Origin: an uncultured Candidatus Binatia bacterium | Lineage (GTDB): Bacteria > Desulfobacterota > Binatia > UBA9968 > CAXXLF01 | DNA: 64,000 nt | Reading direction: 5' to 3' | NCBI GenBank assembly: GCA_965218425.1 | Contig: OZ244621.1 | Span: forward strand, 2,752,001-2,816,000 | In this document: positions 1 to 64,000 of the stretch, piece by piece | Layout of the letters: every line of letters starts with the position of its first letter | Position numbering within the stretch: position 1 is the stretch's first letter | Translations under genes and position numbers: made by a program | The notes under the pieces: model-generated | Database searches by the model: none | The model's input: only the letters and a program-made list of their open reading frames with translations | What the model was told of the DNA's origin: nothing

Positions 1-100
1 ACCGTGGGGTACAGATGGAATTGAGGCCCATAGATTTTGTGCTGCAGGACAACAAATTTGGGGTCCGGACGTGAAAGAATTTCTTAAGGAATTTATATAG
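1..100 (+). CDS. 3' end of a CDS entering the window, possibly an alpha/beta-hydrolase C-terminus
   Basis: Frame from nt 2 reads PWGTDGIEAHRFCAAGQQIWGPDVKEFLKEFI then TAG at 98-100. Confidence 0.45.
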   Translation, partial: PWGTDGIEAHRFCAAGQQIWGPDVKEFLKEFI

Positions 101-252
101 AAATAAACAAATTTGCCCGGCATTTGGTTGAACAAGAAAAGCTGGACTGCCACCGGAGGAAAGACCTTTCGTAAAACTCACACACATTCCATCTTCAAAA
201 AGAAAAGAATTAGAACGGTAATCAAGTGGTTGATAACACTAGAGAGGAGAGT

Positions 253-277
253 TGGTGGGACCACCTGGATTCGAACC
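253..277 (-). other. tRNA 3'-end fragment (T-arm + acceptor + CCA), probable att site of an integrative element
   Basis: Reverse complement is GGTTCGAATCCAGGTGGTCCCACCA; no anticodon or D arm upstream. Confidence 0.75.
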
Positions 278-431
278 GCGACAGCGAGAAAAACAAGGGT
301 AGGCGAAAAGGCTAGCAACTCCGCGTAGGTTCTGGGAAAGCTGGCTATTTATGCTGTTGGTCCACCATCCCAAAACGTTCCTCAAAAACCCCATTGATCC
401 CTTTAAAACCGAAACCGTTTCGGTGGAGGCC

Positions 432-551
432 GGCGTCGGGCCTGCCTTTTTGCTATTTTTGGTTTCCTCCCTTTTCGGATTCCGGCTTCTATCGCACCGA
501 TTCTCTCTTGGAATGTCCTGTCCGTTTGGACGCGGTGTTCTAAAGCATGGA
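432..551 (-). repeat. Repeat module A (RAYT-like 3' end) plus the last few nt of module B
   Basis: Near-identical to copies at 6627, 9030, 23472, 24897, 26073 and 34818; translates LEHRVQTDRTFQERIGAIEAGIRKGRKPKIAKRQA. Confidence 0.85.
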
Positions 552-571
552 CTGGGTGAAACGGGTATATT

Positions 572-1287
572 TTACGTTCGATGAGGGAGAAGCGTAGACC
601 TGATGCACGTCTGCTTAGCTCCAAAGCGGGATGTCTCGATGCTTTTGACGAAGCGCGGAAAGGCGCTGATAGCATCGAAAATGAACCGCGCCTCGGCCTG
701 GTCGATAAGGTCGTTGTCGTGGGCGAAAGACACGTTGTTGCGTATGTCATTGAACTGCTCGAAGACGCTGATGGCGCTCTTGATAATGCGCCGTGTGATC
801 TCGCGAAGTTCGCACTCCTGTTCGATCGCCTTGACATGCTTGCCGACCCGGCTTTGCAGCGGATCATTGCGATCCGAGGCGATGGCCCGCTCCCCAAGGA
901 GGTGAGCGAATTTCTTCATGCAATAGGTGTGCAGGCGATCAAGCGCTGCCGCCGCCTTCTATCCGGGAGATTAGATCAAAGAACCGCGTTGTTAGCGTGT
1001 CGGTTTCAGGGGAAAGGCTCTGGTAACGCGGCAGACTCTCCCCGTGCTGCCACAAGGCGCGTGCTACCTTCGCGACGGTGTATTCGTCCTCGGTCTTGAC
1101 GAAGGCTCGGAGACGCCTCGCCTTCGAGGGGCCGTTGAAGCGGTATTTCTCCTGATAAATTTCAATGCCGAATTCATCCTCGAAAAAATTCCGCCATTGT
1201 GCGGTCAGAGAAATCCGGCACGTAACCGTCATGCATGTCGAAAGCGTCATCGAAAACCCGCCATGCGGAGCGTTTCAGCGAAACCAT
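572..1287 (-). pseudogene. Abortive-infection (AbiJ-N / Abi_C type) protein, frameshifted
   Basis: MVSLKR..DAFDMHDGYVPDFSDRTMAEFF, frameshift, EDEFGIEIY..GPSKARRLRAF, second break, then FNDIRNNVSFAHDN (RN..AH HEPN-like motif). Confidence 0.7.
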
Positions 1288-1342
1288 GCGTCGCTCCCTG
1301 TAGTGCGCGGCGCTGGCCCTTCGGCCGATACGGCTGTGCCTT

Positions 1343-2743
1343 TCACCTGCTCCAGGCCTCTTGCCATGCCGTGAACTCGGACGGCCTGATCTGGTAGCGC
1401 GCGAAATTTCCCTCGTGCAGGCTCAGAAGCTCTCTCTCGGCGATCTCGCGAAACCGCTCGCGATCCTGCTGTTCGATATGCTCTTGTGTCCACGCGCTGA
1501 CGTGGGCGGTGGCCTGCTTCTTGTCCATGCGCCTGCGAACGACCGTGCCGACAACCTCGCGCAGCGCCGTCCGGTGCCGCATCCGAAATGGATCGGGCTC
1601 GCCCAGCGACTGCCTTACCGCAGCGTAGCGGGCGGCGGATCGCTTATAGGCCCAGATGAACACGTCGTGAAGCAACTCTATGCGGTTCAGTTCGTACACG
1701 CCGAGCACGGCTTCGGTATAGATGTCCCGCGGCACATCCTCGAAGGACAACGGCGATAGATTCGCCTTGATCAGTGGAATGTTTGCAGAGAGTCGCGACA
1801 CTCGCTTGTTGACATCATCGAACGGCTGCAAGTAGGGAAGCTGCGCCATTACGAAGAAGGCCTGCTCGAACGGATCGATGATCGCTGAGGCGGTGGCGAG
1901 AATCTGATCGAAGCACTCTTCGATGATCTGCGGCACTTCCAGCGGACGAAAGACCGAGCCTTCGATAGCGACGCCGATATGCCGGAGTCGGCCCGCCGCA
2001 TCCGGGTCGGCAAGCAGGTTGCCCGCCAGCAGCGCATGAAGGTTGAGAATAGTGTAGCGATTGAAACCGATCTCCTCCGCCGCGCCGACCAGAAACTCGA
2101 TCGCGTCCTTGTGGTTAAGGATCATCTGCGCCTCGATTCGTTGCTTCCCTTCCGCTTCTTTGCCAAGATCGATCAAACGCTTGGTATCGAGCAGCGAATA
2201 GGTGTTGCCCTCAAGACGGCTTGAGTTCCAGGATAGATCGATCAGCAGCCTGTTCAAAATCTGCTTGGCATAGGTCCCGGCGGGCTGTTCGGCGATCTTC
2301 GGCCTGCCGGCCTCCTCGAGGAGCGCTCGGTCCGCTCGCGAGAGATAGAAGGTGTCGTTGGGCCGGTACGAATCGAGGAACGCGCGGTCATAGCCAACCG
2401 GCATACGGGCCTCGGGCGGCCGGCGGACATACTCCTGAATCTCGGCGCCGGGCTCGGAGAGTGGCGGCAAGACTTCGAGCCGCGCACTGGCTGTGGAGTT
2501 TCCCGCGCCCGCTCGGACCGCTCGCCAGATCACTCGTGGCACGCGATAGCGCGCCCAGCGGCCCTTGCCCTCCATAACCAGGCGCTTGCTGTCGACGAGG
2601 GACTTGAGGCGGTATTGCAGGGTCCGGCGTGGCGGAGCGGACTCCAGCGCATCGTTGATCTGCTGAGCGGTCATGCCTTCCGGGCGCTGCCGCATAGCCT
2701 CCTCGATCGCCTGCAAATACTCTTCCTGAATGCGCTTTGCCAC
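1343..2743 (-). CDS. Fic family protein with N-terminal winged HTH
   Basis: SWNSSRLEGN and variant Fic motif LQPFDDVNKRVSR; N-terminal RRTLQYRLKSLV HTH. Confidence 0.9.
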   Translation of the reverse strand: MAKRIQEEYLQAIEEAMRQRPEGMTAQQINDALESAPPRRTLQYRLKSLVDSKRLVMEGKGRWARYRVPRVIWRAVRAGAGNSTASARLEVLPPLSEPGAEIQEYVRRPPEARMPVGYDRAFLDSYRPNDTFYLSRADRALLEEAGRPKIAEQPAGTYAKQILNRLLIDLSWNSSRLEGNTYSLLDTKRLIDLGKEAEGKQRIEAQMILNHKDAIEFLVGAAEEIGFNRYTILNLHALLAGNLLADPDAAGRLRHIGVAIEGSVFRPLEVPQIIEECFDQILATASAIIDPFEQAFFVMAQLPYLQPFDDVNKRVSRLSANIPLIKANLSPLSFEDVPRDIYTEAVLGVYELNRIELLHDVFIWAYKRSAARYAAVRQSLGEPDPFRMRHRTALREVVGTVVRRRMDKKQATAHVSAWTQEHIEQQDRERFREIAERELLSLHEGNFARYQIRPSEFTAWQEAWSR

Positions 2744-2998
2744 CTTGTTTCTCTTTATTCTGCGTAAGCTTTTTCACTCAATTTAAACCATTTACGCGCA
2801 ACTTCCAAGTTTATACGCAAAACTTCCTGCGCATATCCTCTAATCTTGCGTATGGGACGTTAGGCGCAGGTTTGATGCAACCATTTCCATCAAAGCGAAG
2901 CTGCGCAGGCAAAGCCCGGAGTCCATGTTCTGCCCACGGCCGGGTACTATTCAGCCCAACCCTCGGAGAGTTCAAAAGCCTCCCGGGCGGCGGTCGAC

Positions 2999-3217
2999 AA
3001 AGGGGTCAAGCTCCGGCACGATGGCGGTTGTAGTGGCCGTCAAACCTGAAAGGAGAAGACCCCATGCTTTACGTCGGGATAGACCATCACTAACGATACG
3101 CTTAGGTATGCCATCAACGAGAAATGGACAGGACATTCCAAAAGAGAATCGGCACGATGCAAGCTGGAATCCGAAAGGGAAGGAAACCTAAAATAGCAAT
3201 AAGGCAAGCCCGAGCCC
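2999..3217 (+). repeat. Repeat modules B+A (IS110 leader/5' fragment fused to RAYT-like 3' end), internally deleted
   Basis: AGGGGTCAAGCTCC..GAAAGGAGAAGACCCCATGCTTTACGTCGGG.. followed by GGACAGGACATTCC..AAGGCAAGCCCGAGCCC. Confidence 0.85.
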
Positions 3218-3319
3218 GCAATGCTATTCTGATGTCGCAACGGCAATGCGGAGTTCGGGGATGCTCATACATAGCTTGACTCACACACCGAAGACCCGCG
3301 TCAAGATTTTTCTCAAACT

Positions 3320-3820
3320 TTAATACTTGATCATGGAGAAAATGATCGAAGGCACCAGTGGTTCACCGGCCGGCTGGATAGCTTCAATGCACATATTCGC
3401 CTTTGGGTTATTGGCTGACATCATGACTTCTAAAACATCACCCGCCTTCAGTGGGACGATTCCCTGCGATATGATGACGTCTTTCGCCATGCTGTCGGCA
3501 TCCTGACACAGCTGTACATTGGAATTCGCTACATCCTTCCCATTGACACGCAACCACAAGTCAAAACACCCAAGGGGTCCTCCACCTTCGCGGCCAACTT
3601 GGGGCGCAGCGACTATCAGATAGGCTCCAGCTTCACTCACGGTGATTTTGTTGTTTTTTATGGCAAGGCCATTGGCTGCATCCGTTATATCCATTTTAAC
3701 CACCTCGGGTGCCTTGCCCGGGCACTGGGTAATCGTTGAGGATGCCTGCAAATACTGGGCGGCGCTTGCCATACTCACGGATGCCAAAAATACAAACAGT
3801 GTAGAGATAATCTTCTTCAT
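3320..3820 (-). CDS. Secreted protein, possibly C1q/TNF-like beta fold
   Basis: Signal peptide MKKIISTLFVFLASVSMASA; ITVSEAGAYLI..LWLRVNGKDVANS..VPLKAGDVLEV pattern. Confidence 0.6.
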   Translation of the reverse strand: MKKIISTLFVFLASVSMASAAQYLQASSTITQCPGKAPEVVKMDITDAANGLAIKNNKITVSEAGAYLIVAAPQVGREGGGPLGCFDLWLRVNGKDVANSNVQLCQDADSMAKDVIISQGIVPLKAGDVLEVMMSANNPKANMCIEAIQPAGEPLVPSIIFSMIKY

Positions 3821-4715
3821 GCTCTTTCGCTCCTTTCCAATAAGAAAACCTGTTCGAATCGGAATTTGGCACGTGAACCAAACTTTATATAGATCCGCTT
3901 CGGCTGTCAAGAACACGTCTGAATTGTCTGCCTGCTTCGGTTCTGACCCCGGATTTCGAGGCCGGGGCCGCTCGGGATGCCCGCCGAAAAGGATCACCAC
4001 AAGCGGGAGTGGGTAACGGGAAATGCGGTCCTCTCAATGGGAAGGCACCGGAGCGCGGCGCGGATCGGTGTTGCCTTTACCACTCTCCGCGTTGCGTTAT
4101 GTGGGCGTAAACGAGTTAGCTTCCAGAGTGTCCATCATTTCGTTCGCAAGACATGCCCACTTCTACTCGGGATGGCGGCGTTCCAATGAGGGGGGATTCG
4201 TGAGGCGCTGCCTGCCCCGATTTAACGGCCCTTTAAGGCCCGTTTTTCGAGCCCTGAATGCCCTTTAAAATCCAGCCGGTTTCCGGCCCGTTTCTATCTA
4301 ATTTTGTCGGAATTTCCAATTATTTCCATCCGCCCACAACGCCGCAGCCCAAGTCGCGGGGGTCATCGCAAAAGTCGTGGGATTCAAGGCCGAGCCGCTG
4401 CCGTTGCAGGCTGAGGCCGAAGCGTTCCATGGGACAGAAAGACGGGGCGGCGCCGAGGGTGAGTACGCGCGGACCGCGCCCCCAGATCCATGGGACACTC
4501 CCCCGGATGGAGACCGAAGAAACTCCAAGCCGTCACCTGGCGATCTGCGAAAAAACAGGATGACACGCGGCACCCTCGCCCCGGACAATCTGAATTGGCG
4601 CTGATTCCCGAACCACCTTGGGCCTGCTTGGTCCGATTGCGTCGGCTGGTCCACTCGATCTCGGCCGGGGTGGGCCAAGGTATTGCGTAATGGCCGCCGG
4701 GGACATGATGGATGC

Positions 4716-4843
4716 GCGTACCGTCGCAGGCGCCAACGCCGTCATCGCCCTGCGATGTTGCAAACTCAGCGGACGCTTCGAGAACTTCCGGGAACGACGG
4801 GCCACCGCCGGAAAACGCACGATCACAAATCCGACCTGCGCCC
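4716..4843 (+). mobile_element. Remnant 3' end of an ISKra4-like transposase with its terminal repeat
   Basis: TVAGANAVIALRCCKLSGRFENFRERRA followed by ATCACAAATCCGACCTGCGCCC. Confidence 0.55.
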
Positions 4844-4879
4844 GCAAGCCGGACAGAAAGGGATAAACCGCGTATGGGT

Positions 4880-6460
4880 TTACCGCAGTACGAACTGAAC
4901 CGGGACAACCAGCACAACCTGTGTCCGATCCAAGCTGTCAGGAATCCGTGGTAGCGGCTGAGCGCGTTTGATCATTGCAATAGCCGCCCGGTCCAATAAA
5001 TCATAGCCGCTGCTCCTCTTGATCCGGTAATCCCGCAAGCGCCCGTCTCGATCTATCACGAAATAGAGATAAACCGTGCCTTCTTGACGGCGAGATCGGG
5101 CTCTTCTGGGATATTCTTTGTATTTCTCCAACCATGCTTGCAGCCGCGCCATGTAATCCGCCCGTGCGCCGGCCATGCCGCCGTCGCCGATGGAGCTGGG
5201 ACCGGCCCCGGCACCCGATCGGCCAAGCGCACCCGGTACCGCAACCGATTCGATTTCCACGGCAGTCGCAACGGTCTCGGCCCGCGCGGCCTCGACAAGG
5301 GTCGCGGCGGCCGGGGTCACCGCCTCCACCTCCAGGGGATCCCGTGGCGGCGCACCGGTCTCCTCAGCCAGGCGCGGCGCCAAAGTCGGCCCGGGCGACG
5401 TCGCTTCGACCAACTCCGCAGGCGACGCCTGTTCTACCGGCTGTGGCGCAACCGATCCGATCTCCACGGCAGTCGCGGCGGTCTCGGCCCGCGCGGCCTC
5501 GACAAGGGTCGTGGCGGCCGGGGTCACCGCCTCCACCTCCAGGGGATCCCGTGGCGGCGCACCGGCCTCCTCAGCCAGGCGCGGCGCCAAAGTCGGCCCG
5601 GGCGACGTCGCTTCGACCAACTCCGCAGGCGACGCCTGTTCTACCGGCTGTGGCGCAACCGATCCGATCTCCACGGCAGTCCCGGCGGTCTCGGCCCGCG
5701 CGGTTTCGACAAGGGTCGCGGCGGCCGGGGTCACCGCCTCCACCTCCAGGGGATCCCGTGGCGGCGCACCGGTCTCCTCAGCCAGGCGCGGCGCCAAAGT
5801 CGGCCCGGGCGACGTCGCTTCGACCAACTCCGCAGGCGACGCCTGTTCTACCGGCTGTGGCGCAACCGATCCGATCTCCACGGCAGTCGCGGCGGTCTCG
5901 GCCCGCGCGGCTTCGACAAGGGTCGTGGCGGCCGGGGTCACCGCCTCCACCTCCAGGGGATCCCGTGGCGGCGCACCGGCCTCCTCAGCCAGGCGCGGCG
6001 CCAAAGTCGGCCCGGGCGACGTCGCTTCGACCAACTCTGCAGGCGACGCCTGTTCTACCGGCTGTGGCGCAACCGATCCGATCTCTACGGCAGTCCCGGC
6101 GGTCTCGGCCCGCGCGGCCTCGATCTCGGCTGGCTTCACCATCTCCGGCACGACGGGTTCTACGGCCAGTGCCGGAACCGGCGCCGGTGACATTGTGACC
6201 GTCTTTTCACTAGGTCCTTGCAGGGCGGTTTCGGTGGCGACCACCCGCTCCGCCTCAAGTATCCTCGTGATCGTTCCGGCAACGCTGCCTGGTTGAGCGA
6301 CGGCAGAGCCAAGCGATATCTCGATCCCGGCCGGTTCGGTGCTCTCGGTACTTTCGGTCCAGCGGATATTCGGCTGCCACAACAGTCCCGCCATCACGAT
6401 GACATGCATCAGCACGGCCGATGAAAACGCCATCATCCAATGGTACCGGCCGATTCGCAT
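4880..6460 (-). CDS. tonB: Energy transducer TonB with long repetitive linker
   Basis: N-terminal TM with SxxxH; C-terminal YPRRARSRRQEGTVYLYFVIDRDG..SSGYDLLDRAA TonB_C domain. Confidence 0.9.
   Translation of the reverse strand: MRIGRYHWMMAFSSAVLMHVIVMAGLLWQPNIRWTESTESTEPAGIEISLGSAVAQPGSVAGTITRILEAERVVATETALQGPSEKTVTMSPAPVPALAVEPVVPEMVKPAEIEAARAETAGTAVEIGSVAPQPVEQASPAELVEATSPGPTLAPRLAEEAGAPPRDPLEVEAVTPAATTLVEAARAETAATAVEIGSVAPQPVEQASPAELVEATSPGPTLAPRLAEETGAPPRDPLEVEAVTPAAATLVETARAETAGTAVEIGSVAPQPVEQASPAELVEATSPGPTLAPRLAEEAGAPPRDPLEVEAVTPAATTLVEAARAETAATAVEIGSVAPQPVEQASPAELVEATSPGPTLAPRLAEETGAPPRDPLEVEAVTPAAATLVEAARAETVATAVEIESVAVPGALGRSGAGAGPSSIGDGGMAGARADYMARLQAWLEKYKEYPRRARSRRQEGTVYLYFVIDRDGRLRDYRIKRSSGYDLLDRAAIAMIKRAQPLPRIPDSLDRTQVVLVVPVQFVLR
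5244..6123 (-). repeat. 207-bp (69-aa) tandem repeat, about 4.2 copies, inside tonB
   Basis: ACCGATCCGATCT recurs at 5451, 5658, 5865 and 6072. Confidence 0.95.
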
Positions 6461-6528
6461 CAGCGTTTTCCGGGCAAGGTGAGAAGGTGGAGTTTCTCAA
6501 CTCCGGCATCGCGCAACAACTCCATCAC
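6460..6528 (-). pseudogene. exbD: C-terminal stub of ExbD/TolR, truncated at the module C end
   Basis: VMELLRDAGVEKLHLLTLPGKR* with TGATG overlap into tonB; 5' part replaced by ..GATTTGACCCCTT. Confidence 0.75.
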
Positions 6529-6529
6529 A

Positions 6530-6905
6530 AAGGGGTCAAATCTTTTGTTGACAAATAACATCTTCCGGATTTTCCCGCCGCCTCCGAAATCTTCCAGCCG
6601 CCCCGCGCTTTAAGTGAATCCCAAAATCGGCGTCATGCTCGCCTTCTTGCTATTCTGGGTTTCCTTTCCTCTCGGATTCCGGCTTGCATCGTGCCGATTC
6701 TCTTTTGGAATGTCCTGTCCGTTTGCACGCGGTGTTCTAAAGCATGTATGCGATCCTATCTCGTCGATTGCATTTTCCCGGGCGTATCGTTTGTGATGGT
6801 CTAACCCGACGTAAAGCATGGGGTCTGCTCCTTTCAGGTTTGACGGCCGTTGCAACCGCCATCCTGCTGGAGCTTGCCCCCTTTTTCATGTTGCCTGATC
6901 CCGAT
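6530..6905. repeat. Composite repeat: module C (+) then modules A and B (-)
   Basis: AAGGGGTCAAATCTTTTGTTGACA..CTTTAAGTGAATCCC, then AAAATCGGCGTCA and the reverse complement of B+A. Confidence 0.9.
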
Positions 6906-7052
6906 TTCTGATCGTCGGGGTGTCTCGACACTCCCCCAGTCTCCGCCGGAACAAAGATCCCAAGACCGCCACACCACGATCACCCGGAAGGCCGATCACG
7001 AAACCCACGCCGCCCATAAAGGCGGGCAAGACGCGGAGATCGACGGTCGTCA

Positions 7053-7451
7053 TTACGAGACGCCCAGGATGAGCCCCAGCGCCATCGTGGCAATCGCTAT
7101 CGTCGCGACGCCCCAGACGATACTGCGAAGCCAGCCGACTCCTGTGGCATAAGCGGGCAGGTAGACGACCCGGCTGCCGAACCATATCCACCCGCCGTAT
7201 GAGGTCAGTTCGTTGGCGCGGCCGGACAGCTCGGCGGCAATGAGCACCGCCAGGGCGGCGGGCAGCGTTTCGAGGTAATTCGCGAACGCGCGCCGCATGC
7301 GGCCGCTCAACGGGGTCTCGCGTGGCGGACCGTCACGAGCGCCGAACGCCCAAGCGTTTCCCGCGGCGCCCCATTGCGTCAATCCATGTGCGATGAGATG
7401 GACAAACAACCACGCTCCCGCAAGCACGATCAGCAGGACTTCGTCGGTCAC
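7053..7451 (-). CDS. MAPEG family membrane protein
   Basis: GRMRRAFANYLETLP..SRVVYLPAYATGVGWLRS; SD GGAGG before GTG. Confidence 0.85.
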   Translation of the reverse strand: MTDEVLLIVLAGAWLFVHLIAHGLTQWGAAGNAWAFGARDGPPRETPLSGRMRRAFANYLETLPAALAVLIAAELSGRANELTSYGGWIWFGSRVVYLPAYATGVGWLRSIVWGVATIAIATMALGLILGVS

Positions 7452-7721
7452 TGTTTCCTCCCTTCGACCTTGACTACGTTTTGCCGCAAGGCGGCCTTTG
7501 ACGGCCACTCGGGCTTGGCGTCAAGGCTCACGTCCTCCTCGGCTTGGCCCTCGTTGGCCGATAGTTGTACAGCCTCACCGTCACGGTGGGGCGGTCATCG
7601 GATTCAGGCATGGGGCCTCCCGAAAGGGCAGGAGTCATGTCGCCGCCACTTCTTTATTAGGTTTATATTATGACACAAATAAAACCATTGATGCATCAAG
7701 AACCGCTGACAATCCGGAAAG

Positions 7722-7848
7722 AAGAGTTACGGTGCTTTAGGCCGGGCGTGCCATGGGATTCACTTAAAGCGTGAGGCGGCTGGAAGATTTCGCAGGCGGC
7801 TGGAAGATCCGGAAGATGTTATTTGTCAACAAAAGATTTGAACCCTTT
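7722..7848 (-). repeat. Repeat module C (RAYT-like 5' end)
   Basis: Reverse complement AAAGGGTTCAAATCTTTTGTTGACA..CTTTAAGTGAATCCC ATG GCA CGC CCG GCC. Confidence 0.9.
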
Positions 7849-7953
7849 ACCGGCAATCTCCACGGTGTCGGAGTCGATGAGGCGAGTCGCGCCGGTCGGA
7901 GTTTCGGCACTGGCAGGCGCCACGCGCAGTAGGGCCGGCAAAGCAGTTCTCAT
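7848..7953 (-). pseudogene. N-terminal stub of a thermonuclease (SNase) family protein, cut at module C
   Basis: MRTALPALLRVAPASAETPTGATRLIDSDTVEIAG resembles the G..RVIDGDTIEI motif. Confidence 0.55.
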
Positions 7954-7996
7954 AATTGGACTCTTCTTAGAGAAACGTGCTGAGACACGGCGAGAC

Positions 7997-8698
7997 CTAC
8001 TTGTCCTTCAGTTGCTCCCAGGTCTTCGGTTGCCATTCCACCGCCAACAGATGGGCTTGTCCGACTTGTGAAGCAGTCATCTTCTTCGCCAGTTCGTCTC
8101 TCGCTAATCGGTAGTCCTTCGCTCTCTCTGTAGTTAGTGAGGCTGCCAAGATAAACCACTTGTGGGCTTGGACGTAGTCCTGGGGCACGCCCTGGCCGTT
8201 GGCATACATGAGACCGAGGTTGTATTGGGCGCTGGCATACCCCTGCTCGGCGGCCTTGCGGGACCAACTCACCGCCTCCTGGTAGTCCTGAGGCACGCCC
8301 TGGCCGTTGTGGTACATGACACCGAGGTTGTGTTGGGCGCTGGCCTTCCCCTGCTCGGCGGCCTTGCGGAACCAACTCACCGCCTCTTGGTAGTCCTGGG
8401 GCACGCCATGGCCGTTGGCATACATGAGACCGAGGTTGTATTGGGCGCCGGCGACCCCCTGCTCGGCGGCCTTGCGGAACCAACTCACCGCCTCTGAATA
8501 GTCCTGGGGCACGCCCTTGCCGTTGAGGTAAATGACACCGAGGTTGTATTGGGCGCTAGAGTCACCCTGCTCGGCTCGGCGGCGCAATTCCGTGAGCGAA
8601 GCCGCGTCCTGTCCGAACACCCAAGGCGTGATTAACATCAACGCCAGCACGGAAAGGGCAAGAATCGTCGTCTGTCTCATTTTTATCCGTTTAATCAC
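7997..8698 (-). CDS. Secreted Sel1-repeat protein
   Basis: Four 36-aa AQYNLGxMYxNGxGVPQDY..WFRKAAEQG repeats; signal peptide. Confidence 0.95.
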   Translation of the reverse strand: MIKRIKMRQTTILALSVLALMLITPWVFGQDAASLTELRRRAEQGDSSAQYNLGVIYLNGKGVPQDYSEAVSWFRKAAEQGVAGAQYNLGLMYANGHGVPQDYQEAVSWFRKAAEQGKASAQHNLGVMYHNGQGVPQDYQEAVSWSRKAAEQGYASAQYNLGLMYANGQGVPQDYVQAHKWFILAASLTTERAKDYRLARDELAKKMTASQVGQAHLLAVEWQPKTWEQLKDK

Positions 8699-8774
8699 TT
8701 GTCAGAGCAATCAAGATTGGGAAGGGAGATGATCTTTGGCGGTGTCTCAGTTCCCTTTAAATCGGTCAGTATCA

Positions 8775-8990
8775 GCCCGGCCCGCGAACCGCTCTTCGCG
8801 GTACAGCCGTCCGTTGGCCCGCTCGCGCTCGTCCGTCTCCTGCCGGTAGAAGCGCGGGGCGGCCTTGTGTCCGAGTTCCCCGGTGTCCCCGGCATAGCAG
8901 CCCCTTGCGCTCGATGTTATCGAACTTCGCGCTGGCCGATTGGCCCCCGGCTCGGCTACCTACGCTCACCTTCAGGTGATACACCGCCAT
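8775..8990 (-). pseudogene. mobA: MobA/MobL (MOBQ) relaxase N-terminal fragment
   Basis: MAVYHLKVSVGSRAGGQSASAKFDNIERKG, then frameshifted ERANGRLYRE, as in RSF1010 MobA. Confidence 0.8.
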
Positions 8991-9029
8991 GACTATCCTT
9001 CCGCCCTCTGCCAAAGGACCGCACGAAAC

Positions 9030-9195
9030 CCGGAGTCATGCCTGCCCTCTTGCTATTCTGGGTTCCCTTCCCTTTCGGATTCCGGCTTGCATTATACCGA
9101 TTCTCTTGTGCAACGTCCTGTCCATCTGGACGCGGCGTTCCAACCAGCGCAACCCACGGCTCATCACTCCGGGATCACGGCTTGAATATCGGTGT
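9030..9195 (-). repeat. Repeat module A, long form
   Basis: RYSSRDPGVMSRGLRWLERRVQMDRTLHKRIGIMQAGIRKGREPRIARGQA* ending GCATGACTCCGG. Confidence 0.85.
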
Positions 9196-9266
9196 AGGCG
9201 GACGGAAATAAGAGGCGCCCCCCGATAGGACCGCACCCCCATCCCGCGCGCGCACTTCTCAAGCGT

Positions 9267-10745
9267 CTACCGTTCCCGTCCTTTCGATAGCGCCTCTCTC
9301 CCGAACCGCTGGTTGGCCTCCAGTGTCTCGCGCACGTCGTCCCAGGTCGTGTTGTGATTGATGATGCAGAGCCTGAGCGCAAACGTCTTGCGCAGCAGGG
9401 TCGATGACATGAACGCGCGGTCCTCCCAAAAGACGCGGGCGAGCACGTTCCTGTTGATCTTCTCCAGGGCTTCCTCGTCGAGGTCGGCGCTCGCGGGGTT
9501 GACCCGGAAGCACACGATCCCAAGCGACGCGGGGTTCAAAAGCTCCAGCACCGGGCTCTCCCGGATATACTCCTCGGCCCGGGCCGCCAACTCCATCCCC
9601 TTCGACACGGCCCGCCGGAACGCCGCCATCCCGAAGGTCTGCACCGACATCCAGATCTTCAACGCCCGAAACGAGCGGCTCAGTTGCAGGCCGCTGTCCG
9701 AGAAGTTCGGGTGGTTCGCTCCCCACACCGTGTCCTGGAGGATATCGTGCCGAACCGCGAATGCGTTCTCGAGCGTGCGTATATCCTTCACCAGAAGGCC
9801 GCCCGTCTCGTAAGGCTGGAAGAACCATTTGTGCGGATCCAGCCCGATGGAATCGGCGCGTTCGATCCCGCGCAAGAGCTCCTTGCCGCGCTCGGTCACC
9901 ACCGCGAAGCCGCCGTACGCGGCGTCGACGTGCAGCCAGATGCTCTCCGCCTCGCAGTAGTCCGCCATGGCTTCGAGCGGATCGATGGCCCCCGTGCTGC
10001 TCGCTCCGGCGTTGGCACACACCGCGATGGGATTGAATCCCGCGGCCCGGTCCTCTGCCACGGCGCGCGTGAGCGCATCCATGTCCAGGCGGAAGCCTCC
10101 GTCGTTCACAACCAGGCGAATGCACTCCGGCCGAATGCCGATGATCCTGGCCGCGCGGATGAGAGCGCTATGGCTCTGGTTGCTCATGTACACGGTGGCG
10201 CGCTCGGGGTGGCCCGCCGCTTCCCGGGCCGCCGCCAAGGCGTCGACGCTGGTCGCCGACCCTCCGCTCGTCAAAAGCCCGCCCGCGCTCTCCGGATAGC
10301 CGAGCCAGCGCCGCAACCAGTCGATGACCACCAGCTCGAGCTGGCTCGGGCCGCTTGCGATCAGCCAGGTGCATGCGTTGATGTTGTATCCGGCCGCCAT
10401 GAAGTCGGCCAGCACCCCGGGCCACGTGGGCGACGATGGGATAAACCCGAAGCAACGCGGGTGATCGAGCCGCAGCGTGATCGGGAGGATCTCTCTCGCG
10501 GCCTGCTCGATAACCTCCACCGGCGGGCGGCCGTCCTCGGGCGGAGCCTCCATCAGTCTGTCCATGAGCTCCTGCCTGAACTCTCCGTCCCAGGCGTTTT
10601 CTCCCGGCAAGCCCTCGATCCGCTCCACCACGAGCTCGGCCGCCTTGCGGGCAAGGTCGAGCATGAGCTCGGGCGCCATCCGGAGGCCGTCGGGCGCCTC
10701 GCTACGTGCGCCTGCGCCCGGCTCTTTATCGCTCCTTTGTTCCAT
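9267..10745 (-). CDS. PLP-dependent aromatic-L-amino-acid decarboxylase family protein
   Basis: LTSGGS, WLHVDAAYGG, DPHKWFF; SD AGGAGGAG before ATG at 10745. Confidence 0.92.
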   Translation of the reverse strand: MEQRSDKEPGAGARSEAPDGLRMAPELMLDLARKAAELVVERIEGLPGENAWDGEFRQELMDRLMEAPPEDGRPPVEVIEQAAREILPITLRLDHPRCFGFIPSSPTWPGVLADFMAAGYNINACTWLIASGPSQLELVVIDWLRRWLGYPESAGGLLTSGGSATSVDALAAAREAAGHPERATVYMSNQSHSALIRAARIIGIRPECIRLVVNDGGFRLDMDALTRAVAEDRAAGFNPIAVCANAGASSTGAIDPLEAMADYCEAESIWLHVDAAYGGFAVVTERGKELLRGIERADSIGLDPHKWFFQPYETGGLLVKDIRTLENAFAVRHDILQDTVWGANHPNFSDSGLQLSRSFRALKIWMSVQTFGMAAFRRAVSKGMELAARAEEYIRESPVLELLNPASLGIVCFRVNPASADLDEEALEKINRNVLARVFWEDRAFMSSTLLRKTFALRLCIINHNTTWDDVRETLEANQRFGREALSKGRER

Positions 10746-10889
10746 CAGACTCCTCCTGTTGCGGTATGATACATCGGCATTGTCAGACTCACTGGATCGG
10801 ACCTGTAAAACCTGCAATCGAGCACTCTCAGGCTGCAAGTTGACGCCACCCGGCCAGAGCGGTGGCTCGGTCTTGTTTGAAAATGACGC

Positions 10890-11042
10890 TATGTATGCGA
10901 TCCTATCTCGTCGGTTGCATTTTCCCGGGCGTATCGTTTGTGATAGTCTAACCCGACGTAAGGCATGGGGTCTTCTCCTTTCAGGTTTGACGGCCGCTGC
11001 AACCGCCAACCTATGGGAGCTTGACCCCGATTCTGACCCCGG
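10890..11042 (-). repeat. Repeat module B with two TGACCCC ends
   Basis: ..GAGCTTGACCCCGATTCTGACCCCGG; encodes the degenerate IS110 start (M)PYVGLDYHKRY. Confidence 0.85.
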
Positions 11043-11058
11043 TTCTTTTTGTGTATGG

Positions 11059-12036
11059 CTATGCATTGTTCGCACCGCTTTCTTCTCCGATCGGCTCAAC
11101 TGCGTCTTCGATCTTGAGCGTCTTGATGTGCGGGGCAAGCGCCTCCACCAACCGATTCATTGCGTCGGTCATTCGGTTATGTGTTTCTCCCCAACTCTCT
11201 TCGGGGTCACTGTATCCTCCTTGCACAGCTGCTCGTATACGACAGGCTTGCTTCCCCTCTAGCCGCTCCCAGCCAAGCTGTCCTCCGAAGACTTCTTCAA
11301 TCTGCCCTTTCTTCGCGTGGAGATGGTCGAATATGTGAAGATTCTCGTGGCCCATACCTCTGCCACGGTCAACGTAGAGCTCCGCAGCAGAGTTCTTCTT
11401 CGTAACCGTATAGTTGAAGTTGGCACCTCGCACTCCGGATCTAGTCCCAATCCAGGAGTTTTGCCCTGGTCTGATGCGGCGGTGATGCGTTGCATTGGGA
11501 TGCTGGACCAATTGCGACCACCACTTGAGGCGCGCGTGGTGCCGCTCACTCATTTCCTTCTTGCTGCGCCCAATCGACTTGCCCTCTTCCGAGGGACCAA
11601 CGATCACCGTGAGTAAGGGTGCGGGGGGTGAGTTCTCGATGCGAATCGCCTCGATCTTCAAGAGAAAGAAGTCGGTACTCGTAGACTCATTGAGCCAATT
11701 CAAGTCAGCTACATGCTCGGGGCGCGGGTCGGCTACGATCCAGACAACGACGCTGGATTGCATCGCTGTTCGATAAGTGATCAGCTTGCCCGGATGGTCG
11801 TGTTCGCTCTTCCCTAATTGGTTCTCGATAATGATTGACGATCCGTCATTGCTTTCCGCAACCAGATCAACACTGAAGATACTCTCGGTCTTTTTCTCGC
11901 GCTCGACGCTTTCGATGTCGTGACCGATCGCATCGCTCAAAACGTCGATGTTCTGCTCAAGCCACTGCGTGAAATCGTAGGCCTCATGCCTCCAGACATC
12001 GCGGAGAGGGACACGTTCAAGCTTGGCTACCGTCAT
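11059..12036 (-). CDS. DUF4268-domain protein with N-terminal PD-(D/E)XK nuclease-like domain
   Basis: LRDVWRHEAYDFTQWL..VDLVA..IIIENQLGKSEHDH; C-terminal LGWERLEGKQACRI. Confidence 0.8.
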   Translation of the reverse strand: MTVAKLERVPLRDVWRHEAYDFTQWLEQNIDVLSDAIGHDIESVEREKKTESIFSVDLVAESNDGSSIIIENQLGKSEHDHPGKLITYRTAMQSSVVVWIVADPRPEHVADLNWLNESTSTDFFLLKIEAIRIENSPPAPLLTVIVGPSEEGKSIGRSKKEMSERHHARLKWWSQLVQHPNATHHRRIRPGQNSWIGTRSGVRGANFNYTVTKKNSAAELYVDRGRGMGHENLHIFDHLHAKKGQIEEVFGGQLGWERLEGKQACRIRAAVQGGYSDPEESWGETHNRMTDAMNRLVEALAPHIKTLKIEDAVEPIGEESGANNA

Positions 12037-12751
12037 ACTGTCTCTCCCGCGTCCATCGCTCGCCCCTCAAGGCGCCGGGCGCGATAGTCGGCCCTGCTTA
12101 GGAACACCTTTCGGCGGGCGGATCCTCGGTTCATCGAATGATGGACTGCACCCCGATATTCAATGCGTAAGGGCCGTGACATTGATAGCCTTAATTACAG
12201 TCCACATTCCAATTATCGACAAGTTCGCCACCCCGCAAGGGCCGTCGTTTGCACAAATTAAATTAGCGCTTAGGCATAAATTTTTCCGTTTTACAAGGTG
12301 TGCCCGAAACGCTTATCAAAGAAAGTGCTCAGACTTTGGCTTGGAAGCGCCTGGTCCCGTACTACGGGCGGCTCCGTGCGGTTCGACGCATCGCCCGCGG
12401 GGGTTCCATGGAGCGCCTCATGAAACGAACTCAAGAAGGAAAAGGAGCAAGTGTTAGCAAAGAGGCGAAGGGAAGATAAACAAAGGCGACTTGCTCAAGT
12501 ACTCGCACTATCGAAGTTGTCTCGTCCGTACAGGTGTATACCGGACCAGCTTCAACGCTTGAGCGGTCCATTGCGGGGTTACCCGATATGGCCACTTGGG
12601 AAGTGAGAGAGGCTCATCATACTTTACAGTTGGGGGTTTTACTTATTTTTCCCCCACGAGGGCGGAGCGGCCATGCAGGTTGCTCAACCTGTCAATGTGT
12701 TCATTCCTCCCTGGGTGGGCACATGCCCCTTCGCCCGTCCTCACCTTGGAG

Positions 12752-13018
12752 ATGATTGTCGAACGCAAGAGAATGGTGCCGGACCGATCCGGCAAAATGG
12801 TGGAAGGCACCGTTGTTGACGTAGACAAATCCATGGAACGGTTCAGTGAGATAGAACTTGCAGACGGGACAATCCTGAGAGCCAAGATCATGGTGGTCGA
12901 GGCTGTTCGCCTGGATAATCGATGGGACGATGATGGGAACCCAGTGTACAGCCTCAAGAGCCAAAACGTGGTGATAATCTCTGAATCGCCAAAAGAACTC
13001 AGAAAGCCGCTGCAATGA
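12752..13018 (+). CDS. Small hypothetical protein
   Basis: 88-aa ORF (..ERFSEIELADGTILRAK..WDDDGNPVY). Confidence 0.65.
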   Translation: MIVERKRMVPDRSGKMVEGTVVDVDKSMERFSEIELADGTILRAKIMVVEAVRLDNRWDDDGNPVYSLKSQNVVIISESPKELRKPLQ

Positions 13019-13062
13019 GTTCGTTTCGCTCGTCTTCACTTCCCTTGACAACAGGGTTGGTA

Positions 13063-13170
13063 AAGGGTTCAAATCTTTTGTTGACAATTAACATCTTCCG
13101 GATCTTCCAGCCGCCTCCGAAATCTTCTATCCGCCTCACGCTTTAAGAATCCCATGGCACGCCCGGCCCA
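13063..13170 (+). repeat. Repeat module C
   Basis: AAGGGTTCAAATCTTTTGTTGACA..CTTTAAGAATCCCATGGCACGCCCGGCCC. Confidence 0.9.
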
Positions 13171-13369
13171 CCCCGTGTTTTCGAATTCTCCGATTCTCCA
13201 TTTTTCGCTTCGCGTTGTTTAACAAACCGTTTCGCCTTGGGCCCCCTCGTTTCGACGTTTCCTAACCCGCTCCGGTAGGTATCCAGCGGAAGCCGGGCCA
13301 CAGGGGTCCGGCCCATCACCAGACAGCGGCAACGGCCGTGAGAACGGAGCCCGTTGTGAGTGCCGACAA

Positions 13370-14488
13370 GTGCTCAACGCCTTACGGCATCCAATAGACA
13401 ATCACATCCAGGACCCGGGCGGCGGCCGCAAGTCGCTCTAGTGCTCAACGCCTTACGGCATCCAATAGACAATCACATCCGGTTGTGGACCAGCCGAAAT
13501 AGCGCAGTGCGTGCTCAACGCCTTACGGCATCCAATAGACAATCACCGCTGGCGCGAGGAGACACTGGCCATAGTCGGTGATGTGCTCAACGCCTTACGG
13601 CATCCAATAGACAATCACACGGCCTTTACCAGTTCCGTCAGGTTGGTTAACTGGGTGCTCAACGCCTTACGGCATCCAATAGACAATCACAAGAAGCAGA
13701 ATGAGCTCCCTGTAATCCAACGGCCTCTGTGCTCAACGCCTTACGGCATCCAATAGACAATCACACGAACACGAGCAGTTCACTTACACCGCGGCCGAAG
13801 CCGTGCTCAACGCCTTACGGCATCCAATAGACAATCACAGCCGAGACGTTTCTATCGTTGGACACTCTGTGGACGTGCTCAACGCCTTACGGCATCCAAT
13901 AGACAATCACGCGGCCGAGCCGCCGCCGTCGTTCGAGACCGTGCCGTGCTCAACGCCTTACGGCATCCAATAGACAATCACTTGTAGCGCTCTTGCTTAT
14001 CCAAAAGGGCCAAGTTGTACTGTGCTCAACGCCTTACGGCATCCAATAGACAATCACAACTCGTTCTTGTCGAACACCGGCTCGTCCTTGTCGTGCTCAA
14101 CGCCTTACGGCATCCAATAGACAATCACGTAATAGAGCACATCGACAACAAAGTGGACAGCCAGTGCTCAACGCCTTACGGCATCCAATAGACAATCACT
14201 CCAACGCATCTTGCAGGATTCGCAAACTAGTTGCGCCCGTGCTCAACGCCTTACGGCATCCAATAGACAATCACCAGGAATGCAACCGAGTAATCGATGC
14301 ACCAAACATAGTGCTCAACGCCTTACGGCATCCAATAGACAATCACTACCGAACCGAAAAAATAAAAAGCCTCTCTTGTCCGTGCTCAACGCCTTACGGC
14401 ATCCAATAGACAATCACCCGACGATCCGCGAGTCGGCGCCGCGCCCCTCCATGTGCTCAACGCCTTACGGCATCCAATAGACAATCAC
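13370..14488 (-). CRISPR. CRISPR array: 16 identical 36-bp repeats, 15 spacers of about 34-40 bp
   Basis: Repeat GTGCTCAACGCCTTACGGCATCCAATAGACAATCAC (+); AT-rich leader on the cas2 side implies minus-strand transcription. Confidence 0.99.
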
Positions 14489-14756
14489 TTCCCGTGGATA
14501 AGTATTTATGTTTGTTGGACTTTTCCATCCTCTATACAAGGACCCCTTTTCCACAATCGAGATTTGTCTCAAAATGTCCCCGCTTTCCTCCCTCTTCCCA
14601 TCCAACTGATGAATATCCCTCCACTTTCTCTTATTTCACGAACCCTTTTCTCCCTTAATTTCACTTTTTCATAGAAACACAAGCAGTTAGTCGTTTTTCT
14701 TGAATCTTGGCTCCAAACACTCCTGGGTGCATGAATTCCGGATCTTCCCGAAAAAA
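14489..14756 (-). promoter_or_regulatory. CRISPR leader
   Basis: AT-rich noncoding stretch between the cas2 stop and the first repeat. Confidence 0.75.
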
Positions 14757-15050
14757 TCACACCACACGAAAGCGCGGCTCATCCTCAACCCATTCGGTGT
14801 TGGGATTACGTACAATCAGCTTTGACCTGCACGAGGAACAAAGTCCCGCAATCATCAGGCTGTCTTCAGGCGCCATCTCCTTCTCCAGCTCCCAACGCAT
14901 CCGCTCAAGCTGTCGCCTGGTCAGACGACAACGAAAGATCGAATATTGCAGGCTTTCCCCGTAGCCCTTAAGCAGCTTGAAGCAACGACGCCAACGTTTG
15001 GGGTCACGAATGTCGTAACAAACCAGATACCAGATCCGTCCTTCCGCCAT
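14757..15050 (-). CDS. cas2: CRISPR-associated Cas2
   Basis: YLVCYDIRDPKRW..GYGESLQYSIFRC. Confidence 0.97.
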   Translation of the reverse strand: MAEGRIWYLVCYDIRDPKRWRRCFKLLKGYGESLQYSIFRCRLTRRQLERMRWELEKEMAPEDSLMIAGLCSSCRSKLIVRNPNTEWVEDEPRFRVV

Positions 15051-15060
15051 GCACGACCTC

Positions 15061-16716
15061 TCAACGCAGACGCATACGAGCGAACAACCCAGGTTCTCCG
15101 GCCCATTCCTTCTCCAGCAAACGAGCCTCCAGTTCGATCAATCGCGCATACGATAACGAATATCCTGTCACAGGATGTTTCCACCGGTCTTCTTTTCGGC
15201 GTTCATAGATCTCAATGGCTTTTTTTCGACCGGAATCACTGAGCCAGATTTGCTTGCCCGCGTGTGTAAAGTCCTCTTCCACATCCCACTGAAGGCGATT
15301 GACCGAAGCAACCAACGGCATGTCCCATAGCGGGACTCGAAACAACTCCATCAGATCCAAAGCTAACGGGTGAGCGGCCGAACGCGGACGGTGAAAGAAG
15401 CCAAAAGCGGGTTCAAGTCCGACGGCTATTATCGCCTGCAAGACATCCCGGTACAGAAGTGCGTAGCCAAAGCTCAACAGCGCATTGATCCGATCCCGAG
15501 GCGGACGACGGTTTCTTCCGTTGAAACGCAATCGTTCATCCAAGTCGTCTCGCAGCAGTCCAGGGAAACCTGAGAAATAGTGACGCCCGGCATCCCCCTC
15601 GTGGCCCCGCAAGGAATCGATCCCTTCCGCATAACCGGCGGCACGAAGCGCGTTCCGAAGCCCTTGCACGGCGCCATCAATGCCCAACGACTTTCGATCC
15701 TTGCCCCGCGACGCCCGCAGCAAAAACCCAAGCTGGCCGGACGCTCGGGCAATCGCCAACCGTCGGCCCAAGCGAAATGTCAAGCCGGGGTCTCGCAATG
15801 CCTCGAACTGACGGATGCGCCGCTGCACCGGACTTGCGCTAGAGACAAGTCCGCTTACGTAGCGTCCTCCGCCCGTAAACCAATGCACCCCGACTTCCTG
15901 GGAGGCACACAGATGGATCGCTTGGGTGCTGATCTGCGCGTAACCGTGGATAACAATCTCTCCGACCTCACGAACGGGAAATGCCTGCTTCTGCCCGGCT
16001 GTGTCCGTGACCGTCAGGGTTTCTCCGGACTTGCCAATCCATGCTCCATGCGTCGTGACGTGAACGGTCTGACGTTCACGGTCTTGTGGAAAGAGTCGGA
16101 CAGGTTCCCAGTCCTCATCTTTAGCCAGGCGTTCTTCCTCAGGCAGACAGACCGGGGCGAGGGAGCAGCGCAGACATAGCCGATCATTTTCAGCGACCGG
16201 CGGGCGTTCAACGGTCCGGCTGAGCTCACGGGCACGAGCGACAGCCTTTAGAACATCTCCACGTGCTGTTTCGTCCACGGGGACACGGACAGTCGTATTA
16301 TTGGCGTGGTAGCGAATCCGCGCTTCTTCGATATGAGTCCCGGTGTGCTCCTCCAAAAGCAGAGTATACGCGCATACCTGGAGACGGTCGCTCGGCCACG
16401 CCTGCGGCCCAACGTCGCCTTTAGCCGAACGACCGCGCTTGTGTTCGTAGGGAATGAGCTGACCATCCCGGCGGCGCAGGCAATCAACCTTCCCGCGAAT
16501 GCCGAGCGTCTCGCTCTCCAGGACCAGGCTGACAATTTCGCCTTCGTCAGCCGCCAGCTCTTCATGGAGACGGCGCCCTGCGTACACCGCTGCATCCGCG
16601 ACGCGAATCTCTTCGACCTCTTCCAGGTAGAAAAGACGCTCGCAGTACGCCAAGGCGTGGAGAGCCATGACGCGGATGGTGGGGGTATCCATGGTAACAA
16701 GTTCGTTCAGAAACAC
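15061..16716 (-). CDS. cas1: Cas4/Cas1 fusion (Myxococcus subtype)
   Basis: N-terminal YCER..GKVD..EHKRG..CLRCSLAPVC Cas4; C-terminal RPPRDRINALLSFGY..GFFH..LDLMELFR Cas1. Confidence 0.97.
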   Translation of the reverse strand: MFLNELVTMDTPTIRVMALHALAYCERLFYLEEVEEIRVADAAVYAGRRLHEELAADEGEIVSLVLESETLGIRGKVDCLRRRDGQLIPYEHKRGRSAKGDVGPQAWPSDRLQVCAYTLLLEEHTGTHIEEARIRYHANNTTVRVPVDETARGDVLKAVARARELSRTVERPPVAENDRLCLRCSLAPVCLPEEERLAKDEDWEPVRLFPQDRERQTVHVTTHGAWIGKSGETLTVTDTAGQKQAFPVREVGEIVIHGYAQISTQAIHLCASQEVGVHWFTGGGRYVSGLVSSASPVQRRIRQFEALRDPGLTFRLGRRLAIARASGQLGFLLRASRGKDRKSLGIDGAVQGLRNALRAAGYAEGIDSLRGHEGDAGRHYFSGFPGLLRDDLDERLRFNGRNRRPPRDRINALLSFGYALLYRDVLQAIIAVGLEPAFGFFHRPRSAAHPLALDLMELFRVPLWDMPLVASVNRLQWDVEEDFTHAGKQIWLSDSGRKKAIEIYERRKEDRWKHPVTGYSLSYARLIELEARLLEKEWAGEPGLFARMRLR

Positions 16717-17403
16717 TTAAGCCGGGATCATCACCCAAGCATCTTTAGGGATATCCCGTCTTTGCTCAGGACAAGGGGAAAATAAGGCGCTCGTCGTATT
16801 TGCTATGTTCCGGCGATCAATCGTGATTGTGAAATGGGCGGTTCGAGGACGTAGGCTATGAGAATCATGTTCAGAAACTTTTTCGTACCAGTACGCTGGC
16901 TGTCGCTCTGTTTCTTCACGTAAGATATCAACCAGGAAATTGTTATCACCAAGGAAGGGAACACCATAACGCGCTGAGTTGTATTCCCCGCTTAAACCGT
17001 CTCTTATTCTGTCCGCCAAGTCAGTATTGTCCTCGAGACAGATGTAAGCCCTAACATCGCTTAAAAATTCTCGCCGAACAGGGGTTATGTTATATTTCGA
17101 GCCTTTGGCAAGCGGGATGTATTTGACCCCGGCTGGGCCTACCGGATAATTATGCGCTTGTTGATACAGGCTATGGACTTGCGGAAAACTCAACGCACCG
17201 ATCGCGATTTTTATGCGGGGAAGGTCTTTCCGCATCAAGGTCATCGGCTGTTTGTCATCATCAAGCCTGGACTCAATACCGGCGATATTCAGTAACAGCC
17301 CATATGCTGCCGAGGGGGTTATGAATCTTGCCGTCGGCCGAAACGATCCAGCAGTGAACGTTCGAAACACCGCAAATGGAGCTTGGACGTACAAGCACAT
17401 CAT
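16717..17403 (-). CDS. cas5: Cas5 (DevS/Cmx5 type)
   Basis: LYVQAPFAVFRTFTAGSFRPT..PSAAYGLL..FLGDNNF. Confidence 0.93.
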   Translation of the reverse strand: MMCLYVQAPFAVFRTFTAGSFRPTARFITPSAAYGLLLNIAGIESRLDDDKQPMTLMRKDLPRIKIAIGALSFPQVHSLYQQAHNYPVGPAGVKYIPLAKGSKYNITPVRREFLSDVRAYICLEDNTDLADRIRDGLSGEYNSARYGVPFLGDNNFLVDILREETERQPAYWYEKVSEHDSHSLRPRTAHFTITIDRRNIANTTSALFSPCPEQRRDIPKDAWVMIPA

Positions 17404-18356
17404 TGTATAGCCCCATGGCCTAATATTTGATCCGTGACGGTAGCGATGAGCCGCTGGGCACTTCTATCTAGGGTGACACCCTTGTCCTTAAGGGCGTTGG
17501 CGCTTGCTTCCGTCATGTCTTTAACAATCTTTCCTCCGATGAAGAATTCCTTCCCGGGATAGTCACCTTTACAGATGCCCTCGACGACTTCGGGAAAATC
17601 GCCTTCTTTTGTAAAGCCGTAGGTATTGTAACCGGCGACCAGGGATTCACTGAGCCTGATGACAATGCTTGCTGGGGCCATCTCGTAATAACTCCGCGCA
17701 TGATTGCCTGAGACACCACTGAGCTCGCCAATGGCCTTCAGCATATACTTGAGACCTTTTACTTCTTCGTCTTCTCCAGTCGTTTTCTTAAACGTTACGG
17801 ATTTGCATTGGTTGAGATTCAAGGCAAAAGGATACTGGAAGGCGGTTTGTGCCGTTTCACGATGCAAGAGAGCTGAGTCGTCGGCATTCTTCCATGGGCT
17901 ATCATCGCTATTTTTAGGTGATTGGGTAAAAATTGAATCGTGCCGGTAAGGCTCGATCCCCTTGGCTAGGTTCATGCGGAGAATTGAATCCCGTTTGAAT
18001 TGGAAAGAGTCTTTTCTGCCTTGCGTCTCTAATTTGTCAAGAATCTTTTGACGGTCAGTAGTATTGGCGGCGACGAGATAGCCAAAAAAGAAGTCGTCAA
18101 TATACTTCTCCGGGTTGGGATATTCGGTGAATTTTACCGCTAACTGCTCTTCATCATACAGTCGAGAGCGATTACACGGTAGCCCATACCCAGCTATGAT
18201 TTCCCTAAGTGCGTTGCGCATCGCCTCCGGTGAGATAACGGGATATTCAAATCTTCCGTCTGTAATCTTCTGAATAACAGCTCGGTTTTGTTCGCTTTCT
18301 CCTCGGTAATTGGCCGAGGGCGCCGCATACGTTAGGACGGTTGCAAATAGATTCAT
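17400..18356 (-). CDS. cas7: Cas7 (DevR type)
   Basis: APSANYRGES..SPEAMRNALRE..VSGNHARSYYEMAPASIV. Confidence 0.93.
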   Translation of the reverse strand: MNLFATVLTYAAPSANYRGESEQNRAVIQKITDGRFEYPVISPEAMRNALREIIAGYGLPCNRSRLYDEEQLAVKFTEYPNPEKYIDDFFFGYLVAANTTDRQKILDKLETQGRKDSFQFKRDSILRMNLAKGIEPYRHDSIFTQSPKNSDDSPWKNADDSALLHRETAQTAFQYPFALNLNQCKSVTFKKTTGEDEEVKGLKYMLKAIGELSGVSGNHARSYYEMAPASIVIRLSESLVAGYNTYGFTKEGDFPEVVEGICKGDYPGKEFFIGGKIVKDMTEASANALKDKGVTLDRSAQRLIATVTDQILGHGAIQ

Positions 18357-18383
18357 GCTTTTCCTCCTCTGAAATTTCGTTAT

Positions 18384-18761
18384 TTAGGAATGCGCTGAAA
18401 GAGCCAACATCGACAGCGCTTTTATCCTCTCCCACCCTCCGTCTTCAAGGAGGGCCTGCGAGACAAAGACGTAATCATCTGAAGGTAGAAACTGTGGGAC
18501 AGAACAGATAGCCCCGGTAAAGTATTCAATGAATTCCTGGTCTCGACGGGAACGCATCGCAAGGAAGGCATCCATACAGATCTTTTGCCTTGCCTCTATG
18601 TATGCGGGCGGGATTGATATTTTCCCGTCAGGTGTTTTCTTGTCTTTAAAGTCACTCCATTTAATCTTTGATCTAGCCTCAGTCTTTTGCCGGACATAAG
18701 CACCCATCATGTCGTAGATGCGTTTCTCTAGCGACTGAGGTTTAACTGTGTCCTCTGCCAT
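18384..18761 (-). CDS. cas11: Putative internally translated Cas11 small subunit (125 aa), in frame within cas8
   Basis: CAGGAGG-8nt-ATG GCA GAG in the cas8 frame. Confidence 0.75.
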   Translation of the reverse strand: MAEDTVKPQSLEKRIYDMMGAYVRQKTEARSKIKWSDFKDKKTPDGKISIPPAYIEARQKICMDAFLAMRSRRDQEFIEYFTGAICSVPQFLPSDDYVFVSQALLEDGGWERIKALSMLALSAHS

Positions 18762-20048
18762 AGCGTGAGCCTCCTGTGAACGTTTGAAGTCTTCAGTAAG
18801 GGTTTCGAACTTCTTGCGGGCGTCAAAAGAAAAGAGAGCGAATCCTTTCGGCGTTTTTTCTGTGCGAATGAAAAATTCGGCTGGATGGTTCGAGAACAAT
18901 CCAAGAAAATCTTCCGTCCAATCAAGCTCCCGCAGAAGGTTCAGCAATAATCGCGATTTGAAGAACGGATTTCGGCATGACTGCCTGATGCTTTCGTATC
19001 GGGTCAGCAAGCCATCCCGTGGAATGATTTTATCGGTAGTATGAGTCTTGACGTTATTCCCTTGTTTTTCCAAGGAGAAGAGTTCGATCGCGCTTACACT
19101 GTACTTGACGTTTTCACTTTCCGCCTTTTGCTGCGCAATAAGTGACAGATTGCGGAGGAACTCCAGTCCACCTTCTTCTGGGATATCGATTATGGAAGCC
19201 GCAGGACGGTAACCCCGTAACTGAGGATCAAGCGTAGCCAATGAGGCAGGGAAAACATCACAGAATTCTTCTAAGTCGCTTACCTCCGGGATAGCAAGGA
19301 CATATCCTTTGATCTCATTGTTGCCTTTTCTGTTGATAGTTTCCGGGACAAAAATGTTGAGAGTGAGCGGCCAAAAGTGGAGCAGAAGATTCTGAGTCAC
19401 GACTCCCTTAAACGGGACCTTCTCCGCGTTGGATGCTTGCGCTCCCACAAAGAGTGAACCCGAAATTGTGTCAACGATAGGTTGTGCTTGTTCCTTTTTC
19501 TGCACAGCTTCGCTTAACGCCTTCCATGATGATTTTGCTTCCTGACATTGGTGATGATCTGCTCGTTGCTCGTAAACCTTGCGTGTGGTGGGTTGCGCTC
19601 TTAGGGTTGCCCAAAGCATGTCACGCCAGAGCTTAAGCCAACCCTCTTCAACCCCAGGATAGTGATGCCCCAGGAATGAAGCCTTCGGTTCGATTACATC
19701 GTAGACGTAAATTTTATTTTTCTTAACTTTTCCACTCTTCTCATCTTGGCTCTCCTCCATCTCTTCCCGTTTGGGTGTTTTCCCAGGCCGTTTGGATTTG
19801 AAGCGCCGTTCTACTTGCGCTGCGTCATAAAGGTCATCAAAAACGGTTTGCATCGAATCCTGAGTAAATATTAGCTTCACACCGGTCGCTGAAAGATTGT
19901 TCACCTTCGGTAATGGACCGGCTCCACGTTGTTGAAGAGATTCAATCAAAAGAAGTAAACCGGCGAGACCAGCTTTATGCTGGGCGCTGGGGAGATCGAA
20001 TAGATTGTAGGATAATACAATCTCTTTTATAGGAGTTGCTCTTGTCAT
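18384..20048 (-). CDS. cas8: Cas8 large subunit (Cmx8)
   Basis: LFDLPSAQHKAGLAGLLL..LWRDMLW..GAQASNAEKVPF..LLLHFWP. Confidence 0.92.
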   Translation of the reverse strand: MTRATPIKEIVLSYNLFDLPSAQHKAGLAGLLLLIESLQQRGAGPLPKVNNLSATGVKLIFTQDSMQTVFDDLYDAAQVERRFKSKRPGKTPKREEMEESQDEKSGKVKKNKIYVYDVIEPKASFLGHHYPGVEEGWLKLWRDMLWATLRAQPTTRKVYEQRADHHQCQEAKSSWKALSEAVQKKEQAQPIVDTISGSLFVGAQASNAEKVPFKGVVTQNLLLHFWPLTLNIFVPETINRKGNNEIKGYVLAIPEVSDLEEFCDVFPASLATLDPQLRGYRPAASIIDIPEEGGLEFLRNLSLIAQQKAESENVKYSVSAIELFSLEKQGNNVKTHTTDKIIPRDGLLTRYESIRQSCRNPFFKSRLLLNLLRELDWTEDFLGLFSNHPAEFFIRTEKTPKGFALFSFDARKKFETLTEDFKRSQEAHAMAEDTVKPQSLEKRIYDMMGAYVRQKTEARSKIKWSDFKDKKTPDGKISIPPAYIEARQKICMDAFLAMRSRRDQEFIEYFTGAICSVPQFLPSDDYVFVSQALLEDGGWERIKALSMLALSAHS

Positions 20049-20052
20049 TATT

Positions 20053-22371
20053 TCAGTCCTTCACCCCTACAAGCCGGTCAAGAAAACCATAGGCAGGATG
20101 GTAATGAGTAGCGGGAGCCACTTTCAAAAATCGTCCCAGAGATGAGCATGATTTAGCAAACCGCCTTGGGACCGGCACAACGAATCCATCCGTTGGCTGC
20201 CTATGCTTTACTGCCAAAAGCCAGTCCTGCATATCGATGTCGAGGATGGCGGGCACCGTGAATTCCTCTCCCTCTCGATATGCGTAACTCATCGCATAAC
20301 AACCACTTTCCAAAAAACTGCTGAACCGTTCGGGTTCACGCTGGACGGGCTGATGTTCGGCCATAGTCGCTTCCAAGTATGCTTGAGAGAAGACTTTTCC
20401 ATCAAGTACGTGTATGAAGGATTGAGCGTCGCTGATTTCTTCGGGCTTATAGGGAAGGCCATCTGTCGCTGGATAAACATAGACTTCTCCACATTTCCCA
20501 TCTCCAGGCTTTCCTCTTCTGTTACAACGCCCCATCCTCTGAATGAGAGCAGTAATCGGCGCGTATTCTGAAAGTAAAACATCAGCGTCGAGATCCAGGC
20601 TCATCTCACAAACTTGGGTCGTGACTGCGAGGAAAGGGCCTGTCTCTCCCTGAAATGCGTTGATGACCGACTTATGTTGTGTCCTCCGATCAGTAAGTCT
20701 GAAGCGACTGTGGTAGCACTGGACTATCCCGTCACCGAACTGTTGCCCCATTGAGAGCGCAATATCCTGACATTTCCTAACCTGGTTAGTAACCCACAGC
20801 ACTTTCTTCTTTTCTTGAAGAGCTTGCCGGGCTTTTCTCTCTGCGTCCTCGCGTGAAGTAATATGGAGGCGGTAGCGGGGGTGTTCGGCTCTTTCTTTCA
20901 AGTCGTCGAGATTGTTAAGCGTTTCAGGAAAAAGCTGCAGGCCGCACTCGTCAACTAAGGTGCGCCGCCTCCCCTCTGACAGTGTGGCAGTCATGCACAG
21001 CACAGGGACATCAAACTGTTTGAGAAATGTCGTAAAAGCAGAAAACATCGCTTTGTCAAAACTATGGATCTCATCTACAACGATGACGCTATCGACAAGC
21101 AGAGGCAGTAGGCACAATGGGCCATATTGGTTTTGCATGAAGGCTAAAAACTGGTCTGCTGTCGCACTGAAAAGACGTTTTTGCCAGAATCCTAGTGCGT
21201 AGAGACGTTGTTCCGTAGTGAAATTCTTCTCCGTTCGGGTATCAGCAGGATTTTCAAACATTTCCTCCAGGTCATAGGCTGCTGTACCATGAGCCAGCGC
21301 TGCATCTTCTTCCGGAGCCCAGGCTACATAGTCCCGAAAGCCTTCCGTTGCGGTCGCACGTGTTGGATAAAGAAAGAGCACACGGGTCGCCGGCTTTTTC
21401 TGTAGGCGCGTCGCAATCCAGTTCCAGGCTGCCAGGGTTTTTCCGCTTCCACATGGAGCGAGCAAGAGGGCTCGCTCGCTAAGGGTGCTCGCCTGCTTCT
21501 GGAAATCTTGGAGCTTAAAATTGCTTTCGGTTTTTCTCTCGATCTCCCGAACGCGGGGAAAAATAACTTTGTCACGGATGTCCTGAGCTGAAAGAGGATC
21601 TCCAAATGAAGCTTTTAACCAGCTTTCAAGATCATGACCTTCCCGGACTACGCCTGACCCTGCCGAGTCCGCGGCGAGGAGGGCTGCCTTTACGCTGCAC
21701 AGAAATGAAAGCTGCTGTGGATCTTTACTTATTGCTCTCCCAAAACGATGTGCTTGGTGTTTTGCGGAATTAAGGAGGTCCGTGAGATTGAATAAAGAAG
21801 AGGAGTCTGTCTGGAAACTCCAGAAAAGAGGAATATTGGGTCGAAAGGGGACTGGCAGGCTAAGTGTCTCACCAATAACGTCAAGCAGCTCTGTAAAACC
21901 GCTTTTATCTCCGAGAACGCGGAATGAATCGCTCATCCCTAGCGGTTGACCCCAGCGGTCTGGATCAATCTTTAGGTGGTGAGAGATAACGCTGGATAGC
22001 ACGACATCGAAGTCGAGCAGAGGATTGCAACTAAGCCACCATTTGAAATCCGGCAAACTTAATAAAAGACCGCTCAAATGTTCGTGACGAATGCTTTGGT
22101 CGCCGTTTCGTCTGACAACTTTTTGGAATCCATCATTTGCTTTGCCAAGATCATGGCAGGCTGCGGCTGCTAACGTATTCATGAGAAAACGTTCATAGTC
22201 CTCATTTTTCAGGCGGAAAAAGCGTAGCCATTCCCGAGCGAGACGTGTAGGGGCATTGGCATTGCCGTAAAGCAACTCTACGGATGCCATAATATCCTTT
22301 GTGTGGCACAGCAACGTTTTTGGTTGCCTACCTGGAATTGGACTTTTTGCTAAGATTATTCCTTCCATCAA
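20053..22371 (-). CDS. cas3: Cas3 HD nuclease-helicase
   Basis: HDLGKAN, APCGSGKT, DEIH, MTAT, QRMGRCNR. Confidence 0.97.
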   Translation of the reverse strand: MMEGIILAKSPIPGRQPKTLLCHTKDIMASVELLYGNANAPTRLAREWLRFFRLKNEDYERFLMNTLAAAACHDLGKANDGFQKVVRRNGDQSIRHEHLSGLLLSLPDFKWWLSCNPLLDFDVVLSSVISHHLKIDPDRWGQPLGMSDSFRVLGDKSGFTELLDVIGETLSLPVPFRPNIPLFWSFQTDSSSLFNLTDLLNSAKHQAHRFGRAISKDPQQLSFLCSVKAALLAADSAGSGVVREGHDLESWLKASFGDPLSAQDIRDKVIFPRVREIERKTESNFKLQDFQKQASTLSERALLLAPCGSGKTLAAWNWIATRLQKKPATRVLFLYPTRATATEGFRDYVAWAPEEDAALAHGTAAYDLEEMFENPADTRTEKNFTTEQRLYALGFWQKRLFSATADQFLAFMQNQYGPLCLLPLLVDSVIVVDEIHSFDKAMFSAFTTFLKQFDVPVLCMTATLSEGRRRTLVDECGLQLFPETLNNLDDLKERAEHPRYRLHITSREDAERKARQALQEKKKVLWVTNQVRKCQDIALSMGQQFGDGIVQCYHSRFRLTDRRTQHKSVINAFQGETGPFLAVTTQVCEMSLDLDADVLLSEYAPITALIQRMGRCNRRGKPGDGKCGEVYVYPATDGLPYKPEEISDAQSFIHVLDGKVFSQAYLEATMAEHQPVQREPERFSSFLESGCYAMSYAYREGEEFTVPAILDIDMQDWLLAVKHRQPTDGFVVPVPRRFAKSCSSLGRFLKVAPATHYHPAYGFLDRLVGVKD

Positions 22372-22953
22372 CTAGCCTCTCCACGGCACGAACACACCAC
22401 AACCCATCCGCCTACGACCACCTAAGCCGTTCTCTTGGAGGGTCAGGGATTCCTCTGCTGTGAGTTGGGTGACGAATAATTCAAATCCAACCACCTGCTT
22501 GTCCTTGACCCGGAAGGTGCGCCGCTGGCCCAAGGTGGCCTCGCACGTAACGTCGAGACTTTGCAACTTGCGCTGTACGGCTTCGAGAAAGTCCGCCTCT
22601 TCAAGAAATCCCTTGATCGTAACCAATCGAGCGCGGAGACGGGCGGCTGGCAGGAGCATACGGACTTCCGGTACACCCACGCTGAGAGGGTGTTCGTCCA
22701 CGTCCAATCTTTTCCCGGCCAGCTTTAGATAAGAACGAATCCGGTCATCTGGAAGGCGCAGTATCAAACGAGAAAAATCCATTAATTGGAGTTTCCCGTT
22801 TCCGTTATACATGCCGCGAATAGGCTGAACGCCAAGGGCTTTTGCCTCGTGTATCTCCGGAACAACCCGGCTCAGCGCCGCGTATAAAGCATAGCCATGG
22901 TCAACGGGAACGGTCGATCCGTTCAGGCGAAAAGCTAGATCAATATGCGGCAT
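22372..22953 (-). CDS. cas6: Cas6 (Cmx6 type)
   Basis: MPHIDLAFRLNGSTVPVDHGYALY..GLGGRRRMGCGVF; the longer ORF runs into module C. Confidence 0.93.
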   Translation of the reverse strand: MPHIDLAFRLNGSTVPVDHGYALYAALSRVVPEIHEAKALGVQPIRGMYNGNGKLQLMDFSRLILRLPDDRIRSYLKLAGKRLDVDEHPLSVGVPEVRMLLPAARLRARLVTIKGFLEEADFLEAVQRKLQSLDVTCEATLGQRRTFRVKDKQVVGFELFVTQLTAEESLTLQENGLGGRRRMGCGVFVPWRG

Positions 22954-23039
22954 TGCGATGGAACTGTTGTCAAATTGTGGGTAAAAAGATCCCGGCGGCG
23001 ACTCTGGTTCTTTCGATTTGAACCCCGTCTCAGTATACA

Positions 23040-23190
23040 AAGAGGTCAAATCTTTTATTGACAAATAAAATCTTCCGGATTTTCCATCCGCCTCACGCTT
23101 TAAGTGAATCCCAAAATCGGCGTCAGGCTTGCCTTCTTGCTATTTGGGTTTCCATCCCTTTCGGATTCCGGCCTGTATTGCACCGATTCA
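23040..23190. repeat. Module C (+) joined to truncated module A (-), same junction as at 6530
   Basis: AAGAGGTCAAATCTTTTATTGACA..TAAGTGAATCCCAAAATCGGCGTCAGGCTTGCCTTCTTGC. Confidence 0.9.
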
Positions 23191-23471
23191 CGTCACCCCG
23201 GCCGAAAAGGCAATTGTTCCAGTCAGCGCCCATACGGTCGGGGTGGCGTCTTTCGCGTGCGGCTTCGACGACGTATCGAATGACACTGAACTCCGACCAT
23301 CGGTCCGGAACTTCAAGCGTGCCCACACCAAAGTCGGATCACTGTCTTAATGATAAGCCTGTCTCGCGCGAGTTGTGAAATGGAAAGATTTGGGGCTCAG
23401 GGCTAATTCAATTTGGGCAAATGCGGGGGTCGTTGCCGCCGTCGTTGCGGGGGCTCGACGGCGATGCGGGG

Positions 23472-23750
23472 CCGGAGTCATTCTTGCCTTCTTGCTATCC
23501 TGGGTTTCCTTCCCTTTCGGATTCCAGCTTGTACTGTGCCAACTCTCCTCCGCAATGTCCTGTCCATCTGGACGTGGTGTTCTAAGGCATGGATCCGATC
23601 CTTTCTCGTCGATTGCATTTACCTGAGCGTGTCGCTTGTGATAGTCTAACCCGACGTAAAGCATGGGGTCTTCTCCTTTCAGGTTTGACGGCCGCTACAA
23701 CCGCCATCCTGCTGGAGCTTGGCCCCATTTTCATGTAACCTGACGCCGGT
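23472..23750 (-). repeat. Repeat modules B+A
   Basis: Encodes MLYVGLDYHKRHAQVNAIDEKG; ends CGGCGTCAGG and TGACTCCGG. Confidence 0.9.
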
Positions 23751-23792
23751 TTTTGTTTGTCAATCGTAAGATTCGAAAGGAGACAAAACGGG

Positions 23793-24848
23793 ATGCGATA
23801 CTCCCGCTTATTGATACAAGGCATTCTGATACTGCTGACAATTTGTTCTGTTCAAAACGCGTTTGCCCAGGCAACGAATACTCCTCTTTATGTTGACCTT
23901 AACAAAACATTGGGTTTTATCATAGGACAACGTTTCACGCTAAATCGCATCAAGGCTGAATACCCAGCCTTATCTTTGCGAGTTATTGAGGTAGAACTTA
24001 AATTCAAGCTTTCTTTTGGCACTGCTGAAAAGAATATTCAGAAGGCCCTGAGAGACAACCTCAAGGATCGATATTCTGAATATATCGCATCAATGGAGAA
24101 TCAGATCGAGTCTACTTTGATTTCTCAACAGATAAATCAAAAAATTGCCGTGCATTTTCTTCGTAAGGTAGAGTCCAGAGCAAAGGGGAAAGTACCTTCT
24201 CCGATGCTTGAAACCCTTTTAAGTTATCAGTTTGAGGATAGGCCGGCCCAAGAATTCAATCGAGGATTTAAGGCTGTATATCGGACAAAAGGGCATCCCA
24301 AAGCAAAGGGTTTAGATTTTCAGGTAGAGTATCCGAAAAGCTGGTTATCGCAAGAGGGAAAGAGACCCAACATCATTCAGATTTTCAGTAGCAACAACGG
24401 AAGAGGGCCTGTTTATGCATTGATCATGACACGCGACCTTATGAAAGATGCGCAAGGGGAGCTAACTGGTGAAGAGATTACGGCTCTTAAAACACTTGAA
24501 TGGAGCGAGGAGTTAGCTTCGGAAATCTTTTCGGATGGTAGCCTTCGAGAAATGGCAAAAGGCATTGGTATGGACAATGTCCGAGACATAGTCACCAAAA
24601 GAGTTGTATTGGATGGTTGGCCCGGAGCGATGCTTTCATTAATAGGCGATATGCAGCGCATTGATACTATACTGACGATGTACAACCGGGTGTATATCGC
24701 CATATATAAAAATTACATGCTTTTCTTGCAACTTCAGATTGCGAAGTTGCCAAGTGATACGGAGGGCGCTCTGAAAGCTAGGGTCTCAAAGATTTTACCG
24801 CTTTTTCGCCTTATGGCAAATAGCTTGGTGATACAAAGTCAATATTGA
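23793..24848 (+). CDS. Secreted hypothetical protein
   Basis: 351-aa AT-rich ORF with signal peptide ..QNAFA. Confidence 0.8.
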   Translation: MRYSRLLIQGILILLTICSVQNAFAQATNTPLYVDLNKTLGFIIGQRFTLNRIKAEYPALSLRVIEVELKFKLSFGTAEKNIQKALRDNLKDRYSEYIASMENQIESTLISQQINQKIAVHFLRKVESRAKGKVPSPMLETLLSYQFEDRPAQEFNRGFKAVYRTKGHPKAKGLDFQVEYPKSWLSQEGKRPNIIQIFSSNNGRGPVYALIMTRDLMKDAQGELTGEEITALKTLEWSEELASEIFSDGSLREMAKGIGMDNVRDIVTKRVVLDGWPGAMLSLIGDMQRIDTILTMYNRVYIAIYKNYMLFLQLQIAKLPSDTEGALKARVSKILPLFRLMANSLVIQSQY

Positions 24849-24896
24849 GCATCTAACTGGGTGCTCCACCGGACGGCAATTCCACTATGCTGGGGC

Positions 24897-25070
24897 CGGG
24901 GTCATGCTTGCCTTCTTGCTATTCTGGGTTTCCTTCCCTTTCGGATTCCAGCTTGTATCGTGCCAGTTCTCTCTTGGAATGTCCTGTCCGTCTGGACGCG
25001 GTGTTCTAATCAGCGCAACCCACGGCTCATCGCTCCGGCATCACGGCTTGAATATCGGGTAGCCTCCATG
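24897..25070 (-). repeat. Repeat module A, long form, ending GCATGACCCCGG
   Basis: MEATRYSSRDAGAMSRGLR*LEHRVQTDRTFQERTGTIQAGIRKGRKPRIARRQA*. Confidence 0.88.
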
Positions 25071-25133
25071 AGTCGGCATCCGGCTTCTTCAACCCCTATC
25101 TTCGCCATAATCCGGCGTATCCGACTTATCTCT

Positions 25134-25247
25134 CTACACGTAGGCGTAGAGTTCGTAGCCGAATCGGGTTGGCAGCCCTTGAAGGATCGCAAGGTAGCGT
25201 TGGCGGTCATCGTCATCGCGGAAGATGAGGCGGCCTTGGTTGGCGCG
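25134..25247 (-). pseudogene. RAYT / Y1 HUH transposase internal fragment
   Basis: RANQGRLIFRDDDDRQRYLAILQGLPTRFGYELYAYV*, matching the RGN..IF.DD.DR..YL..LYAYVLM segment before the HUH motif. Confidence 0.75.
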
Positions 25248-25567
25248 GCGTGTCTATTTCATCGAGCACTTCAAATAGCAATAAGACATGCTTGACACCA
25301 TCCTCTTGCTGATTTCCGCAGGACCGAGACATTCACTCCCATGCTTGGCTTCGAGCAGTACATCCAGCACGGCTTCCTCTAGGCAAAATTCACCGATCCT
25401 GGCGAACTGTTTGGGTCTGATTCCACTCATGATCGAGCCTCCTTGTTTCTGTTTTCTACCAGTCGGATGGCTTGAAAGGATCTTTCTGATTCGATAGGGA
25501 TAGGATGGGTGTTTCTTACTGTGACCAGTATCCTGGATAATTCCCCAAAATTTGAAGGAGACCGAGT

Positions 25568-26038
25568 ATGACCATACGTAGAGTAGGATTGATCTTTGCC
25601 GTGTTTCTTGCAATGACCGTGCATCCGCAAATGGCCACTGCCGATTCAATGCTTGAATCCGAGAAGCAGAGAGTAGTCAAGCTTGTCGAGGAGGCAGTCA
25701 CGGTGGTGAACGCCAAGGGGAGAGACGCCTTTTCCATCTTTTACAAGAAAGGAACCATGTGGCGTAAAGGCGAAACCTACATTTTTATCGGTAACAGCGA
25801 TGGCGTGATGCTTTTCAATGCGAGCTCGGGAGGAGAGAATATAATCGATCCCCCGGACGCCAGACAGAGACCTCATCGTCAAGCCTTCGTCAAAACGATA
25901 ACAACCAAGGGTTCGGGATGGGTGAAGTATATGTGGCCCAAACCCGGCCAAAAAACACCGGCCAAAAAGATGAGCTATGTAAAGAAAGCGAAGCTGGGAG
26001 ACAAGATCGTATTCGTCGGATCGGGCATCTACTACTAG
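25568..26038 (+). CDS. Secreted single Cache-domain protein, possibly degraded centrally
   Basis: Signal peptide; ETYIFI..KGSGWVKYMWPKPG..KKMSYV..VGSGIY. Confidence 0.85.
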   Translation: MTIRRVGLIFAVFLAMTVHPQMATADSMLESEKQRVVKLVEEAVTVVNAKGRDAFSIFYKKGTMWRKGETYIFIGNSDGVMLFNASSGGENIIDPPDARQRPHRQAFVKTITTKGSGWVKYMWPKPGQKTPAKKMSYVKKAKLGDKIVFVGSGIYY

Positions 26039-26072
26039 GGATCAGTTGTCCCACCACTAATATGTGGTGTCA

Positions 26073-26450
26073 GCCTTTCCTTTCGGATTCCGGCTTGTAT
26101 CGTGCCGATTCTCTCTTGGAATGTCCTGTCCATTTGGACGCGGTGTTCTAAGCATGGATGCGATCCTTTCTCGTCGATGGCACTTACCTGGGCGTATCGC
26201 TTGCGATGGTCTAACCCGACGTAAAGCATGGGGTCTTCTCCTTTCAGGTTTGATGGCCGCTACAACCACCATCCTGCTGGAGCTTGACCCCTTTTTCATG
26301 TTACCTGACCCCCATGTTGGGTAATTTGGAGTGAAGAGTTACGGTGCGGCGGGCCGGGCGTGCCATGGGATTCACTTAAAGCGTGAGGCGGATAGAAGAT
26401 TTCGGAGGCGGCTGGAAAATCCGGAAGATGTTATTTGTCAACAAATGATT
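26073..26450 (-). mobile_element. Most complete composite C-B-A unit (putative non-autonomous RAYT-derived element), interrupted at its C end by IS3
   Basis: Minus strand: C end, ATGGCACGCCCGGCCCGC (MARPAR), GGGGTCAGG, GGGGTCAAG hairpin, IS110 start, module A. Confidence 0.75.
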
Positions 26451-27693
26451 TGAGGTAGCCCAGGTTTGACGGACACCTAAAAAGGGGACAAGATCCCCGC
26501 AGGAGGTGTTCGATGGGCAAGCGAAGGCGTTTCACCCAAGAGTTTAAGTTGGAAGCTGTTCGACTGCTGGAGGCGGGCGCTCGGCCAGCAGCGGAGATTG
26601 CACGGGAACTGGGAGTACCTCGCAATCGACTGTACAAGTGGCAGGAGCAAGTGACGAGGAAAGGGGCGGCTGCGTTTCCCGGCACAGGTCGAGGTAGAGA
26701 CAACGATGAGGTAGCACGGTTAAGGCGAGAGCTGGAGCGGGTAACGGAACAACGAGATATATTAAAAAAGGCCGCAGCGTACTTTGCCAAGGAGCTCAAG
26801 TAAAGTACGCGTTTATACGAGCTCACAGGACAGAGTTTAGGGTAGTGAGGATGTGCGAGGTATTAGAGGTCAGTCGTAGTGGGTACTACGACTGGAGCGG
26901 TGGAGGGGAGTCTCGGCGTAGAGCACAGGATAAGGTTGTGATCAAAGAGATCCGCAAGGTGCACGAGAGCTACAAGGAAGCGTACGGGGCAGTCAAGACA
27001 TGGCTGACGCTGAAGGAGGCGGGGGTGACATGTGGGAAGCATGGGGTGGCGAGGCTGAGGAGTTTAGTGGGGATAGAGACGCGTCGGGTGCAAAGGTTTC
27101 GATTGGCCTACAAGGCTCGTCACAGTGCGCCACCGGCACCGAACTTGTTGCGTCAACGCTTCGAAGCGTCAGGCCCCGACCAGGTATGGATGGCCGATAT
27201 TACCTTCATTGGTACCCGATCTGGGTGGTTATACCTGGCGGTAGTGGTGGACCTTTACTCTCGGCTGGTGGTGGGATGGTCAATGAAGCAACGTCCCACA
27301 CAGGAGTTGGTCAGTGAAGCTTTACTGATGGCTATCGAACAGCGCCAGCCTATGGCGGGGCTGATTCACCATAGCGACCAAGGAATCCAATACGCTAGCA
27401 ATCACTACGTTGAGTTGCTCAAACGCCATGGGGTGGTGCGCAGCATGAGCCGCAAAGGGAATTGCTACGACAATGCAGTGGTCGAGAGTTTGTTCAGCTC
27501 ACTAAAGAATGAACTTGTACACCATCAGGATTATAAGACGAGGCAGGACGCTAGGTCGGATATCTTCGACTACATTGAACTGTTCTACAACCGAAGAAGA
27601 AAGCATGAGTCGTTGGGATACCACACCCCAATGGCATATGACTCGATCAAACGTGTGGCTTAATTAACTGTCCGTGAAACCCGGGTCGCTTCA
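26451..27693 (+). mobile_element. Intact IS3-family element, 1243 bp
   Basis: IRL TGAGGTAGCCCAGGTTTGACGGACA; IRR (rc) TGAAGCGACCCGGGTTTCACGGACA; ATT 3-bp target duplication. Confidence 0.95.
26513..27663 (+). CDS. IS3 transposase OrfA (26513-26803) / OrfB joined by -1 frameshift
   Basis: AAAAAAG slippery site at 26764-26770; WMADITF, HHSDQG, DNAVVESLF DDE motifs. Confidence 0.95.
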
Positions 27694-27706
27694 ATTTGAC
27701 CCCTTT

Positions 27707-28935
27707 GTCGATTCGGGTAGAGAGCTCGAAGGGATCAGTTGTCTTAAGCGTGTGCTTGAGGGCTGCGAGCTTTTTGGGATCTCCCTTTCGGGACTCCACG
27801 ACCCGCTCAAAGGGGGTACAGGGCGTGTCATAGCGGCGAATAAGTCGAGAGCCTTTACGGATTTTGCATTGCAGTTTCATCGAGGGCTGGAACAGATTCT
27901 GGAAGATCCTAAGCTCATCATAGAGCTGGTTGGTGGACTCTTGGGCCTTTGCGGTGTCGTAGCGATCCCAGCCCATAAGCTTTCTGACATGGGTCCAGTT
28001 TTTCTGCTCGATGTGGGCGTTGTCGTCTTTTTTGTAGGGTCGCGGGCGGGTGAACTGGATAGTACGGCCAGCTGGGCGTTGTTGACAGAAAGCAAGAAGG
28101 TGGTTGTTGATGAACTCGCTGCCGTTGTCAGAGTCGATCCCCTTGAGAGGGAAAGGAAGCTGGTGTTCGATCTCGGTGACCGCATTCAAGATACCCAAGG
28201 CGCTCTTACCCATGACGGCCTTGCGCTCTACCCAGCAGGTAGCAATGTCGACACAGTCCAGGCTATGGACAAACTCCCCAACCGCTGAGGCCCCTGAGTG
28301 TGACACCAGGTCAATCTCCAGATAGCCCGGCCGGTTCACATCCCAATGATCGGTCTTAATGGGAATCATCTGCTTGAGCAGCGATCCGGGCCGAGTGGTG
28401 CCATAGAGTCGGCGTTTTACGATGTGCTTGGTTGCCCTCAGGCGCCGATCCATCTGACGGGCACTGATGGCCAGGAGCTGATCCTCTACCGATTGGGTCA
28501 GCTCGAAGTGTTGCCTTATCCAGGGCAACCAGTGCACAAGGGCGGCCTTCAGACGTTGGGAGCACAGATACCCCGAGGCCTCCCACACCTTTGCCAAAAT
28601 CCTTACCATCGCCCGACTGTATGTAGGAGAGTGTGGTGCACTCCGTTTGCGTACAGTCGTCTCGGGCAAGGGCCGGTTTAAAAGCCAGATGGCATATTTG
28701 CGGTTGTAGCCGCAAACCTTGTAGAATTCCTCTAACATCATCTTCTTCTCCGCCCGTTGTGCCTGGCGGTAACGTTCATAGATGGATCGTAAATACTCCC
28801 GCTTGGATCGTCGTGCCATGGTGAACCCTTCCATTGTTGTCCTCCTTGAGCCCTAACATGAGCCCTTGGAGGGTTAGAATTACAAATGGCGCAACGAATG
28901 GTCTTTGGGTTAGATTATACACGGCGCAATACGGC
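27707..28935 (-). mobile_element. DDE (rve) transposase, ISNCY-like (CDS from 28819), 3'-truncated at the module C end; repeated end motifs at 28871-28935
   Basis: PGYLEIDLVSHSG, DSDNGSEF, DDNAHIEQKN; two GGGTTAGA..GGCGCAA repeats upstream. Confidence 0.8.
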
Positions 28936-29110
28936 GGGTTGACATCATAGTCCGTTATCGGATACACTCTACCCCAAAGTGAAAGACGGGCGGCCAGTTT
29001 GGACGTCCTAGCGCTCCTTGGCACTTTCGAGAGTGCGCCGATAAGTGGCCGTGCCGGGAATCCTTGGCTTCTGGCAAGCTGGACCTCAAAAGGATAGTTC
29101 CACCAATAAG

Positions 29111-30334
29111 ATGACACCGAAAAACATTGGATCGAGCTCGCTGCTTTCTTTATCTTTGGGGTGCCTCTTGATGCCCAGGAGAATGAGAGGCTTGGCCCAG
29201 AATGGTTGAGTCTGGACGGTAGCGTTGGGCTCTTCGACAATAAGGATACAGCAAGGGAAATCGGCCGTAGAAAAAGTGCTTGGCGTCAATATCACCGGCT
29301 TCCTCGATACTAGCTACACCTGGAGTTCCAATCACCCAGGCTTTGGCAATGATGATGATCTCAGTGTTAGGGTATTCGACCTGGACCATAACGAGGTCGT
29401 CTGTAATCATTTTAACCTGACCCTAGAAAGGCCTGAGTCAGAGAAAGGCTGGGGGATTGGCGGTAAATTGGTAGCCGACTTTGGTCGGACGGCGGAACTG
29501 CTTAGGGAGGCCATCTTGTGGGGTGATAAGTTACAGACAGAGCCCTCGGCAGAGTTGCGCGAGGCTTACGTGACTACTACCCTTCCCATCGGAAAGGGGC
29601 TTGGAATACAAGGGGGGCTATTCGTGACGCTCCTTGGCACCGAAATTATCCCTAACCCAGGTGCATACAACGACAACATTTCCCGATCTTTCTTGTTCGG
29701 TTTTTCAATTCCTTTTCGGCATCTCGGCGTGCTGTTCAGTTACCCGCTCCATGATACGCTCACGCTCTCGGCTGGTCCCGTTACGGGCTGGGATAATCCA
29801 CGCGATAACAACACGGTACCCACATTCCTGGGCGGGCTGACCTTCGAGCCTACGGACAATTTCTCCTTTGTCAGCAGTCTTGTCTACGGCGCAGAGCAAG
29901 ACAACAACAGCGGTCGTAAGAGGTTCGCCTCGGCGAACATCGCAAGCTATAGCCCTATTGATCCGCTGTCCTTCATCGTCGAATACACTTATGGCTATGA
30001 GGAGAAGGTAACAGCGAGCTTACGCAACGGCACATGGCAAGGAGTAGCTGGGATAGTTTCTTTCAATTGGACAGACCGCTTCAATACAGCGTTCAGGGCA
30101 GAGTTCTTCCGTGACCACGATGGCACGCGTATAGGAGGAGAAATTGTAGGGGGCCAGGCGGACGTGAAAGTGAGGGAAATCACGTTTACCGGCACCTAGA
30201 AGTTTACCGGCCAGCTATGGGGACGTTTCGAGGTGCGTCAAGACTGGTCTGACGCAAGAGTTTTCCAAGAAGGCAACACTGGGGCCGATAAGAACCAGAC
30301 AAGTATTGGCCTGCAAGCCATCTACACGTTTTAA
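29111..30334 (+). pseudogene. Outer-membrane beta-barrel (putative porin) gene with degraded 5' end and in-frame TAG
   Basis: GLFVTLLGTE..NDNISRSFLFGFSIPFRHLG; after TAG at 30197-30199 the frame continues KFTGQLWGRFEVRQDWS..LQAIYTF*. Confidence 0.75.
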
Positions 30335-30893
30335 TGAGAGTAACTTTAAGGCGGGGATGGACAATCATTAAAAGGTGCAAAAGGGGTACAAAAAAAGATT
30401 CTGTTGCAAGCTAAACGAAAATTACCCGTGATTTCCCATAATTTGAGCCTCAATAAGCGGATAATTCGCGTCTATGAAATCGTTGCACGCGAAATCTCCC
30501 TGTTGTGGAACCGAAATCTATCGCTTTGGCGCTCGACGTCGTCAGTACAGCCATTGCAAGCGAACATGGAGTATCCGCGCAGCAAAAAACGAGGCCGCAG
30601 ACCTTGGCGAGCTTCGCCCCGATTCGTAGAAGCAGTCTTGTTGCAGGGGCGGACTCTGAAAGATATTGCTCTGCGCCGCGGCCTTACGCCCCAAGCCATG
30701 GGTCAAACCTGATGGCTCTGAAGCCCTGTCATAAAAATAGAGCGGTCTTCCTGGATCCTCTGCTCTTTCCTGGGCGGGAGGAAGTCTGCCGCTGGTCGCA
30801 GGCCTTCAGCACCATCCCCGCACGAATACACAGGCGCATCCGCGCCTCACAGCTCACGGCGGCCGAAGCACCAACACATTGGTCTGGGAGACA

Positions 30894-32138
30894 ATGAAGA
30901 TGATCGATACTGGAAACACCGCTTTCATGCTCGTTGCGGCGAGTTTGGTCCTGATCATGACCCCTGGCCTCGCCTTCTTCTATGGCGGGCTTGTGGGTCG
31001 CAAGAACGTGCTGACCATCATGATGCAGAGCATCGTGTCCCTGGGGGTGACCACGATCCTGTGGGTCACCGTGGGTTACTCCCTTTGCTTCGGGACCGAT
31101 GTCTACGGGATCATCGGCAATCCCATCGATCACATCCTGCTGCGGAACATCGCACCCACCGATCTCTCTACCGACCTTGACATACCGGTGTTCGTCTTTG
31201 TGACCTACCAGCTGATGTTCGCCATCATTACTCCCGCCCTGATCACCGGGGCGTTCGCCAATCGGGTGCCGTTCAAGGCCTACCTGATCTTCCTGGTGGG
31301 GTGGCTGCTGTTCGTCTACTTCCCCTTTGTCCATATGATCTGGGGAGGGGGCTGGCTGGCAGATTGGGGTGTGCTCGATTTCGCCGGTGGCATCGTCGTG
31401 CACGAGCTGGCCGGCCTGGCGGCGCTCGCCACCGTGTTCGTCGTGGGCGCTCGCCAGGTCCATGATCCCGAGCCCCATAACATCCCGTTTGTCGCCCTGG
31501 GGACGGCGTTGCTGTGGTTCGGCTGGTTCGGCTTCAATGCCGGGAGCGCACTCGCCGCGAGCGGTGTCACTGGCCTCGCTTTCCTCAACACCCAGATCGG
31601 CGCCTCGTTCGCAGCGGTGACCTGGATGGCGTTCGACTGGGTCGTCAAGGGGAAACCTTCTGTGGTGGGTTTCTGTGTCGGGGCGGTGGCCGGATTGGCC
31701 ACAATCACACCGACAGCGGGTTATATTGACCCTCAAAGTGCCATGCTGCTCGGAATACTTGCCGGATCCGTGTGCTATGCTGCCGTTATCTTCCGGAAAA
31801 AGATGGACTGGGACGACGCCCTCGATGTGTGGGGGGTGCACGGTGTAGGCGGAGTGTTGGGGATCCTGTTATTGGGACTGTTTGCTACGACGGGCATGAA
31901 TGCCGCTGGTGCCGATGGTCTCTTCTTCGGAGGTCCCGAGTTCTTCTTAAAAGAACTGGTTGCCGTCCTGTTCGCCGCCGCCTGGGCCTTCGGATTCACC
32001 TTCGGGATGCTAAAACTGATCAACATTTTTACGCCAGTGAGGGTCTCCAAGTCGGTCGAACGAACCGGGTTGGACAGTGCCCTGCATGGCGAGTCGGCAT
32101 ACATCGAGGCAGGGTCGGCCGAGATCGAAGAGGAATAG
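30894..32138 (+). CDS. amtB: Ammonium transporter
   Basis: MTPGLAFFYGG, DFAGGIVVH, WFGWFGFNAGS, DDALDVWGVHG. Confidence 0.97.
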   Translation: MKMIDTGNTAFMLVAASLVLIMTPGLAFFYGGLVGRKNVLTIMMQSIVSLGVTTILWVTVGYSLCFGTDVYGIIGNPIDHILLRNIAPTDLSTDLDIPVFVFVTYQLMFAIITPALITGAFANRVPFKAYLIFLVGWLLFVYFPFVHMIWGGGWLADWGVLDFAGGIVVHELAGLAALATVFVVGARQVHDPEPHNIPFVALGTALLWFGWFGFNAGSALAASGVTGLAFLNTQIGASFAAVTWMAFDWVVKGKPSVVGFCVGAVAGLATITPTAGYIDPQSAMLLGILAGSVCYAAVIFRKKMDWDDALDVWGVHGVGGVLGILLLGLFATTGMNAAGADGLFFGGPEFFLKELVAVLFAAAWAFGFTFGMLKLINIFTPVRVSKSVERTGLDSALHGESAYIEAGSAEIEEE

Positions 32139-32583
32139 ATCGGAACCCGAGAGCGATCCAGGGGGGCTGTCCGATAAACCGCCGCCGAGACCCGGTGAGC
32201 CATTATCACCCGCAGGGCCAGCATCTTAGAGACCTCGCACAACTGCGAGCCTGCCGTGAGTGTTTCGTCTCAAGGCGGCGGCGAACGGCCGGGTGTTCGT
32301 CTCTATGCGGAGTCGACCGGAAGTCTCCATAAATCCCGGGGTGGCCCAAATTCCCCACGTTATGAGTAATCAGATGAAACGGCATGGAGGGTATTTCGTT
32401 ATACACATTCAAGCCGTTCCTGACGCTCCCCCATGGCGTTGAAAGCATCAGATTTATCCGGTGAGTACCCTTATTAACTTCGTTAGCTAAGACGCCTAAT
32501 AAACCCTCGCATGTCTTGGGAACTATTTCTGTAATAGTCTAGGGGACATTGCTTCCGAAAGAGCTTTATCGTAGCTGGTTGAT

Positions 32584-32810
32584 ATGCCTCGGCAAGCGCG
32601 CCTCGATGCTCCTGGTATTCTGCACCACGTGGTGGTGCGAGGGTTCGAGCGCCGCCCCATCTTTCGGGACAACGTTGACCGGCGCGACTTCTGCGCCCGG
32701 TTGGGGGGACTGGTGGAAGGGACTACCCTAACCGTGTACGCGTGGGCTCTGCTCCCGAACCACGCGCACCTCCTGCTCCAGACGGGCCAGCGGCCCCTGG
32801 CTCTGTGTAA
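32584..32810 (+). pseudogene. RAYT / Y1 HUH transposase N-terminal part, truncated
   Basis: MPRQARLDAPGILHHVVVRGFERRPIFRD..YAWALLPNHAHLLL; homology stops at TAGGGGACAT. Confidence 0.9.
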
Positions 32811-32829
32811 TAGGGGACATCCTATAGTC

Positions 32830-33141
32830 TCCTTGTCAAGTAATAATTTCTTGGCATTAGTTTTTCAATAGAATCAGCACATTGCAAATCCTGCCGGATT
32901 GATCACACACTTCTACACTAAGCCTGCACACAGGCTTTGATATTTTCTGGCGAGTCTCTCACTACCTTCGAACTTAGCACCTCATCGTTACAAGTATTCG
33001 GTGTACCTGCTTTTAGTCACCCATCATCCCTTATCCAGGTTGCAAAGTTCAGTGAGAGGCCCCTGTATTGTCCCTCCCGAGGTCCTTGTTTGGCCTCTAC
33101 GTTGCGTCTCGGGGTCCTCCCTCGCCAAGGTCAAATAGACT
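32830..33141 (-). ncRNA. Long noncoding end downstream of the IS110 ORF, candidate bridge/seek RNA locus
   Basis: About 300 bp noncoding stretch directly 3' of the transposase; inferred from position only. Confidence 0.4.
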
Positions 33142-34428
33142 CTAGTCTATCTTCAAATACGTCGGATCAAAAAACTCCTTTTTCTTCATCAACGTCCAGG
33201 CAATGATTAACATCTTAGCTGTCAACTTCACCCTCATCTTGGTCTTAATCCCTTTCTCCTTTTGCCGCCCTGTGAGTTTGTGGGTAAAATAGGCAGTAAA
33301 GTGCTTATCCTTGTTTGAGGCCACCAACGCTGCCTGGTACAACCCATAGCGCACCTCGACCTTACCCTTCTTGGAAATACGCGGCGTGCTATCGGATGAA
33401 TACTTTCCACTACGAGAAGCCGAAAGATCCAGACCCACCATCTTCAGCACTTGGCTGCCACTACTAAAACGAAAAGGGTCTGCTATAGCGGCCAGCACCA
33501 TGGCACAAACCAATGGGCCAAAACCAGGTATACTCAAAAGGTAAGGATAGGATTCAAACTGAAGGCAAATCTGCTTAATCTGCTCATCGGTTTCGCCAAT
33601 CGTTTGGCGTACCTGCTTTAACAGACTGACCACCCTATCGGCTTCAAATTGAACCGACGGACCGAACCGAGAGCCAATCGAAACCGCTGCCTTTTGCCAT
33701 ACGGCGGACAACCGACGTTGTTGGGCATAGGTTTGACCTCGGGTGTGAATCCTGCTTAGAAACTGTTCATAGTCTAAGCCCGATACCTCCACTGGGTCCA
33801 AACACCATTGGACAATCGCTAATCCCTCCTTTGCTGCCCAATGACAACACTGGTCTAACTCCGGGAAATACTGGGCCACCAGGTGATTGCGAATGCGTAT
33901 CCTTAGCCCATGTTCGAGCTTCTTTAGCTTTCTTCTCATTGACAGAAGATTCCTTAACTCCCGAAGCTCCACACCGGGAAATTCGTAATACACGCACTTT
34001 CCCTGAGAAATCAGATCCGCAATGTTATCTGCGTCCTTGGTGTCGTGTTTGTCCCATCTACCATCCAACAATGAGCGGTTCTTCTTCACGGCATCTGAAG
34101 CTACCAGGACCACCATATGCTGTTTCCTGATTAAGAACTCTCCCAGAGGTTTGTGATAGTTCGCTGTCGGTTCCAGCCCAAAAACTTCCTTCGTTAATCC
34201 GTGCCTAACTCTAACGGCCTCTACCTGCAATAAAAGCTTTTCAAATCCCTCTCTGTGGTTATCGAAGACCAGTTGCTTATACAGCACCTTGCCTGTAGCC
34301 GTGCCCATAAAGGCATAGTGCCTGTCCTTGGCCACATCGATTCCCACGATCAGATACTCTGTTGAGCCACGAATCTCCTTTTTCAATTGACGAAATGCTT
34401 CGAGCCTGTTAGCTTCAAACCGTTCCAT
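33142..34428 (-). CDS. IS110-family transposase, full length
   Basis: VGIDVAKD, GLEPTANY, KHDTKDA (DEDD); SIPGFG..GLDLSASRSG. Confidence 0.95.
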   Translation of the reverse strand: MERFEANRLEAFRQLKKEIRGSTEYLIVGIDVAKDRHYAFMGTATGKVLYKQLVFDNHREGFEKLLLQVEAVRVRHGLTKEVFGLEPTANYHKPLGEFLIRKQHMVVLVASDAVKKNRSLLDGRWDKHDTKDADNIADLISQGKCVYYEFPGVELRELRNLLSMRRKLKKLEHGLRIRIRNHLVAQYFPELDQCCHWAAKEGLAIVQWCLDPVEVSGLDYEQFLSRIHTRGQTYAQQRRLSAVWQKAAVSIGSRFGPSVQFEADRVVSLLKQVRQTIGETDEQIKQICLQFESYPYLLSIPGFGPLVCAMVLAAIADPFRFSSGSQVLKMVGLDLSASRSGKYSSDSTPRISKKGKVEVRYGLYQAALVASNKDKHFTAYFTHKLTGRQKEKGIKTKMRVKLTAKMLIIAWTLMKKKEFFDPTYLKID

Positions 34429-34671
34429 ATTTAAACCTCCTGTGTATTAAGAATTTTATGGGTCGTACCTAAGTTCTTAGCAGGAGGTTTTTTTTATACA
34501 GCTATAAAATAACTTCCAATTATAATACCGTGCGGATCTATAACCCTGGTAAGCTATAATATATAATGTTGCGGCTTTAATGGCTTTTTACTTTATTTCG
34601 ATTCCAGGAGCCTAAACCAGTGCTCACTGTTAAGATCGCCTTGTAGCGCAGCGGGTGGAGCGTATTCGAAA

Positions 34672-34927
34672 CCGGGGTCAGGTTATATGAAAAAGGGGTC
34701 AAGCTCCAGCAGGATGGCGGTTGTAGCAGCCATCAAACCTGAAAGGAGAAGATCCCATCCTTTACGTCGGGTTAGACTGCCACAAACGATACACCCAGGT
34801 AGATGCCATTGACCGGAAAGCACCGCGTCCAAACGGACAGGACATTCCAAGAGAGAATTGGCACGATACAAGCTGGAATCCGAAAGGGAAGGAAACCCAG
34901 AATAGCAAAAAGGCAAGGCTGAGCCCG
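34672..34927 (+). repeat. Repeat modules B+A
   Basis: CCGGGGTCAGGTTATATGAAAAAGGGGTCAAGCTCC..AGGCAAGGCTGAGCCCG. Confidence 0.9.
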
Positions 34928-35074
34928 ATTCAAATAGTCAGGAGGATCGTCAGCTAGCGACTGAAAATCAGTCTGCCCTTGCTGTTTTAGCCATTTCTTA
35001 GCCAAACGTTCGTCATTGCTCTTTCCATTATTCACCAGGTAAAAATACATCCCATATTCAGTTCCCATCGAACA

Positions 35075-37882
35075 TTAATTTCTTCGCCCAACGGGAGGTC
35101 GGCGGCCCCGCAGCCGTTTCGTTTTCCCCATCATCCCCGCTCCAAGCGGCGCGCGCATCTTCTCATAGAGCATGAACAGGTGTTCGACCCGCTCGCGCTC
35201 GGAGGCGAAGCCGCCAGGGCGGTAGAGTCGGTCCACCGCACGGTCAAGGGCCTGATGCGCCCGGCGTAGGTTGGGCGGCATGAGGTCGGGATCGTAGAGG
35301 TCCGCGAGCGTCGCGCCCAGATGGGCAGCGCGGGCGTCAAGGACGGCTTGCGCCAGAGGCTCCAGTTTGGGCAGATCCGCGCCTTCCGGTGGTGTCGGGA
35401 ATGTATTGTAGACGAGACCGATGGAATAGCGGTAACGGCTCTCCAACCGCCCGCCGACATGGCGCAGCCAAGCCATGTGCATGGCCGAGGTCAGCAGCGC
35501 GAAATCGGCTAGCGAGGCGTTCTGGAGGACGAACACGAGATCGCTGGGAATGGTCGGCGGCTCCAGCCAACCCACCGGCACATATTCCCGCCGCTCCGAA
35601 CTCACCTTCGGAATGACCAGGAACGGCGCGGTGGGCAATACGTTGACATGATAGAGCGTTGGGGTAGCAGCCAGCTTTTTCGTGGGCAAGCTCTCGCTTT
35701 CCTCCCGGTACGCGCGGACAGCAGCAATGCGTTCCCGTACATGCGGCAGTCGCGCTAACTTGTCCGGCCGCGCGGCGTGGAGGACGAGAATCCAGCGTTC
35801 CCCGCCTCGCAGATACTCCCAAGCGCCAAGGTACGGACGAAGGAAGGGCTCGGCGTCCGGCTCGGAGTCCAGAAGCGTGTAGCGTTCTTCAGCGTCCAAG
35901 ATATAGTTTCCACCATCGATGGGTTTGGAGCCGATGATCAACCTGCCCATCCCGTTGATCGGCCTACTTTCTTCGCGCACGGTCAAATGCGGGTCGGAAA
36001 GGCCACTGGCATCGAACAAGTACGGGGACAGCACCGAGTGACGGCTTTCCTCTGGTTCGCCGTTAATGTCGGGATAGCCGAACAAACGCCTTGCGGGCCG
36101 CGCGGCCTCCCGTCGGTCGAGGCCGAGAATGACGACGTGCACGTGCGCCTTGCCGCGCGCGTCCGATCCCCACGCGAACGTGCGGTGCGCGAATGCGCTC
36201 TCCAACTTGCAGCGGTCGAACAAGACCGGCCAGAGTTGGGCGACCTGCTCGCCCTGCGTAATCGAATTGGTCGCGACGAAACCGATACGAGCGTTTCCAG
36301 ACCGGATATACTCGCCCGCCTTGATGAACCACGCGGCGACGTAATCCAGCGTGCCGCCGCTCTTGCCGAGCGCCGCGATCCCGCGCACCTGCGCGCGCTG
36401 GTCCGCCGTCTGGTACTTCGCGCCGACGAAGGGCGGATTGCCGAACACGAAGGAACAGTCCTCCGGCCGCAACAGGTCCGCCCAATCGGTTTCCAGTGCG
36501 TCTCCGTGGACGATATGCGGCGATTTCTCCAGCGGAATCCGGGTATAGGTCTGGCCGAACTCCAGGCTCAGCCGGTTGTTCATGATATGGTCCATCATCC
36601 ACATGGCGGTTTCCGCAATGCGGGCCGGGAACTCGCCAAGCTCGATGCCGTGGAACTGGTCGACATCGATCACCGACAGGGTTTCCGCGTCGAGTTCCCG
36701 TTGCGTGCTCACTCGTATCGCTTTCAGAACCTCGATTTCTAGCAACCGCAGCTCCCGGTAGGCGATGATGAGGAAGTTGCCGCAGCCGCAGGCCGGGTCG
36801 AAGAATGTCATCCCACCCAGCTTCTCCTGAAACTTACGCAGCTCGGCGATACGGTGGCTGTCCTTGCGGGACTTCAGACGCGCGAACTCGGCGCGCAGGT
36901 CATCCATGAACAGCGGCTCTATCACCTTCAGGATGTTCTTCTCGGTCGTGTAGTGCGCGCCCTGGGCGCGGCGCTCGGCAGGTTCCATGACCGATTGGAA
37001 CAGGGAGCCGAAGATCGCGGGCGAGATGTTCGACCAGTCGAACCGGCCGGTGTCCAGCAGAACCCTGCGCATGGCCGCGTCGAATGCCGGAATGCGAAGC
37101 GGCCCTTCGAACAGATCGCCGTTGATGTAGGGAAACCCCTTGAGGTCTTCGTCGAGCGTCGCGGTGCGGTTGCCCTCTGGAGTATCCAGCACCTGGAACA
37201 GTTGCGACAGCCAAGGTCCGAGATCGGCGCCGTCCTCCCCCGTGCGTGTCTCGATGAAGTCGAAGAAAATATCGCGCGGCTCGAAGATGCCGGTGTCGTC
37301 CGCAAAGAGGCAGAACACGATCCGCACCAGAAACCGCTCCAGGTCGTGGCCCCGGTATCCCGCCGCGTGAAGTGCATCGTGCAGCCGCCCCACCAGTTCG
37401 GCGGCCTTGACGTTGGCCGGGTCCTGATCGCGGAAGGTCCGGCGCTGGACGCCCAGGATGAAGCCGAACGCCTCTACATAAGCGGGCAGGTCCTTGAGCG
37501 GGAAGGCGACGGTTTCCCGTTCATCGAGATCGCGAAGCTCGAAGCTCCGGAAGTCGCTGACCAGAATATAGCGCGGCCGGTCGCGCTCGGCGAGCGCATC
37601 GAAATACCCCCCGGCCTGATCGTTGGCTTTGGCGAGATCGCGCCCGGCGCTTTTCTGCTCGACGATCAGGACGCCCGGCCAGAACAGGTCGATGAACCCG
37701 GAACGGTTGTCCAGCTTCGCCACATGCGCCTCGTAGCGCGCGACGGTTCGCCGCCGTATGCCGAATATCTCGAAGAACTCGTTGTAGAAGCTCTGCGTCT
37801 CGCCCTTCTCATAGGCAGCGTCCCGCCATTCGTCGGCGAAGGCGGCGGCGCGGACGCGCGCCTCGTTCCATGACAGGCGCAT
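35075..37882 (-). CDS. MmeI-like type IIL restriction-modification enzyme / N6-adenine methyltransferase
   Basis: IDLFWPGVLIVEQKS, GAHYT, DPACGCGNF, GNPPF, SSERREY. Confidence 0.92.
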   Translation of the reverse strand: MRLSWNEARVRAAAFADEWRDAAYEKGETQSFYNEFFEIFGIRRRTVARYEAHVAKLDNRSGFIDLFWPGVLIVEQKSAGRDLAKANDQAGGYFDALAERDRPRYILVSDFRSFELRDLDERETVAFPLKDLPAYVEAFGFILGVQRRTFRDQDPANVKAAELVGRLHDALHAAGYRGHDLERFLVRIVFCLFADDTGIFEPRDIFFDFIETRTGEDGADLGPWLSQLFQVLDTPEGNRTATLDEDLKGFPYINGDLFEGPLRIPAFDAAMRRVLLDTGRFDWSNISPAIFGSLFQSVMEPAERRAQGAHYTTEKNILKVIEPLFMDDLRAEFARLKSRKDSHRIAELRKFQEKLGGMTFFDPACGCGNFLIIAYRELRLLEIEVLKAIRVSTQRELDAETLSVIDVDQFHGIELGEFPARIAETAMWMMDHIMNNRLSLEFGQTYTRIPLEKSPHIVHGDALETDWADLLRPEDCSFVFGNPPFVGAKYQTADQRAQVRGIAALGKSGGTLDYVAAWFIKAGEYIRSGNARIGFVATNSITQGEQVAQLWPVLFDRCKLESAFAHRTFAWGSDARGKAHVHVVILGLDRREAARPARRLFGYPDINGEPEESRHSVLSPYLFDASGLSDPHLTVREESRPINGMGRLIIGSKPIDGGNYILDAEERYTLLDSEPDAEPFLRPYLGAWEYLRGGERWILVLHAARPDKLARLPHVRERIAAVRAYREESESLPTKKLAATPTLYHVNVLPTAPFLVIPKVSSERREYVPVGWLEPPTIPSDLVFVLQNASLADFALLTSAMHMAWLRHVGGRLESRYRYSIGLVYNTFPTPPEGADLPKLEPLAQAVLDARAAHLGATLADLYDPDLMPPNLRRAHQALDRAVDRLYRPGGFASERERVEHLFMLYEKMRAPLGAGMMGKTKRLRGRRPPVGRRN

Positions 37883-37885
37883 GAT

Positions 37886-38815
37886 CTACAGGGATTCCTG
37901 ATCGAAATAGTCTTCGTCGATCCACTTGACTTCGTGTCGAGCCCTGGTACGCACGCCGATATTGTGCGCGACCATCAGACGAGCCAGTTCTTCTCCGTCG
38001 ATCAGGACGATGCGTTTCGGACTTCGATCCACATAGTCCCTTGCGGCGCGCGTGAAACCGGCGGTGGTGACGAATACGCCCTTGGTCGTGCCCGCTGCGT
38101 CGATCGCGCCGGCGAAGTTGCGCAGGTCGCCCTCGCCCACGGTGTTGCCGTCGGCATACTTCTTCGCCTGAACATAAACCTCGTCCAGACCGAGCTTGTC
38201 TTCCCGGATCGTGCCGTCGATCCCGTGATCGCCTGAATGCCCGGTTACACGGCCCATCGCGGCGTCGCCGCCGCCGTACCCCATCGCGATCAGCAGATTG
38301 ATTACCACCTGTTCCAGAAATGCCGGAGACGCCTTGCGAACCCGGTCAAGCACATCGGCCTCCAGCGCATCGCGCAGTTGCTGGACGGCCCGTTCCAGGG
38401 TTTCCTCCGGCGTGTTCGCCGAATCATCCAGTGGCGCGAGTGCGGCATCACCGCTCGCTGACGGGGTGTTCCTGCCGGTCCGCCACGCGACATAGGCCGG
38501 ATAGTTGCGAAGGTGATTCATGTCGATGCGGGGCGGTGCATCGGCCAGCAGTCGCTTGCCTTCCGCCGTCAGTCGCCAGACTCCGCTCTGAACTCTTTCC
38601 AACAGACCGGCGCGTCCAAGATGAATCACCGCCCAACTCACCCGGTTCGTGAATACCGGCTGGCGACCGCTGGGAAGCAGCTCTCGCATATCATCGGGCG
38701 TCAGCCCTTCGGCAACGGCAACACGGGCGCGCACCTCGGATAGCGGTGTTTCTGAATCACCGGACAGTGCCTTGAGAACCGGCAACATGAGGGATTGAAA
38801 GTCAGGGATAGGTAT
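37886..38815 (-). CDS. mrr: Mrr type IV restriction endonuclease
   Basis: PIPDFQSLMLPVL, LLPSGRQ..NRVSWA, GDHGIDG..YVQAKKY; expected start codon reads ATA. Confidence 0.93.
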   Translation of the reverse strand: MPIPDFQSLMLPVLKALSGDSETPLSEVRARVAVAEGLTPDDMRELLPSGRQPVFTNRVSWAVIHLGRAGLLERVQSGVWRLTAEGKRLLADAPPRIDMNHLRNYPAYVAWRTGRNTPSASGDAALAPLDDSANTPEETLERAVQQLRDALEADVLDRVRKASPAFLEQVVINLLIAMGYGGGDAAMGRVTGHSGDHGIDGTIREDKLGLDEVYVQAKKYADGNTVGEGDLRNFAGAIDAAGTTKGVFVTTAGFTRAARDYVDRSPKRIVLIDGEELARLMVAHNIGVRTRARHEVKWIDEDYFDQESL

Positions 38816-39306
38816 AAGATTCTCCTTTGTTCGTTCCGTCTACGCCGCCGGGCAGTCGGCATGCCGGTTGCTCGAAGGTCATGATCTGCAGGCCGTGCCC
38901 GTGCTCACGGGCTGCGGCGAGCCGAAGTTCGCGCATTGTAAAACTGCCGTGCCCGATTACCGTCCGACGCTGCGCAGCTTCCATCTTTTCCCCAAGGCCA
39001 AGCGCCTGCCATAGCGCTGCCTCACCTATAGTGGACAACGGCGCTCCATCCTATCCTTGGCAAGCCTCGCCCCTTCTAGTTCAAACGCAATCGTATTGCC
39101 AAGTCAAGCTGCTTGGTCCCGATCCCGGTCCGCTCTGCCCGCTCCGATTCATCGATTTCCGGTCTCGGCTCCCGCACACTCCCGCCGCAAGACGGGCGGA
39201 TTCCCGTTAACTTGACGATACTGACGGAACACGGCGGGGCCGTGTCGCTGTCGGGGTCCGATACATTCGAGTCGTTTCTCAAAGCGACATGAAAACCGGA
39301 GTCGAT

Positions 39307-39660
39307 ATGGTCGTTAACTTTCAAAAGCGATTCGCCGCAACGGTGGAAAACGGCGCCAGGAGACAAACCATCCGTAAGGGGTGGAGGAACGGCAAGGTTG
39401 CCTGGAAACCGGTTGGGCTGTTACAGTTTTATACCGGACTGCGCGCGCGGAATGCTCGTCTTTTGCGTGGCGCGGTCTGCAAGAAGATAAGCAGGATATC
39501 CATCGGTAAGGATCGGACTCTATATTATTTGGGCGGGCGTTGCTTGCCCCCTGCGAAGTACCGGGAGCTTGCTCGGCTGGACGGGTTCGACGATCACATT
39601 GGGATGGCGCTCCGGTTTCAGGCAAACCATGGTCTGCCGTTCAATGGGGGTATCCGATCG
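39307..39660 (+). pseudogene. Phage-type ASCH-like protein, probably degraded
   Basis: NFQKRFAATVENGARRQTIRK..LQFYTGLR..LL..LARLDGF. Confidence 0.6.
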
Positions 39661-40086
39661 ATTTCAACGATAATGATTGTTAATGGTCATCGCCCCGGTT
39701 CTGCCATGTGGAAGCAATCGTATGGACCCCGACCGGCTCCACCGATTTTCCGGCCGAAATACGACCCCGAAAACAGCCAAAAAACGGCCTTTAAAGGCCG
39801 CTTATCCACAGCTTCCGGCTGGATTTCCGATTATTTCTTTCGCTCGGAAACCTGGACCCTGCGGGCGCTCAAAACCCTGAAAAACAAGGGTTCCATCCCG
39901 CATCATCCCGCATCATCCCTCATCATCCCGCCACTTCCTGTCTTTTTCGCCGCCCTACATCCAGTCGCACGTGGGTACAGCGGTAGGTAAGTGTTCATGG
40001 CCCGAACCCGGAGCCGCCGAAGCCGATTGCCACAATCAAGGCAACCAGAAAACATTGGATCGTCAAACGAGAAGATACCAGCCGAT

Positions 40087-40503
40087 CTAGGCTTTCTTGT
40101 GAAGGGCTTGGGGTTCTCCTGACTTCAGCGGAATGACTTGAGGCTCCTTGCCCTTCACGTTGCAGCGGCCCTCAAAAAACACGCCCTCCTCCATGATCAG
40201 GACGGGTGTTACTATATCACCGACTACTCGGGCTGATTTTCGTAATTCGACACGTTCCCGCACAGTGATATGGCCGGAGAATTGACCTGCAAGGATCGCC
40301 GTACCCGCTCGTACGTCGGCCTCCAGCTCTCCCGATTCGCTGACTATCAGGGTGTTGGAAGAGATCAGCTCTCCGCTAAATTTTCCGTTCACGATGAGGG
40401 TTCCAACAAACGTCAGGCGGCCTTCCATTTCACAGCCGTGATCGATAACCGACATCGCGGCGTGTTCGGGATTTGATTTGTGTTTGGACTTCCGAAACCT
40501 CAT
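40087..40503 (-). CDS. Bactofilin (polymer-forming cytoskeletal protein)
   Basis: SVIDHGCEMEGRL..IVNGKFSG..GDIVTPVLIMEEGVFFEGRC. Confidence 0.92.
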   Translation of the reverse strand: MRFRKSKHKSNPEHAAMSVIDHGCEMEGRLTFVGTLIVNGKFSGELISSNTLIVSESGELEADVRAGTAILAGQFSGHITVRERVELRKSARVVGDIVTPVLIMEEGVFFEGRCNVKGKEPQVIPLKSGEPQALHKKA

Positions 40504-40529
40504 GGTTGAACCATCTCAATTATGCTCGG

Positions 40530-40973
40530 TTATGAATTGGGTTGATTGTTAGCGAGCTTCGTTTGTTCTCTTGGCTTCAGCAGGGTAGGACCTGCGGAGT
40601 GGCGTTCGGGAACGGCTTCAGAGCCCCGTTGCACCTTCACCACGTTGCCATTGAAGAAGCCGCCTTTGGATATTACGAGAGAATCCGTTTCGACGTTACC
40701 GCTTACGCGTCCCGTGGCCGTGATCTCGACAGTGCCGGTGGCGACCATATTACCCTCGTACTGCCCCATAATGAGGGCGTCGGTCGTGCGGACGTCAGCG
40801 CGGACAATCCCCTTCTCGCCGATCACGAATCTGCCGCCTACATTGATTTCACCCGTGACTTTGCCCTTGATCTGGATCGATTCGGCAATATTAAATTTAC
40901 CTTCCAGCCGGGCACTTTCGCCGATAACCGTGAGGGGCGGAACTGAAGGAGCGCCACGTTTGTTATTGAACAT
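40530..40973 (-). CDS. Bactofilin
   Basis: TVIGESARLEG..VSGNVETDSLVISKGGFFNG. Confidence 0.92.
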   Translation of the reverse strand: MFNNKRGAPSVPPLTVIGESARLEGKFNIAESIQIKGKVTGEINVGGRFVIGEKGIVRADVRTTDALIMGQYEGNMVATGTVEITATGRVSGNVETDSLVISKGGFFNGNVVKVQRGSEAVPERHSAGPTLLKPREQTKLANNQPNS

Positions 40974-41000
40974 GAATGGATCTCCTCGGGCCTGGAATCA

Positions 41001-41017
41001 AGCACGGATCGTGCCAA
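41001..41017 (-). promoter_or_regulatory. Sigma-54 (-24/-12) promoter of the bactofilin pair
   Basis: TTGGCACGATCCGTGCT, GG-N10-GC, just upstream of SD GAGGAG. Confidence 0.6.
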
Positions 41018-41149
41018 AACAATCCCGTTCACCTCTACATGATCACCATCTGACGGTCAAGTCCCATTTTTCCCGTAAAAGGCTGAGGCGTTGGATGTCC
41101 TCTTTCCCACATCAGGCAACGGCCGGTTGAGCGAGAGAAGCCATCATAG

Positions 41150-41400
41150 TCTCCACTCGGAATTGTTCGAGCTGCTTGATCACGGCCGGTGTCATGGGCA
41201 CGCCCACCTTTGATGAGTGCCGGTGGGTAGCTGGGAGCCGGAAATACCTGCTGCACCAAATGTTTCATCTGACTCTGGATCCCGCGGGGCAGCTTGGCCG
41301 GGATGTCGGGCATCTTATGGATCTGACAGCGTCGTCCGAAGACCCGCAGCCACATCCGTTTAACCGCTTCTACCAAACAACTGTTAACAAGGTTAACCTA
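41150..41400 (-). pseudogene. IS256-like transposase remnant
   Basis: LVEAVKRMW..RRCQIHKM..AKLPR..LVQQVF. Confidence 0.55.
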
Positions 41401-41672
41401 GCTTTAACTCTTTGGTTTTTATAAAAAAGTTATTGGACGGGACCCTAGGATTCCGGTTTTGGCAAGACAACAAGGAGCAAGCAGGTCAGTTAAGCCCAAA
41501 AGGGCTGTGGATTCATCCCAAACGCAACTGAGGAGTCGTTGAATGGCGTTTTGTAAAGATTGACAACCATTTTCCCTATGGTATTGGTGCCTTCGTGACG
41601 ATACAGGAGGCATGAAAAGCAGATACCTTTCATTTAAAGATTTGCAGTTCAACAAGACGAAGGGGGGAGATC

Positions 41673-42059
41673 ATGAAAGAAGTTATTCAGCCAGAAGGTT
41701 TGTCAGATCCCAGACCGCGCTATTCGCAGGGAATCGTCACGCAGCCAGGCAAATTGCTTTTTATCGCGGGACAAACGGCCAGCGACAAAAACGGGAACGT
41801 CGTCGGCAAGGGCGATATCGAGGCCCAGGCGAAGCGGGTCTTCGAAAATATTGAGGCCGTGCTCAAGGAGGTCGGCGCATCCCCGGAGAACCTGGTGATG
41901 ACGACGACGTACATCACGGACATAAAATATCGCGAGGGTTACGGCCGGGTTCGCAGTCAATACTATAAGGGAACTCCGCCCACGAGTACCCTGGTAGTCG
42001 TAAAAGGCCTGGCAAACCCAGACTACCTGATCGAGATCGCCTGCGTCGCGGCCCTCTAG
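41673..42059 (+). CDS. RidA/YjgF/UK114 family protein
   Basis: YSQG..FIAGQ..PTSTLVVVKGLANPDYLIEI. Confidence 0.93.
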   Translation: MKEVIQPEGLSDPRPRYSQGIVTQPGKLLFIAGQTASDKNGNVVGKGDIEAQAKRVFENIEAVLKEVGASPENLVMTTTYITDIKYREGYGRVRSQYYKGTPPTSTLVVVKGLANPDYLIEIACVAAL

Positions 42060-42218
42060 CCCGGAGTATTCGCGACACCGATTGGGTTATGGACGGGCGC
42101 AACAGGGAGGAGACCGTAAAACTCCTTCTGCCCGAGAACAAGGGCTCCAAAGATAGGACCGAAGAGATGTACGAAGGGCAGATCAGTTCCAGGTTCGGCT
42201 TCACGCCGCCTCGTATGC

Positions 42219-42893
42219 TTAGCCTAAGTGCTGTGCGAGAAATTCAAGGGTGCGTTCGCGGGCGAGTTTTACTGTGGCGGGGTCGTATTTGGGGCGGGCT
42301 TCGTTGTCAAAGCCATGGGACGCCTTTGGATAAGTGAATATCGGCGTGCCGGCCTGGGCCTTCTTGATGGCTGCGAGTTTTTCCGGCGAAATGATAGGGT
42401 CCTCTTCCCCGATGTGCATTATCACGGGATGACGAGCATGCTCGTTGGGAAAGTGCTCAATTTCGGCGCCGTAATAGGCTACTGCACAGTCAATTTCACC
42501 GCGGCATGCAAGGAGCCAGGCTAATGTGCCACCCCAACAAAACCCGATGGCTCCAAACTTTTGGGCTCCGGCTGTACGAATCGTTGCCAGTGACGACTCT
42601 ACATCGTCAAGCGCTTGGTCCCAGCCGACTTTAGAGGAAATCTGTATGCCTCGCTGGACGCCTTGTGGTGAATATTTTATATCCAGATCACGCTCTGTTC
42701 GGTCAAAGAGCGCCGGTGCGATGGTGAGATACCCGGCCTTGGCATAAAAGTCGCAAACGTTTTCTATATACTGGTTGACACCGAAGATTTCCTGACAGAC
42801 GACTATTCCGCCCTTCGGTTTGCCGTCAGGCTCCGCCAAATAAGCGCCAAATCGAAATCCATCCTTACCTGTAATAGTTGTCCTTTTGCCCAT
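42219..42893 (-). CDS. Dienelactone hydrolase family protein
   Basis: QEIFGVN, GFCWGG, HGF. Confidence 0.95.
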   Translation of the reverse strand: MGKRTTITGKDGFRFGAYLAEPDGKPKGGIVVCQEIFGVNQYIENVCDFYAKAGYLTIAPALFDRTERDLDIKYSPQGVQRGIQISSKVGWDQALDDVESSLATIRTAGAQKFGAIGFCWGGTLAWLLACRGEIDCAVAYYGAEIEHFPNEHARHPVIMHIGEEDPIISPEKLAAIKKAQAGTPIFTYPKASHGFDNEARPKYDPATVKLARERTLEFLAQHLG

Positions 42894-43054
42894 GATGATT
42901 TACCCGTTACCGGCAGATGCTACAGATATTCGGAATGAATGTATAATACAAGGCGAAGGCGCATGGTGCAAGAAAGGTGTGTGGGGGAGTTGGACCTGGG
43001 AAGGTTGCCGATGCCGGCGAATTCGTTTTCGGTTCTTTAAGTTCTTTTCGAGTC

Positions 43055-43309
43055 TTATCCCCCCGGCGTCCTCTCAAGATTATGGATATGCAAGAGTATC
43101 TTTTTCGCGTACGTAAGGAGACGGTTCCCCGCCGGGGTAAGCTCGATCCCCCGCCCATTAACCGTATAGAGCTGTATTCCGTAATCTTTCTCTAAAAGCT
43201 TAATCTGTCGGGTTACAGAAGGCCGCCTGATACGGAACTCCGCCGCCGCTTTTGTCATGCTCCGGCGTTTCGCGACGGTGGTCCAGATCTTGAGCTGATA
43301 TAGGGTCAT
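43055..43309 (-). pseudogene. LysR HTH-only remnant
   Basis: MTLYQLKIW..SMTKAAAE..PSVTRQIKLLEKDYG..LTPAG; no effector domain. Confidence 0.7.
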
Positions 43310-43482
43310 TGACTGCTCTATCCTCTCTGTGTCAAAAGTAATCCACCCGAGACTACCGACAAGGTAGGTACCCTGGGAACTCATAAAATTACTAGTTTTT
43401 GGCTAGAAGGTTACCGGTTTTTTACGGCCTTGGTGGGACAAAATATGCGATTTTTCTTGGTTTTATAGGAGGAGGAGGCATC

Positions 43483-44916
43483 ATGGCAATAAGACGAGGA
43501 GAGGAGTTTCTCGCCGGCCTCAGGGATGGCCGCCAGGTTTGGTTGCGTGGTGAAAAGGTAAACGATGTCACGACTCATCCTGCCCTGTCGGGGTTCGCGA
43601 AGTCGATAGCGGAGATTTACGATCTCCAGCACGACCCTGCCCATCAGAACCAATTGACAATGAAGTCGCCCACTACGGGAGATGTTGTAAGCCTGGGTTA
43701 CCTCCTGCCCCATTGCACCGAGGACCTTATCCGAGTGCGCCACATGACCGAGTTCTTGCAACGCAGGTGTGGAGGTGTCGCCGCCAGACTTCCCCATTAT
43801 ATGGCCACGATGCTAGTCGCGTTGTACGATATGCGGGAAATCCTGGGCCAGGAGGATACGGCTTTCGCGATTAATATATCTCGATACTTTGAGTATTGCC
43901 GTGAAAATGACCTGTGCTTAACCGTTGCCTTCGGCGATCCCCAGAGACCGCAAAACCGACCTTCAACTGACTTTGAGTTCCTAAAGTTGGTGGAGCGTCG
44001 GCCGGATGGAATTGTCATTAATGGTTGCAAGCCTGTGGCGACTCTTGCGCCTTACGCCGATGAGTTCTTGGGACTGGTTGCGCGCCCGGGCCATGGAGTT
44101 GAAGAGGTTATTTACTTTGCCGTTCCATTGAACACCAAAGGTGTAAAAGTCGTTTGCCGTCAACCCTTGGCGCCCGAAGATCCCCAAAACCATCCCCTGA
44201 GCGCGTTCTGGGACGAAATGGATGCTTCCCTGCTGTTCGACAATGTTTTCGTACCCAACGATCGGGTTTTTTATTACCAGCGAGTTACTCCTGAAAATAC
44301 CCCTTTTTTGGTCCAGATCTTTCTATGGACCCTCACATGGACTTTCTACCATACTCAAATTCGTAAGGTGGTTAAGTTAGAGGTGTTCGCGGGGATCTGC
44401 AAGGCCATGGCCGAATATCTGGGTACGGCGGGGCAGCCCCAGATTCAATCCTTGCTCTCCGATATAATAGTCGATATTGAAACCCTCCGGGCTCTGGTGC
44501 AAGCCGCGGAGACCAATCCTACTCCATCTAGGTCTGGATTGGCTGAGCCTAATCTCACTCAGTTGCTGGTGGCCCATAGTTTTTCAGTGGATCGCCATCC
44601 TCGGGTACTGCAGACCTTACGCGAGGTGTGTGGTTCTGGGCCCCTGATGGCCCCAGGTCAGCATGAAATGGCTAACCCGGAACTCAGTCCTGAAATTTAC
44701 CGCTATTTTGTGGGAAAGGACGAGAGAGCACCTGATCGTTTCCGCATGCTTCGTCTCGCCTGGGAGTACGCCTGCGAATCCTTTGGGTCTCGCCAACTGC
44801 TATTTGAAATGTACAACTCCGGAGCTCCGGCTCAGATCAAAATGAGACTATTACAATCTTATGATCTGAGTCCCTATGTTCGCCTGGCGAAGGAGCTGGC
44901 GGGCATATCGAAGTGA
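43483..44916 (+). CDS. 4-hydroxyphenylacetate 3-hydroxylase-family flavin monooxygenase, oxygenase component
   Basis: LRDGRQVWLRGEKV.DVTTHP, DEMDASLLFDNVFVP, FGSRQLLFE. Confidence 0.9.
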   Translation: MAIRRGEEFLAGLRDGRQVWLRGEKVNDVTTHPALSGFAKSIAEIYDLQHDPAHQNQLTMKSPTTGDVVSLGYLLPHCTEDLIRVRHMTEFLQRRCGGVAARLPHYMATMLVALYDMREILGQEDTAFAINISRYFEYCRENDLCLTVAFGDPQRPQNRPSTDFEFLKLVERRPDGIVINGCKPVATLAPYADEFLGLVARPGHGVEEVIYFAVPLNTKGVKVVCRQPLAPEDPQNHPLSAFWDEMDASLLFDNVFVPNDRVFYYQRVTPENTPFLVQIFLWTLTWTFYHTQIRKVVKLEVFAGICKAMAEYLGTAGQPQIQSLLSDIIVDIETLRALVQAAETNPTPSRSGLAEPNLTQLLVAHSFSVDRHPRVLQTLREVCGSGPLMAPGQHEMANPELSPEIYRYFVGKDERAPDRFRMLRLAWEYACESFGSRQLLFEMYNSGAPAQIKMRLLQSYDLSPYVRLAKELAGISK

Positions 44917-45039
44917 GTATGTCTCCATTTTGAGGCCCTCAGCAAAATCTAATAACACCATAGAAGATCCCCGGACGTAAGTCCGGGGAAATTTACTTAC
45001 GAATGTTCGCAAACTTAAGGAAGGTGCTGATATCAATCC

Positions 45040-45200
45040 TGCGGTGGGTCAGGTGGGAGTGTTCAACCGGGCTCCTCACCCCAATGCGGCGAAGGTTATA
45101 TCAACCGTCTCCTCTCTTAAAGAGGGCCAGACCGAGTTTGTCCGGGCCACGGGTTACATTAGCGCTCGCCTGGATGTGCCGACGGATCACGCTCCCAATA
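45040..45200 (+). pseudogene. C-terminal remnant of an ABC substrate-binding protein
   Basis: NRAPHPNAAKV..LKEGQ..SARLDVP. Confidence 0.55.
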
Positions 45201-45348
45201 GTGATTCCTGCAGGCACTTGTCTTATGAACTAATTCTCCAGGCCGCATATTCCTTGCAAAACTTCCCAATTTTTCATATATGCGGAGAGTAGTCACTTAA
45301 CGAGTGTCCTGGGGGCATTGATGCATTTAATTCAATAGGAGGTAGACT

Positions 45349-46416
45349 ATGGCCGCTAAGGTTGACAGTGGGACGGGTCAGACGAACGATGAGCGTTTGG
45401 AAGATTTCCATAGGCGGCTGGCTGAGAGCTCGCTGGCAGGGCACTGGCAGTCCCGGGACCAGGTGCCAAAGCTGAAGCCGTGGGTGTGGCGATGGAAGGA
45501 TATTTATGCGGCTCTTATCGAATCGGGGGAGTTGGTGCCCATAGGAGGGGCAGGGGAGGCTAACAACCGGCGAACGGTGCAGCTGATCAACCCCGCGCTG
45601 ACCGGCGTGAAATCCACCAGCCGGACTCTACACGTATCCATCCAGCTGGTGAAGCCCGGGGAGACCGCGGAGGCCCATCGCCATGCGTTTAATGCCATGC
45701 GCTTCGTGGTGCAGTCCAAGGGAATGTACACCACAGCCGCGGGTGAACAGCAGATCATGGAGCCGGGAGACCTGCTGATACAGCCAGGCTGGGCCTGGCA
45801 CGACCATACCAATCCTACAGATGAACCAGCCATATGGCTCGACCTGCTCGACCATCCGCTGACCCGTTATTTGGACTCCATGGCTGGCGATGTGTACGCA
45901 AACGGCGCCTCCCAGCCCATAACCAAACCTGACGGCTATTGTCGCGAGCAATACGGGACCCTACGCCCTCGCCGGGCAGATGGCGATGCCAAATGGGTGG
46001 CTTACTCCTATAAATGGGATGAAACCCTGAAGACGCTAGAAAAGTTAGCGGCAGTTGAGGGGGGAGGGGACCCCTATGACGGAGTTCTGTTGGAGTACAC
46101 CAATCCCCTGACAGGGGAAAGTACGTTGCCCACCATTGGTGCATGGATTCAGATGCTGCGTCCGGGAGAGGCCACGAAGTCCCACCGTCATACCGCGTGC
46201 TCGCTCTATCACACGATTCAGGGCGAGGGAACTACCACCGTGGGGCAAGGGGAGAAGGAAGACTTGCAGTGGGGGAAGAGGGATTGTTATTTTGTGCCCC
46301 CATGGCAGTGGCATCAGCATCGCAACCTCAGCAAAACGGAACCGGCGATTCTGTTCTCCCTGACCGATCGCCCAACGGTGGAACAGTTAGGATTTTACAG
46401 GGAGGAAAGGGGTTAG
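45349..46416 (+). CDS. Gentisate 1,2-dioxygenase-like bicupin
   Basis: AEAHRH..PGWAWHDH; second cupin SHRHT..VPPWQWHQH. Confidence 0.9.
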   Translation: MAAKVDSGTGQTNDERLEDFHRRLAESSLAGHWQSRDQVPKLKPWVWRWKDIYAALIESGELVPIGGAGEANNRRTVQLINPALTGVKSTSRTLHVSIQLVKPGETAEAHRHAFNAMRFVVQSKGMYTTAAGEQQIMEPGDLLIQPGWAWHDHTNPTDEPAIWLDLLDHPLTRYLDSMAGDVYANGASQPITKPDGYCREQYGTLRPRRADGDAKWVAYSYKWDETLKTLEKLAAVEGGGDPYDGVLLEYTNPLTGESTLPTIGAWIQMLRPGEATKSHRHTACSLYHTIQGEGTTTVGQGEKEDLQWGKRDCYFVPPWQWHQHRNLSKTEPAILFSLTDRPTVEQLGFYREERG

Positions 46417-46480
46417 GACACGGACGATCAGTCGGAGAATGATCGGGTCATTGTAGTGTTGTAACCGGTGAGGAATCTGT

Positions 46481-47647
46481 ATGGCTGGAACTTACAACTT
46501 GATCTCGGCGGATGCGCACATAGAAGTGCCCTGTGAGCACTGGACGGCACACGTAGATAAGAAATACCGGGACATAGCGCCGCGACACGTGCGCTTGGCT
46601 AACGGTGGCGATGGTTTCCTGGTGGAAGGTAGTCCCATCTATACCGGGGGCATGAATCTTTATGCGGGACTTACCCCTGAGAAGTTTAACCCCATTGGGC
46701 TGAAGTGGAATGAAATGCCCGGCACGGGATCGGCGCAGCAGCGACTACGGGAGCAGGACCAGGACGGAGTGGATGCCGAGGTGCTCTACGCTGGCGTGGG
46801 CGGGGTTCGTGGACTCACTAGAGGGATCCGTGATACCAACGCCTATAATGCCATGGTGCGAGGGTACAACGGTTGGTTGGGGGAAGAGTACTGTGCGGTG
46901 GATCGGGACCGGCTCATTGGTGTTGGCTGCATACCCGAGCGGGGTTTGGAAGATGCCATTGAGGAGTTGGAGTACTGTGCAAGGATTGGATTAAAGACAG
47001 TGGAATTAGCGGCATTCCCCAGTGCAAAGGCCTATCCCACCCCGGAGGATGATAAGTTTTGGGCCGCGGCGATGGATATGAAGATGCCGGTGACGGTGCA
47101 TGTGGCCTTTATGAAAAGGTTAGGGCGGGGCGAGTCAGCCATAAAGTACCCCAAGGTACCGGAAGAACACCAACGGCCGGCGGACTATGTGACCCGTCTG
47201 GCCCGGTATGGTATCCGCGGTGCCCTGAACGCCGTCCAGATGGTCATGTCGGGGCTCTTTGATCGTTTTCCAAGCTTGAGAATCTACTGGGCCGAGAATC
47301 AACTGGGTTGGATTCCTATTTACCTGGAGCAAATGGACCACAACTACCTGCGCCACCGTCACTGGGTGGAAAGTATCCTGGGATTGAAACCTCTGAAGCG
47401 ACTCCCCAGCGAGTATATCCGGGAACACATGTACTGGGGTTTTTTTAATGACCCCATCGGGGTCCGTTTGCGCCACGAGGTGGGGGTAGATCGAATCCTG
47501 TGGGGTGCCGACTTTCCCCATGTGGAATCCGAGTGGCCAAATTCCCGAAAGGTTCTAGCAGAACGGTTCGCAGGTGTCCCGGAAGAAGAGCAGCACAAGA
47601 TGGTGGTAAGCAACGCCGTGGAGTTCTTCCGGCTCAACGGCGCTTAG
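46481..47647 (+). CDS. Amidohydrolase_2 family protein
   Basis: ISADAH, QDQDGVDAEVLY, WGADFPH. Confidence 0.93.
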   Translation: MAGTYNLISADAHIEVPCEHWTAHVDKKYRDIAPRHVRLANGGDGFLVEGSPIYTGGMNLYAGLTPEKFNPIGLKWNEMPGTGSAQQRLREQDQDGVDAEVLYAGVGGVRGLTRGIRDTNAYNAMVRGYNGWLGEEYCAVDRDRLIGVGCIPERGLEDAIEELEYCARIGLKTVELAAFPSAKAYPTPEDDKFWAAAMDMKMPVTVHVAFMKRLGRGESAIKYPKVPEEHQRPADYVTRLARYGIRGALNAVQMVMSGLFDRFPSLRIYWAENQLGWIPIYLEQMDHNYLRHRHWVESILGLKPLKRLPSEYIREHMYWGFFNDPIGVRLRHEVGVDRILWGADFPHVESEWPNSRKVLAERFAGVPEEEQHKMVVSNAVEFFRLNGA

Positions 47648-47669
47648 CCATACACCTGAGACACGCGGC

Positions 47670-47852
47670 CTAGTACGGATTGAACTTACCCTGAGCTCCC
47701 CCTCGGGTCGCATCGCCGGCTGCGACGCCGACTTTAAACTCATTCCCGCAATAGGGGCAATGACAGAATGCTTCCGGCAGGCGGAAGAACTCTTCTCCAA
47801 CCATGAATTTCTTTTCGCATTTAGGACAGGGTACGTATTCAAAATCTGCCAT
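47670..47852 (-). CDS. Small zinc-ribbon protein
   Basis: CPKC..CPYC; SD AAGGAG. Confidence 0.75.
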   Translation of the reverse strand: MADFEYVPCPKCEKKFMVGEEFFRLPEAFCHCPYCGNEFKVGVAAGDATRGGAQGKFNPY

Positions 47853-47885
47853 GACTTACTCCTTATCTCGTTGCAAAGTGATGGT

Positions 47886-49022
47886 TTAGACTGTGGCTGG
47901 GGCGTACATAGGCCACAAGGGGTCGTTGTCGCCTCGCTTTGCAATGTGATCCAAAGCCTCGTTGATTGCCTCTACGGGAAAGAAGCGGGTGGTTACATAC
48001 TTTGTGTCGATAAACCCACGCCTGGCCAGTTCAAAAACCTCCGGAAAATCAGTGTAATGTCGACCGGTAACGCTGGTAAATTCGATAGAACGAATCATGA
48101 GATAACGGATCGGAAGATTCAGAGTCTCTGGATTGGCGCCAATCAGTGCCACCCTCCCGCCGGGCTCTAAGCCTTTGATGCACTCGACGGTGGTTTCGGC
48201 TCCACCGGGAGTCAGATCGGCGAGCACGCTCCCACCCTGACCATAAGTTAGCTCTTGAATTTTTTGAGTAATAGATTCCCCCCGGCCAATGGTCGAAATT
48301 CTCAGCGGATCGATGGTACGAATTTGCTCCAAGCGAACAGGGTTGCGTGCCACTGCAATTACGTGAGCAGCGCCCATGGCCAGAGCGCTCATGACGGTGC
48401 CGATGCCTGTGATGCCGGTGGCCCCATTGACGATCACCGTCTCACCGGAATGCAGCCGGGCTCGTTTCAAGGCCCGGTATCCCACCGTCATTTGAGAGAC
48501 TTTACATCTCTGGTCGATGTCGTCATCGGGCCGGATTCTGACCAGGTTGGTTGCAGGCACCCGGCAGTATTCCGCCCAGAGACCATCCTTGTAGCGAAGG
48601 AGTTGGTCCAATCCGCCCTCCCGCCACCTGGCTACGAAGCCCATGACGCGATGCATGACGCACAGGTGCTGGCGATCCGACCGACAGTATTTGCAAAAGC
48701 CACAGGTGATGGAACACATCACCACCGCCCGGTCCCCTTGCTTAACGTTGATCACGTTGGGTCCCACTTCTACCACCTCGCCCAGACCATCGTGCCCGAC
48801 GGTCATGGGCAGAACAGGGACAGTGGTGCTTTGCGGTTCGTACTGTAGGGCGTCCTCTCGAATATGGAGGTCGCCATGATTAAGCCCCGCGCGCAGGACT
48901 CGAATGAGGACTTCGCCGGGTCCGATATCGGGGATAGGGACCTCATCGACTCGAACCAGGTCTTTCGAGCCATGGGTCTTTTCAAACCCATGTAAACGTG
49001 CGGCCTTCATTGTGCCTTGCAT
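47886..49022 (-). CDS. Zn-dependent alcohol dehydrogenase (MDR) family, with atypical catalytic Zn ligands
   Basis: CGFCKYC..C structural Zn site; GHD instead of GHE and GLNHGD instead of GxCxxD. Confidence 0.88.
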   Translation of the reverse strand: MQGTMKAARLHGFEKTHGSKDLVRVDEVPIPDIGPGEVLIRVLRAGLNHGDLHIREDALQYEPQSTTVPVLPMTVGHDGLGEVVEVGPNVINVKQGDRAVVMCSITCGFCKYCRSDRQHLCVMHRVMGFVARWREGGLDQLLRYKDGLWAEYCRVPATNLVRIRPDDDIDQRCKVSQMTVGYRALKRARLHSGETVIVNGATGITGIGTVMSALAMGAAHVIAVARNPVRLEQIRTIDPLRISTIGRGESITQKIQELTYGQGGSVLADLTPGGAETTVECIKGLEPGGRVALIGANPETLNLPIRYLMIRSIEFTSVTGRHYTDFPEVFELARRGFIDTKYVTTRFFPVEAINEALDHIAKRGDNDPLWPMYAPATV

Positions 49023-49034
49023 GACACTTTTCCC

Positions 49035-50498
49035 TTATCCCCACGGCTCGAAGGGAATCTTATCCCATCGCGCAGGGTTGATCACTTCTCCAGGATCGAA
49101 GCGCTTGAGTACATCCTCAGGGATGGAGAGGCGCTCGGCGAAAGGCTTCCCCAGAGGCTTGGTACAGTCGAAACCGGCCTTACAGGCCACGTGACCGTCA
49201 GGGGAACTGGGATCCAATGGGGAACCGGTCATCCCGGGAAGGGAAATCAATCCGCGATCGGCCTGGAAACGCGTGGCCAAGGCCAGGAAAACTTCCCGCT
49301 CATCGAAGATATCCACGTCTTCATCAAAAACGAATGCATGCTTCAATCCGAAAAACGCGGTCAATGCGGCTGTGGCTGCCACCTTGCCCTGTCCTTCCAC
49401 GGTTTTACGAATCTGGATGTAAATGTGATTGACGCCGGTACCCGACATGGGGGCGTGCACGGCCTTGACTCCCGGTACTACCTTTTGAATGGCGCGGTAG
49501 GCAACGCCTTCCTTTGTTAGGCTGCTGATCCAGTGCGTGTGTCCCACCATGTTGTCATCCCAATAGGCGTTGCGCCGGCGGGTCACAGCGGTAACTTTCA
49601 TATAAGGACACCACCGTTGGGGTCCCACGTGGCGCGTGTATTCACCGAAAGGACCCTCTGGTTTGCGTTGGCCCTTGGGAACAATACCCTCGATGACCAC
49701 CTCGGCGTCTGCAGGAACCAGAAACTTATCTCCAAGGGTCTCGGAAGGAACCAGTCTCAGTGGGGCCCCAAAGGTTCCACCCGATGTTTCATAATGGCTT
49801 TCGTCCGGACCCACGTGGTTTTCCGCACCCAGGAGTATCAGAGGATGGTGGCCCACCCAAAAGGCCACGGGCATGTCTTCTCCCGCCTCTTCGTACTCGC
49901 GAAGATTGTGCCTGTTGTGGGTGCTGGGTCCCATCCAGATTCGGATCTCGTCTTTTCCTGCCAGCCAGCCCCGTTGCATGGCGGAGTTGTCAAGACCGCT
50001 CTTGCGATTGAAAGTAAGGACAAAGCCTTCGGTGATGTACCGGCCAGGGTCCATGCGGTGGTGCAGGGGTGCGGGCAGGCGGCGCACATCAATGTCATTG
50101 CCCTTTTCCACCACCTCTTTCACCGGTGCCTCCTTGGGGGAAACGGTGACGGGTTTCTGCCTTGCCTGCACTCGCTCGTAGCATGACAATCCTGCATTAG
50201 GGACATCGACTCCCATGGCTCGGGCCAGGCGCAAGCGGCTGGCCATCAAAAAAGTGACCAGGGGAATCTCGCACTTCTGACCATTGGCGGTGACGTTATG
50301 ACAGATGAGAATGGGAAAGCGGTGGTCTTTTTCCAACTGCATGGCAAGGGCGGTCACTTCCCACTCGGCCTTCAAGGGCTTTTCGATATGTAACACCTCA
50401 TCCGGGAATTCTTTTTCGTACTGTTCAATAAAAGAGTGCATATCCGTGCCGAACAATGCAGTTGTGGATTGCGTGGCAGTCTTTTTGGGCGTCGCCAT
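49035..50498 (-). CDS. UbiD family prFMN-dependent (de)carboxylase
   Basis: VPADAEVVIEG..EGPFGEYT, DEDVDIFD, LDPS. Confidence 0.95.
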   Translation of the reverse strand: MATPKKTATQSTTALFGTDMHSFIEQYEKEFPDEVLHIEKPLKAEWEVTALAMQLEKDHRFPILICHNVTANGQKCEIPLVTFLMASRLRLARAMGVDVPNAGLSCYERVQARQKPVTVSPKEAPVKEVVEKGNDIDVRRLPAPLHHRMDPGRYITEGFVLTFNRKSGLDNSAMQRGWLAGKDEIRIWMGPSTHNRHNLREYEEAGEDMPVAFWVGHHPLILLGAENHVGPDESHYETSGGTFGAPLRLVPSETLGDKFLVPADAEVVIEGIVPKGQRKPEGPFGEYTRHVGPQRWCPYMKVTAVTRRRNAYWDDNMVGHTHWISSLTKEGVAYRAIQKVVPGVKAVHAPMSGTGVNHIYIQIRKTVEGQGKVAATAALTAFFGLKHAFVFDEDVDIFDEREVFLALATRFQADRGLISLPGMTGSPLDPSSPDGHVACKAGFDCTKPLGKPFAERLSIPEDVLKRFDPGEVINPARWDKIPFEPWG

Positions 50499-50543
50499 TA
50501 TGATTCCTCCCTGTAATTTATCCAACTATTCGCTATCGTAAAG

Positions 50544-50720
50544 TCAATGCGCAGCATTCGTGGACCAGACGGAGTAATGATCCCCACGGATCCTCATGTG
50601 TTCCAGCGCTTCGTTGATATTCTCCAGCGCAAAAAACGATTTGTCACGAGCTTGGTCTTGGTATCTATCACCCTTGGCCGTACCAGTTCAAGGAACTCGC
50701 GGAAGTTTGCGTAATAATGG
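50544..50720 (-). pseudogene. C-terminal remnant of a second ADH copy
   Basis: YANFREFLELVR..IDTK..RF/FALENINEALEHMRIRGD aligns with the end of 47886-49022. Confidence 0.7.
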
Positions 50721-50747
50721 GCTTCACGGCACCTCGGATGGTTCCAT

Positions 50748-52208
50748 TTACCCCCAGGGTTCGAAGGGGATCTTATCCCATCTTGCGGGGTTGACGACTT
50801 CCATCGGATCGAATCGTTTAATCACTTCTTCGGGGATCGACAACCGCTCGGCGAATGGTTTTCCCAGGGGTTTGGTGCAATCGAAGCCAGCCTTACACAT
50901 GGTCATTCCGTCAGAACTAGGGTCAAGAGGAGAGCCTGTCATCCCGGGAAGGGAAATCAATCCGCGATCGGCCTGGAAACGCGTGGCCAAGGCCAGGAAA
51001 ACTTCCCGCTCATCGAAGATGTCCACGTCCTCATCAAAGACGAATGCATGCTTGTGGTCAAAAGACGAGCTCAGGGCCGCCGTGGCCGCCACTTTCCCCT
51101 GGCCCTCGACGGTCTTGCGGATCTGTATATAGCAGTGCGAGACACCTGAGCCCGACATGGGCACGTGGACTGCCTTTACCCCAGGAACTACACTTTGCAC
51201 GGTGCGAAAGATCATTCCCTCCTTGATCAGGCTGCTGATCCAGTGGGTGTGACCTACCATTACGTCGTCCCAATAGGCATTCCGCCGTTGAGTAATTCCC
51301 GTAACCTTCAATACCGGGCTCCAACGCTGGGGTCCCACGTGTCGCGTATACTCACCGAAGGGAGCTTCCGGTTTGCGTTGCCCTTTAACGATATATCCCT
51401 CAACAACCACATCCGCATCGGCAGGGACCAGGAATTCGTCTCCCAGGGTTTCAGACGGAACCAGTCTGAGGGGTATGCCAGATGTGCCACCTGCAGTTTC
51501 ATAGTGACTTTCGTCGGGCCCCACACGAGCCTGGGCACCCAGGAGAACCAGGGGATGGTGACCGATCCAATAAGCCGCCGGCATGTTCTCTCCAGCCTCC
51601 TCATATTGGCGAAGATTGTGCCGATTATGCGTGCTCGGTCCTAAAAAGACCCTAATTTCGTCTTTTCCTGCCAGCCAGCCGCGCTGCATGGCGGAGTTGT
51701 CAAGACCGGAGTAACGGTTGTAAGCGAGAAAGAAGCCTTCGGTGATGTACCGACCAGGATCCATGCGATGGTGCAGGAGGGCGGGTAGACGACGTACGTC
51801 GAGATCACTCCCTTTTTCCACCACCTCTTTAACCGCTGCCTCATGGCGCGGGACAACAACCGGTTTCATCCGCTTTTGCACACGGTCGTAACAGGTTAAT
51901 CCAGCGTTTCGGATATCTGCACCCAGGATCCGGGCCAAGCGTAGACGGCTGGACATTAAAAAGGTGACCACAGGCATATCCGCCTTTTGGCCGTTTACCG
52001 TAACGTTGTGGCAGACGAGGATTGGGAAACGGTGGTCCTTCTCCAGTTTCATGGCAAGGGCCGTAAGTTCCCATTCGGCTTTGATAGGCTTCTCAATATG
52101 GACTACCTCATCCGGGTACTGTTTCTCGTACTGCTCGATGAACGAATGGAGGTCGGTGCCAAAGGCACCGGCGGAAGGCTGGGCAGCGACACGCTCAGGT
52201 TTTGCCAT
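50748..52208 (-). CDS. UbiD family (de)carboxylase, paralog
   Basis: Same motifs; collinear with 49035-50498. Confidence 0.95.
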   Translation of the reverse strand: MAKPERVAAQPSAGAFGTDLHSFIEQYEKQYPDEVVHIEKPIKAEWELTALAMKLEKDHRFPILVCHNVTVNGQKADMPVVTFLMSSRLRLARILGADIRNAGLTCYDRVQKRMKPVVVPRHEAAVKEVVEKGSDLDVRRLPALLHHRMDPGRYITEGFFLAYNRYSGLDNSAMQRGWLAGKDEIRVFLGPSTHNRHNLRQYEEAGENMPAAYWIGHHPLVLLGAQARVGPDESHYETAGGTSGIPLRLVPSETLGDEFLVPADADVVVEGYIVKGQRKPEAPFGEYTRHVGPQRWSPVLKVTGITQRRNAYWDDVMVGHTHWISSLIKEGMIFRTVQSVVPGVKAVHVPMSGSGVSHCYIQIRKTVEGQGKVAATAALSSSFDHKHAFVFDEDVDIFDEREVFLALATRFQADRGLISLPGMTGSPLDPSSDGMTMCKAGFDCTKPLGKPFAERLSIPEEVIKRFDPMEVVNPARWDKIPFEPWG

Positions 52209-52284
52209 TTCAATTTTCTCCTTTCTCGTTTTTTATCTGCGAGCGATTCAATATGAGTTCAAGGTGTTGATTCACAGTTTGAAA

Positions 52285-54702
52285 CTATTCGGCTTTTGGG
52301 CCGTATCGGGTTCCTTTGCTCGAAGCCACCTCCCACAAACGTGTGGGTGTGATGGGTAGAGTCGTGATGCGAATTCCCAGTGGCGCCAGTGCATCCTCTA
52401 CTGCGCCGGCAATGGCGGCCGGGGCTATGACCGCTCCCCCTTCACCGATACCTTTCGTGCCTAGGGCGGTAAAGGGCGATGGGGTTTCGTGATGGTCTCC
52501 TTCTATGGTGGGAACGTCAGCTGCGGTGGGTTTGAGATAGTCCATGAAGCTCGTGGTGAGAAGCTGACCCCTATCATCGTATACGAACTCCTCCAAGAGA
52601 GCCGCGGCAATACCATGTACGGCCGCCCCATGCACCTGGCCGTCGACGATTGCAGGGTTTATCTGACGCCCGCAGTCGTGGACGACGCCGTAACGTTTGA
52701 GCTCGATCTCAAAAGTCTCTGGATCCACCTCCACCACGGCTACATGGGCGGCACTGGCGAAGCCAAGCTGGACCCGGACCCTGTTTTTCTCATCGGGTTT
52801 CTTGGCCATAGGGTTCTTGTAATAATAGAGCGCTTCGAGGCCCGGTTCGCCGTCGGGTTGTTCTTCCGCAAGGCTCCAATAGGCGCGGCCGGCCAGTTGG
52901 GCGATGCTCACCCCTTTTTCCGGCGTGCCCCGAACTGAAATTTTTCCATCGCTGAGCTCCAGATCCTGAACGTCTGCTTCCAAATGATCGGCCGCCTTTC
53001 GCAGGAGTTTCTCACGGACCTTCTTGGCCGCACCAATGGCCGCCGCGGTGTCGTGACCGTTGAATTTGTTTGAATAGACTCCCGAAGTCATGACGGACGG
53101 ATGGCTCGCGCTGTCAAAGGTCATTGGGACGCGCACTTGTTCAATTTTCAAACCAAGCTCATCGGCTACGATCTGTGCCAGGGAGGTGGAATGACCCTGT
53201 CCGGCCTCCAGACTCCCGGTAAAAACGGATGCGGTTCCATCGGTCTCGATTCGGACCCTCGCCGCTTCACCCTGGCCGCTAAGCAGCTGAGAGGGCCCGC
53301 TAATCAGCATGCCATAACTGAGATTCGAACCACCGGGCTCCACGCCCATGGCGATACCAAAGCCCAGCATACGGCCTTGTTCCCGCGCCTTTGCTTGTTC
53401 CTGGAGAATCTTATCGTGGTCCATCAGTTTGAGGGCCTTGCGAAGAAGTTCGGGATAGTCCCCGCTGTCGTAGGTCTGACCGGAAGGGGTGTCATAGGGG
53501 AATTCATTGGGTTGGATAAAATTTCGCTTGCGAATATCGAGACGATCCATCTTGAGGGTGTTGGCAATTACATCCACGATCCGCTCCACGGAAAAACACA
53601 TAAAGGGTTTGCCGATACCGCGGTTCGCCACCACAGGACAGCAATTGGACAGCACGGAGTAACCTTCGTATGAGACCGCAGGTATCCGGTAACAGTTTAC
53701 TATATTGCTGAGCATGAGCAAATTGTGGCGTCCCGCAAAATCAATTCCCGCCCCTTCATTCTCGATGTTGCGAAACTTGAGGCCAAGAATCGTACCGTCG
53801 GACTTGACGGCCGCGGCGACGTCCATAACGCCGTCCGCAGCGTGCCCCAGGGCCAGCAGGCTTTCACGGCGGTCCTCAATCCACTTCACAGGTCTTTTTG
53901 CCTCCCGTGCCAGCAGTGCGAGGATGATGAGAAACAACGGGCGAACCTTATTGCCAAAGGCGCCGCCCATGGGGGGCACGATAAAACGCACCTGTCCCGT
54001 GGAGATACCCAAGGAAGCGCACACGGCCTGACGATCCTGGCTGGGCTGTTGCGTATGACCCCAGATGGTAAACGCCTCGGTGGCTGGCTCGTATTGAACC
54101 ATGACGCCAAAGGTTTCCAAGGGTGTTGAGGAGTAGCGGTGGATGGTGAAGCGTTCCTGGATCACTTGATCGGCCTGGGTAAAGGCTCCCTCCACGTCGC
54201 CGTAGGGGAAGGTGTCGTGCCACAGCACGTTGGTTTCCAGCTCTTCGAACACCATGGAGGCATCCGGCTTGAGCGCCTCTTCCGGATGAACCACGGCAGG
54301 CAGCGGCTCGTATTCGATATCAATCAGATCCAGCACATCCTCTGCCGTAGCTCTATCAATGGCTGCAACGGCCACCACAGGCTCGCCTACGTAGCGTACC
54401 TTTTCGTAGGCCAAGGCGTAAACCTTTGGCGAAAATTGCAGGGGAACCCGACCCCTCTGGGGTCGCGTCAACCGGGCCACGTCCTCGCCGGTCATTACAG
54501 CGAAGACACCCGCGTGGGCCCGGGCGTGGCTGACATCTATACGTAGAATCTTTGCGTGTGCATAGGGACTCCGGAGGTAAGCGGCATGGGCCAGCCCCGG
54601 CAGGACCAGGTCATCGATGAACTGCCCTCGGCTGACCAAAAGGGCGCGGTCTTCCGTGCGCCGGACTGACTGACCTACCCATTTCGGCGCCATGGTGGTC
54701 AT
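52285..54702 (-). CDS. Xanthine dehydrogenase/CoxL-family molybdopterin subunit
   Basis: GGAFGNK, GQGH, DCG..INP.IVDGQVHG, KGIGEGG; loop ANRGIG (not a form I CODH). Confidence 0.95.
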   Translation of the reverse strand: MTTMAPKWVGQSVRRTEDRALLVSRGQFIDDLVLPGLAHAAYLRSPYAHAKILRIDVSHARAHAGVFAVMTGEDVARLTRPQRGRVPLQFSPKVYALAYEKVRYVGEPVVAVAAIDRATAEDVLDLIDIEYEPLPAVVHPEEALKPDASMVFEELETNVLWHDTFPYGDVEGAFTQADQVIQERFTIHRYSSTPLETFGVMVQYEPATEAFTIWGHTQQPSQDRQAVCASLGISTGQVRFIVPPMGGAFGNKVRPLFLIILALLAREAKRPVKWIEDRRESLLALGHAADGVMDVAAAVKSDGTILGLKFRNIENEGAGIDFAGRHNLLMLSNIVNCYRIPAVSYEGYSVLSNCCPVVANRGIGKPFMCFSVERIVDVIANTLKMDRLDIRKRNFIQPNEFPYDTPSGQTYDSGDYPELLRKALKLMDHDKILQEQAKAREQGRMLGFGIAMGVEPGGSNLSYGMLISGPSQLLSGQGEAARVRIETDGTASVFTGSLEAGQGHSTSLAQIVADELGLKIEQVRVPMTFDSASHPSVMTSGVYSNKFNGHDTAAAIGAAKKVREKLLRKAADHLEADVQDLELSDGKISVRGTPEKGVSIAQLAGRAYWSLAEEQPDGEPGLEALYYYKNPMAKKPDEKNRVRVQLGFASAAHVAVVEVDPETFEIELKRYGVVHDCGRQINPAIVDGQVHGAAVHGIAAALLEEFVYDDRGQLLTTSFMDYLKPTAADVPTIEGDHHETPSPFTALGTKGIGEGGAVIAPAAIAGAVEDALAPLGIRITTLPITPTRLWEVASSKGTRYGPKAE

Positions 54703-55196
54703 GCCGGCCCTTTTTCTTTTGAGCTTGCGCCGGCCTGTGCAGCCGCATGTACAGCTCTGACAATATTAACGTAGCCGGTACACATGCAGAGATTACCGGA
54801 AAGTCCTGCCCGAATTTCTTCCTCGGTGGGGGAGGGGTTCTGCCGCAGGAGTTCAAGGGCGGCGAGGAGCATGCCGGGCGTGCAAAAGCCACACTGCAGG
54901 GCATGGTGTTTTTGAAAAGCCTGTTGGAGTGGATGGAGCCCATTTTCAGTTGCAAGACCTTCGATGGTGGTGATCTCCGCCCTGTTGGCCTGCACCGCGA
55001 ACAGAAGGCACGACCGTACGGTTTGTCCGTTCATCAGCACGGTGCATGCCCCGCAGACTCCATGTTCGCAGCCCACATGAGTTCCGGTGAGTCCTAATTC
55101 GGAGCGCAGGAAATCAACCAGGGACACGCGGGGTTCAGCGTTCCCCGTGTGAGGAGTTCCGTTAACAGTGAAGGATATGGAAATATTTTCTGCCAT
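54699..55196 (-). CDS. (2Fe-2S) subunit, CoxS-like
   Basis: GCEHGVCGACTV, QCGFCTPG, CMCTGY. Confidence 0.95.
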   Translation of the reverse strand: MAENISISFTVNGTPHTGNAEPRVSLVDFLRSELGLTGTHVGCEHGVCGACTVLMNGQTVRSCLLFAVQANRAEITTIEGLATENGLHPLQQAFQKHHALQCGFCTPGMLLAALELLRQNPSPTEEEIRAGLSGNLCMCTGYVNIVRAVHAAAQAGASSKEKGPA

Positions 55197-55205
55197 GGGA
55201 GTGAC

Positions 55206-56072
55206 TTATGCAGCACGAGCCTGCGCTGTTTCCAGGGCCCGGCGCACGAGTACGGAGGAAAGGTGGCGGCGGTAGCCGGCGGATGCATGGATGTCGCTTT
55301 CGGGATCGATCTCAGAGGCCGCCAATTCACCCGCTTCACGAAAGAGCGCAGCGGTTGGCTGTTCCCCCATCAGGAGCTGCTCCGCAGCGCTGGATCGGAC
55401 TGGGGCAGGCCCCACGCCTCCGAGGGCGATTCTGCTAAAGACTGTCCTCTGCTGTTTATCAAGTCGAAGGAGCGCCGCCACTGCTATAATGGCAAAGTCA
55501 CCATGACGACGTGCATACTCGCTAAAACACCAACCCGTCCCCTTGGGTGGAGTATGCAGAGAGATTCCCACCAGCAACTCATGGGGCTCCATTGCGGTTG
55601 TCAGGTATCCTAAGTAGAACTCTTCAGGCTTGAGCTTACGTTTTCCCTTTTTGCTCCGAAGTTGTAACTCAGCGTCCAAGGCTAGGGTGATCAGCGGGAG
55701 TTCGGCAGCAGGGTCGGCATGGACCACGCTCCCCCCGATGGTGCCGCGATTTCGGATGGCCGGATGGCCCACAAGACGAATGGCGTCCGTAAGGATGGGT
55801 AGTTGTCGTGCCACCTGGGGTGAAAACTCCACGTCACGGTGCCTTGCCATGGCACCGAGGGTAACCTTGCGGCCAGTGACCTTGATATTGGCCAGATCCC
55901 CCAAGCCGTTAATGTCGAGAAGGTATGAGGGACGCATAAGCCTGAAATTCATCAGCGGAACCAAGCTTTGGCCCCCGGCCAGGATCTTCACCTCTGGGCC
56001 GTATTCTTGTAACAGGGTTAGCGCCTCGTTCAGGCTCTTTGGCGCAAGGTAAGTGAAGGGCGCTGGCTTCAT
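55206..56072 (-). CDS. FAD-binding subunit, CoxM-like
   Basis: MKPAPFTY, AGGQSL, IRNRGTIGGS, RRHGDFA. Confidence 0.95.
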   Translation of the reverse strand: MKPAPFTYLAPKSLNEALTLLQEYGPEVKILAGGQSLVPLMNFRLMRPSYLLDINGLGDLANIKVTGRKVTLGAMARHRDVEFSPQVARQLPILTDAIRLVGHPAIRNRGTIGGSVVHADPAAELPLITLALDAELQLRSKKGKRKLKPEEFYLGYLTTAMEPHELLVGISLHTPPKGTGWCFSEYARRHGDFAIIAVAALLRLDKQQRTVFSRIALGGVGPAPVRSSAAEQLLMGEQPTAALFREAGELAASEIDPESDIHASAGYRRHLSSVLVRRALETAQARAA

Positions 56073-56082
56073 CTGGGGTCTG

Positions 56083-56895
56083 CTAGTAGAGCTCCCCCTT
56101 GAGGTACTGAAGCGCAATCTTATTGAACTCGTTCGGGTACTCGGTCTGCGGATGAAGCCCACAGCTGGACATGGAGTAAAACCGGCTTCCCGGCGTTAAC
56201 GCATAGCCTTTGAGCGCCTGCTCGATGGGGAGCACTTGGCTCTCTCGGCCCACCACGAAGAGGACGGGCACCTTGATCTCGGCCAGTTGGGGCCTACAGT
56301 TGGGAACGTCCATGGGATAACCACCCAGCTTGTTGTAAGCATCGTACTGACGCGCACTGTCCTTCAAGTATTGCTCGAAGACCTCGGGGGGAACCGAACG
56401 GTCCGTGGAGAAGTAACTCCTTGCTAGCATGGCCTTGAGATTTTCTTTGGTGGCCTGGTAATTTGCGTAAGGGGCCAATGCTTTCTCTTCCAGTTCCGGA
56501 GGGATTCCACCACCGGCATTACCGATGAGAATGATCCGTCCCACCCTTTCCGGATGCTCATGTCCCAAGGTGATGGCGATCAATCCACCCCGGCAGTTGC
56601 CCACCAGATGGGTCTTCTTGATGCCCACGGCATCCATGAAGTCGAACATATGCTTGACGTAGGCCGGATGCTTCAGTAGGGCCTTGGGAGAATCGGTCTG
56701 TCCGAAACCAATAATATCTACCGCATAGATTTTGAAATGCTCGCTCAGCGGCTCAATGGTATGCCGGTATTCCAGGCCTCCGCCCGTGCCGGGATCGGCC
56801 GAGTGCATCATTACCACCGGGTCGCCCTGGCCGGCTTCCCAATAATGGGTCCGATACTCACCTGCTTGAACGAATCCTTCCTTCGCCTTTCCCAT
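56083..56895 (-). CDS. Alpha/beta hydrolase (meta-cleavage-hydrolase-like) with Cys at the nucleophile position
   Basis: DIIGFGQTD, LVGNCRGG. Confidence 0.88.
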   Translation of the reverse strand: MGKAKEGFVQAGEYRTHYWEAGQGDPVVMMHSADPGTGGGLEYRHTIEPLSEHFKIYAVDIIGFGQTDSPKALLKHPAYVKHMFDFMDAVGIKKTHLVGNCRGGLIAITLGHEHPERVGRIILIGNAGGGIPPELEEKALAPYANYQATKENLKAMLARSYFSTDRSVPPEVFEQYLKDSARQYDAYNKLGGYPMDVPNCRPQLAEIKVPVLFVVGRESQVLPIEQALKGYALTPGSRFYSMSSCGLHPQTEYPNEFNKIALQYLKGELY

Positions 56896-57177
56896 ATGAA
56901 TTAACCTCCTGTCTGATTCTTACATATCAAATGTTCAACACAACGACCTCAACGAAATTCTTCGCCCCAAGATCGTAAGGAGCATTAAGCCGCGGATCAT
57001 TTATACTTTATCATCCCCCAAGATGGACACAGACGGGTCATGGCAAGGAGCACAGCGCATTGGGTCCGGACGGTTGCCCCCTGAATACTCCATGCGCTTA
57101 GCGCGGTCGTCTCCGTGGCGAAATGTCCGAATCCTTGCGTTTTTCGTCTTGCGCGAGTCATTTTTTTATTTGTTGTC

Positions 57178-59604
57178 TCAATCCTGTTTTTTAGCAGAGC
57201 GAATCAATTCCCAGAGTCGTAGGGGCGATGCTGGGATGGTTCGACATCGGACGCCAAGAGGAGTCAATGCATCATTGATGGCGTTAAGCATTACTGCCGG
57301 TGTGGCCAGCACGGCGTTTTCGCCAGCACCCTTGACCCCCATGGGTGAAAAAGGAGAAGGGGTTTCGGTAAAGTTACGCTCGGTCATTGGCACTTCCCAG
57401 ATTGTAGGCATCAGGTAGTCCATAAAAGTGGAGCTCAAGTATTGACCCTTTTCGTCGTAGGCATGTTCCTCTAGTAGAGTTTGTCCTATGCCCTGAGCCA
57501 CCGCGCCCTGGGTCATGCCTTCCACCACGGCAGGCTGCAACCTCACTCCGCAGTCGTCGGAAATTGCGTACTTGAGAATCTTAACCTGTCCAGTTTCGCG
57601 ATCAACTTCAACCATGACTACATGGGCCGTGTTGGCCGCCGTCAGGTCAAAACTTCCTCTACCTTCGGCATCGGGCAGCTTGGGGTTCGGTGGATTATAG
57701 GTATAGCTGGCCTCGGGATTGCCATCCACGTCCTCGGGCAGCAGATCGGATCGCGACAGCATGGCGGCAACCACTTTCTGCATCGGCATGGCCTTGTCAG
57801 GAGAACCCTTCACTTGCAGGTTCCCGTTCATGAGTTCCACGTCTTCCGCGTCCACCTCCATGAGCACGCTCGCCACCTTGCGAAGCTTGTCCGCAACCCG
57901 GCCGGCCGCGCCCAGCATGGCGCCGGAGAGCATGACCGCCTGGCGGCTACCGATGGGGCCCGTGCCTGGTCCGGCCGCTAGGCTATCCACGGTCACCACC
58001 TGGACGTGATCCCGTTGGACACCGAAATAATCGGCCAGAATGCTGGTGGCAAAACTATGTTGACCTTGACCCTCCCAAGGGAAGCTTACCTCGGCAAAGA
58101 TCTTGCCGGTCATGTCGATTCTCACACGGGCACTCTCAGGCATGGAGGTGCCAAAGGGTGAGTTTGGTCCCAATAGGGTGAATATGCTCATGGATACCGC
58201 ACTGAGCTCTACGCCAGTGTAGACACCGACCCCCACGAGCCGTCCCTGGGAACGGGCCTCCCGTTGTTGATTACGGAGTTCTTGGTAGCCGGCGAGGTCC
58301 AAGGCCAGGTCCAACGTGTGCTCGTAGTTGCCGCTGTCGTATCTCGCCCCGTTGGGTGCCACGTAGGGAAACTGCTCGGGTCTTAGCAGATTGCGCCGGC
58401 GGATCTCCGCCGGGTCGAGCTTTAACTCCCGTGCGGCCAGGTCGACGCAATGTTCCACTGCGAGATTGTGGGTTGGAACACCCCAACCTCGGTAGGAGCC
58501 CTGCGGGCATTTGTTCGTTGCAACCACCGTCAAATCGTACTGCGCATGGCGTATGCGGTAGGGGCCCGTAAAGCATGATACGGGTTTCAAGGCTTTGCCC
58601 ACCGCCACGGAAGCGGCATACCCACCCATGTCGTCGAGTACCTTGATTTTCAAGGCGGTGATTTCTCCGTCGCGGGTCAGCGCCATTTCAGCGGTAACAT
58701 TGCGGTCGGGACCATGGGTATAGCTCCCCCTGAGATGCTCAACCCTATCTTCGATCCACTTCACCGGTCGCCCTCCCGCTTTACGGGAAAGGAGGGCCAT
58801 TCGAATAACGGCATGGGGATAAATCTTTGTGCCAAAGGAGCCGCCATGAGGCAGGGGAACCAAACGGGTCTTGTTCGCTGGAATTCGAAGCCCGCTGCTA
58901 ACAGTTGGCGTGAAAAAGCCGGTGCCCTGAAAGCCGCCCCATGCGGTCACCGATTGCTCCGCTGGATTCCATTGGGCAATGCAACCGATGGTCTCGATGG
59001 GATTGCCGCTGGCGCGGTGCCAGCGCAGGTCGTCTTTGACCACGAGATGGGCCTTGGCGAAGGCCTCATCTACTTCGCCGAAGGTGAAGACCCGCTGGTA
59101 GATGACATTGGTCCCATGTGTTTCCCAGACCAGAGGACTGGAGGGCTCCAGGGCCTTGGCCGGATCCACCACCGGCGATAGTATTTCATACTCCACCTCA
59201 ACCAGGTCCAGAGCATCCTCCGCGATGTAGCGACTGGTGGCGGCCACGGCCGCAATGGGTTCGCCCACGAAACGAACCTTGTCTTTGGCCAGACAGTGAC
59301 CAGCCCAACCATTGGGAAAGCCGGACACGGGTCCCGACCATTGTTCTGCGTACTCACCTGTAATAACGCACGTGACTCCTTTGAGCTTTTCCGCCTTGGA
59401 GGTGTCGATGCGTTTGATGCGGGCGTGGGCGTGGGGACTCTGGAGGACCGCAGCGTGTAGCATATTGGGCAAGGAGAGATTATTGGTAAACTGGGCGGTC
59501 CCGGTCAGCAATGCACTATCTTCAACCCGCGGTACGTCTTTTCCTACGTATCGTGGTTGGGTCACGGGTAATTCGTTGGGATGGTGAGGAATATTTTGCG
59601 CCAT
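57178..59604 (-). CDS. Second xanthine dehydrogenase/CoxL-family molybdopterin subunit
   Basis: GGSFGTK, SYRGWG, GQGQH, DDCG, KGAGE. Confidence 0.95.
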   Translation of the reverse strand: MAQNIPHHPNELPVTQPRYVGKDVPRVEDSALLTGTAQFTNNLSLPNMLHAAVLQSPHAHARIKRIDTSKAEKLKGVTCVITGEYAEQWSGPVSGFPNGWAGHCLAKDKVRFVGEPIAAVAATSRYIAEDALDLVEVEYEILSPVVDPAKALEPSSPLVWETHGTNVIYQRVFTFGEVDEAFAKAHLVVKDDLRWHRASGNPIETIGCIAQWNPAEQSVTAWGGFQGTGFFTPTVSSGLRIPANKTRLVPLPHGGSFGTKIYPHAVIRMALLSRKAGGRPVKWIEDRVEHLRGSYTHGPDRNVTAEMALTRDGEITALKIKVLDDMGGYAASVAVGKALKPVSCFTGPYRIRHAQYDLTVVATNKCPQGSYRGWGVPTHNLAVEHCVDLAARELKLDPAEIRRRNLLRPEQFPYVAPNGARYDSGNYEHTLDLALDLAGYQELRNQQREARSQGRLVGVGVYTGVELSAVSMSIFTLLGPNSPFGTSMPESARVRIDMTGKIFAEVSFPWEGQGQHSFATSILADYFGVQRDHVQVVTVDSLAAGPGTGPIGSRQAVMLSGAMLGAAGRVADKLRKVASVLMEVDAEDVELMNGNLQVKGSPDKAMPMQKVVAAMLSRSDLLPEDVDGNPEASYTYNPPNPKLPDAEGRGSFDLTAANTAHVVMVEVDRETGQVKILKYAISDDCGVRLQPAVVEGMTQGAVAQGIGQTLLEEHAYDEKGQYLSSTFMDYLMPTIWEVPMTERNFTETPSPFSPMGVKGAGENAVLATPAVMLNAINDALTPLGVRCRTIPASPLRLWELIRSAKKQD

Positions 59605-59990
59605 GTCAGTCAGCTATGTTCCTAAATTTTATTGAAGGCTTAGCGAGATAGTGATTGCTAAAATCTCGTAGCCGTTTCGAGCATGCCGTATAACATCCCT
59701 GTGCTAAGTTGTCAAACTTACGAGTAAAATCACTTCAGATTTGGATTGCAAATCTGGAAAATGACCCGCGCAAAGACGCAAAACGTATGGCGCCTATTAC
59801 TGAGGACTGAGTGGGGATTAAGAATAGGGTGAAGGGTGTGGCGTGTAGGAGGAGGTGAAGTCCAAACCCTACACTCTACCTGACCGTCGAACCCTTAATA
59901 CTAATCTCTGAATCAGGACGCTATACGCTTTGCGCTCTGCTCTTTACCATTTTTATCTGCGTTAATCTGCGGCTAGTCACTCTTCCTCTA

Positions 59991-60365
59991 CTATTTGTCC
60001 GACGCGTGAAGTTGTTGGTAGTTGCCCTCTGAGTCAAAGAAGTAAACGGCCCGACCGCTCTCACGGCCAACAGGACCTTCGTGAAAGTAACCCTCGGCTT
60101 TTAGGAAAGCCACGGCCTGGTCGAAGGTTCCGGGAGCCACTTCAAAGGCCTGGTGAGTGATACCGTCCTCCTTGAGCGAATTGCGATTCAAGGGACGCGG
60201 GCGGCGAAATAGCACCACATCTGCATTGCCACACTTCAGCCTGGAACCTCCTTCCGCGATTCGATGCCCGCCGCTCATGCCAAGAATCTTAGTGTAGAAA
60301 CGCTCCGCCCGATCGAGATCGTCCACCGGAATTCCCATATGGTAGATACCAACCGTTTGAATCAT
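59991..60365 (-). CDS. VOC/glyoxalase family protein
   Basis: HMGIPVDDLDRAERFY..YFFDSEGN. Confidence 0.9.
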   Translation of the reverse strand: MIQTVGIYHMGIPVDDLDRAERFYTKILGMSGGHRIAEGGSRLKCGNADVVLFRRPRPLNRNSLKEDGITHQAFEVAPGTFDQAVAFLKAEGYFHEGPVGRESGRAVYFFDSEGNYQQLHASDK

Positions 60366-60417
60366 ATTTCCACCTCCTTCTTGTATGGGTAACTGGCAAA
60401 TCCTTTAGAACTGCGGG

Positions 60418-61365
60418 CTAAAGTACAAAGGTTGTCCCTACGCTGTTGGCAATGAACGCCTCTGGAAATTCCCGAGCAATCTCATGGGTTGCTTTCCATC
60501 CCGTACAGTGCTGCGGCACAATAACCTTTGGATTGATCTCCTTCAACGCTTGAATCGTCGGCGAGATGATAGGCTCAAATATTTTGCCGGTGAGGTGGAG
60601 GCCTCCGATCACCGCATAAATATTGAAAACGCCTGTGGCGTTCTTTGCATGCAGCAAAGTATTGACCACCCCCGCATGTCCACATCCCGTCAGCACGACT
60701 AGGCCCTTATCCTTGACGTTGATCACCATGGCTTGATCATCATGGATCCAAGGGTCTGGCTGCCATTGGTCATCAATTTTTGCTTGATGCGGGGGAGATC
60801 CCTTCTCAAAGGGTGTCGTCCGGGCAATCTGGCCCGTGATCATGGTTTTTCCTTCAACCAGTATGGTTGGTCCCCGCTCTTCAATCACTTCCATCCCTTC
60901 GGCTTCGAGATCTTTCCTCACAGGCGGGATGTGATATGTTTCATGCCCGTCGGGGCGGACGTTCCTGCGTTCTAAGAATGCATCCGGGTGCATAACTACG
61001 GGAAGCTTCCTGCGGCCATGGCGTTTAAACAATCCAATCAGACCCCGTGTATGGTCCGTATGTCCGTGGCTCACGACTAATGCATGGAGTTCTTTTGGCC
61101 GAACTTCCAGTACGTCCATGTTGTGCAGCGCTCCGTCAACGGTGACGCCTGCGTCGAAAAGAAATTTATCCTCCTTGCCTTCTGAGAAAGTTGTTATAAG
61201 CATAGCTACCCCGTGCTCAGCCCTGAGCTGAGGTCGGGACATTGCGTCCGGCGCGCGAGCGGCTCGCTTGGCAATAGGAGTGCCTGCCATGAGCACGTCG
61301 ATGGAGTTATCCATGATGCTTAGTATCTCCACCCGATCCACGGGTTTTAACATTATCTCAGGCAT
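60418..61365 (-). CDS. MBL-fold metallo-hydrolase
   Basis: AEHG, SHGHTDH, GCGHAG, GGLHL, HCTG. Confidence 0.93.
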   Translation of the reverse strand: MPEIMLKPVDRVEILSIMDNSIDVLMAGTPIAKRAARAPDAMSRPQLRAEHGVAMLITTFSEGKEDKFLFDAGVTVDGALHNMDVLEVRPKELHALVVSHGHTDHTRGLIGLFKRHGRRKLPVVMHPDAFLERRNVRPDGHETYHIPPVRKDLEAEGMEVIEERGPTILVEGKTMITGQIARTTPFEKGSPPHQAKIDDQWQPDPWIHDDQAMVINVKDKGLVVLTGCGHAGVVNTLLHAKNATGVFNIYAVIGGLHLTGKIFEPIISPTIQALKEINPKVIVPQHCTGWKATHEIAREFPEAFIANSVGTTFVL

Positions 61366-61430
61366 GACGACCCACCTCACAGAAATTTTACTTTATTATT
61401 AAATTAATGGCAGATTTTTGCTAAATACCT

Positions 61431-62258
61431 TCACTTCGTTCCGACACCGATGAGCATTTCGCCTGGTAACTCACATCCCTTCGGCCCCTCAAAGCGGCGT
61501 AGTTGCTGCTCAAATTCCACGCAGGCCTGTTCACGCTCGGCCTCGCTCAGCTTGGCCAAAGGTTTCTCAAGCATATAACCACCTGTCTTAATCCTGCGGC
61601 TAACCTCGGCGCTAGACGGAAACCAACGTTGCACAGCGACCGTATGTACAGCGACATGGGAAAAGCCGCCATCTCTGAAGGCATTCTCAAAAAGAGAGGA
61701 TTCGCTGAGCGCGAACATGGGTGGCACTGTGCCTCCCAAGCGGTGGACCACCGCCAAAGGAATTCCCTCGTAAGGGTTCTTCTCCGCCGTTGAACGGACG
61801 AGGGCTACGACTTTTCCTCCTGGCTCTACTACTCGAAGCATCCCTCTCAGCGCTTTCGGTGGATTGGAGAGCAGCATCAAGCCTAACCGGCAGATGACTG
61901 CGTCGAAGGAGTCCGCGCCCAGGTCAAGGTTCTCGGCATCCATGAGGCGCGTCTCCACGTTGGTTAAGCCCGCCGTTCGCATTGCCTTAGCAGCGCCATT
62001 CAGCATGCTAGAAGAATTGTCTGTGGCCAACACATAGCCCTTAGGACCTACGCGCCGAGCGGCTAATAGGGTTTGGTCTCCCATTCCACACGCCACGTCG
62101 AGCACACGGATACCTGTCCGAACACCAGCCAGGTCGAGCATCATTTCTGTTGCTGGACCATAGACCTTGCCACGCTCGGCTTGCCTGATGCTCCACCGTT
62201 CGGCCCGCTCATTCCAGTTAATGCTTGTCTCACTAGAATCAGTTGATTTGGCGGTCAT
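61431..62258 (-). CDS. Class I SAM-dependent methyltransferase
   Basis: VLDVACGMG, SFDAVICRLG. Confidence 0.9.
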   Translation of the reverse strand: MTAKSTDSSETSINWNERAERWSIRQAERGKVYGPATEMMLDLAGVRTGIRVLDVACGMGDQTLLAARRVGPKGYVLATDNSSSMLNGAAKAMRTAGLTNVETRLMDAENLDLGADSFDAVICRLGLMLLSNPPKALRGMLRVVEPGGKVVALVRSTAEKNPYEGIPLAVVHRLGGTVPPMFALSESSLFENAFRDGGFSHVAVHTVAVQRWFPSSAEVSRRIKTGGYMLEKPLAKLSEAEREQACVEFEQQLRRFEGPKGCELPGEMLIGVGTK

Positions 62259-62312
62259 CGTCTTTTCTTTCCGAATTGCTCTGAAATAAAGCGACTTGAC
62301 TCTATGTTGAAT

Positions 62313-62600
62313 TCAATCCTGCTGGAGTGGCTCGCCGTGAGTTTCCCTTACCAATTTCTGTACTCTTTGATTTAAATCCTCGTTAAGCATGCCGCGCCAA
62401 CCGGGCACCTGTTTATCAAGGTTTACCCGAACCATGCGATCGATGAGAGGGACGACATAGATAATACCGGGTCCCCGGGTTCCCAATGACATGCCCAGTC
62501 TGAAAATCACGGCACGTTCATTTTCCCGCAGGACCCGAGCCCCGAAGAGGATTAGGATCACGATTAGAATAAGAATCGAAGGTCCAAACTCTTGAAGCAT
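62313..62600 (-). CDS. Short stomatin/SPFH N-terminal-like membrane protein
   Basis: TM then ENERAVIFRLG..GPGIIYVVPLIDRMVRV; SD GGAGAGG. Confidence 0.65.
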   Translation of the reverse strand: MLQEFGPSILILIVILILFGARVLRENERAVIFRLGMSLGTRGPGIIYVVPLIDRMVRVNLDKQVPGWRGMLNEDLNQRVQKLVRETHGEPLQQD

Positions 62601-62879
62601 TATCCTCTCCTCTGGTTTGTTCCTTTCTGAAATGACGTCACGCGGTAAACGACAAAACACCCATATCACTTTGGAGATGGGTGTCAATAATTCAATGTCG
62701 CAGTTAGGCCTGTTGTGTGAACGGGATTCATTTTTCGCTCCCGCTTGTGTTCCGCTATCACTGGCCGAATTTCCAGTGGAATCCGAAAAAGCTGGCCGGT
62801 CCGCTAGCGCGGTTACGCCATCGCCAAGGCCGTTTGATCGGTCGGATGGAGACCTTGGGCTTCTCATTGCGGGAGGAAG

Positions 62880-63236
62880 CAACGCTGCAAAGGTAGTCTG
62901 AATATCACTCCCTGGTTGGAATGGTTTCTCAGTTGCCTCGACCGCGCCTTTGGCCATGCGGAAGAAATCATTGGTGGCGTCCTGGTTAAACCCCGTTTTT
63001 GGGAAATGCATGCCAGCACATCGCTCAATGACCGCCAGCGAATGATGCTGGACAAGCCGCTGGACGGGTTTGAGGGCAAACTTACGACGTCCAAATGGGC
63101 GACGATGGCCCAATGCTCACAGGATACAGCCTTACATGACATACAAGACCTAATCAATCGGGGTATTCTTGCCAAAGAGCCCGGCGGGGGGCGCAGCACC
63201 AGTTATTCCTTGACGCAGCCGGAGGGGCTTCAATAG
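62880..63236 (+). pseudogene. C-terminal fragment of a Fic (DUF4172-type) protein
   Basis: ITPWLEWFL..LNDRQR..DGFEGKLTTSKWA..DTALHDIQDL..GGRSTSY. Confidence 0.75.
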
Positions 63237-63589
63237 TACAAAAGCCACCGGCGTGGCACTGAAGAGCGTGTGGCCTTTCGATCTACCAGTGGCGATGGGT
63301 TTTATCCGAGGGCACAGGCAGCGCCCTGGTGTTATATGCCTTGGGTCACGCAAAAGGAGCCTCTTTTGATTTCCCGCTACAGGTAATGGAGAAATTGAGC
63401 GATGGGTTCAGTGCAGAGCGATGGCTCCAAAAGGTCCGTCTGGTACCCTAATGACACCCTAGCCTTTCTGATAGAGAAATTCTTGTCCTCCTAAGACTTG
63501 TCTTCCAACTGAGGACCTTTGGGGATGGATGAATCCCCCCGCCGCACCACTCACCAGTTGTCAGCCAAATCCGGACGGGTAAGGTACGT

Positions 63590-63926
63590 ATCTTACTTAC
63601 TATCTATGAGGCAGAGAAAAGGCTGGATTTCCCGGGGTCTCCCGATTCCCGAAAGTACTCTCACATCAAAAAGGTTGAAAGGAGCCAACGAAGATGGCCC
63701 CGTTGAGATCGAGGCCTATAAGTGGCTCGAAAACGAGAGAAACAAAAGTAGTTGGCTACTTGGGGACGTGAGATTGCTGAAACAATGGAACCAGACACTC
63801 ACGCTGCTATGGTTTGAGGAGGGCGCCGACAAGGAACAGATGGAGCGCCTCGAGGAAGATGAAGACCCCGGGTTGCGGGAACTGGACGGCACGCTACCGT
63901 GGCCGGGAAAACGCAGGAGGAAATGA
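63590..63926 (+). pseudogene. C-terminal fragment, possibly of an ImmA/IrrE-type metallopeptidase
   Basis: TLTLLWFE..LRELDGTLPWPGKRRRK; no HEXXH region visible. Confidence 0.35.
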
Positions 63927-64000
63927 CCTCTTTTAGTCAAAGATCGCCTTGAACAACAGGGCGAGCCTAATCCTATCGGTGGCCTCTAAACCAATCCACC

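Follow-up and report, generated by a model that had tools for sequence, protein, structure and literature searches.

The three repeat modules that recur in the flagged interval (430..34930) are ends and miniature versions of a selfish element, of a kind that is known but has been little studied, crowded into a defence gene island. By their sequence features they can be assigned to TIRtrons, which encode the transposase TIRYT (TnpA_Y1 subclass 2.1.2). The analysis covered a 64,000-nt stretch of DNA (the window) and the genome in which it lies (G000). The sequence-only reading that flagged the interval had proposed an array of gene cassettes joined there by a RAYT acting in trans; nothing yet shows that the modules form an integron-like gene-capture system. 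The interval probably represents most of a defence island full of TIRtron ends, fragments and miniature derivatives, a mosaic left by transposase action and exchange between strains. G000 holds an unusually rich TIRYT record, in which element ends are measurably linked to recent duplication borders within defence islands.

Placement of the modules

BLASTN searches of the window with module queries re-found all 20 copies listed before (A 9 of 9, B 6 of 6, C 5 of 5). Module A matched at 430-543(-), 3126-3218(+), 6628-6740(-), 9030-9192(-), 23118-23178(-), 23472-23585(-), 24896-25060(-), 26074-26154(-) and 34821-34927(+). Module B matched at 2996-3124(+), 6745-6905(-), 10892-11028(-), 23590-23747(-), 26155-26326(-) and 34674-34831(+), and module C at 6536-6623(+), 7751-7841(-), 13069-13157(+), 23046-23113(+) and 26363-26453(-). 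Strands were mixed: 7 copies of A are on the minus strand and 2 on the plus strand, and for C the numbers are 2 and 3. BLASTN found no copy of A, B or C at 35-64 kb of the window, and the claim that the modules occur only in this interval held to that extent; it failed genome-wide, where 53 A, 46 B and 19 C matches lay in 16 clusters. Eight islands of G000 contained 111 of the 127 counted. Modules were also present in two related genomes.

The modules are clustered and not spread evenly over the genome: 83 sites occupied 20 of the 50-kb bins versus 54 expected (minimum 44 in 2000 shuffles). The active IS3 element, taken as a contrast, had 1 of its 15 copies inside module clusters. Orientation of A, B and C showed no bias relative to replication (A 23 versus 30), the replication axis being defined by the GC-skew minimum at 1.81 Mb and maximum at 3.81 Mb. 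Module copies were 80-93% alike, and the subterminal ~100 bp of A show conservation across about 50 copies.

Transposase families and their ends

Module A consists of the last 35-77 codons and the right inverted repeat of a family 1 Y1 transposase gene with a DnaA_C-like HTH. The intact gene, for which a search had been suggested, was found in G000 outside the window; it encodes 325 aa and has matching inverted repeats, and the protein scored 63 bits for Pfam Y1_Tnp and 25.9 bits for Bac_DnaA_C, the latter below the cut-off of 31.5 and at the expected place. Its last codons and right repeat match module A, which supports the proposed origin of A as the 3' end of a RAYT-like Y1 gene with an HTH at the C-terminus. 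The family 1 miniature copies have GGGGTCAGG as their terminus; the termini of the intact copy read GGGGTCCGG/GGTGTCAGG.

The intact family 2 element (genome 1404076-1405066) has GGGGTCAGACCTTGACA at both ends and carries there GGGGTCAG, which fits GGGG[AT][CG]A[CG]. Its protein scored 52 bits for Y1_Tnp and 20.9 bits for Bac_DnaA_C, again below the cut-off of 31.5 and at the expected place. The family 2 end module is young, its 21 copies having a median identity of 98.3% to the query over 62 nt. As had been predicted, the modules are bordered by ends of the GGGGTCA type.

An intact family 3 gene was found in another Binatia genome (L036; Y1_Tnp 51 bits, Bac_DnaA_C 36 bits against the cut-off of 31.5), and its 3' end is the antisense of module C. 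Module C is the family 3 3' end with the right inverted repeat, read on the opposite strand, and not the 5' end of module A's gene as had been thought. The ATG-GCA-CGC-CCG-GCC (MARPA) stretch after C, taken before for a RAYT start, is the antisense of conserved family 3 C-terminal codons. A role for C as promoter plus RAYT start was ruled out on two grounds: no Y1 gene lies downstream of C here, and C overlaps the 3' end of the L036 gene in antisense. The family 3 terminus, GGGGTCAA, departs from GGGG[AT][CG]A[CG] in its last base; an exact-match scan of genome contigs for the C terminus gave only 2 loci. In G000, family 1 and family 2 each have an intact gene and family 3 is present as many fragments; of the sets of derived ends, one is young and two are old.

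Module B is a 15-nt family 1 left terminus joined to a captured 5' portion of an IS110 element, of which the leader and only the first 21-60 codons survive; the earlier description of B as an IS110 leader was correct and is extended by the first ~22-25 codons of that IS110 gene. The longest piece scored 24 bits for NCBIfam transpos_IS110 against a cut-off of 140, so that no intact DEDD transposase gene is present. No full-length B-type IS110 was found in G000 or 40 related genomes with a 60-aa query, and the window's own IS110 (2 copies in the genome) is unrelated to B. Nearly all 46 B matches start sharply at a terminus of the GGGGTCAGG type; the DNA upstream of it is unrelated, and AACC or GGCC often stands just before it. 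Together B and A make up a 200-285 bp non-autonomous miniature element. IS110-type site-specific nesting was considered as the origin of the B-A junction and discarded, since B carries a family 1 terminus of its own and the two ends of the B-A element form an inverted repeat. Within 450 bp, 25 of 50 right and 25 of 46 left family 1 termini were paired; since half of the family 1 ends pair as self-contained miniature elements, capture is not needed to explain those. The B-A elements are old, as judged by an identity among 21 copies with a median of 84.7% and a maximum of 91.5%.

The Y1 HUH core is present in families 1-3, with HVH/HFH/HYH and YIHLNP/YVHLNP motifs read in the translations, and NCBIfam REP_Tyr_transpos, which has a cut-off of 80 bits, gave lower scores of 72 and 66. 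Seven end sequences folded as ssDNA had no REP-type hairpins (z-scores -1.05 to +1.41), only terminal stems of 4-5 bp. REPINs and RAYTs, reportedly studied by Bertels and Rainey, are similar in that a single-copy Y1 gene is accompanied by many short non-autonomous derivatives of its ends, with an inverted end pair as the unit. Unlike REPINs, the ends here have no GTAG-tagged REP hairpin, as the folds indicate, and their copies cluster in islands rather than lying genome-wide across intergenic regions.

TIRtrons encoding TIRYTs were described by Di Nocera, De Gregorio and Rocco (2013, PMC3733652), and according to the available parts of that paper and of PMC6006769, TIRYTs equal TnpA_Y1 subclass 2.1.2 of the latter and are flanked by GGGG[AT][CG]A[CG] inverted repeats. 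They are among the largest groups of Y1 transposase-like genes, with subclass 2.1 in 14.9% of strains (PMC6006769, available text), and those parts of the two papers do not demonstrate a function for them. The families in G000 agree with TIRtrons as presented there (PMC3733652) in having a gene for a Y1 HUH protein of ~310-330 aa whose C-terminus resembles Bac_DnaA_C, flanking inverted repeats in full or near agreement with GGGG[AT][CG]A[CG], no REP hairpins, and end-sequence families scattered over the genome singly or in groups. They differ from the elements in the available text of both papers in that three families occur side by side, ends exceed genes tens to one, and most copies are miniature or one-ended derivatives (one with an IS110 5' piece as filler), the copies being restricted to defence islands and located at the borders of duplications. 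This copy pattern of three families, derivatives, islands and duplication borders is not mentioned in the available parts of PMC3733652 and PMC6006769.

Features and cargo of the island

The defence island is ~42 kb long, from about -0.7 to 41.2 kb in window coordinates, and the flagged interval makes up most of it. Its features are listed with window coordinates and, where assigned, strand.

430..543 (-): solo family 1 right end with its terminus at 430 (A, model positions 52-165)
2996..3218 (+): family 1 B-A miniature element whose left terminus is degenerate
6461..6528 (-): last 22 codons of exbD, cut exactly at the start of module C (sequence reading)
6529..6623 (-): family 3 right-end fragment (module C antisense) with its GGGGTCAA terminus at 6529
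6625..6908 (-): complete family 1 B-A miniature element with the AAATCGG inverted-repeat variant at both ends
7716..7848 (+): family 3 right-end fragment with its terminus at 7848, matching aa 290-330 of the intact relative
9027..9192 (-): family 1 right end, long form (model positions 3-165)
10892..11045 (-): solo module B whose family 1 left terminus lies at 11033-11045
12081..12188 (-): family 3 transposase gene, N-terminal fragment only (aa 10-45)
13062..13157 (-): family 3 right-end fragment (module C) adjoining the CRISPR array
13369..23064 (-): type I-B CRISPR-Cas locus (array 13369-14505, cas2, cas4-cas1, cas5, cas7, cas8b, cas3, cas6)
23039..23178: short fragment of a family 3 right end (23039-23113), adjoined by a family 1 right end that is truncated (23118-23178, -)
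23468..23750 (-): complete family 1 B-A miniature element
24892..25299 (-): miniature family 1 TIRtron (left repeat, N-terminal codons for aa 19-55, codons 249-325, right repeat)
26074..26453: B-A element (26074-26330, -), left terminus against a family 3 right-end fragment (26325-26453, +)
26450-27706: IS3-family element, about 15 copies, 12 of them at 99.2-99.7%
27708-28944: second IS-like repeat, 5 copies near 90%
32584-32871: N-terminal fragment (95 aa) of a fourth Y1 paralogue, cut by the intact IS110
32810-34613: intact IS110 element, 2 genome copies
34660..34930 (+): complete B-A miniature element, family 1
35075..41197: remainder of the island beyond the flagged interval, with a type IIG restriction-modification gene, type IV Mrr and bactofilin
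41186-41197: terminus-like motif on the border of a 97.2% duplicate

Both Y1 fragments recognised before are genuine, one being family 1 aa 19-55 (25137-25247) and the other the 95-aa piece of the fourth paralogue. Relatives of the miniature TIRtron lie at genome 1683.9, 1937.0 and 2598.7 kb, and the composite of a B-A element with a family 3 end occurs 5 times in the genome. The placement of C beside a CRISPR array is repeated at a paralogous CRISPR-Cas locus (genome 223-233 kb).

The cargo named earlier was largely confirmed (Fic, TonB, MAPEG, Sel1, PLP decarboxylase, DUF4268, type I-B CRISPR-Cas and, as a fragment, Cache), with the exception of Abi, which was not found. Defence content of the island comprises SoFic-like, PDC-S11, type I-B CRISPR-Cas, and type IIG and type IV restriction genes. 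Some genes are cut at element ends: exbD stops at 6528, where a more distant paralogue near genome 1.705 Mb runs past the truncation point, and a partial Cache domain ends beside the element at 26074. MAPEG sits between inward-facing family 3 ends at 6529 and 7848. The decarboxylase gene is bracketed by the right end 9027-9192 and the solo module B (10892-11045) in transposon-like orientation. With its ribosome-binding site and module A it recurs as a unit at 97.5% identity, and the A terminus is the exact border of this duplicate; the second copy lies ~2 kb from the intact family 1 gene and has no left terminus. A DNA search of five relatives (G001-G005) for the MAPEG and decarboxylase segments gave short repeat pieces only.

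Origin of the mosaic

Recent (95-99%) low-copy duplication borders coincided with element termini at 10 of 36 points, compared with a background of 1.9%; outside the islands, 0 of 18 junctions of duplicate pairs did so. The borders sit at termini or a few bases away, not inside modules, and most duplicated segments abut a terminus on its outer side rather than lying between two ends. The right end 430..543, for example, adjoins the border of a 98.6% duplicate (genome 472095-473478). A 3.9-kb piece of a zinc-uptake operon was copied to another island at 99% identity and stops exactly at a family 2 terminus; a continuation past that terminus was found nowhere else. No unit of terminus, cargo and terminus was found twice with both ends. 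Simple insertion of elements leaves the enrichment of borders at termini unexplained. Because no empty site was found for any copy, insertion itself is only inferred. In G001, a genome of the same genus, the genes flanking the island on the left and on the right lie on different contigs with no modules nearby (right-flank homology begins at 42213). Farther outward, these contigs match distant regions of G000, which leaves no readable empty site.

A TIRtron is a selfish element with a single gene for a Y1 HUH TIRYT with a DnaA_C-like HTH, between inverted-repeat ends that begin with GGGGTCA. Under the reading that we favour, TIRtrons would have landed beside and inside each other, and their transposase may then have acted at the termini by cutting, adjacent deletion and one-ended joining. 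This action and later exchange of island pieces between strains would have produced the present mosaic, with an element end next to nearly every gene or operon. The position of the duplication borders suggests that a transposase made them, and the cargo genes would be bystanders rather than captured cassettes. We know of no experiment in which transposition of any TIRYT was shown. The end of the zinc-operon piece at a family 2 terminus and the recurrence of the decarboxylase gene with A as a unit sit awkwardly with this reading. If the ends do not mediate joining, the island is a well-documented case of selfish repeats mimicking a cassette array.

Gene capture or cargo mobilisation by the TIRYTs is a rather unlikely alternative. 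Any two facing GGGGTCA termini, or one terminus and a surrogate site, would be used in trans by the intact family 1 or family 2 transposases, and genes beside or between ends would be copied into islands that grow as end-delimited arrays. The terminal position of duplication borders within the islands alone, the zinc-operon piece, the bracketed and recurring decarboxylase gene, MAPEG between its inward-facing ends and the youth of the family 2 end module all fit such a process. They have to be set against the absence of a unit repeated with both ends, the second decarboxylase copy without a left terminus, the failure to find MAPEG and the decarboxylase in the five relatives, and the duplicated segments that mostly lie outside a terminus; orientations are mixed and unbiased with respect to replication, the cargo includes gene fragments, and the family 1 miniature elements are old. 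The cassette array with a RAYT acting in trans fares likewise: miniature elements, mixed orientations and gene fragments speak against it, and the borders at termini fit its end-mediated joining. Because of these borders, end-mediated joining was kept as a minor possibility.

It is rather unlikely that TIRYTs cut GGGGTCA termini and join non-cognate DNA, with lone or paired ends copying chromosomal and foreign segments into defence islands. If true, Y1 transposases would build variable gene arrays by a route unlike that of integrons and unlike ISCR/Helitron capture, and end-mediated joining would explain the assembly and shuffling of some defence islands. The interval resembles an integron in its array of unrelated genes and operons with a short recurring module between them; unlike in integrons, the modules are transposon ends in mixed orientation, and the cargo has its own signals and includes gene fragments. 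A Pfam scan of 38 window ORFs, in which not every small ORF is included, detected no tyrosine integrase (Phage_integrase), its recombinase-type matches being rve (IS3), IS110 and Y1 only. Neither attI nor attC-like hairpins were found, and the modules have no significant fold. IS91/ISCR elements and Helitrons mobilise genes from one end by means of rolling-circle Rep-like HUH enzymes (Y2 in IS91). The modules share with them an HUH enzyme and a constant element end beside variable DNA, but the enzymes here are Y1, for which capture is undocumented in the available parts of PMC3733652 and PMC6006769. In picocyanobacteria, TnpA_REP adjoins prochlorosin gene arrays and has been proposed to drive their diversification (bioRxiv 10.1101/2020.03.09.984088, available text); there, too, a Y1 TnpA_REP-type gene is tied to a variable gene array, and subclass and cargo differ.

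The ends may also be passive, the islands being a horizontally exchanged DNA pool in which the modules are old repeats carried along. Ordinary homologous or illegitimate recombination, with later selection against disruptions at other places, would then account for both mosaic and clustering; this we regard as improbable. In its favour, G002, which belongs to another genus (flank proteins 55-73% identical), has segments from three separate G000 islands next to each other at 97-98%, and G001 holds island pieces at 95-97%, among them the A part of 2996..3218 with the next 700 bp (96.8%). The modules are older than the exchanges of segments, as their 80-93% likeness to each other indicates, and the G001 flanks on separate contigs without modules nearby also suit passive carriage. 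Crossovers within repeats, however, predict borders inside modules, whereas the borders sit at or near termini, and the active IS3 shows no preference for islands.

Seven public metagenome runs were found and four were compared with window 1-20000. Short Logan contigs break at modules, and at the contig joints 3216 to 4267, 6886 to 7724 and 10775 to 3027 the letters match paralogous genome copies. An assembly artefact with collapsed or mis-joined repeats, which such breaks could suggest, is very improbable, given that G000 is a single 4.46-Mb contig, that the same junction types occur in many copies and in two other genomes, and that near-identical contigs from the runs of three studies cover unique segments.

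Origin of the repeat modules

The sequence-only reading had taken modules C and A for the 5' and 3' ends of a RAYT gene carrying an HTH, and the interval 430-34930 for an integron-like capture array delimited by such ends. All 20 module copies that it had placed in the window (9/9 A, 6/6 B and 5/5 C) were recovered within a few bases of its coordinates by a repeat scan and BLASTN with module queries. No A, B or C copy was found in window 35-64 kb.

Every A copy was extended upstream in frame, and one yielded a long open frame (genome 2583267-2584241). The encoded protein (325 aa) begins MARKPRVHFPGALYH, has the motifs HVH and YIHLNP, and closes with the A peptide; Pfam matched Y1_Tnp (63 bits) and, under the cut-off, Bac_DnaA_C (26 bits). 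The gene lies between inverted repeats of ~30 nt with the outer part GGGGC(C)GG.GTC.GGC. Because the frame ends in the A peptide and inverted repeats bound the gene, module A is the final 35-77 codons of this family 1 gene plus its right inverted repeat, and the reading of A as the end of a RAYT-like gene with an HTH held up. TBLASTN placed the 5' truncation points of A copies between aa 249 and 296, with a constant 3' end, and found 4-5 "mini" copies in which both inverted repeats enclose ~55 N-terminal codons and codons 249-325.

Module B carries an IS110-type transposase leader followed by the first ~22-25 codons, in a few copies as many as 52-60; a search of the host genome and 40 relatives with this query gave no intact gene of the type. 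The start of almost all 46 B matches is a GGGGTCAGG-type terminus. AACC or GGCC often stands before it, and the upstream DNA of one copy is unrelated to that of another. Since the 15-nt terminal string of B matches the outer end of A (CCTGAC.CCGGTTTC) as its inverted complement, B plus A constitutes a 200-285-bp non-autonomous family 1 TIRtron with terminal inverted repeats and an IS110 piece as filler. Pairing within 450 bp was seen for 25/50 right and 25/46 left family 1 termini, and the window holds six complete B-A elements. These elements are old (median pairwise identity 84.7%, maximum 91.5%, 21 copies compared). The outermost bases of both ends co-vary within single elements (AAATCGG/CCGATTT, GGAAC/GTTCC, GGGCCG/CGGCCC), as if each copy had split a palindromic target or had copied one end from the other.

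Module C was in no case found upstream of a Y1 gene in the host genome, and the frame after it (MARPAHRTATLHS...) does not resemble the Y1 N-terminus. When public genomes were scanned for exact matches to the first 25 nt of C, two loci came up. In another Binatia genome (L036:1564-2520), a 319-aa gene (Y1_Tnp 51 bits, Bac_DnaA_C 36 bits) reads into C from the other side. The reverse complement of C gives the gene's last codons (...GVKSYGTVGWACHGIHQKRE...VICQQKI-stop, the stop lying within TTTGACC), so C is the right end of a third TIRtron family; the WACHG codons, read on the antisense strand, give "ATG GCA CGC CCG GCC". The assignment of C as a RAYT gene 5' end was therefore rejected: A and C do come from the ends of RAYT-like HTH genes, but each is a 3' end, their families are separate, and C had been read on the wrong strand.

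Families 2 and 3 have related termini. That of family 3 is GGGGTCAAATCTTTTGTTGACA; family 2 has an intact 991-bp element (genome 1404076-1405066) with GGGGTCAGACCTTGACA on both ends. Family 3 is present in the host genome as fragments and mini versions only. The family 2 end module, a derivative of ~62-190 nt, has 21 near-identical copies with a median identity of 98.3% to the query over 62 nt; it is young, and family 2 looks recently active, unlike family 1.

TIRtron pieces and elements in the host genome. Co-varying ends are those described for single B-A elements.
Window 24892-25299: "mini" family 1 copy (TBLASTN)
Window 6625-6908: B-A element with co-varying ends
Genome 1932525-1932722: B-A element with co-varying ends
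Genome 194519-194717: B-A element with co-varying ends
Window 7716-7838: family 3 piece
Window 26325-26450: family 3 piece
Window 12081-12188: family 3 N-terminal piece

The element class is already known. Di Nocera et al. 2013 (PMC3733652) named inverted-repeat-flanked Y1 genes TIRtrons and their proteins TIRYTs, and reported that these share a GGGGWSAS motif and that some genomes have families of end copies, either single, paired or in groups. Quentin et al. 2018 (PMC6006769) assigned 20/26 of those proteins to TnpA_Y1 subclass 2.1, in which subgroup 2.1.2 has a Bac_DnaA_C-like C-terminus and lacks REP hairpins. Inverted repeats, a GGGGWSAS-type motif, the Bac_DnaA_C-like C-terminus and the lack of REP hairpins all recur here; seven end sequences, when folded, showed no significant structure.

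Genomic clustering and island content

The host genome (G000), a single 4.46-Mb contig on which the window occupies C1:2752001-2816000, contains 53 matches to A, 46 to B and 19 to C, plus 9 to the left part of the miniature element, in 16 clusters. The statement that the modules recur only in the flagged interval thus holds for the window and fails for the genome. Eight islands (6.3% of the genome) contain 111/127 matches. Even genome-wide scatter, named beforehand as evidence against an array, was not seen: the 83 merged sites fill 20 50-kb bins, versus a random expectation of 54 on average and 44 at minimum (2000 trials). The islands are not merely sites where any insertion is tolerated, because an active IS3 (~15 copies, 12 at 99.2-99.7% and 3 more diverged at 85-94%) has only one copy inside module clusters. 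The modules are also present, again clustered, in two other genomes, G001 of the same genus and G002 of a different genus in the family. Any module match was found in 7/41 genomes, more distant relatives having a ~25-nt piece of C only.

The island spans about -0.7 kb to 41.2 kb in window coordinates. Pfam and PADLOC confirmed most of the cargo first proposed, namely Fic (SoFic-like), TonB, MAPEG, Sel1, PLP decarboxylase, DUF4268, a Cache fragment and a complete type I-B CRISPR-Cas locus; "Abi" was not found. Past the flagged interval lie genes for a type IIG restriction-modification enzyme, a type IV Mrr enzyme and a bactofilin. The DUF4268 gene (window 11059-12036), which directly adjoins a family 1 left terminus, is a full-length match (E 1e-124) to the PADLOC candidate defence family PDC-S11. 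A second type I-B locus (G000:C1:223090-233882) is an 87-89% paralogue of window 13058-23585; the two have the same family 3 end fragments on either side and arrays with a common repeat sequence.

Duplication borders and the capture hypothesis

The genome has 22 pairs of low-copy, non-tandem duplications with a minimum length of 500 bp and a minimum identity of 94%, 13 touching an island and 9 outside. Ten of 36 island border points lie within 25 nt of a catalogued terminus, versus 1.9% of island bases (binomial p about 1e-9, although the pairs are not wholly independent, two HSPs coming from one tonB duplication and one pair being an IS110 element). A terminus was present in at least one copy at 8/26 junctions of island pairs versus 0/18 in the outside pairs. 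This excess of borders at termini is the sole result that merits follow-up.

The best explanation is probably a defence island that has become crowded by ends and miniature copies of three TIRtron families and would have undergone end-associated rearrangements. Borders at termini are consistent with transposase action at the ends, which could mean either capture or, once an element had inserted, adjacent deletion and rearrangement.

Genuine capture mediated by the ends is unlikely, although several duplications favour a role for the ends. The decarboxylase gene, its ribosome-binding site and module A recur at 97.5%; one border falls just beyond the A terminus, and the intact family 1 gene lies ~2 kb from the second copy. 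Another island received a 99% copy of 3.9 kb from a zinc-uptake operon. This copy breaks off within a Lon-domain gene, the break coinciding exactly with a family 2 terminus; at the source locus the continuation is single copy. The 98% tonB duplicate ends 18 nt inside a family 3 terminus, and 17 of the 21 copies of the young family 2 end module are in islands. Against capture, modules occur on both strands, half of the family 1 ends belong to self-contained miniature elements, and no terminus-cargo-terminus unit was seen twice with both ends. The tonB "cassette" has only the last 22 codons of exbD, cut exactly at the start of C, while a more distant paralogue near 1.705 Mb continues past the cut. 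Of the Cache protein only part of the domain is present, stopping next to the element at 26074, and an IS110 element interrupts a fourth Y1 gene. A Pfam search of 38 window ORFs revealed no integrase, nor was a tRNA found. Overall, the original observation proved sound and well described, and its interpretation holds in part.

Somewhat less likely again is a passive role for the repeats through plain homologous recombination, as borders at termini rather than within repeats argue against it. An assembly artefact is very unlikely.

A 1.4-kb segment with an S9-type hydrolase gene has two 98.6% copies with the same end base, at window 430 and G000:C1:473479; at that base each copy meets its own family 1 right end, the two right ends being different and oppositely oriented.

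Exchange between lineages

Homology to the right flank in G001 starts at window 42213. The two flanks of the island are on different contigs in that genome, so no empty site could be read; it does contain a 96.8% match to the A copy at 3126 and the 700 bp next to it. In G002, flank proteins are only 55-73% identical to their counterparts, yet pieces of three host islands (near 1545, 1580 and 2576-2584 kb) lie side by side at 97-98% (G002:C1:1238000-1257999). The pieces extend into the intact family 1 transposase gene, with module copies at two of the junctions. This mosaic points to recent intergeneric transfer, and pieces of islands do move between lineages.

Other repeats were also observed. 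The tonB gene (window 5240-6160) has four 207-nt tandem units, a copy number unlike that of its 98% paralogue at 693-695 kb, and the Sel1 gene (window 8174-8575) has 108-nt tandem units. A 1.2-kb repeat (window 27708-28944) has five copies near 90% in the host genome and matches at 93.8% in G001 and G002; its 395-aa protein had no Pfam match, and it is probably an uncatalogued insertion sequence. A ~18-kb stretch across the contig ends (G000:C1:1-5096 and 4446398-4459497) is repeated in inverted orientation at 3289962-3306887 with 99.95% identity.

Follow-up and report, generated by a model that had tools for sequence, protein, structure and literature searches.

The question raised by this locus is how genes come to be cut at the same end of a repeated module. 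We analyzed a window of 64,000 nucleotides (contig OZ244621.1, positions 2,752,001 to 2,816,000) from an uncultured Candidatus Binatia bacterium, genome G000. The preliminary description had proposed that foreign genes are cut exactly at the GATTTGA(C/A)CC(C/T)TTT terminus of module C, by HUH-type capture or adjacent deletion. This motif occurs exactly at 6529-6542(-), 7835-7848(+) and 13062-13075(-), and with one mismatch at 23039-23052(-) and 27693-27706(+). The last of these is a C end split by IS3 and not a free-standing motif. With up to two mismatches, eight matches were found against 1.77 expected by chance, and 0 of 100 shuffles reached eight. The parts of the window are given in Table 1.

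Table 1. Modules, cut genes and mobile elements in the window
Feature	Position	Strand	Remark
Module A end	432..542	(-)	Break at +4 against the 98% copy at G000 473.5 kb
B-A miniature element	2996..3213	(.)	
tonB	4880-6460		After the exbD remnant
exbD, last 22 codons and stop	6460..6528	(-)	Codons at 6463-6528
Module C: 3' coding end, right TIR and TTT tail (C-type TIRYT)	6529..6623	(-)	Faces exbD
Module A (A-type TIRYT 3' end), back to back with module B	6629..6902	(.)	A end joined into C interior; B TIR-ended, core double
MAPEG-family passenger gene	7053..7508	(-)	Between B and C
Module C	7721..7848	(+)	39-aa peptide, 67% identity to intact G001 TIRYT C-terminus
35-codon N-terminal fragment	7849..7953	(-)	Enters C end
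Outward-facing A and B ends	9032..11045	(.)	Around a complete PLP-decarboxylase gene
Module C	13062..13171	(-)	Interior fused to CRISPR leader
CRISPR array with 16 repeats; type I-B cas operon	13370..22953	(-)	Between two C modules
Decayed IS256-family 3' end	22954..23038	(-)	Cut at C end, abuts cas6 ATG
Short module C and partial module A	23039..23189	(-)	
A-B miniature element	23474..23747	(.)	Ends outward
A-type TIRYT with internal deletion	24898..25299	(-)	Pieces of both gene ends (5' and 3') remain
Truncated A; module B joined into module C interior	26074..26450	(+)	
IS3-family element in C TIR	26451..27693	(+)	3-bp target duplication ATT
Remainder of C TIR and TTTG tail	27694..27707	(+)	
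rve/IS481-like transposase element	27708..28934	(-)	Right end and final ~53 codons missing
5' fragment of another Y1 transposase gene	32584..32808	(+)	
B-A miniature element	34674..34922	(.)	

Judged by alignment, module C comprises the last ~40-60 codons of a TIRYT gene and its right terminal inverted repeat (TIR), which has the core TGACCCC. TIRYT is a Y1 HUH transposase with a DnaA-like HTH, and its elements are called TIRtrons. The intact parent (L014) was found in G001, a genome of the same genus. It encodes a 319-aa protein with Y1_Tnp and Bac_DnaA_C domains (PF08299, 7.3e-09). Module C aligns to residues 263-319 of this protein, and the C peptides are 67-72% identical to its C-terminal end. 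The link to HUH enzymes made in the preliminary description is thereby borne out. The HuH and Y---NP motifs of the Y1 core are present in L014 and in two G000 genes, so that the catalytic motifs are complete in all three full-length genes aligned. TIRs of the form GGGG[AT][CG]A flank the gene on both sides in L014 and in 17 complete elements, and the left TIR of L014 is the inverse of the C end. In the window, TIRtron TIRs are left as single ends only. G000 holds two intact TIRYT genes (1404080-1405051 and 2583264-2584253), both of non-C TIR types, and our search of G000 found no intact C-type gene. About 150 module matches with 72-100% identity are clustered in a dozen G000 regions. We rejected the assignment of module A to an IS110 end, since A belongs to the intact G000 TIRYT gene at 2583264-2584253, of which it is the 3' end. 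Module B, tentatively an IS110 start by its motif, has no Pfam match and no full-length parent among its 27 G000 matches. A "module D", considered as an end family of its own sharing the exbD flank, turned out to be an IS1182 end adjoining a C-type TIR. The end proposed as special to module C is not so: A, B and E ends behave alike. TIRtron ends are an inverted repeat at both ends of the parent and not an ori/ter pair.

The exbD gene is indeed reduced to its last 22 codons at a C end. Homology to an intact paralogue at G000 1704.6 kb (140 aa, 83% nucleotide identity, Pfam ExbD 3.6e-22) begins directly after TTT. The DDE transposase is also cut, with 376 of 429 codons left, but its break lies after TTTG, one base beyond the proposed terminus. 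It was compared with five intact G000 copies (89%) and one G001 copy (99.4%). Little DNA remains before cas6, as had been noted: 85 bp separate the junction from the ATG. These 85 bp are 82-84% identical to IS256-family copies at G000 1.1 kb and 3305.8 kb, which makes them a decayed 3' end and thus one more cut element. At 7848, a 35-codon frame does run into the motif, but the thermonuclease identity of this fragment stays weak. It is called thermonuclease-like after a motif; it gave no Pfam or NCBIfam match and no full-length relative, and one weak Atlas lead (0.77; SNase on 11% of one cluster). A nuclease C-terminal piece at the B end 1943428 was rejected as its missing half, since the piece resembles a G001 nuclease that the window fragment does not match. 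Of 16 independent C junctions in the genome, 7 agree with the statement that foreign genes are cut; by ORF-level judgement, another seven spare the neighboring gene, whose start or stop seems intact at a distance of 37-143 nt, and two are unclear. The C end at 13062 lies 46 nt beyond the stop of an intact ORF. The CRISPR spacers of the window array were compared with G000 and with the loci retrieved from other genomes, with no match. Both junctions recur at a second, diverged CRISPR-cas locus (G000 223-233 kb).

The missing halves were sought for 16 junctions in G000 and in the G001 and G002 stretches compared. In none of the 16 does a half face a TIR, in agreement with the original observation; the one match is a look-alike within an intact TIRYT gene. 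Flank repeats in the 17 complete TIRtrons are at the chance level (mean best 1.53 vs 1.54). Hence there is no target-site duplication of the kind that marks two-ended insertion of a DDE insertion sequence or MITE. Together with a 3.87-kb copied block, these results uphold the claim of one-sided joining without target duplication.

To map the breakpoints, we used 114 core-bearing ends from across the genome, of which 49 were testable, i.e., had a non-sibling homologue beginning within 150 nt; the other 65 had no comparator. At six independent C junctions with an intact comparator, homology begins +3, +4, +4, +5, +6 and +6 past TGACCCC. At 29 of the 49 testable ends it begins at +3 to +8, whereas by our arithmetic about 2.3 would be expected if starts were uniform; at the other 20 it begins beyond +8. 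After merging duplicated junctions, 17 independent ends at +3 to +8 remain. Thus, the breaks are tight, but not "exactly" at TTT: at C ends they fall 3-6 nt past the core. The intact comparators carry no core at the break position and differ in sequence there. This means that there is no fixed tetranucleotide target, while a loose match of 2-5 nt is possible; nor is there a recombination site on both partners with whole-gene cassettes, as in an integron.

The choice of target, proposed earlier to have little specificity, is not fully free, since tails of 5-9 nt are shared. This implies microhomology or a target preference. At least 7 nt are common to an unrelated end in 38 of 121 independent ends, whereas 5.2, 12.5 and 21.4 (max 33) would be expected if 3, 4 and 5 nt were kept. 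Two of the 38 are one duplicated junction passed by the filter, and the microhomology estimate is biased upward because the best sibling was taken. The 99.4% comparator shows that the G following TTT does not come from the target. We did not retain a strict R-Y rule for the target next to TTT (purines in 16 of 16), since +4 belongs to the tail by this comparator and is a purine in only 34 of 127 C-type ends elsewhere. Among the contig matches listed, obtained in 4 of 7 runs, no alternative joint was seen at a C end. Contigs on the exbD side extend to 6546, into the TIR, in 4 of 4 runs. One X4 contig matches 7849-8069 and continues with 58 further letters.

Another trace was found at C-type TIR ends of other genomes. 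Tandem duplications spanning the junction, which we call stutter, occur in 44 of 127 ends. Shuffles gave 1.8 (max 6), and among the controls 6 of 466 flanks and 7 of 759 other TGACCCC sites had such duplications. Of 76 units, 24 contained extra bases; in the 52 that parsed cleanly, an outer boundary at +4 to +6 is compatible with 48, and the inner boundary varies from 1 to 19 nt. Stutter occurs at both TIR ends (left 9/24, right 4/10). The same test gave 0 of 125 for the catalogued G000 module ends; therefore, a tie between stutter and the long-range junctions is something we only infer.

In G000, a 3,867-bp operon copy with 99.0% identity is joined to an E end, where its LON-domain gene is cut at codon 114 of 228. 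The chromosomal source is intact and runs on without a break, as in the only G001 orthologue. No TIR lies at the far end of the copy, which may therefore be what is left of a larger duplication after later trimming. A direct repeat of ~72 bp borders the one island examined, and another IS flanks a 3-kb exbD-tonB block that is displaced in G001; neither is bordered by TIRs.

Since TIR ends lie within a few bases of gene breaks whose missing halves were not traced, a nick outside the end followed by one-end joining is likely; such a reaction is expected to give precise, one-sided junctions. We therefore favor, as a fairly probable reading, that module C is an orphaned TIRtron end and that a TIRYT supplied in trans nicks 3-6 bases outside the core and joins the single end to unrelated DNA. 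The comparisons show directly what module C is, that breaks fall in a tight window, that target duplications and facing halves are lacking, and that one derived copy ends at a tail. TIRYT is predicted to act on its TIR and to catalyze the formation of junctions. The C-terminal HTH would bind the TIR. By HUH/tyrosine chemistry one strand would be nicked per TIR, so that each inverted end could act alone and be joined to the same-polarity strand of a partner. Either the free 3'-OH tail would anneal via 1-6 nt of microhomology and prime copying of the partner, or a foreign 3'-OH would attack the 5'-phosphotyrosine on the end. A partner a few bases back within the TIR would give stutter duplications, one further out adjacent deletions and nested ends, and a distant one a copied block with its source left intact. 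The blocks may then be shuffled by homologous recombination among modules 75-95% alike and by whole-island integration by other means.

An unlikely explanation, though the leading rival, is ordinary two-ended insertion of TIRtrons or miniature elements without target duplication, with flanks later deleted or swapped by homologous recombination. The many similar module copies in a dozen regions would favor such recombination, G001 modules cluster at synteny breaks, and at an A module one flank is followed by different blocks in G000 and G001; besides, any insertion gives precise ends. However, inversions or swaps would keep both halves of a gene, and none of the 16 was found facing. Stutter, the derived copy with an intact source, and tails longer than the target match are also left unexplained. 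Empty sites were sought for two TIRtrons and three small clusters; none showed a clean insertion, including both TIRtrons compared with G001, the relatives being too distant or the sites remodeled. It is less probable still that the transposase only binds the TIR, stalling replication, and that both junctions and stutter arise by template switching or microhomology repair of the host. The apparent microhomology of 1-7 nt, the variation of the break over several bases and the absence of a single dinucleotide common to junctions agree with this. Against it, a nick accounts better than a stall zone for the narrow outer limit of the stutter units and junctions, and no full-length gene aligned has lost its catalytic motifs.

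Two further explanations have very little probability. Elements that target TIRs (IS3, IS1182, a group II intron) do lie within them, and no target duplication accompanies the IS1182 copies at 695, 728 and 740 kb, which could suggest cutting by adjacent deletion. But these elements end inside or on the inner side of the core, and the breaks lie 3-6 nt outside it; an IS is present in only 1 of 17 C ends, and the IS3 of the window keeps its duplication intact. The anatomy of the junctions thus largely excludes them. We give equally little weight to an integron-like system with TIRs as recombination sites and the intervening blocks as cassettes exchanged from site to site. Neighboring genes spared at 7 of 16 C junctions, the common defense-type cargo and the shuffling of blocks between G000 and G001 would suit it, whereas the lack of a core at the break in intact comparators, genes cut mid-frame and ends in all orientations would not. 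Position 695011, seemingly two end types on one flank, is the same C TIR holding IS1182.

Precise one-sided ends are known elsewhere. Helitron capture also involves an HUH enzyme, leaves no target duplication, has one precise end and takes adjacent DNA along. Unlike the DNA on which the studied Y1 enzymes act, TIRs in our set have no hairpin-forming tendency above chance: six end sequences folded no better than shuffles (z -0.5 to 1.0). The following comparisons refer to the sections of the cited papers covered here. IS91/ISCR one-ended transposition shares the features named for Helitrons (PMC13181058). In contrast, IS91 has distinct oriIS and terIS ends, a fixed tetranucleotide target and carried DNA behind a missed ter end, whereas here both ends are inverted copies, no target is fixed and foreign DNA lies outside the precise end (PMC13181058). 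TnpAREP cleaves single-stranded DNA with low site specificity, even far from its binding site, and performs strand transfer; nick-primed extension with religation was proposed for BIME amplification (Ton-Hoang et al., PMC3333891). REPtrons (PMC3333891; Bertels et al., 10.1101/119735) have the same enzyme class, and, likewise here, the element is not mobile as a unit. In our case there is no GTAG-tagged hairpin and no common CT dinucleotide at junctions, an extra HTH domain is present, and the products are junctions to foreign genes.

The TIRtron family itself is already known; our analysis adds the breakpoint map and the case of copy capture. TIRtron/TIRYT (Di Nocera et al. 2013, PMC3733652) corresponds to TnpA-Y1 subclass 2.1.2 (Quentin et al. 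2018, 10.1101/279083). Common to these and our elements are the Y1 HUH protein with Y---NP, the Bac_DnaA_C-like HTH, GGGG[AT][CG]A TIRs overlapping the 3' end of the gene, and dispersed, clustered TIR copies. The text covered of these two papers contains no mobility assay, breakpoint map, cut genes, copied blocks or stutter; in our material, unlike the published TIRtrons, orphan ends of genes of several TIRYT types, mutually nested, make up most of the copies. No test of TIRYT enzyme action or activity was found in the openly accessible literature searched. With the junction map, the position of the cut can be predicted, natural substrates are at hand and two polarities can be told apart, which opens the way to a simple assay for such action. 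If the likely nick-and-join action is true, TIRYT would both cut and copy genes in the accessory islands of bacteria. Should the end copy foreign DNA, this would be a route to duplicate or truncate genes there, distinct from IS91-type capture. A broader idea, possible but doubtful, is that TIRYTs are a new type of bacterial gene-capture machine, in which separately nicked ends pair by their tail with a 2-6-nt match and prime the copying of foreign DNA, whose source remains unchanged. One reaction would then yield stutter arrays at short range, cut genes at mid range and copied operons at long range, and TIRYT capture would build and remodel defense islands.

As to distribution, a plasmid search gave only distant TIRYTs, with <60% identity. 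In the literature searched, two works use the term TIRYT and one uses TIRtron. Subclass 2.1 as a whole is the second largest Y1 group and occurs in 14.9% of strains, according to the covered part of the survey (10.1101/279083). A viral scan revealed one candidate locus.

The junction pattern is real and well defined, the class of element behind it already has a name (TIRtron), and the literature searched held no test of its activity. The GATTTGA(C/A)CC(C/T)TTT terminus of module C lies in the window where the preliminary description had placed it. Module C is a repeat with 20 matches in the window's own genome (G000), and its end is recognisable in 17 of them. Read in frame, it has the C-terminus ...VICQQKI, and the stop codon falls within the motif. 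The intact parent was found in a same-genus genome (G001). Its 319-aa product carries a Y1_Tnp and a Bac_DnaA_C domain, and the C peptides are 67–72% identical to the last 39–57 residues of this protein. The left terminal inverted repeat (TIR, core TGACCCC) of the parent matches the C end in inverse orientation. No C-type enzyme gene remains in G000. Module A is the 3' end of another gene of this type (TIRYT, an HUH/Y1 transposase with a DnaA-like HTH), and the end of module E resembles a third; both have intact copies in G000. The parents of modules A, C and E are TIRtrons as outlined in PMC3733652 and in 10.1101/279083 (subclass 2.1.2). No hairpin structure was found in the TIRs. Genome-wide, there are 52 A, 45 B, 19 C and 19 E matches, mostly within about a dozen clusters. 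Module B has a ribosome site and about 24 codons that we take to be reminiscent of an IS110 N-terminus; none of its 27 matches in G000 has a long frame.

Coordinates of modules, mobile elements and neighbouring features
Feature	Window	G000	Remark
tRNA-like 3' end	250-430	473.0-473.5 kb	98% identical; ~150 bp from first A end
tonB	4880-6460	694 kb	four tandem 207-bp repeats; fewer in 694 kb copy
Type I-B CRISPR-Cas loci	13062-23124	223-233 kb	about 88% identity over compared parts
Module B	26158-26229		
IS3-family element	26451-27693		plus 12 more copies in G000
MmeI-type and Mrr restriction genes	35075-38788		after last B-A element
Bactofilin pair region	40033-41184	678-679 kb	duplicated, 97%; one boundary is an E tail
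3,867-bp copy		673-677 kb	source at 1795-1799 kb
IS1182-family element		695009-696652	
Intact module A parent		2583264-2584253	
Intact gene resembling module E end		1404080-1405051	
Intact E-type TIRtron		1404.08 kb	L003:114-930
Island with modules (L109)		2464.9-2470.4 kb	5.5 kb; bounded by ~72-bp direct repeat

For every end that has the core, whether of type A, B, C or E (n = 114), we compared flanks with homologues not themselves at an end, drawn from G000 and 29 fetched stretches of G001 and a further comparison genome (G002). For 49 of the 114 ends a homologue started at most 150 nt away. Homology began 3 to 8 nt past the core (+3 to +8) in 29 of these (26 at +3 to +6; 17 of the 29 independent) and further out in 20. 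At C ends it began at +3, +4, +4, +5, +6 and +6. Foreign genes had been described as cut exactly at the terminus of module C; this genome-wide comparison upholds a tight window, but the C starts range from +3 to +6. The tail TTTGTCGA, for example, is common to five unrelated ends and TTTACCA to four. Tails of at least 7 nt are shared by 38/121 ends, which exceeds nulls retaining 3–5 nt. Because the target match often begins already at +3 or +4, either a 5–9-nt tail would be inherited and joined via a short match, or the end would prefer such targets; the microhomology estimate is biased upward.

The cut in exbD is borne out by a paralogue without the motif at the break position. The same junction is present again at 695 kb, where IS1182 replaces the remainder of module C. 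The DDE transposase is truncated as claimed, with 376/429 codons kept. A 99.4% identical intact copy in G001 aligns from window position 27708 onward, which assigns the G after TTT to the end rather than to the target. An IS3 flanked by a 3-bp duplication interrupts the C end at this junction. The DNA upstream of cas6 is also cut: the 85 bp preceding the gene are a cut IS256 end, and the second cas locus has this junction as well. The two I-B loci are diverged and have both module C junctions in common, the leader fused to the C interior and the IS256 stub before cas6. We obtained no confirmation that the fragment assigned to a thermonuclease at a C end is one. A gene or element is cut, as had been proposed generally, at 7 of the 16 independent C junctions; another 7 lie near an apparently intact gene, and 2 are ambiguous.

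The missing halves had been reported absent opposite the modules, and our search agrees: a facing TIR followed a copy of the missing half at none of the 16 junctions. Target duplication was found at none of 17 complete TIRtrons. The clearest one-sided case lies beyond the window and is the 3,867-bp operon copy, 99.0% identical to its source. It terminates at an E tail, halving a LON-domain gene, and has no TIR at its far end; the source has stayed whole and is collinear with G001, in which a single match to the operon was found. A second nuclease gene breaks off at a B end. One B end common to both genomes is joined in G001 to DNA 36 kb distant by G000 coordinates, and a G001 E end adjoins backbone where synteny is broken. 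The statistics on breakpoints, like the 3.87-kb copy, point toward capture but do not prove it. The intact E-type TIRtron adjoins the beginning of a modA-like frame. In G001 the corresponding place holds a regulator gene without a match in G000, and its loss is a possible adjacent deletion.

Tandem duplications spanning the TIR/flank junction (stutter) were sought in C-type TIRs. A genome scan (23 stretches) and a metagenome scan (at least 124 stretches) supplied at least 127 distinct ends, each followed by 40 nt or more of flank. Among the matches listed, 44/127 ends had tandem copies starting within the TIR and extending into the flank, in arrays of up to six copies; the controls gave 1.8 in shuffles and 6/466 and 7/759 at control sites. 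The outer boundary was compatible with +4 to +6 in 48 of the 52 cleanly parsed units among these matches, detection having needed 3 flank bases, which sets a lower bound on it; the inner boundary ranged over 1–19 nt. The outer boundary agrees with the junction window of G000. The same test found stutter at 0/125 module ends of G000, which counts against a single account of stutter and junctions. Stutter is present at some uncatalogued G000 sites and some G001 ends.

The simplest account would have a single strand nicked just outside each TIR, presumably by the element's enzyme, and the nicked end joined to a partner of like polarity. A partner inside the TIR would give stutter, one further along a deletion and nested ends (for example A or B into C, and C into E), and one elsewhere a copied block. 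The required chemistry was demonstrated in vitro for TnpAREP (PMC3333891). Either of two polarities would be compatible: a free 3' tail might anneal and prime copying, or a foreign 3'-OH might attack a 5'-phosphotyrosine end, which is the scheme of rolling-circle HUH elements (PMC13181058 for IS91). Apparent microhomology and a source left intact favour priming by the 3' tail. The islands are also shaped by recombination among modules and by other modes of integration.

The tRNA-like 3' end may mark an island border. At the border of the L109 island there is no tRNA, and G001 has the empty site. Other elements also sit at TIRs. The IS3-family element prefers TIR cores: eight of its 13 close copies terminate 3 nt ahead of (T/C)GACCCC, and a 3-bp duplication accompanies most of these. 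IS1182-family ends, including short remnants, lie 4–9 nt before the core in 12/26 cases. The fetched G001 stretches (L014, L016, L018, L068-L083, L105, L106) contain 17 occurrences of a group II intron (Rfam RF02005); our literature search found no report. The intron has a full (~2.0 kb) and a short (~0.77 kb) form, and its insertion point is mostly TGACC/CC within TIRs, which are of several types.

Follow-up and report, generated by a model that had tools for sequence, protein, structure and literature searches.

Organization of the locus

The window, by which we mean the whole 64,000-nucleotide stretch of DNA that was analysed (G000:C1:2752001-2816000), lies in a single-contig genome of 4.46 Mb (G000), which is compared below with a relative of the same genus (G001) and with a member of the same family but of another genus (G002). 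Between positions 26073 and 26450 it holds a composite of three parts, modules A, B and C, which an earlier sequence-only reading had described as a RAYT 5' end, an IS110 leader and a RAYT 3' end; the strings quoted in that reading are indeed found here on the minus strand. The 381-base stretch covering this region gives 14 further BLAST matches within the window and 90 across G000, itself counted, both far above chance. The features of the composite and of its neighbours are as follows.

26066..26151, minus strand: module A, the 3' end of transposase R1 (82% identity over 77 bases; alignment of 25 fused copies)
26151..26165, minus strand: linker, an internal scrap of an IS1111-type transposase gene, about codons 141-146
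26165..26229, minus strand: module B coding part, the first 21-22 codons of an IS1111-type IS110-family transposase (start of the DEDD domain)
26230..26306, minus strand: short IS left end and leader; the guide RNA, located at the 3' end in intact relatives, is absent
26304-26306 and 26278-26298, minus strand: AGG core and subterminal inverted repeat, respectively
26307..26318, minus strand: outer tip of an R1-type TIR, GGGGTC plus about 6 semi-conserved outer bases (tip tables, base profile)
26319..26450, plus strand: module C, the 3' end of transposase R3 past the DnaA-like helix-turn-helix, with the inner terminal repeat (82% to L049)
26349-26366: MARPAR, an antisense reading of R3
26451..27693: young IS3-family element, 99.8% to its family, in the R3 terminal repeat, with a 3-base duplication
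27694..27708, plus strand: outer tip of the R3 terminal repeat, displaced by the IS3 insertion; module C truly ends here
27709..28935, minus strand: IS481-like element, lacking about 220 bases where it meets the R3 tip

The sequence is thus a real mosaic, of which one module and the history had been misread: a chimera of RAYT-like and IS110-family parts stands, and its supposed RAYT 5' end (module C) does not. Neither does the element end at 26450, where the earlier boundary had been drawn, because the IS3 element splits the outer inverted repeat of module C and the tip lies beyond it. The IS481-like element that follows is 90% identical to the family of G000 itself and 94% to that of G001. 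The same modules recur at other positions of the window.

428..551, minus strand: module A with about 10 linker bases, module B absent
2996..3217, plus strand: module B (from its subterminal repeat) fused to A, shorter junction
6529..6902: C fragment next to a full B-A mini-element whose junction is that of the sequence-only reading
7713..7849, plus strand: C fragment, R3 3' end with tip
9027..9192, minus strand: long module A
10902..11028, minus strand: module B without A, running into another module
12084..12222, minus strand: true R3 5' part, with start codon and first residues
13061..13172, minus strand: C fragment, one border of a type I-B CRISPR-Cas block
23039..23747: composite of C, A, spacer module, A and B, flanking the CRISPR-Cas block on its other side
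24896..25299, minus strand: R1 mini-element with an internal deletion, combining both ends (5' and 3') of one gene
34674..34930, plus strand: B-A mini-element, third junction type

Modules A and C: the 3' ends of two transposases

A profile search with PF01797 finds four Y1 genes in G000. One of them, R1, encodes an intact 325-aa Y1 transposase (G000:2583267-2584241, inside an island), and its 3' end is module A, which bears out the earlier assignment of this module to a RAYT-like 3' end; the copy at 26066..26151 has lost about 30 bases ahead of the terminal repeat and keeps a TIR-tip remnant at 26066-26073. The transposases R1, R2 and R3 pass the PF01797 cut-off (63, 52 and 51 bits), sequences of these types carry the HVH/HYH and YxHLNP motifs, and the TIRYT scores against the canonical RAYT model NF047646 are 66-73, under the cut-off of 80. 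The R1 gene is framed by a 31-base imperfect inverted repeat that starts with GGGG, each tip being one base off the consensus GGGGWSAS; the R2 TIRs carry the exact motif, the R3 TIR differs in the last base, and 10 of 19 scored homologous loci have the exact motif. Framing of a gene by inverted repeats that carry a GGGGWSAS-type motif is, in the available sections of Di Nocera et al. 2013 (PMC3733652), the arrangement of the TIRtron and its TIRYT transposase, which Quentin et al. 2018 (PMC6006769), again in the part available, equate with TnpA-Y1 subclass 2.1. Judged by domain content and TIR motif, R1 and R3 are probably members of this subclass; the DnaA-like helix-turn-helix PF08299 reaches 26 bits in R1 (E=1e-5), below the cut-off of 31.5, and 36 bits in R3 (E=7e-9).

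This R3 sequence comes from G001, where an intact 319-aa gene (L049; PF01797 E=2e-13) matches window positions 26325-26453 with its last 129 bases at 82%. On the plus strand, module C therefore corresponds to the 3' end of a second Y1 transposase, and longer copies of the module read, on that other strand, as a transposase C-terminus stopping inside the terminal repeat; from these two observations it follows that module C is a 3' end in inverted orientation. The MARPAR peptide, taken earlier for a RAYT start, belongs to a frame that closes after 17 codons and is a chance reading antisense to the R3 C-terminus. Some module C copies in G000 are mini-elements that join the R3 tail to the true R3 start, with both ends kept. 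In G000 as a whole, R1 and R2 are intact, a third TIRYT gene is frameshifted, and R3 survives as mini-elements only.

Two unfused long A forms had also been proposed, and the one at 9030 holds, whereas at 24897 the module adjoins the 5' part of its own transposase gene, forming an internally deleted mini-element. An IS origin was considered for the DNA ahead of the long A at 9030 and rejected, the alignment scores being those of the background.

Several observations on related repeats may be recorded here. The frameshifted TIRYT gene (L004, G000:1971014-1971700) has a GGGGTCAG tip, and an IS200-type gene at about G000:1072000 adjoins an IS3. A further repeat, module D (G000:669011-669212 and about 19 copies), begins with 17 bases that are the R2 TIR, and its tips are much better conserved than those of R1 or R3; no parent of module D was found.

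Module B and its IS1111-type relatives

The 22-residue module B peptide alone has no Pfam match, and the longest genomic copy of B, of 60 codons, matches PF01548 weakly and below the cut-off (E=0.005). The peptide nevertheless agrees at 68-77% with the IS110-family proteins P0002, P0003 and P0007 and with a fragment in L035; a search with the 92-residue L035 relative returns 125 proteins, the best (88%) being the 353-aa IS110 transposase P0002, a DEDD transposase with PF01548 and PF02371 that scores 244 bits against NF033542 (cut-off 140). The DNA of module B is 87% identical (129/148) to the left end of the intact element L093, with 4 mismatches in the first 94 bases. Protein, profile and DNA thus concur with the earlier view of module B as an IS110 N-terminus related to the DEDD enzymes. 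The linker comes from the same kind of gene: longer copies read KNRIHALVDR, and positions 466-529 of the intact elements L092 and L096, near codons 141-150, match genomic copies at 80-84% (BLAST E 5e-6 to 7e-5). Parents or relatives are accordingly in hand for every module of the stretch (R1, R3 and an IS of the L093 type); both recombinase families named in the sequence-only reading are represented, by three parents and not two.

When metagenomes were scanned for the left-end motif, 16 stretches were recovered; 6 carry both element ends and represent five distinct intact relatives (L092, L093, L096, L097/L102 and L106). All five have a short left end, imperfect subterminal inverted repeats and a structured, long 3' non-coding region; a duplicated AGG core and a right-end inverted repeat are present in L092, L093 and L096, and the terminal extensions measure about 8 and 4 bases. 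The guide loop reads GGGTCAGG in L092, L093 and L096 and CTAGCAGG in L097/L102 and L106, and it tracks the flank, with 8-9 bases matching the element's own left flank in four of the five. By inspection and folding, the matches to the left and right flanks are 8 and 9 bases in L097, 8 and 7 in L093, 9 and 4 in L092 and 5 and 5 in L096; in L106, where the left flank was compared, the match is 8 bases. Between the second L092 loop and R1-type tips of G000 there are matches of 6-8 bases. Because the 3' guide loop of the intact relatives matches the TIR tip, the IS most likely entered by programmed insertion. On this sequence evidence, module B would have arisen when an IS1111-type element hit an R1-type TIR, and the tip at 26307..26318 would have been left behind on that insertion and later joined into module C.

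The IS right-end motif is absent from G000, where no match extends beyond IS position 529 and neither a guide RNA nor a close full-length parent was found; with the query used, no close full-length parent of module B turned up in G001-G004 either. Without a right end, guide RNA or full parent in G000, the IS110 part is best seen as a passenger. The window's own IS110 (33142-34428) was considered as a parent of module B and rejected, being of a distant type with no match to the B peptide; G000 has no full IS110 genes other than this one, of 428 aa, and its identical copy at G000:4378485-4379768. In two other records (L035 and L101), a TIR palindrome truncates the same IS left end as that of module B.

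Two further features of these elements deserve mention. In L092, L093, L096, L097 and L106, the target-binding stem starts inside the last transposase codons. A Nitrospirae record (L039:2850-4230) contains a full IS1111-type element with terminal extensions of 7 and 3 bases, which sits in sequence resembling a TIRYT terminal repeat.

Junctions between modules and the history of the copies

G000 contains 44 copies of module B: 25 are fused to module A, and the remaining 19 to other modules or to unique DNA. The 24 other B-A copies are 81-92.5% identical to the one studied here, and the description of a non-autonomous, multicopy and diverged element is sustained. Its supposed local spread is not: the B copies are distributed over many islands of G000, with matches in G001 and G002, the two of 40 relatives searched in which module B is present. 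They are strongly clustered, the median nearest-neighbour distance being 3,980 bases as against 36,146 for random placement (lowest of 2,000 draws, 12,519).

The sequence-only reading held that a single C-B-A or B-A chimera, formed once, was copied as a unit and diverged by mutation, and it made a common fusion point the touchstone of that view. The fusion point it described is shared by the copies at 6740, 23585 and 26155, while the one at 540 has about 10 bases of the junction and no module B, and the window's two other B-A copies (at about 3128 and 34820) have different junctions. Across G000, the 25 fused copies fall into six junction types, found in 8, 5, 5, 2, 2 and 3 copies, the type of the earlier reading accounting for 5; because the fusion points differ in this way, amplification as one unit fails by its own touchstone. 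Two IS-to-A crossover points are each found with long and short B (8, 5, 5 and 2 copies). The three C-B-A triples, two in G000 and one in G001, have three different B-A junctions, and the C-B joint, present five times in G000 and once in G001, has six different right-hand partners (a candidate at 669443 proved on inspection to be a pattern error and is left out). In favour of a single chimera, the B-to-linker joint is common to 13 of the 25 fused copies, and the shorter forms could be derived from it by later deletions. The combinatorial junctions, together with the 19 B copies that have no A, nonetheless contradict it as a full account; some of the copies are likely to share an ancestor, and the model as a whole is improbable.

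Site patterns within the copies discriminate less well. Distances in B and in A are uncorrelated (r=-0.12, 12 copies), and 52% of 946 site pairs are incompatible, near pairs being more compatible than far ones (p=0.02), which speaks against one clonal origin. We do not take the four-gamete and Mantel tests as proof of recombination, since in 9-51% of simulations a clonal, star-like tree with uneven rates also attains 52%; as clonal simulations can reproduce such patterns, firm evidence against a single clonal spread comes from the structural combinations alone. In contigs from four public runs covering window positions 20000-35100, the joints of the repeat copies are indistinguishable from those of the family's other loci.

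The tips and the enzyme that may act on them

No target duplication is seen at the 21 complete B-A mini-elements, where the mean longest repeat is 2.9 bases as against 3.0 +/- 0.2 in shuffled sequences, which argues against the DDE transposases of a classical MITE. IS110 elements likewise make no target duplication, and an IS110-family recombinase could in principle move the mini-element through its retained left end, in which the core and the subterminal repeat are well kept; sub-modules of ISPpu9 move as circles, according to the available part of one report (PMC12288879). An IS110 mini-element requires both IS ends for the donor joint, and with only the left end present this enzyme is unlikely to be the mover. 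The lack of a guide RNA in G000 and of a close parent in G000-G004 tells against it as well, as do the distant type of the only full IS110 genes and the bounding of the copies outside the core, at the TIR tip, and we regard such movement as very improbable.

A TIRYT acting in trans would fit best as the mover, and the whole family may be accounted for by TIRYT-driven tip joining and recombination between copies. Conservation of the tips drops about 6 bases outside the GGGG run, and within this run the R1 and B tips are degenerate. Four pairs of copies have cargo in common that meets a tip in one member and runs past that point in the other, the joint containing 2-5 extra bases. Such breaks at tips also follow from simple insertion of a mini-element with adjacent deletion, without cargo capture. 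A clean empty site was looked for and none was found. A hairpin at the junction, considered as covariation between the bases outside and inside the tip, was rejected, as only the innermost pair, 1 of 8 positions, exceeds shuffled sequences.

We propose a history of four steps. In the first, suggested by the intact relatives, an IS1111-type bridge/seek-RNA element programmed for TIR tips would have entered the terminal repeat of an R1-type TIRtron, leaving a TIR tip attached to the IS left end. The second can be read from the junctions: through deletions at short microhomologies, the IS gene was cut back and fused at several different points to the R1 3' end, producing mini-elements with a tip at each end. 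In the third, a TIRYT supplied in trans (intact R1 or R2) would join TIR tips to new DNA without target duplication, an activity that may have put the B tip into the R3 3' end and that would make tip-adjacent deletions. In the fourth, recombination between copies that are 81-93% alike would exchange modules and the cargo between them, and the repeats would thereby act as joints for rearranging accessory blocks and passing them between species. Taking identity and history jointly, we think it somewhat probable that 26073-26450 belongs to a mosaic family of non-autonomous TIRtron derivatives, spread across the genome, that arose through these four steps of IS insertion, trimming, tip joining and recombination.

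The tips are also the address of other mobile elements. Of the 14 full copies of the IS3 family (1,244 bases) in G000, 9 are inserted 3-4 bases past GGGG[AT]C (background 0.0006 per base), and since many of these copies are outside the islands studied, their placement suggests further TIR repeat families in this genome. IS1182-like copies also sit in terminal repeats. In G001, a 2-kb group II intron (TIGR04416, 392 bits; L050:9741-11736 and copies) inserts at TGACC within TIR tips, and R3, R1 or B repeats contain five of the seven left junctions seen.

Relation to described systems

Considered alone, the chimera is mobile-element debris, and TIRtrons, TIR repeat families, C-terminal fragments among variable genes and repeat-targeting IS1111 elements have all been described already. 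With TIRtrons, as portrayed in the sections available of the two papers (PMC3733652, PMC6006769), the present elements share the Y1/HUH core, the DnaA-like C-terminal helix-turn-helix, the TIR framing and orphan TIR repeats in dimers and clusters; those sections deal with short TIR families and describe neither cargo nor mechanism, whereas here we find 100-700-base mosaics of two or more TIRtron ends and IS scraps, placed between cargo genes that cross genera. Fragments of subclass 2.1 TnpA-REP among prochlorosin genes were reported by Laurenceau et al. [quoted passage not shown] The prochlorosin loci have one cargo family and no inverted repeats were found in them, in contrast to the diverse cargo and clear TIR tips described here.

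The repeat-targeting IS1111 group comprises, in the available text of two papers (PMC11187229, PMC11208160), IS4321/IS5075 at Tn21 TIRs, ISKpn4/ISPst6 at attC and ISPa11 at REP sequences. The intact relatives of module B resemble them in the short left end, the subterminal inverted repeats, the 3' non-coding RNA loops that match both target strands, and the choice of a repeated mobile-element site as target. They differ from the members described in that text in that the target is a TIRYT terminal repeat and the extensions seem one base longer than the published 7 and 3, and in G000 only scraps survive.

TnpA-REP performs HUH cleavage and strand transfer on single strands and is associated with REP/BIME mosaics, as laid out in the portion available of a further paper (PMC8266576). 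The present repeats are likewise mosaic and non-coding and probably depend on single-strand HUH chemistry; the cleavage and strand transfer that we ascribe to TIRYTs are borrowed from TnpA-REP by analogy. Unlike REP/BIME as depicted there, the tips have no GTAG-tagged hairpin REP, and the repeats hold coding scraps and cluster in islands. Group 1 RAYTs look the most IS-like, according to the available part of Bertels et al. (10.1101/119735). In the literature searched, we found no report of TIRYT repeats serving as IS1111 targets (cases may exist in subscription papers, ISfinder entries or supplements), no report of TIRYT-bounded cargo across genera (subscription papers and supplements may contain cases) and no TIRYT biochemistry in the sense of cutting or joining of TIR DNA.

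Islands, shared cargo and the possible role of the tips

The repeats of the window separate genes for Fic, TonB-C, MAPEG, Sel1, a decarboxylase and DUF4268 proteins, a type I-B CRISPR-Cas block and a Cache-domain gene, and MmeI and Mrr lie directly beyond the last repeat copy. In other islands, about 29 of 122 scanned ORFs (200 called) have Pfam names that we read as defence-type, a count made without a background control, and many further ORFs are metabolic. Only a few small islands lie near tRNA genes. The CRISPR-Cas block occurs twice in G000, at window 13367-23064 and at G000:223400-233300 (within 223-234 kb); the two are about 87-90% alike in aligned parts, their spacers differ, and the same repeat mosaics are found at both borders.

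Six blocks are common to G000 and G001 or G002, with cargo 97.5-99% identical against a core DNA identity of 81-91% (G001) and 72-78% (G002), and G001 and G002 share one 4-kb block at 99.9%; the cargo gene next to the repeat at 2996..3217 is shared with G001 at 99%. Two cross-genome blocks start exactly at a B tip (G000:1560971, shared with G001, and G000:1579741, shared with G001 and G002), and two cargo genes adjacent in G001 are 1.2 Mb apart in G000, the switch lying inside module A. In 4 of 11 block pairs the repeats are far more diverged than the cargo (repeat/cargo identities 90.6/97.9, 87/99, 90.2/96.8 and 94.4/98); in the other seven, identity is similar in both, marginally higher in the repeat, or hard to judge from the little repeat available. 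The 42 shared blocks have 84 ends, of which 11 fall no more than 6 bases from a tip; removal of two same-site repeats leaves 9 of 82, where about 1% would be expected (p=1.5e-7; counts made by hand, against a uniform and possibly lenient null).

Integron arrays consist of variable genes separated by degenerate repeats that are targeted by specialised ISs and group II introns. The islands resemble them in that variable genes stand between degenerate repeats with IS and group II intron invaders of their own, and differ in that no integrase was found, the cargo lies in both orientations and reaches 10 kb, and the repeats are, by eye, unlike attC. No integron integrase was found in G000: there are five PF00589 matches, none integron-type among those identified, namely genes of XerD and XerC type (TIGR02249 136 and 116 bits, cut-off 265), a 450-aa gene beside the tmRNA, one broken gene and one fragment. 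We put forward tentatively, as a serious possibility that falls short of being probable, that TIRYTs run an integron-like capture and shuffling, in which the tips would be recombination sites, the mosaics their scars, and the tip-bounded defence and metabolic cargo a load that crosses genera, at sites active enough to have parasites of their own. These parasites would, by analogy with those of attC, be the RNA-programmed IS1111 clade, the IS3 family and the group II intron.

The same anatomy could be passive debris, a possible if somewhat doubtful reading in which mini-elements made by TIRYTs and the ISs that target them pile up in insertion-tolerant islands, deleting neighbours, while integrative elements, plasmids or transformation carry the cargo and the repeats ride along, reshuffled by host recombination alone. 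It would explain why many modules are scraps of other ISs and why certain shared blocks span several kb and end elsewhere than at tips, as is true of 73 of the 82 ends; a broken tyrosine integrase in one island and an integrase fragment in another also suit it. Among ten young IS families examined, no truncation maps to a tip, which fits debris as well, and tip activity therefore cannot be dated as recent. Set against this reading are the enrichment of block ends at tips, the two independent cross-genome blocks that start exactly at the B tip, and the lack of an intact integrase in any island.

TIRYT-type genes are common (a close homologue occurs in 82 of 123 genomes searched in the same order), yet have no demonstrated function in the literature consulted. 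The locus offers concrete substrates, namely the tips, a cut zone and an intact enzyme in the same genome, together with the transfer of cargo across genera, and these make the question of TIRYT function testable. A natural clade of bridge-RNA recombinases, judging from its guide loops, is apparently programmed against TIRYT ends, which independently hints that such ends are common, lasting targets.

Repeat variation within cargo genes was noted in passing. The TonB C-terminal protein (window 4880-6460) has four near-identical tandem repeats of about 64 residues at 5240-6123, and an ankyrin-repeat cargo gene, which adjoins a duplicated nuclease/phosphatase gene, differs in repeat number between the two islands that carry it (G000:1681150-1682010 and 1938900-1940300).
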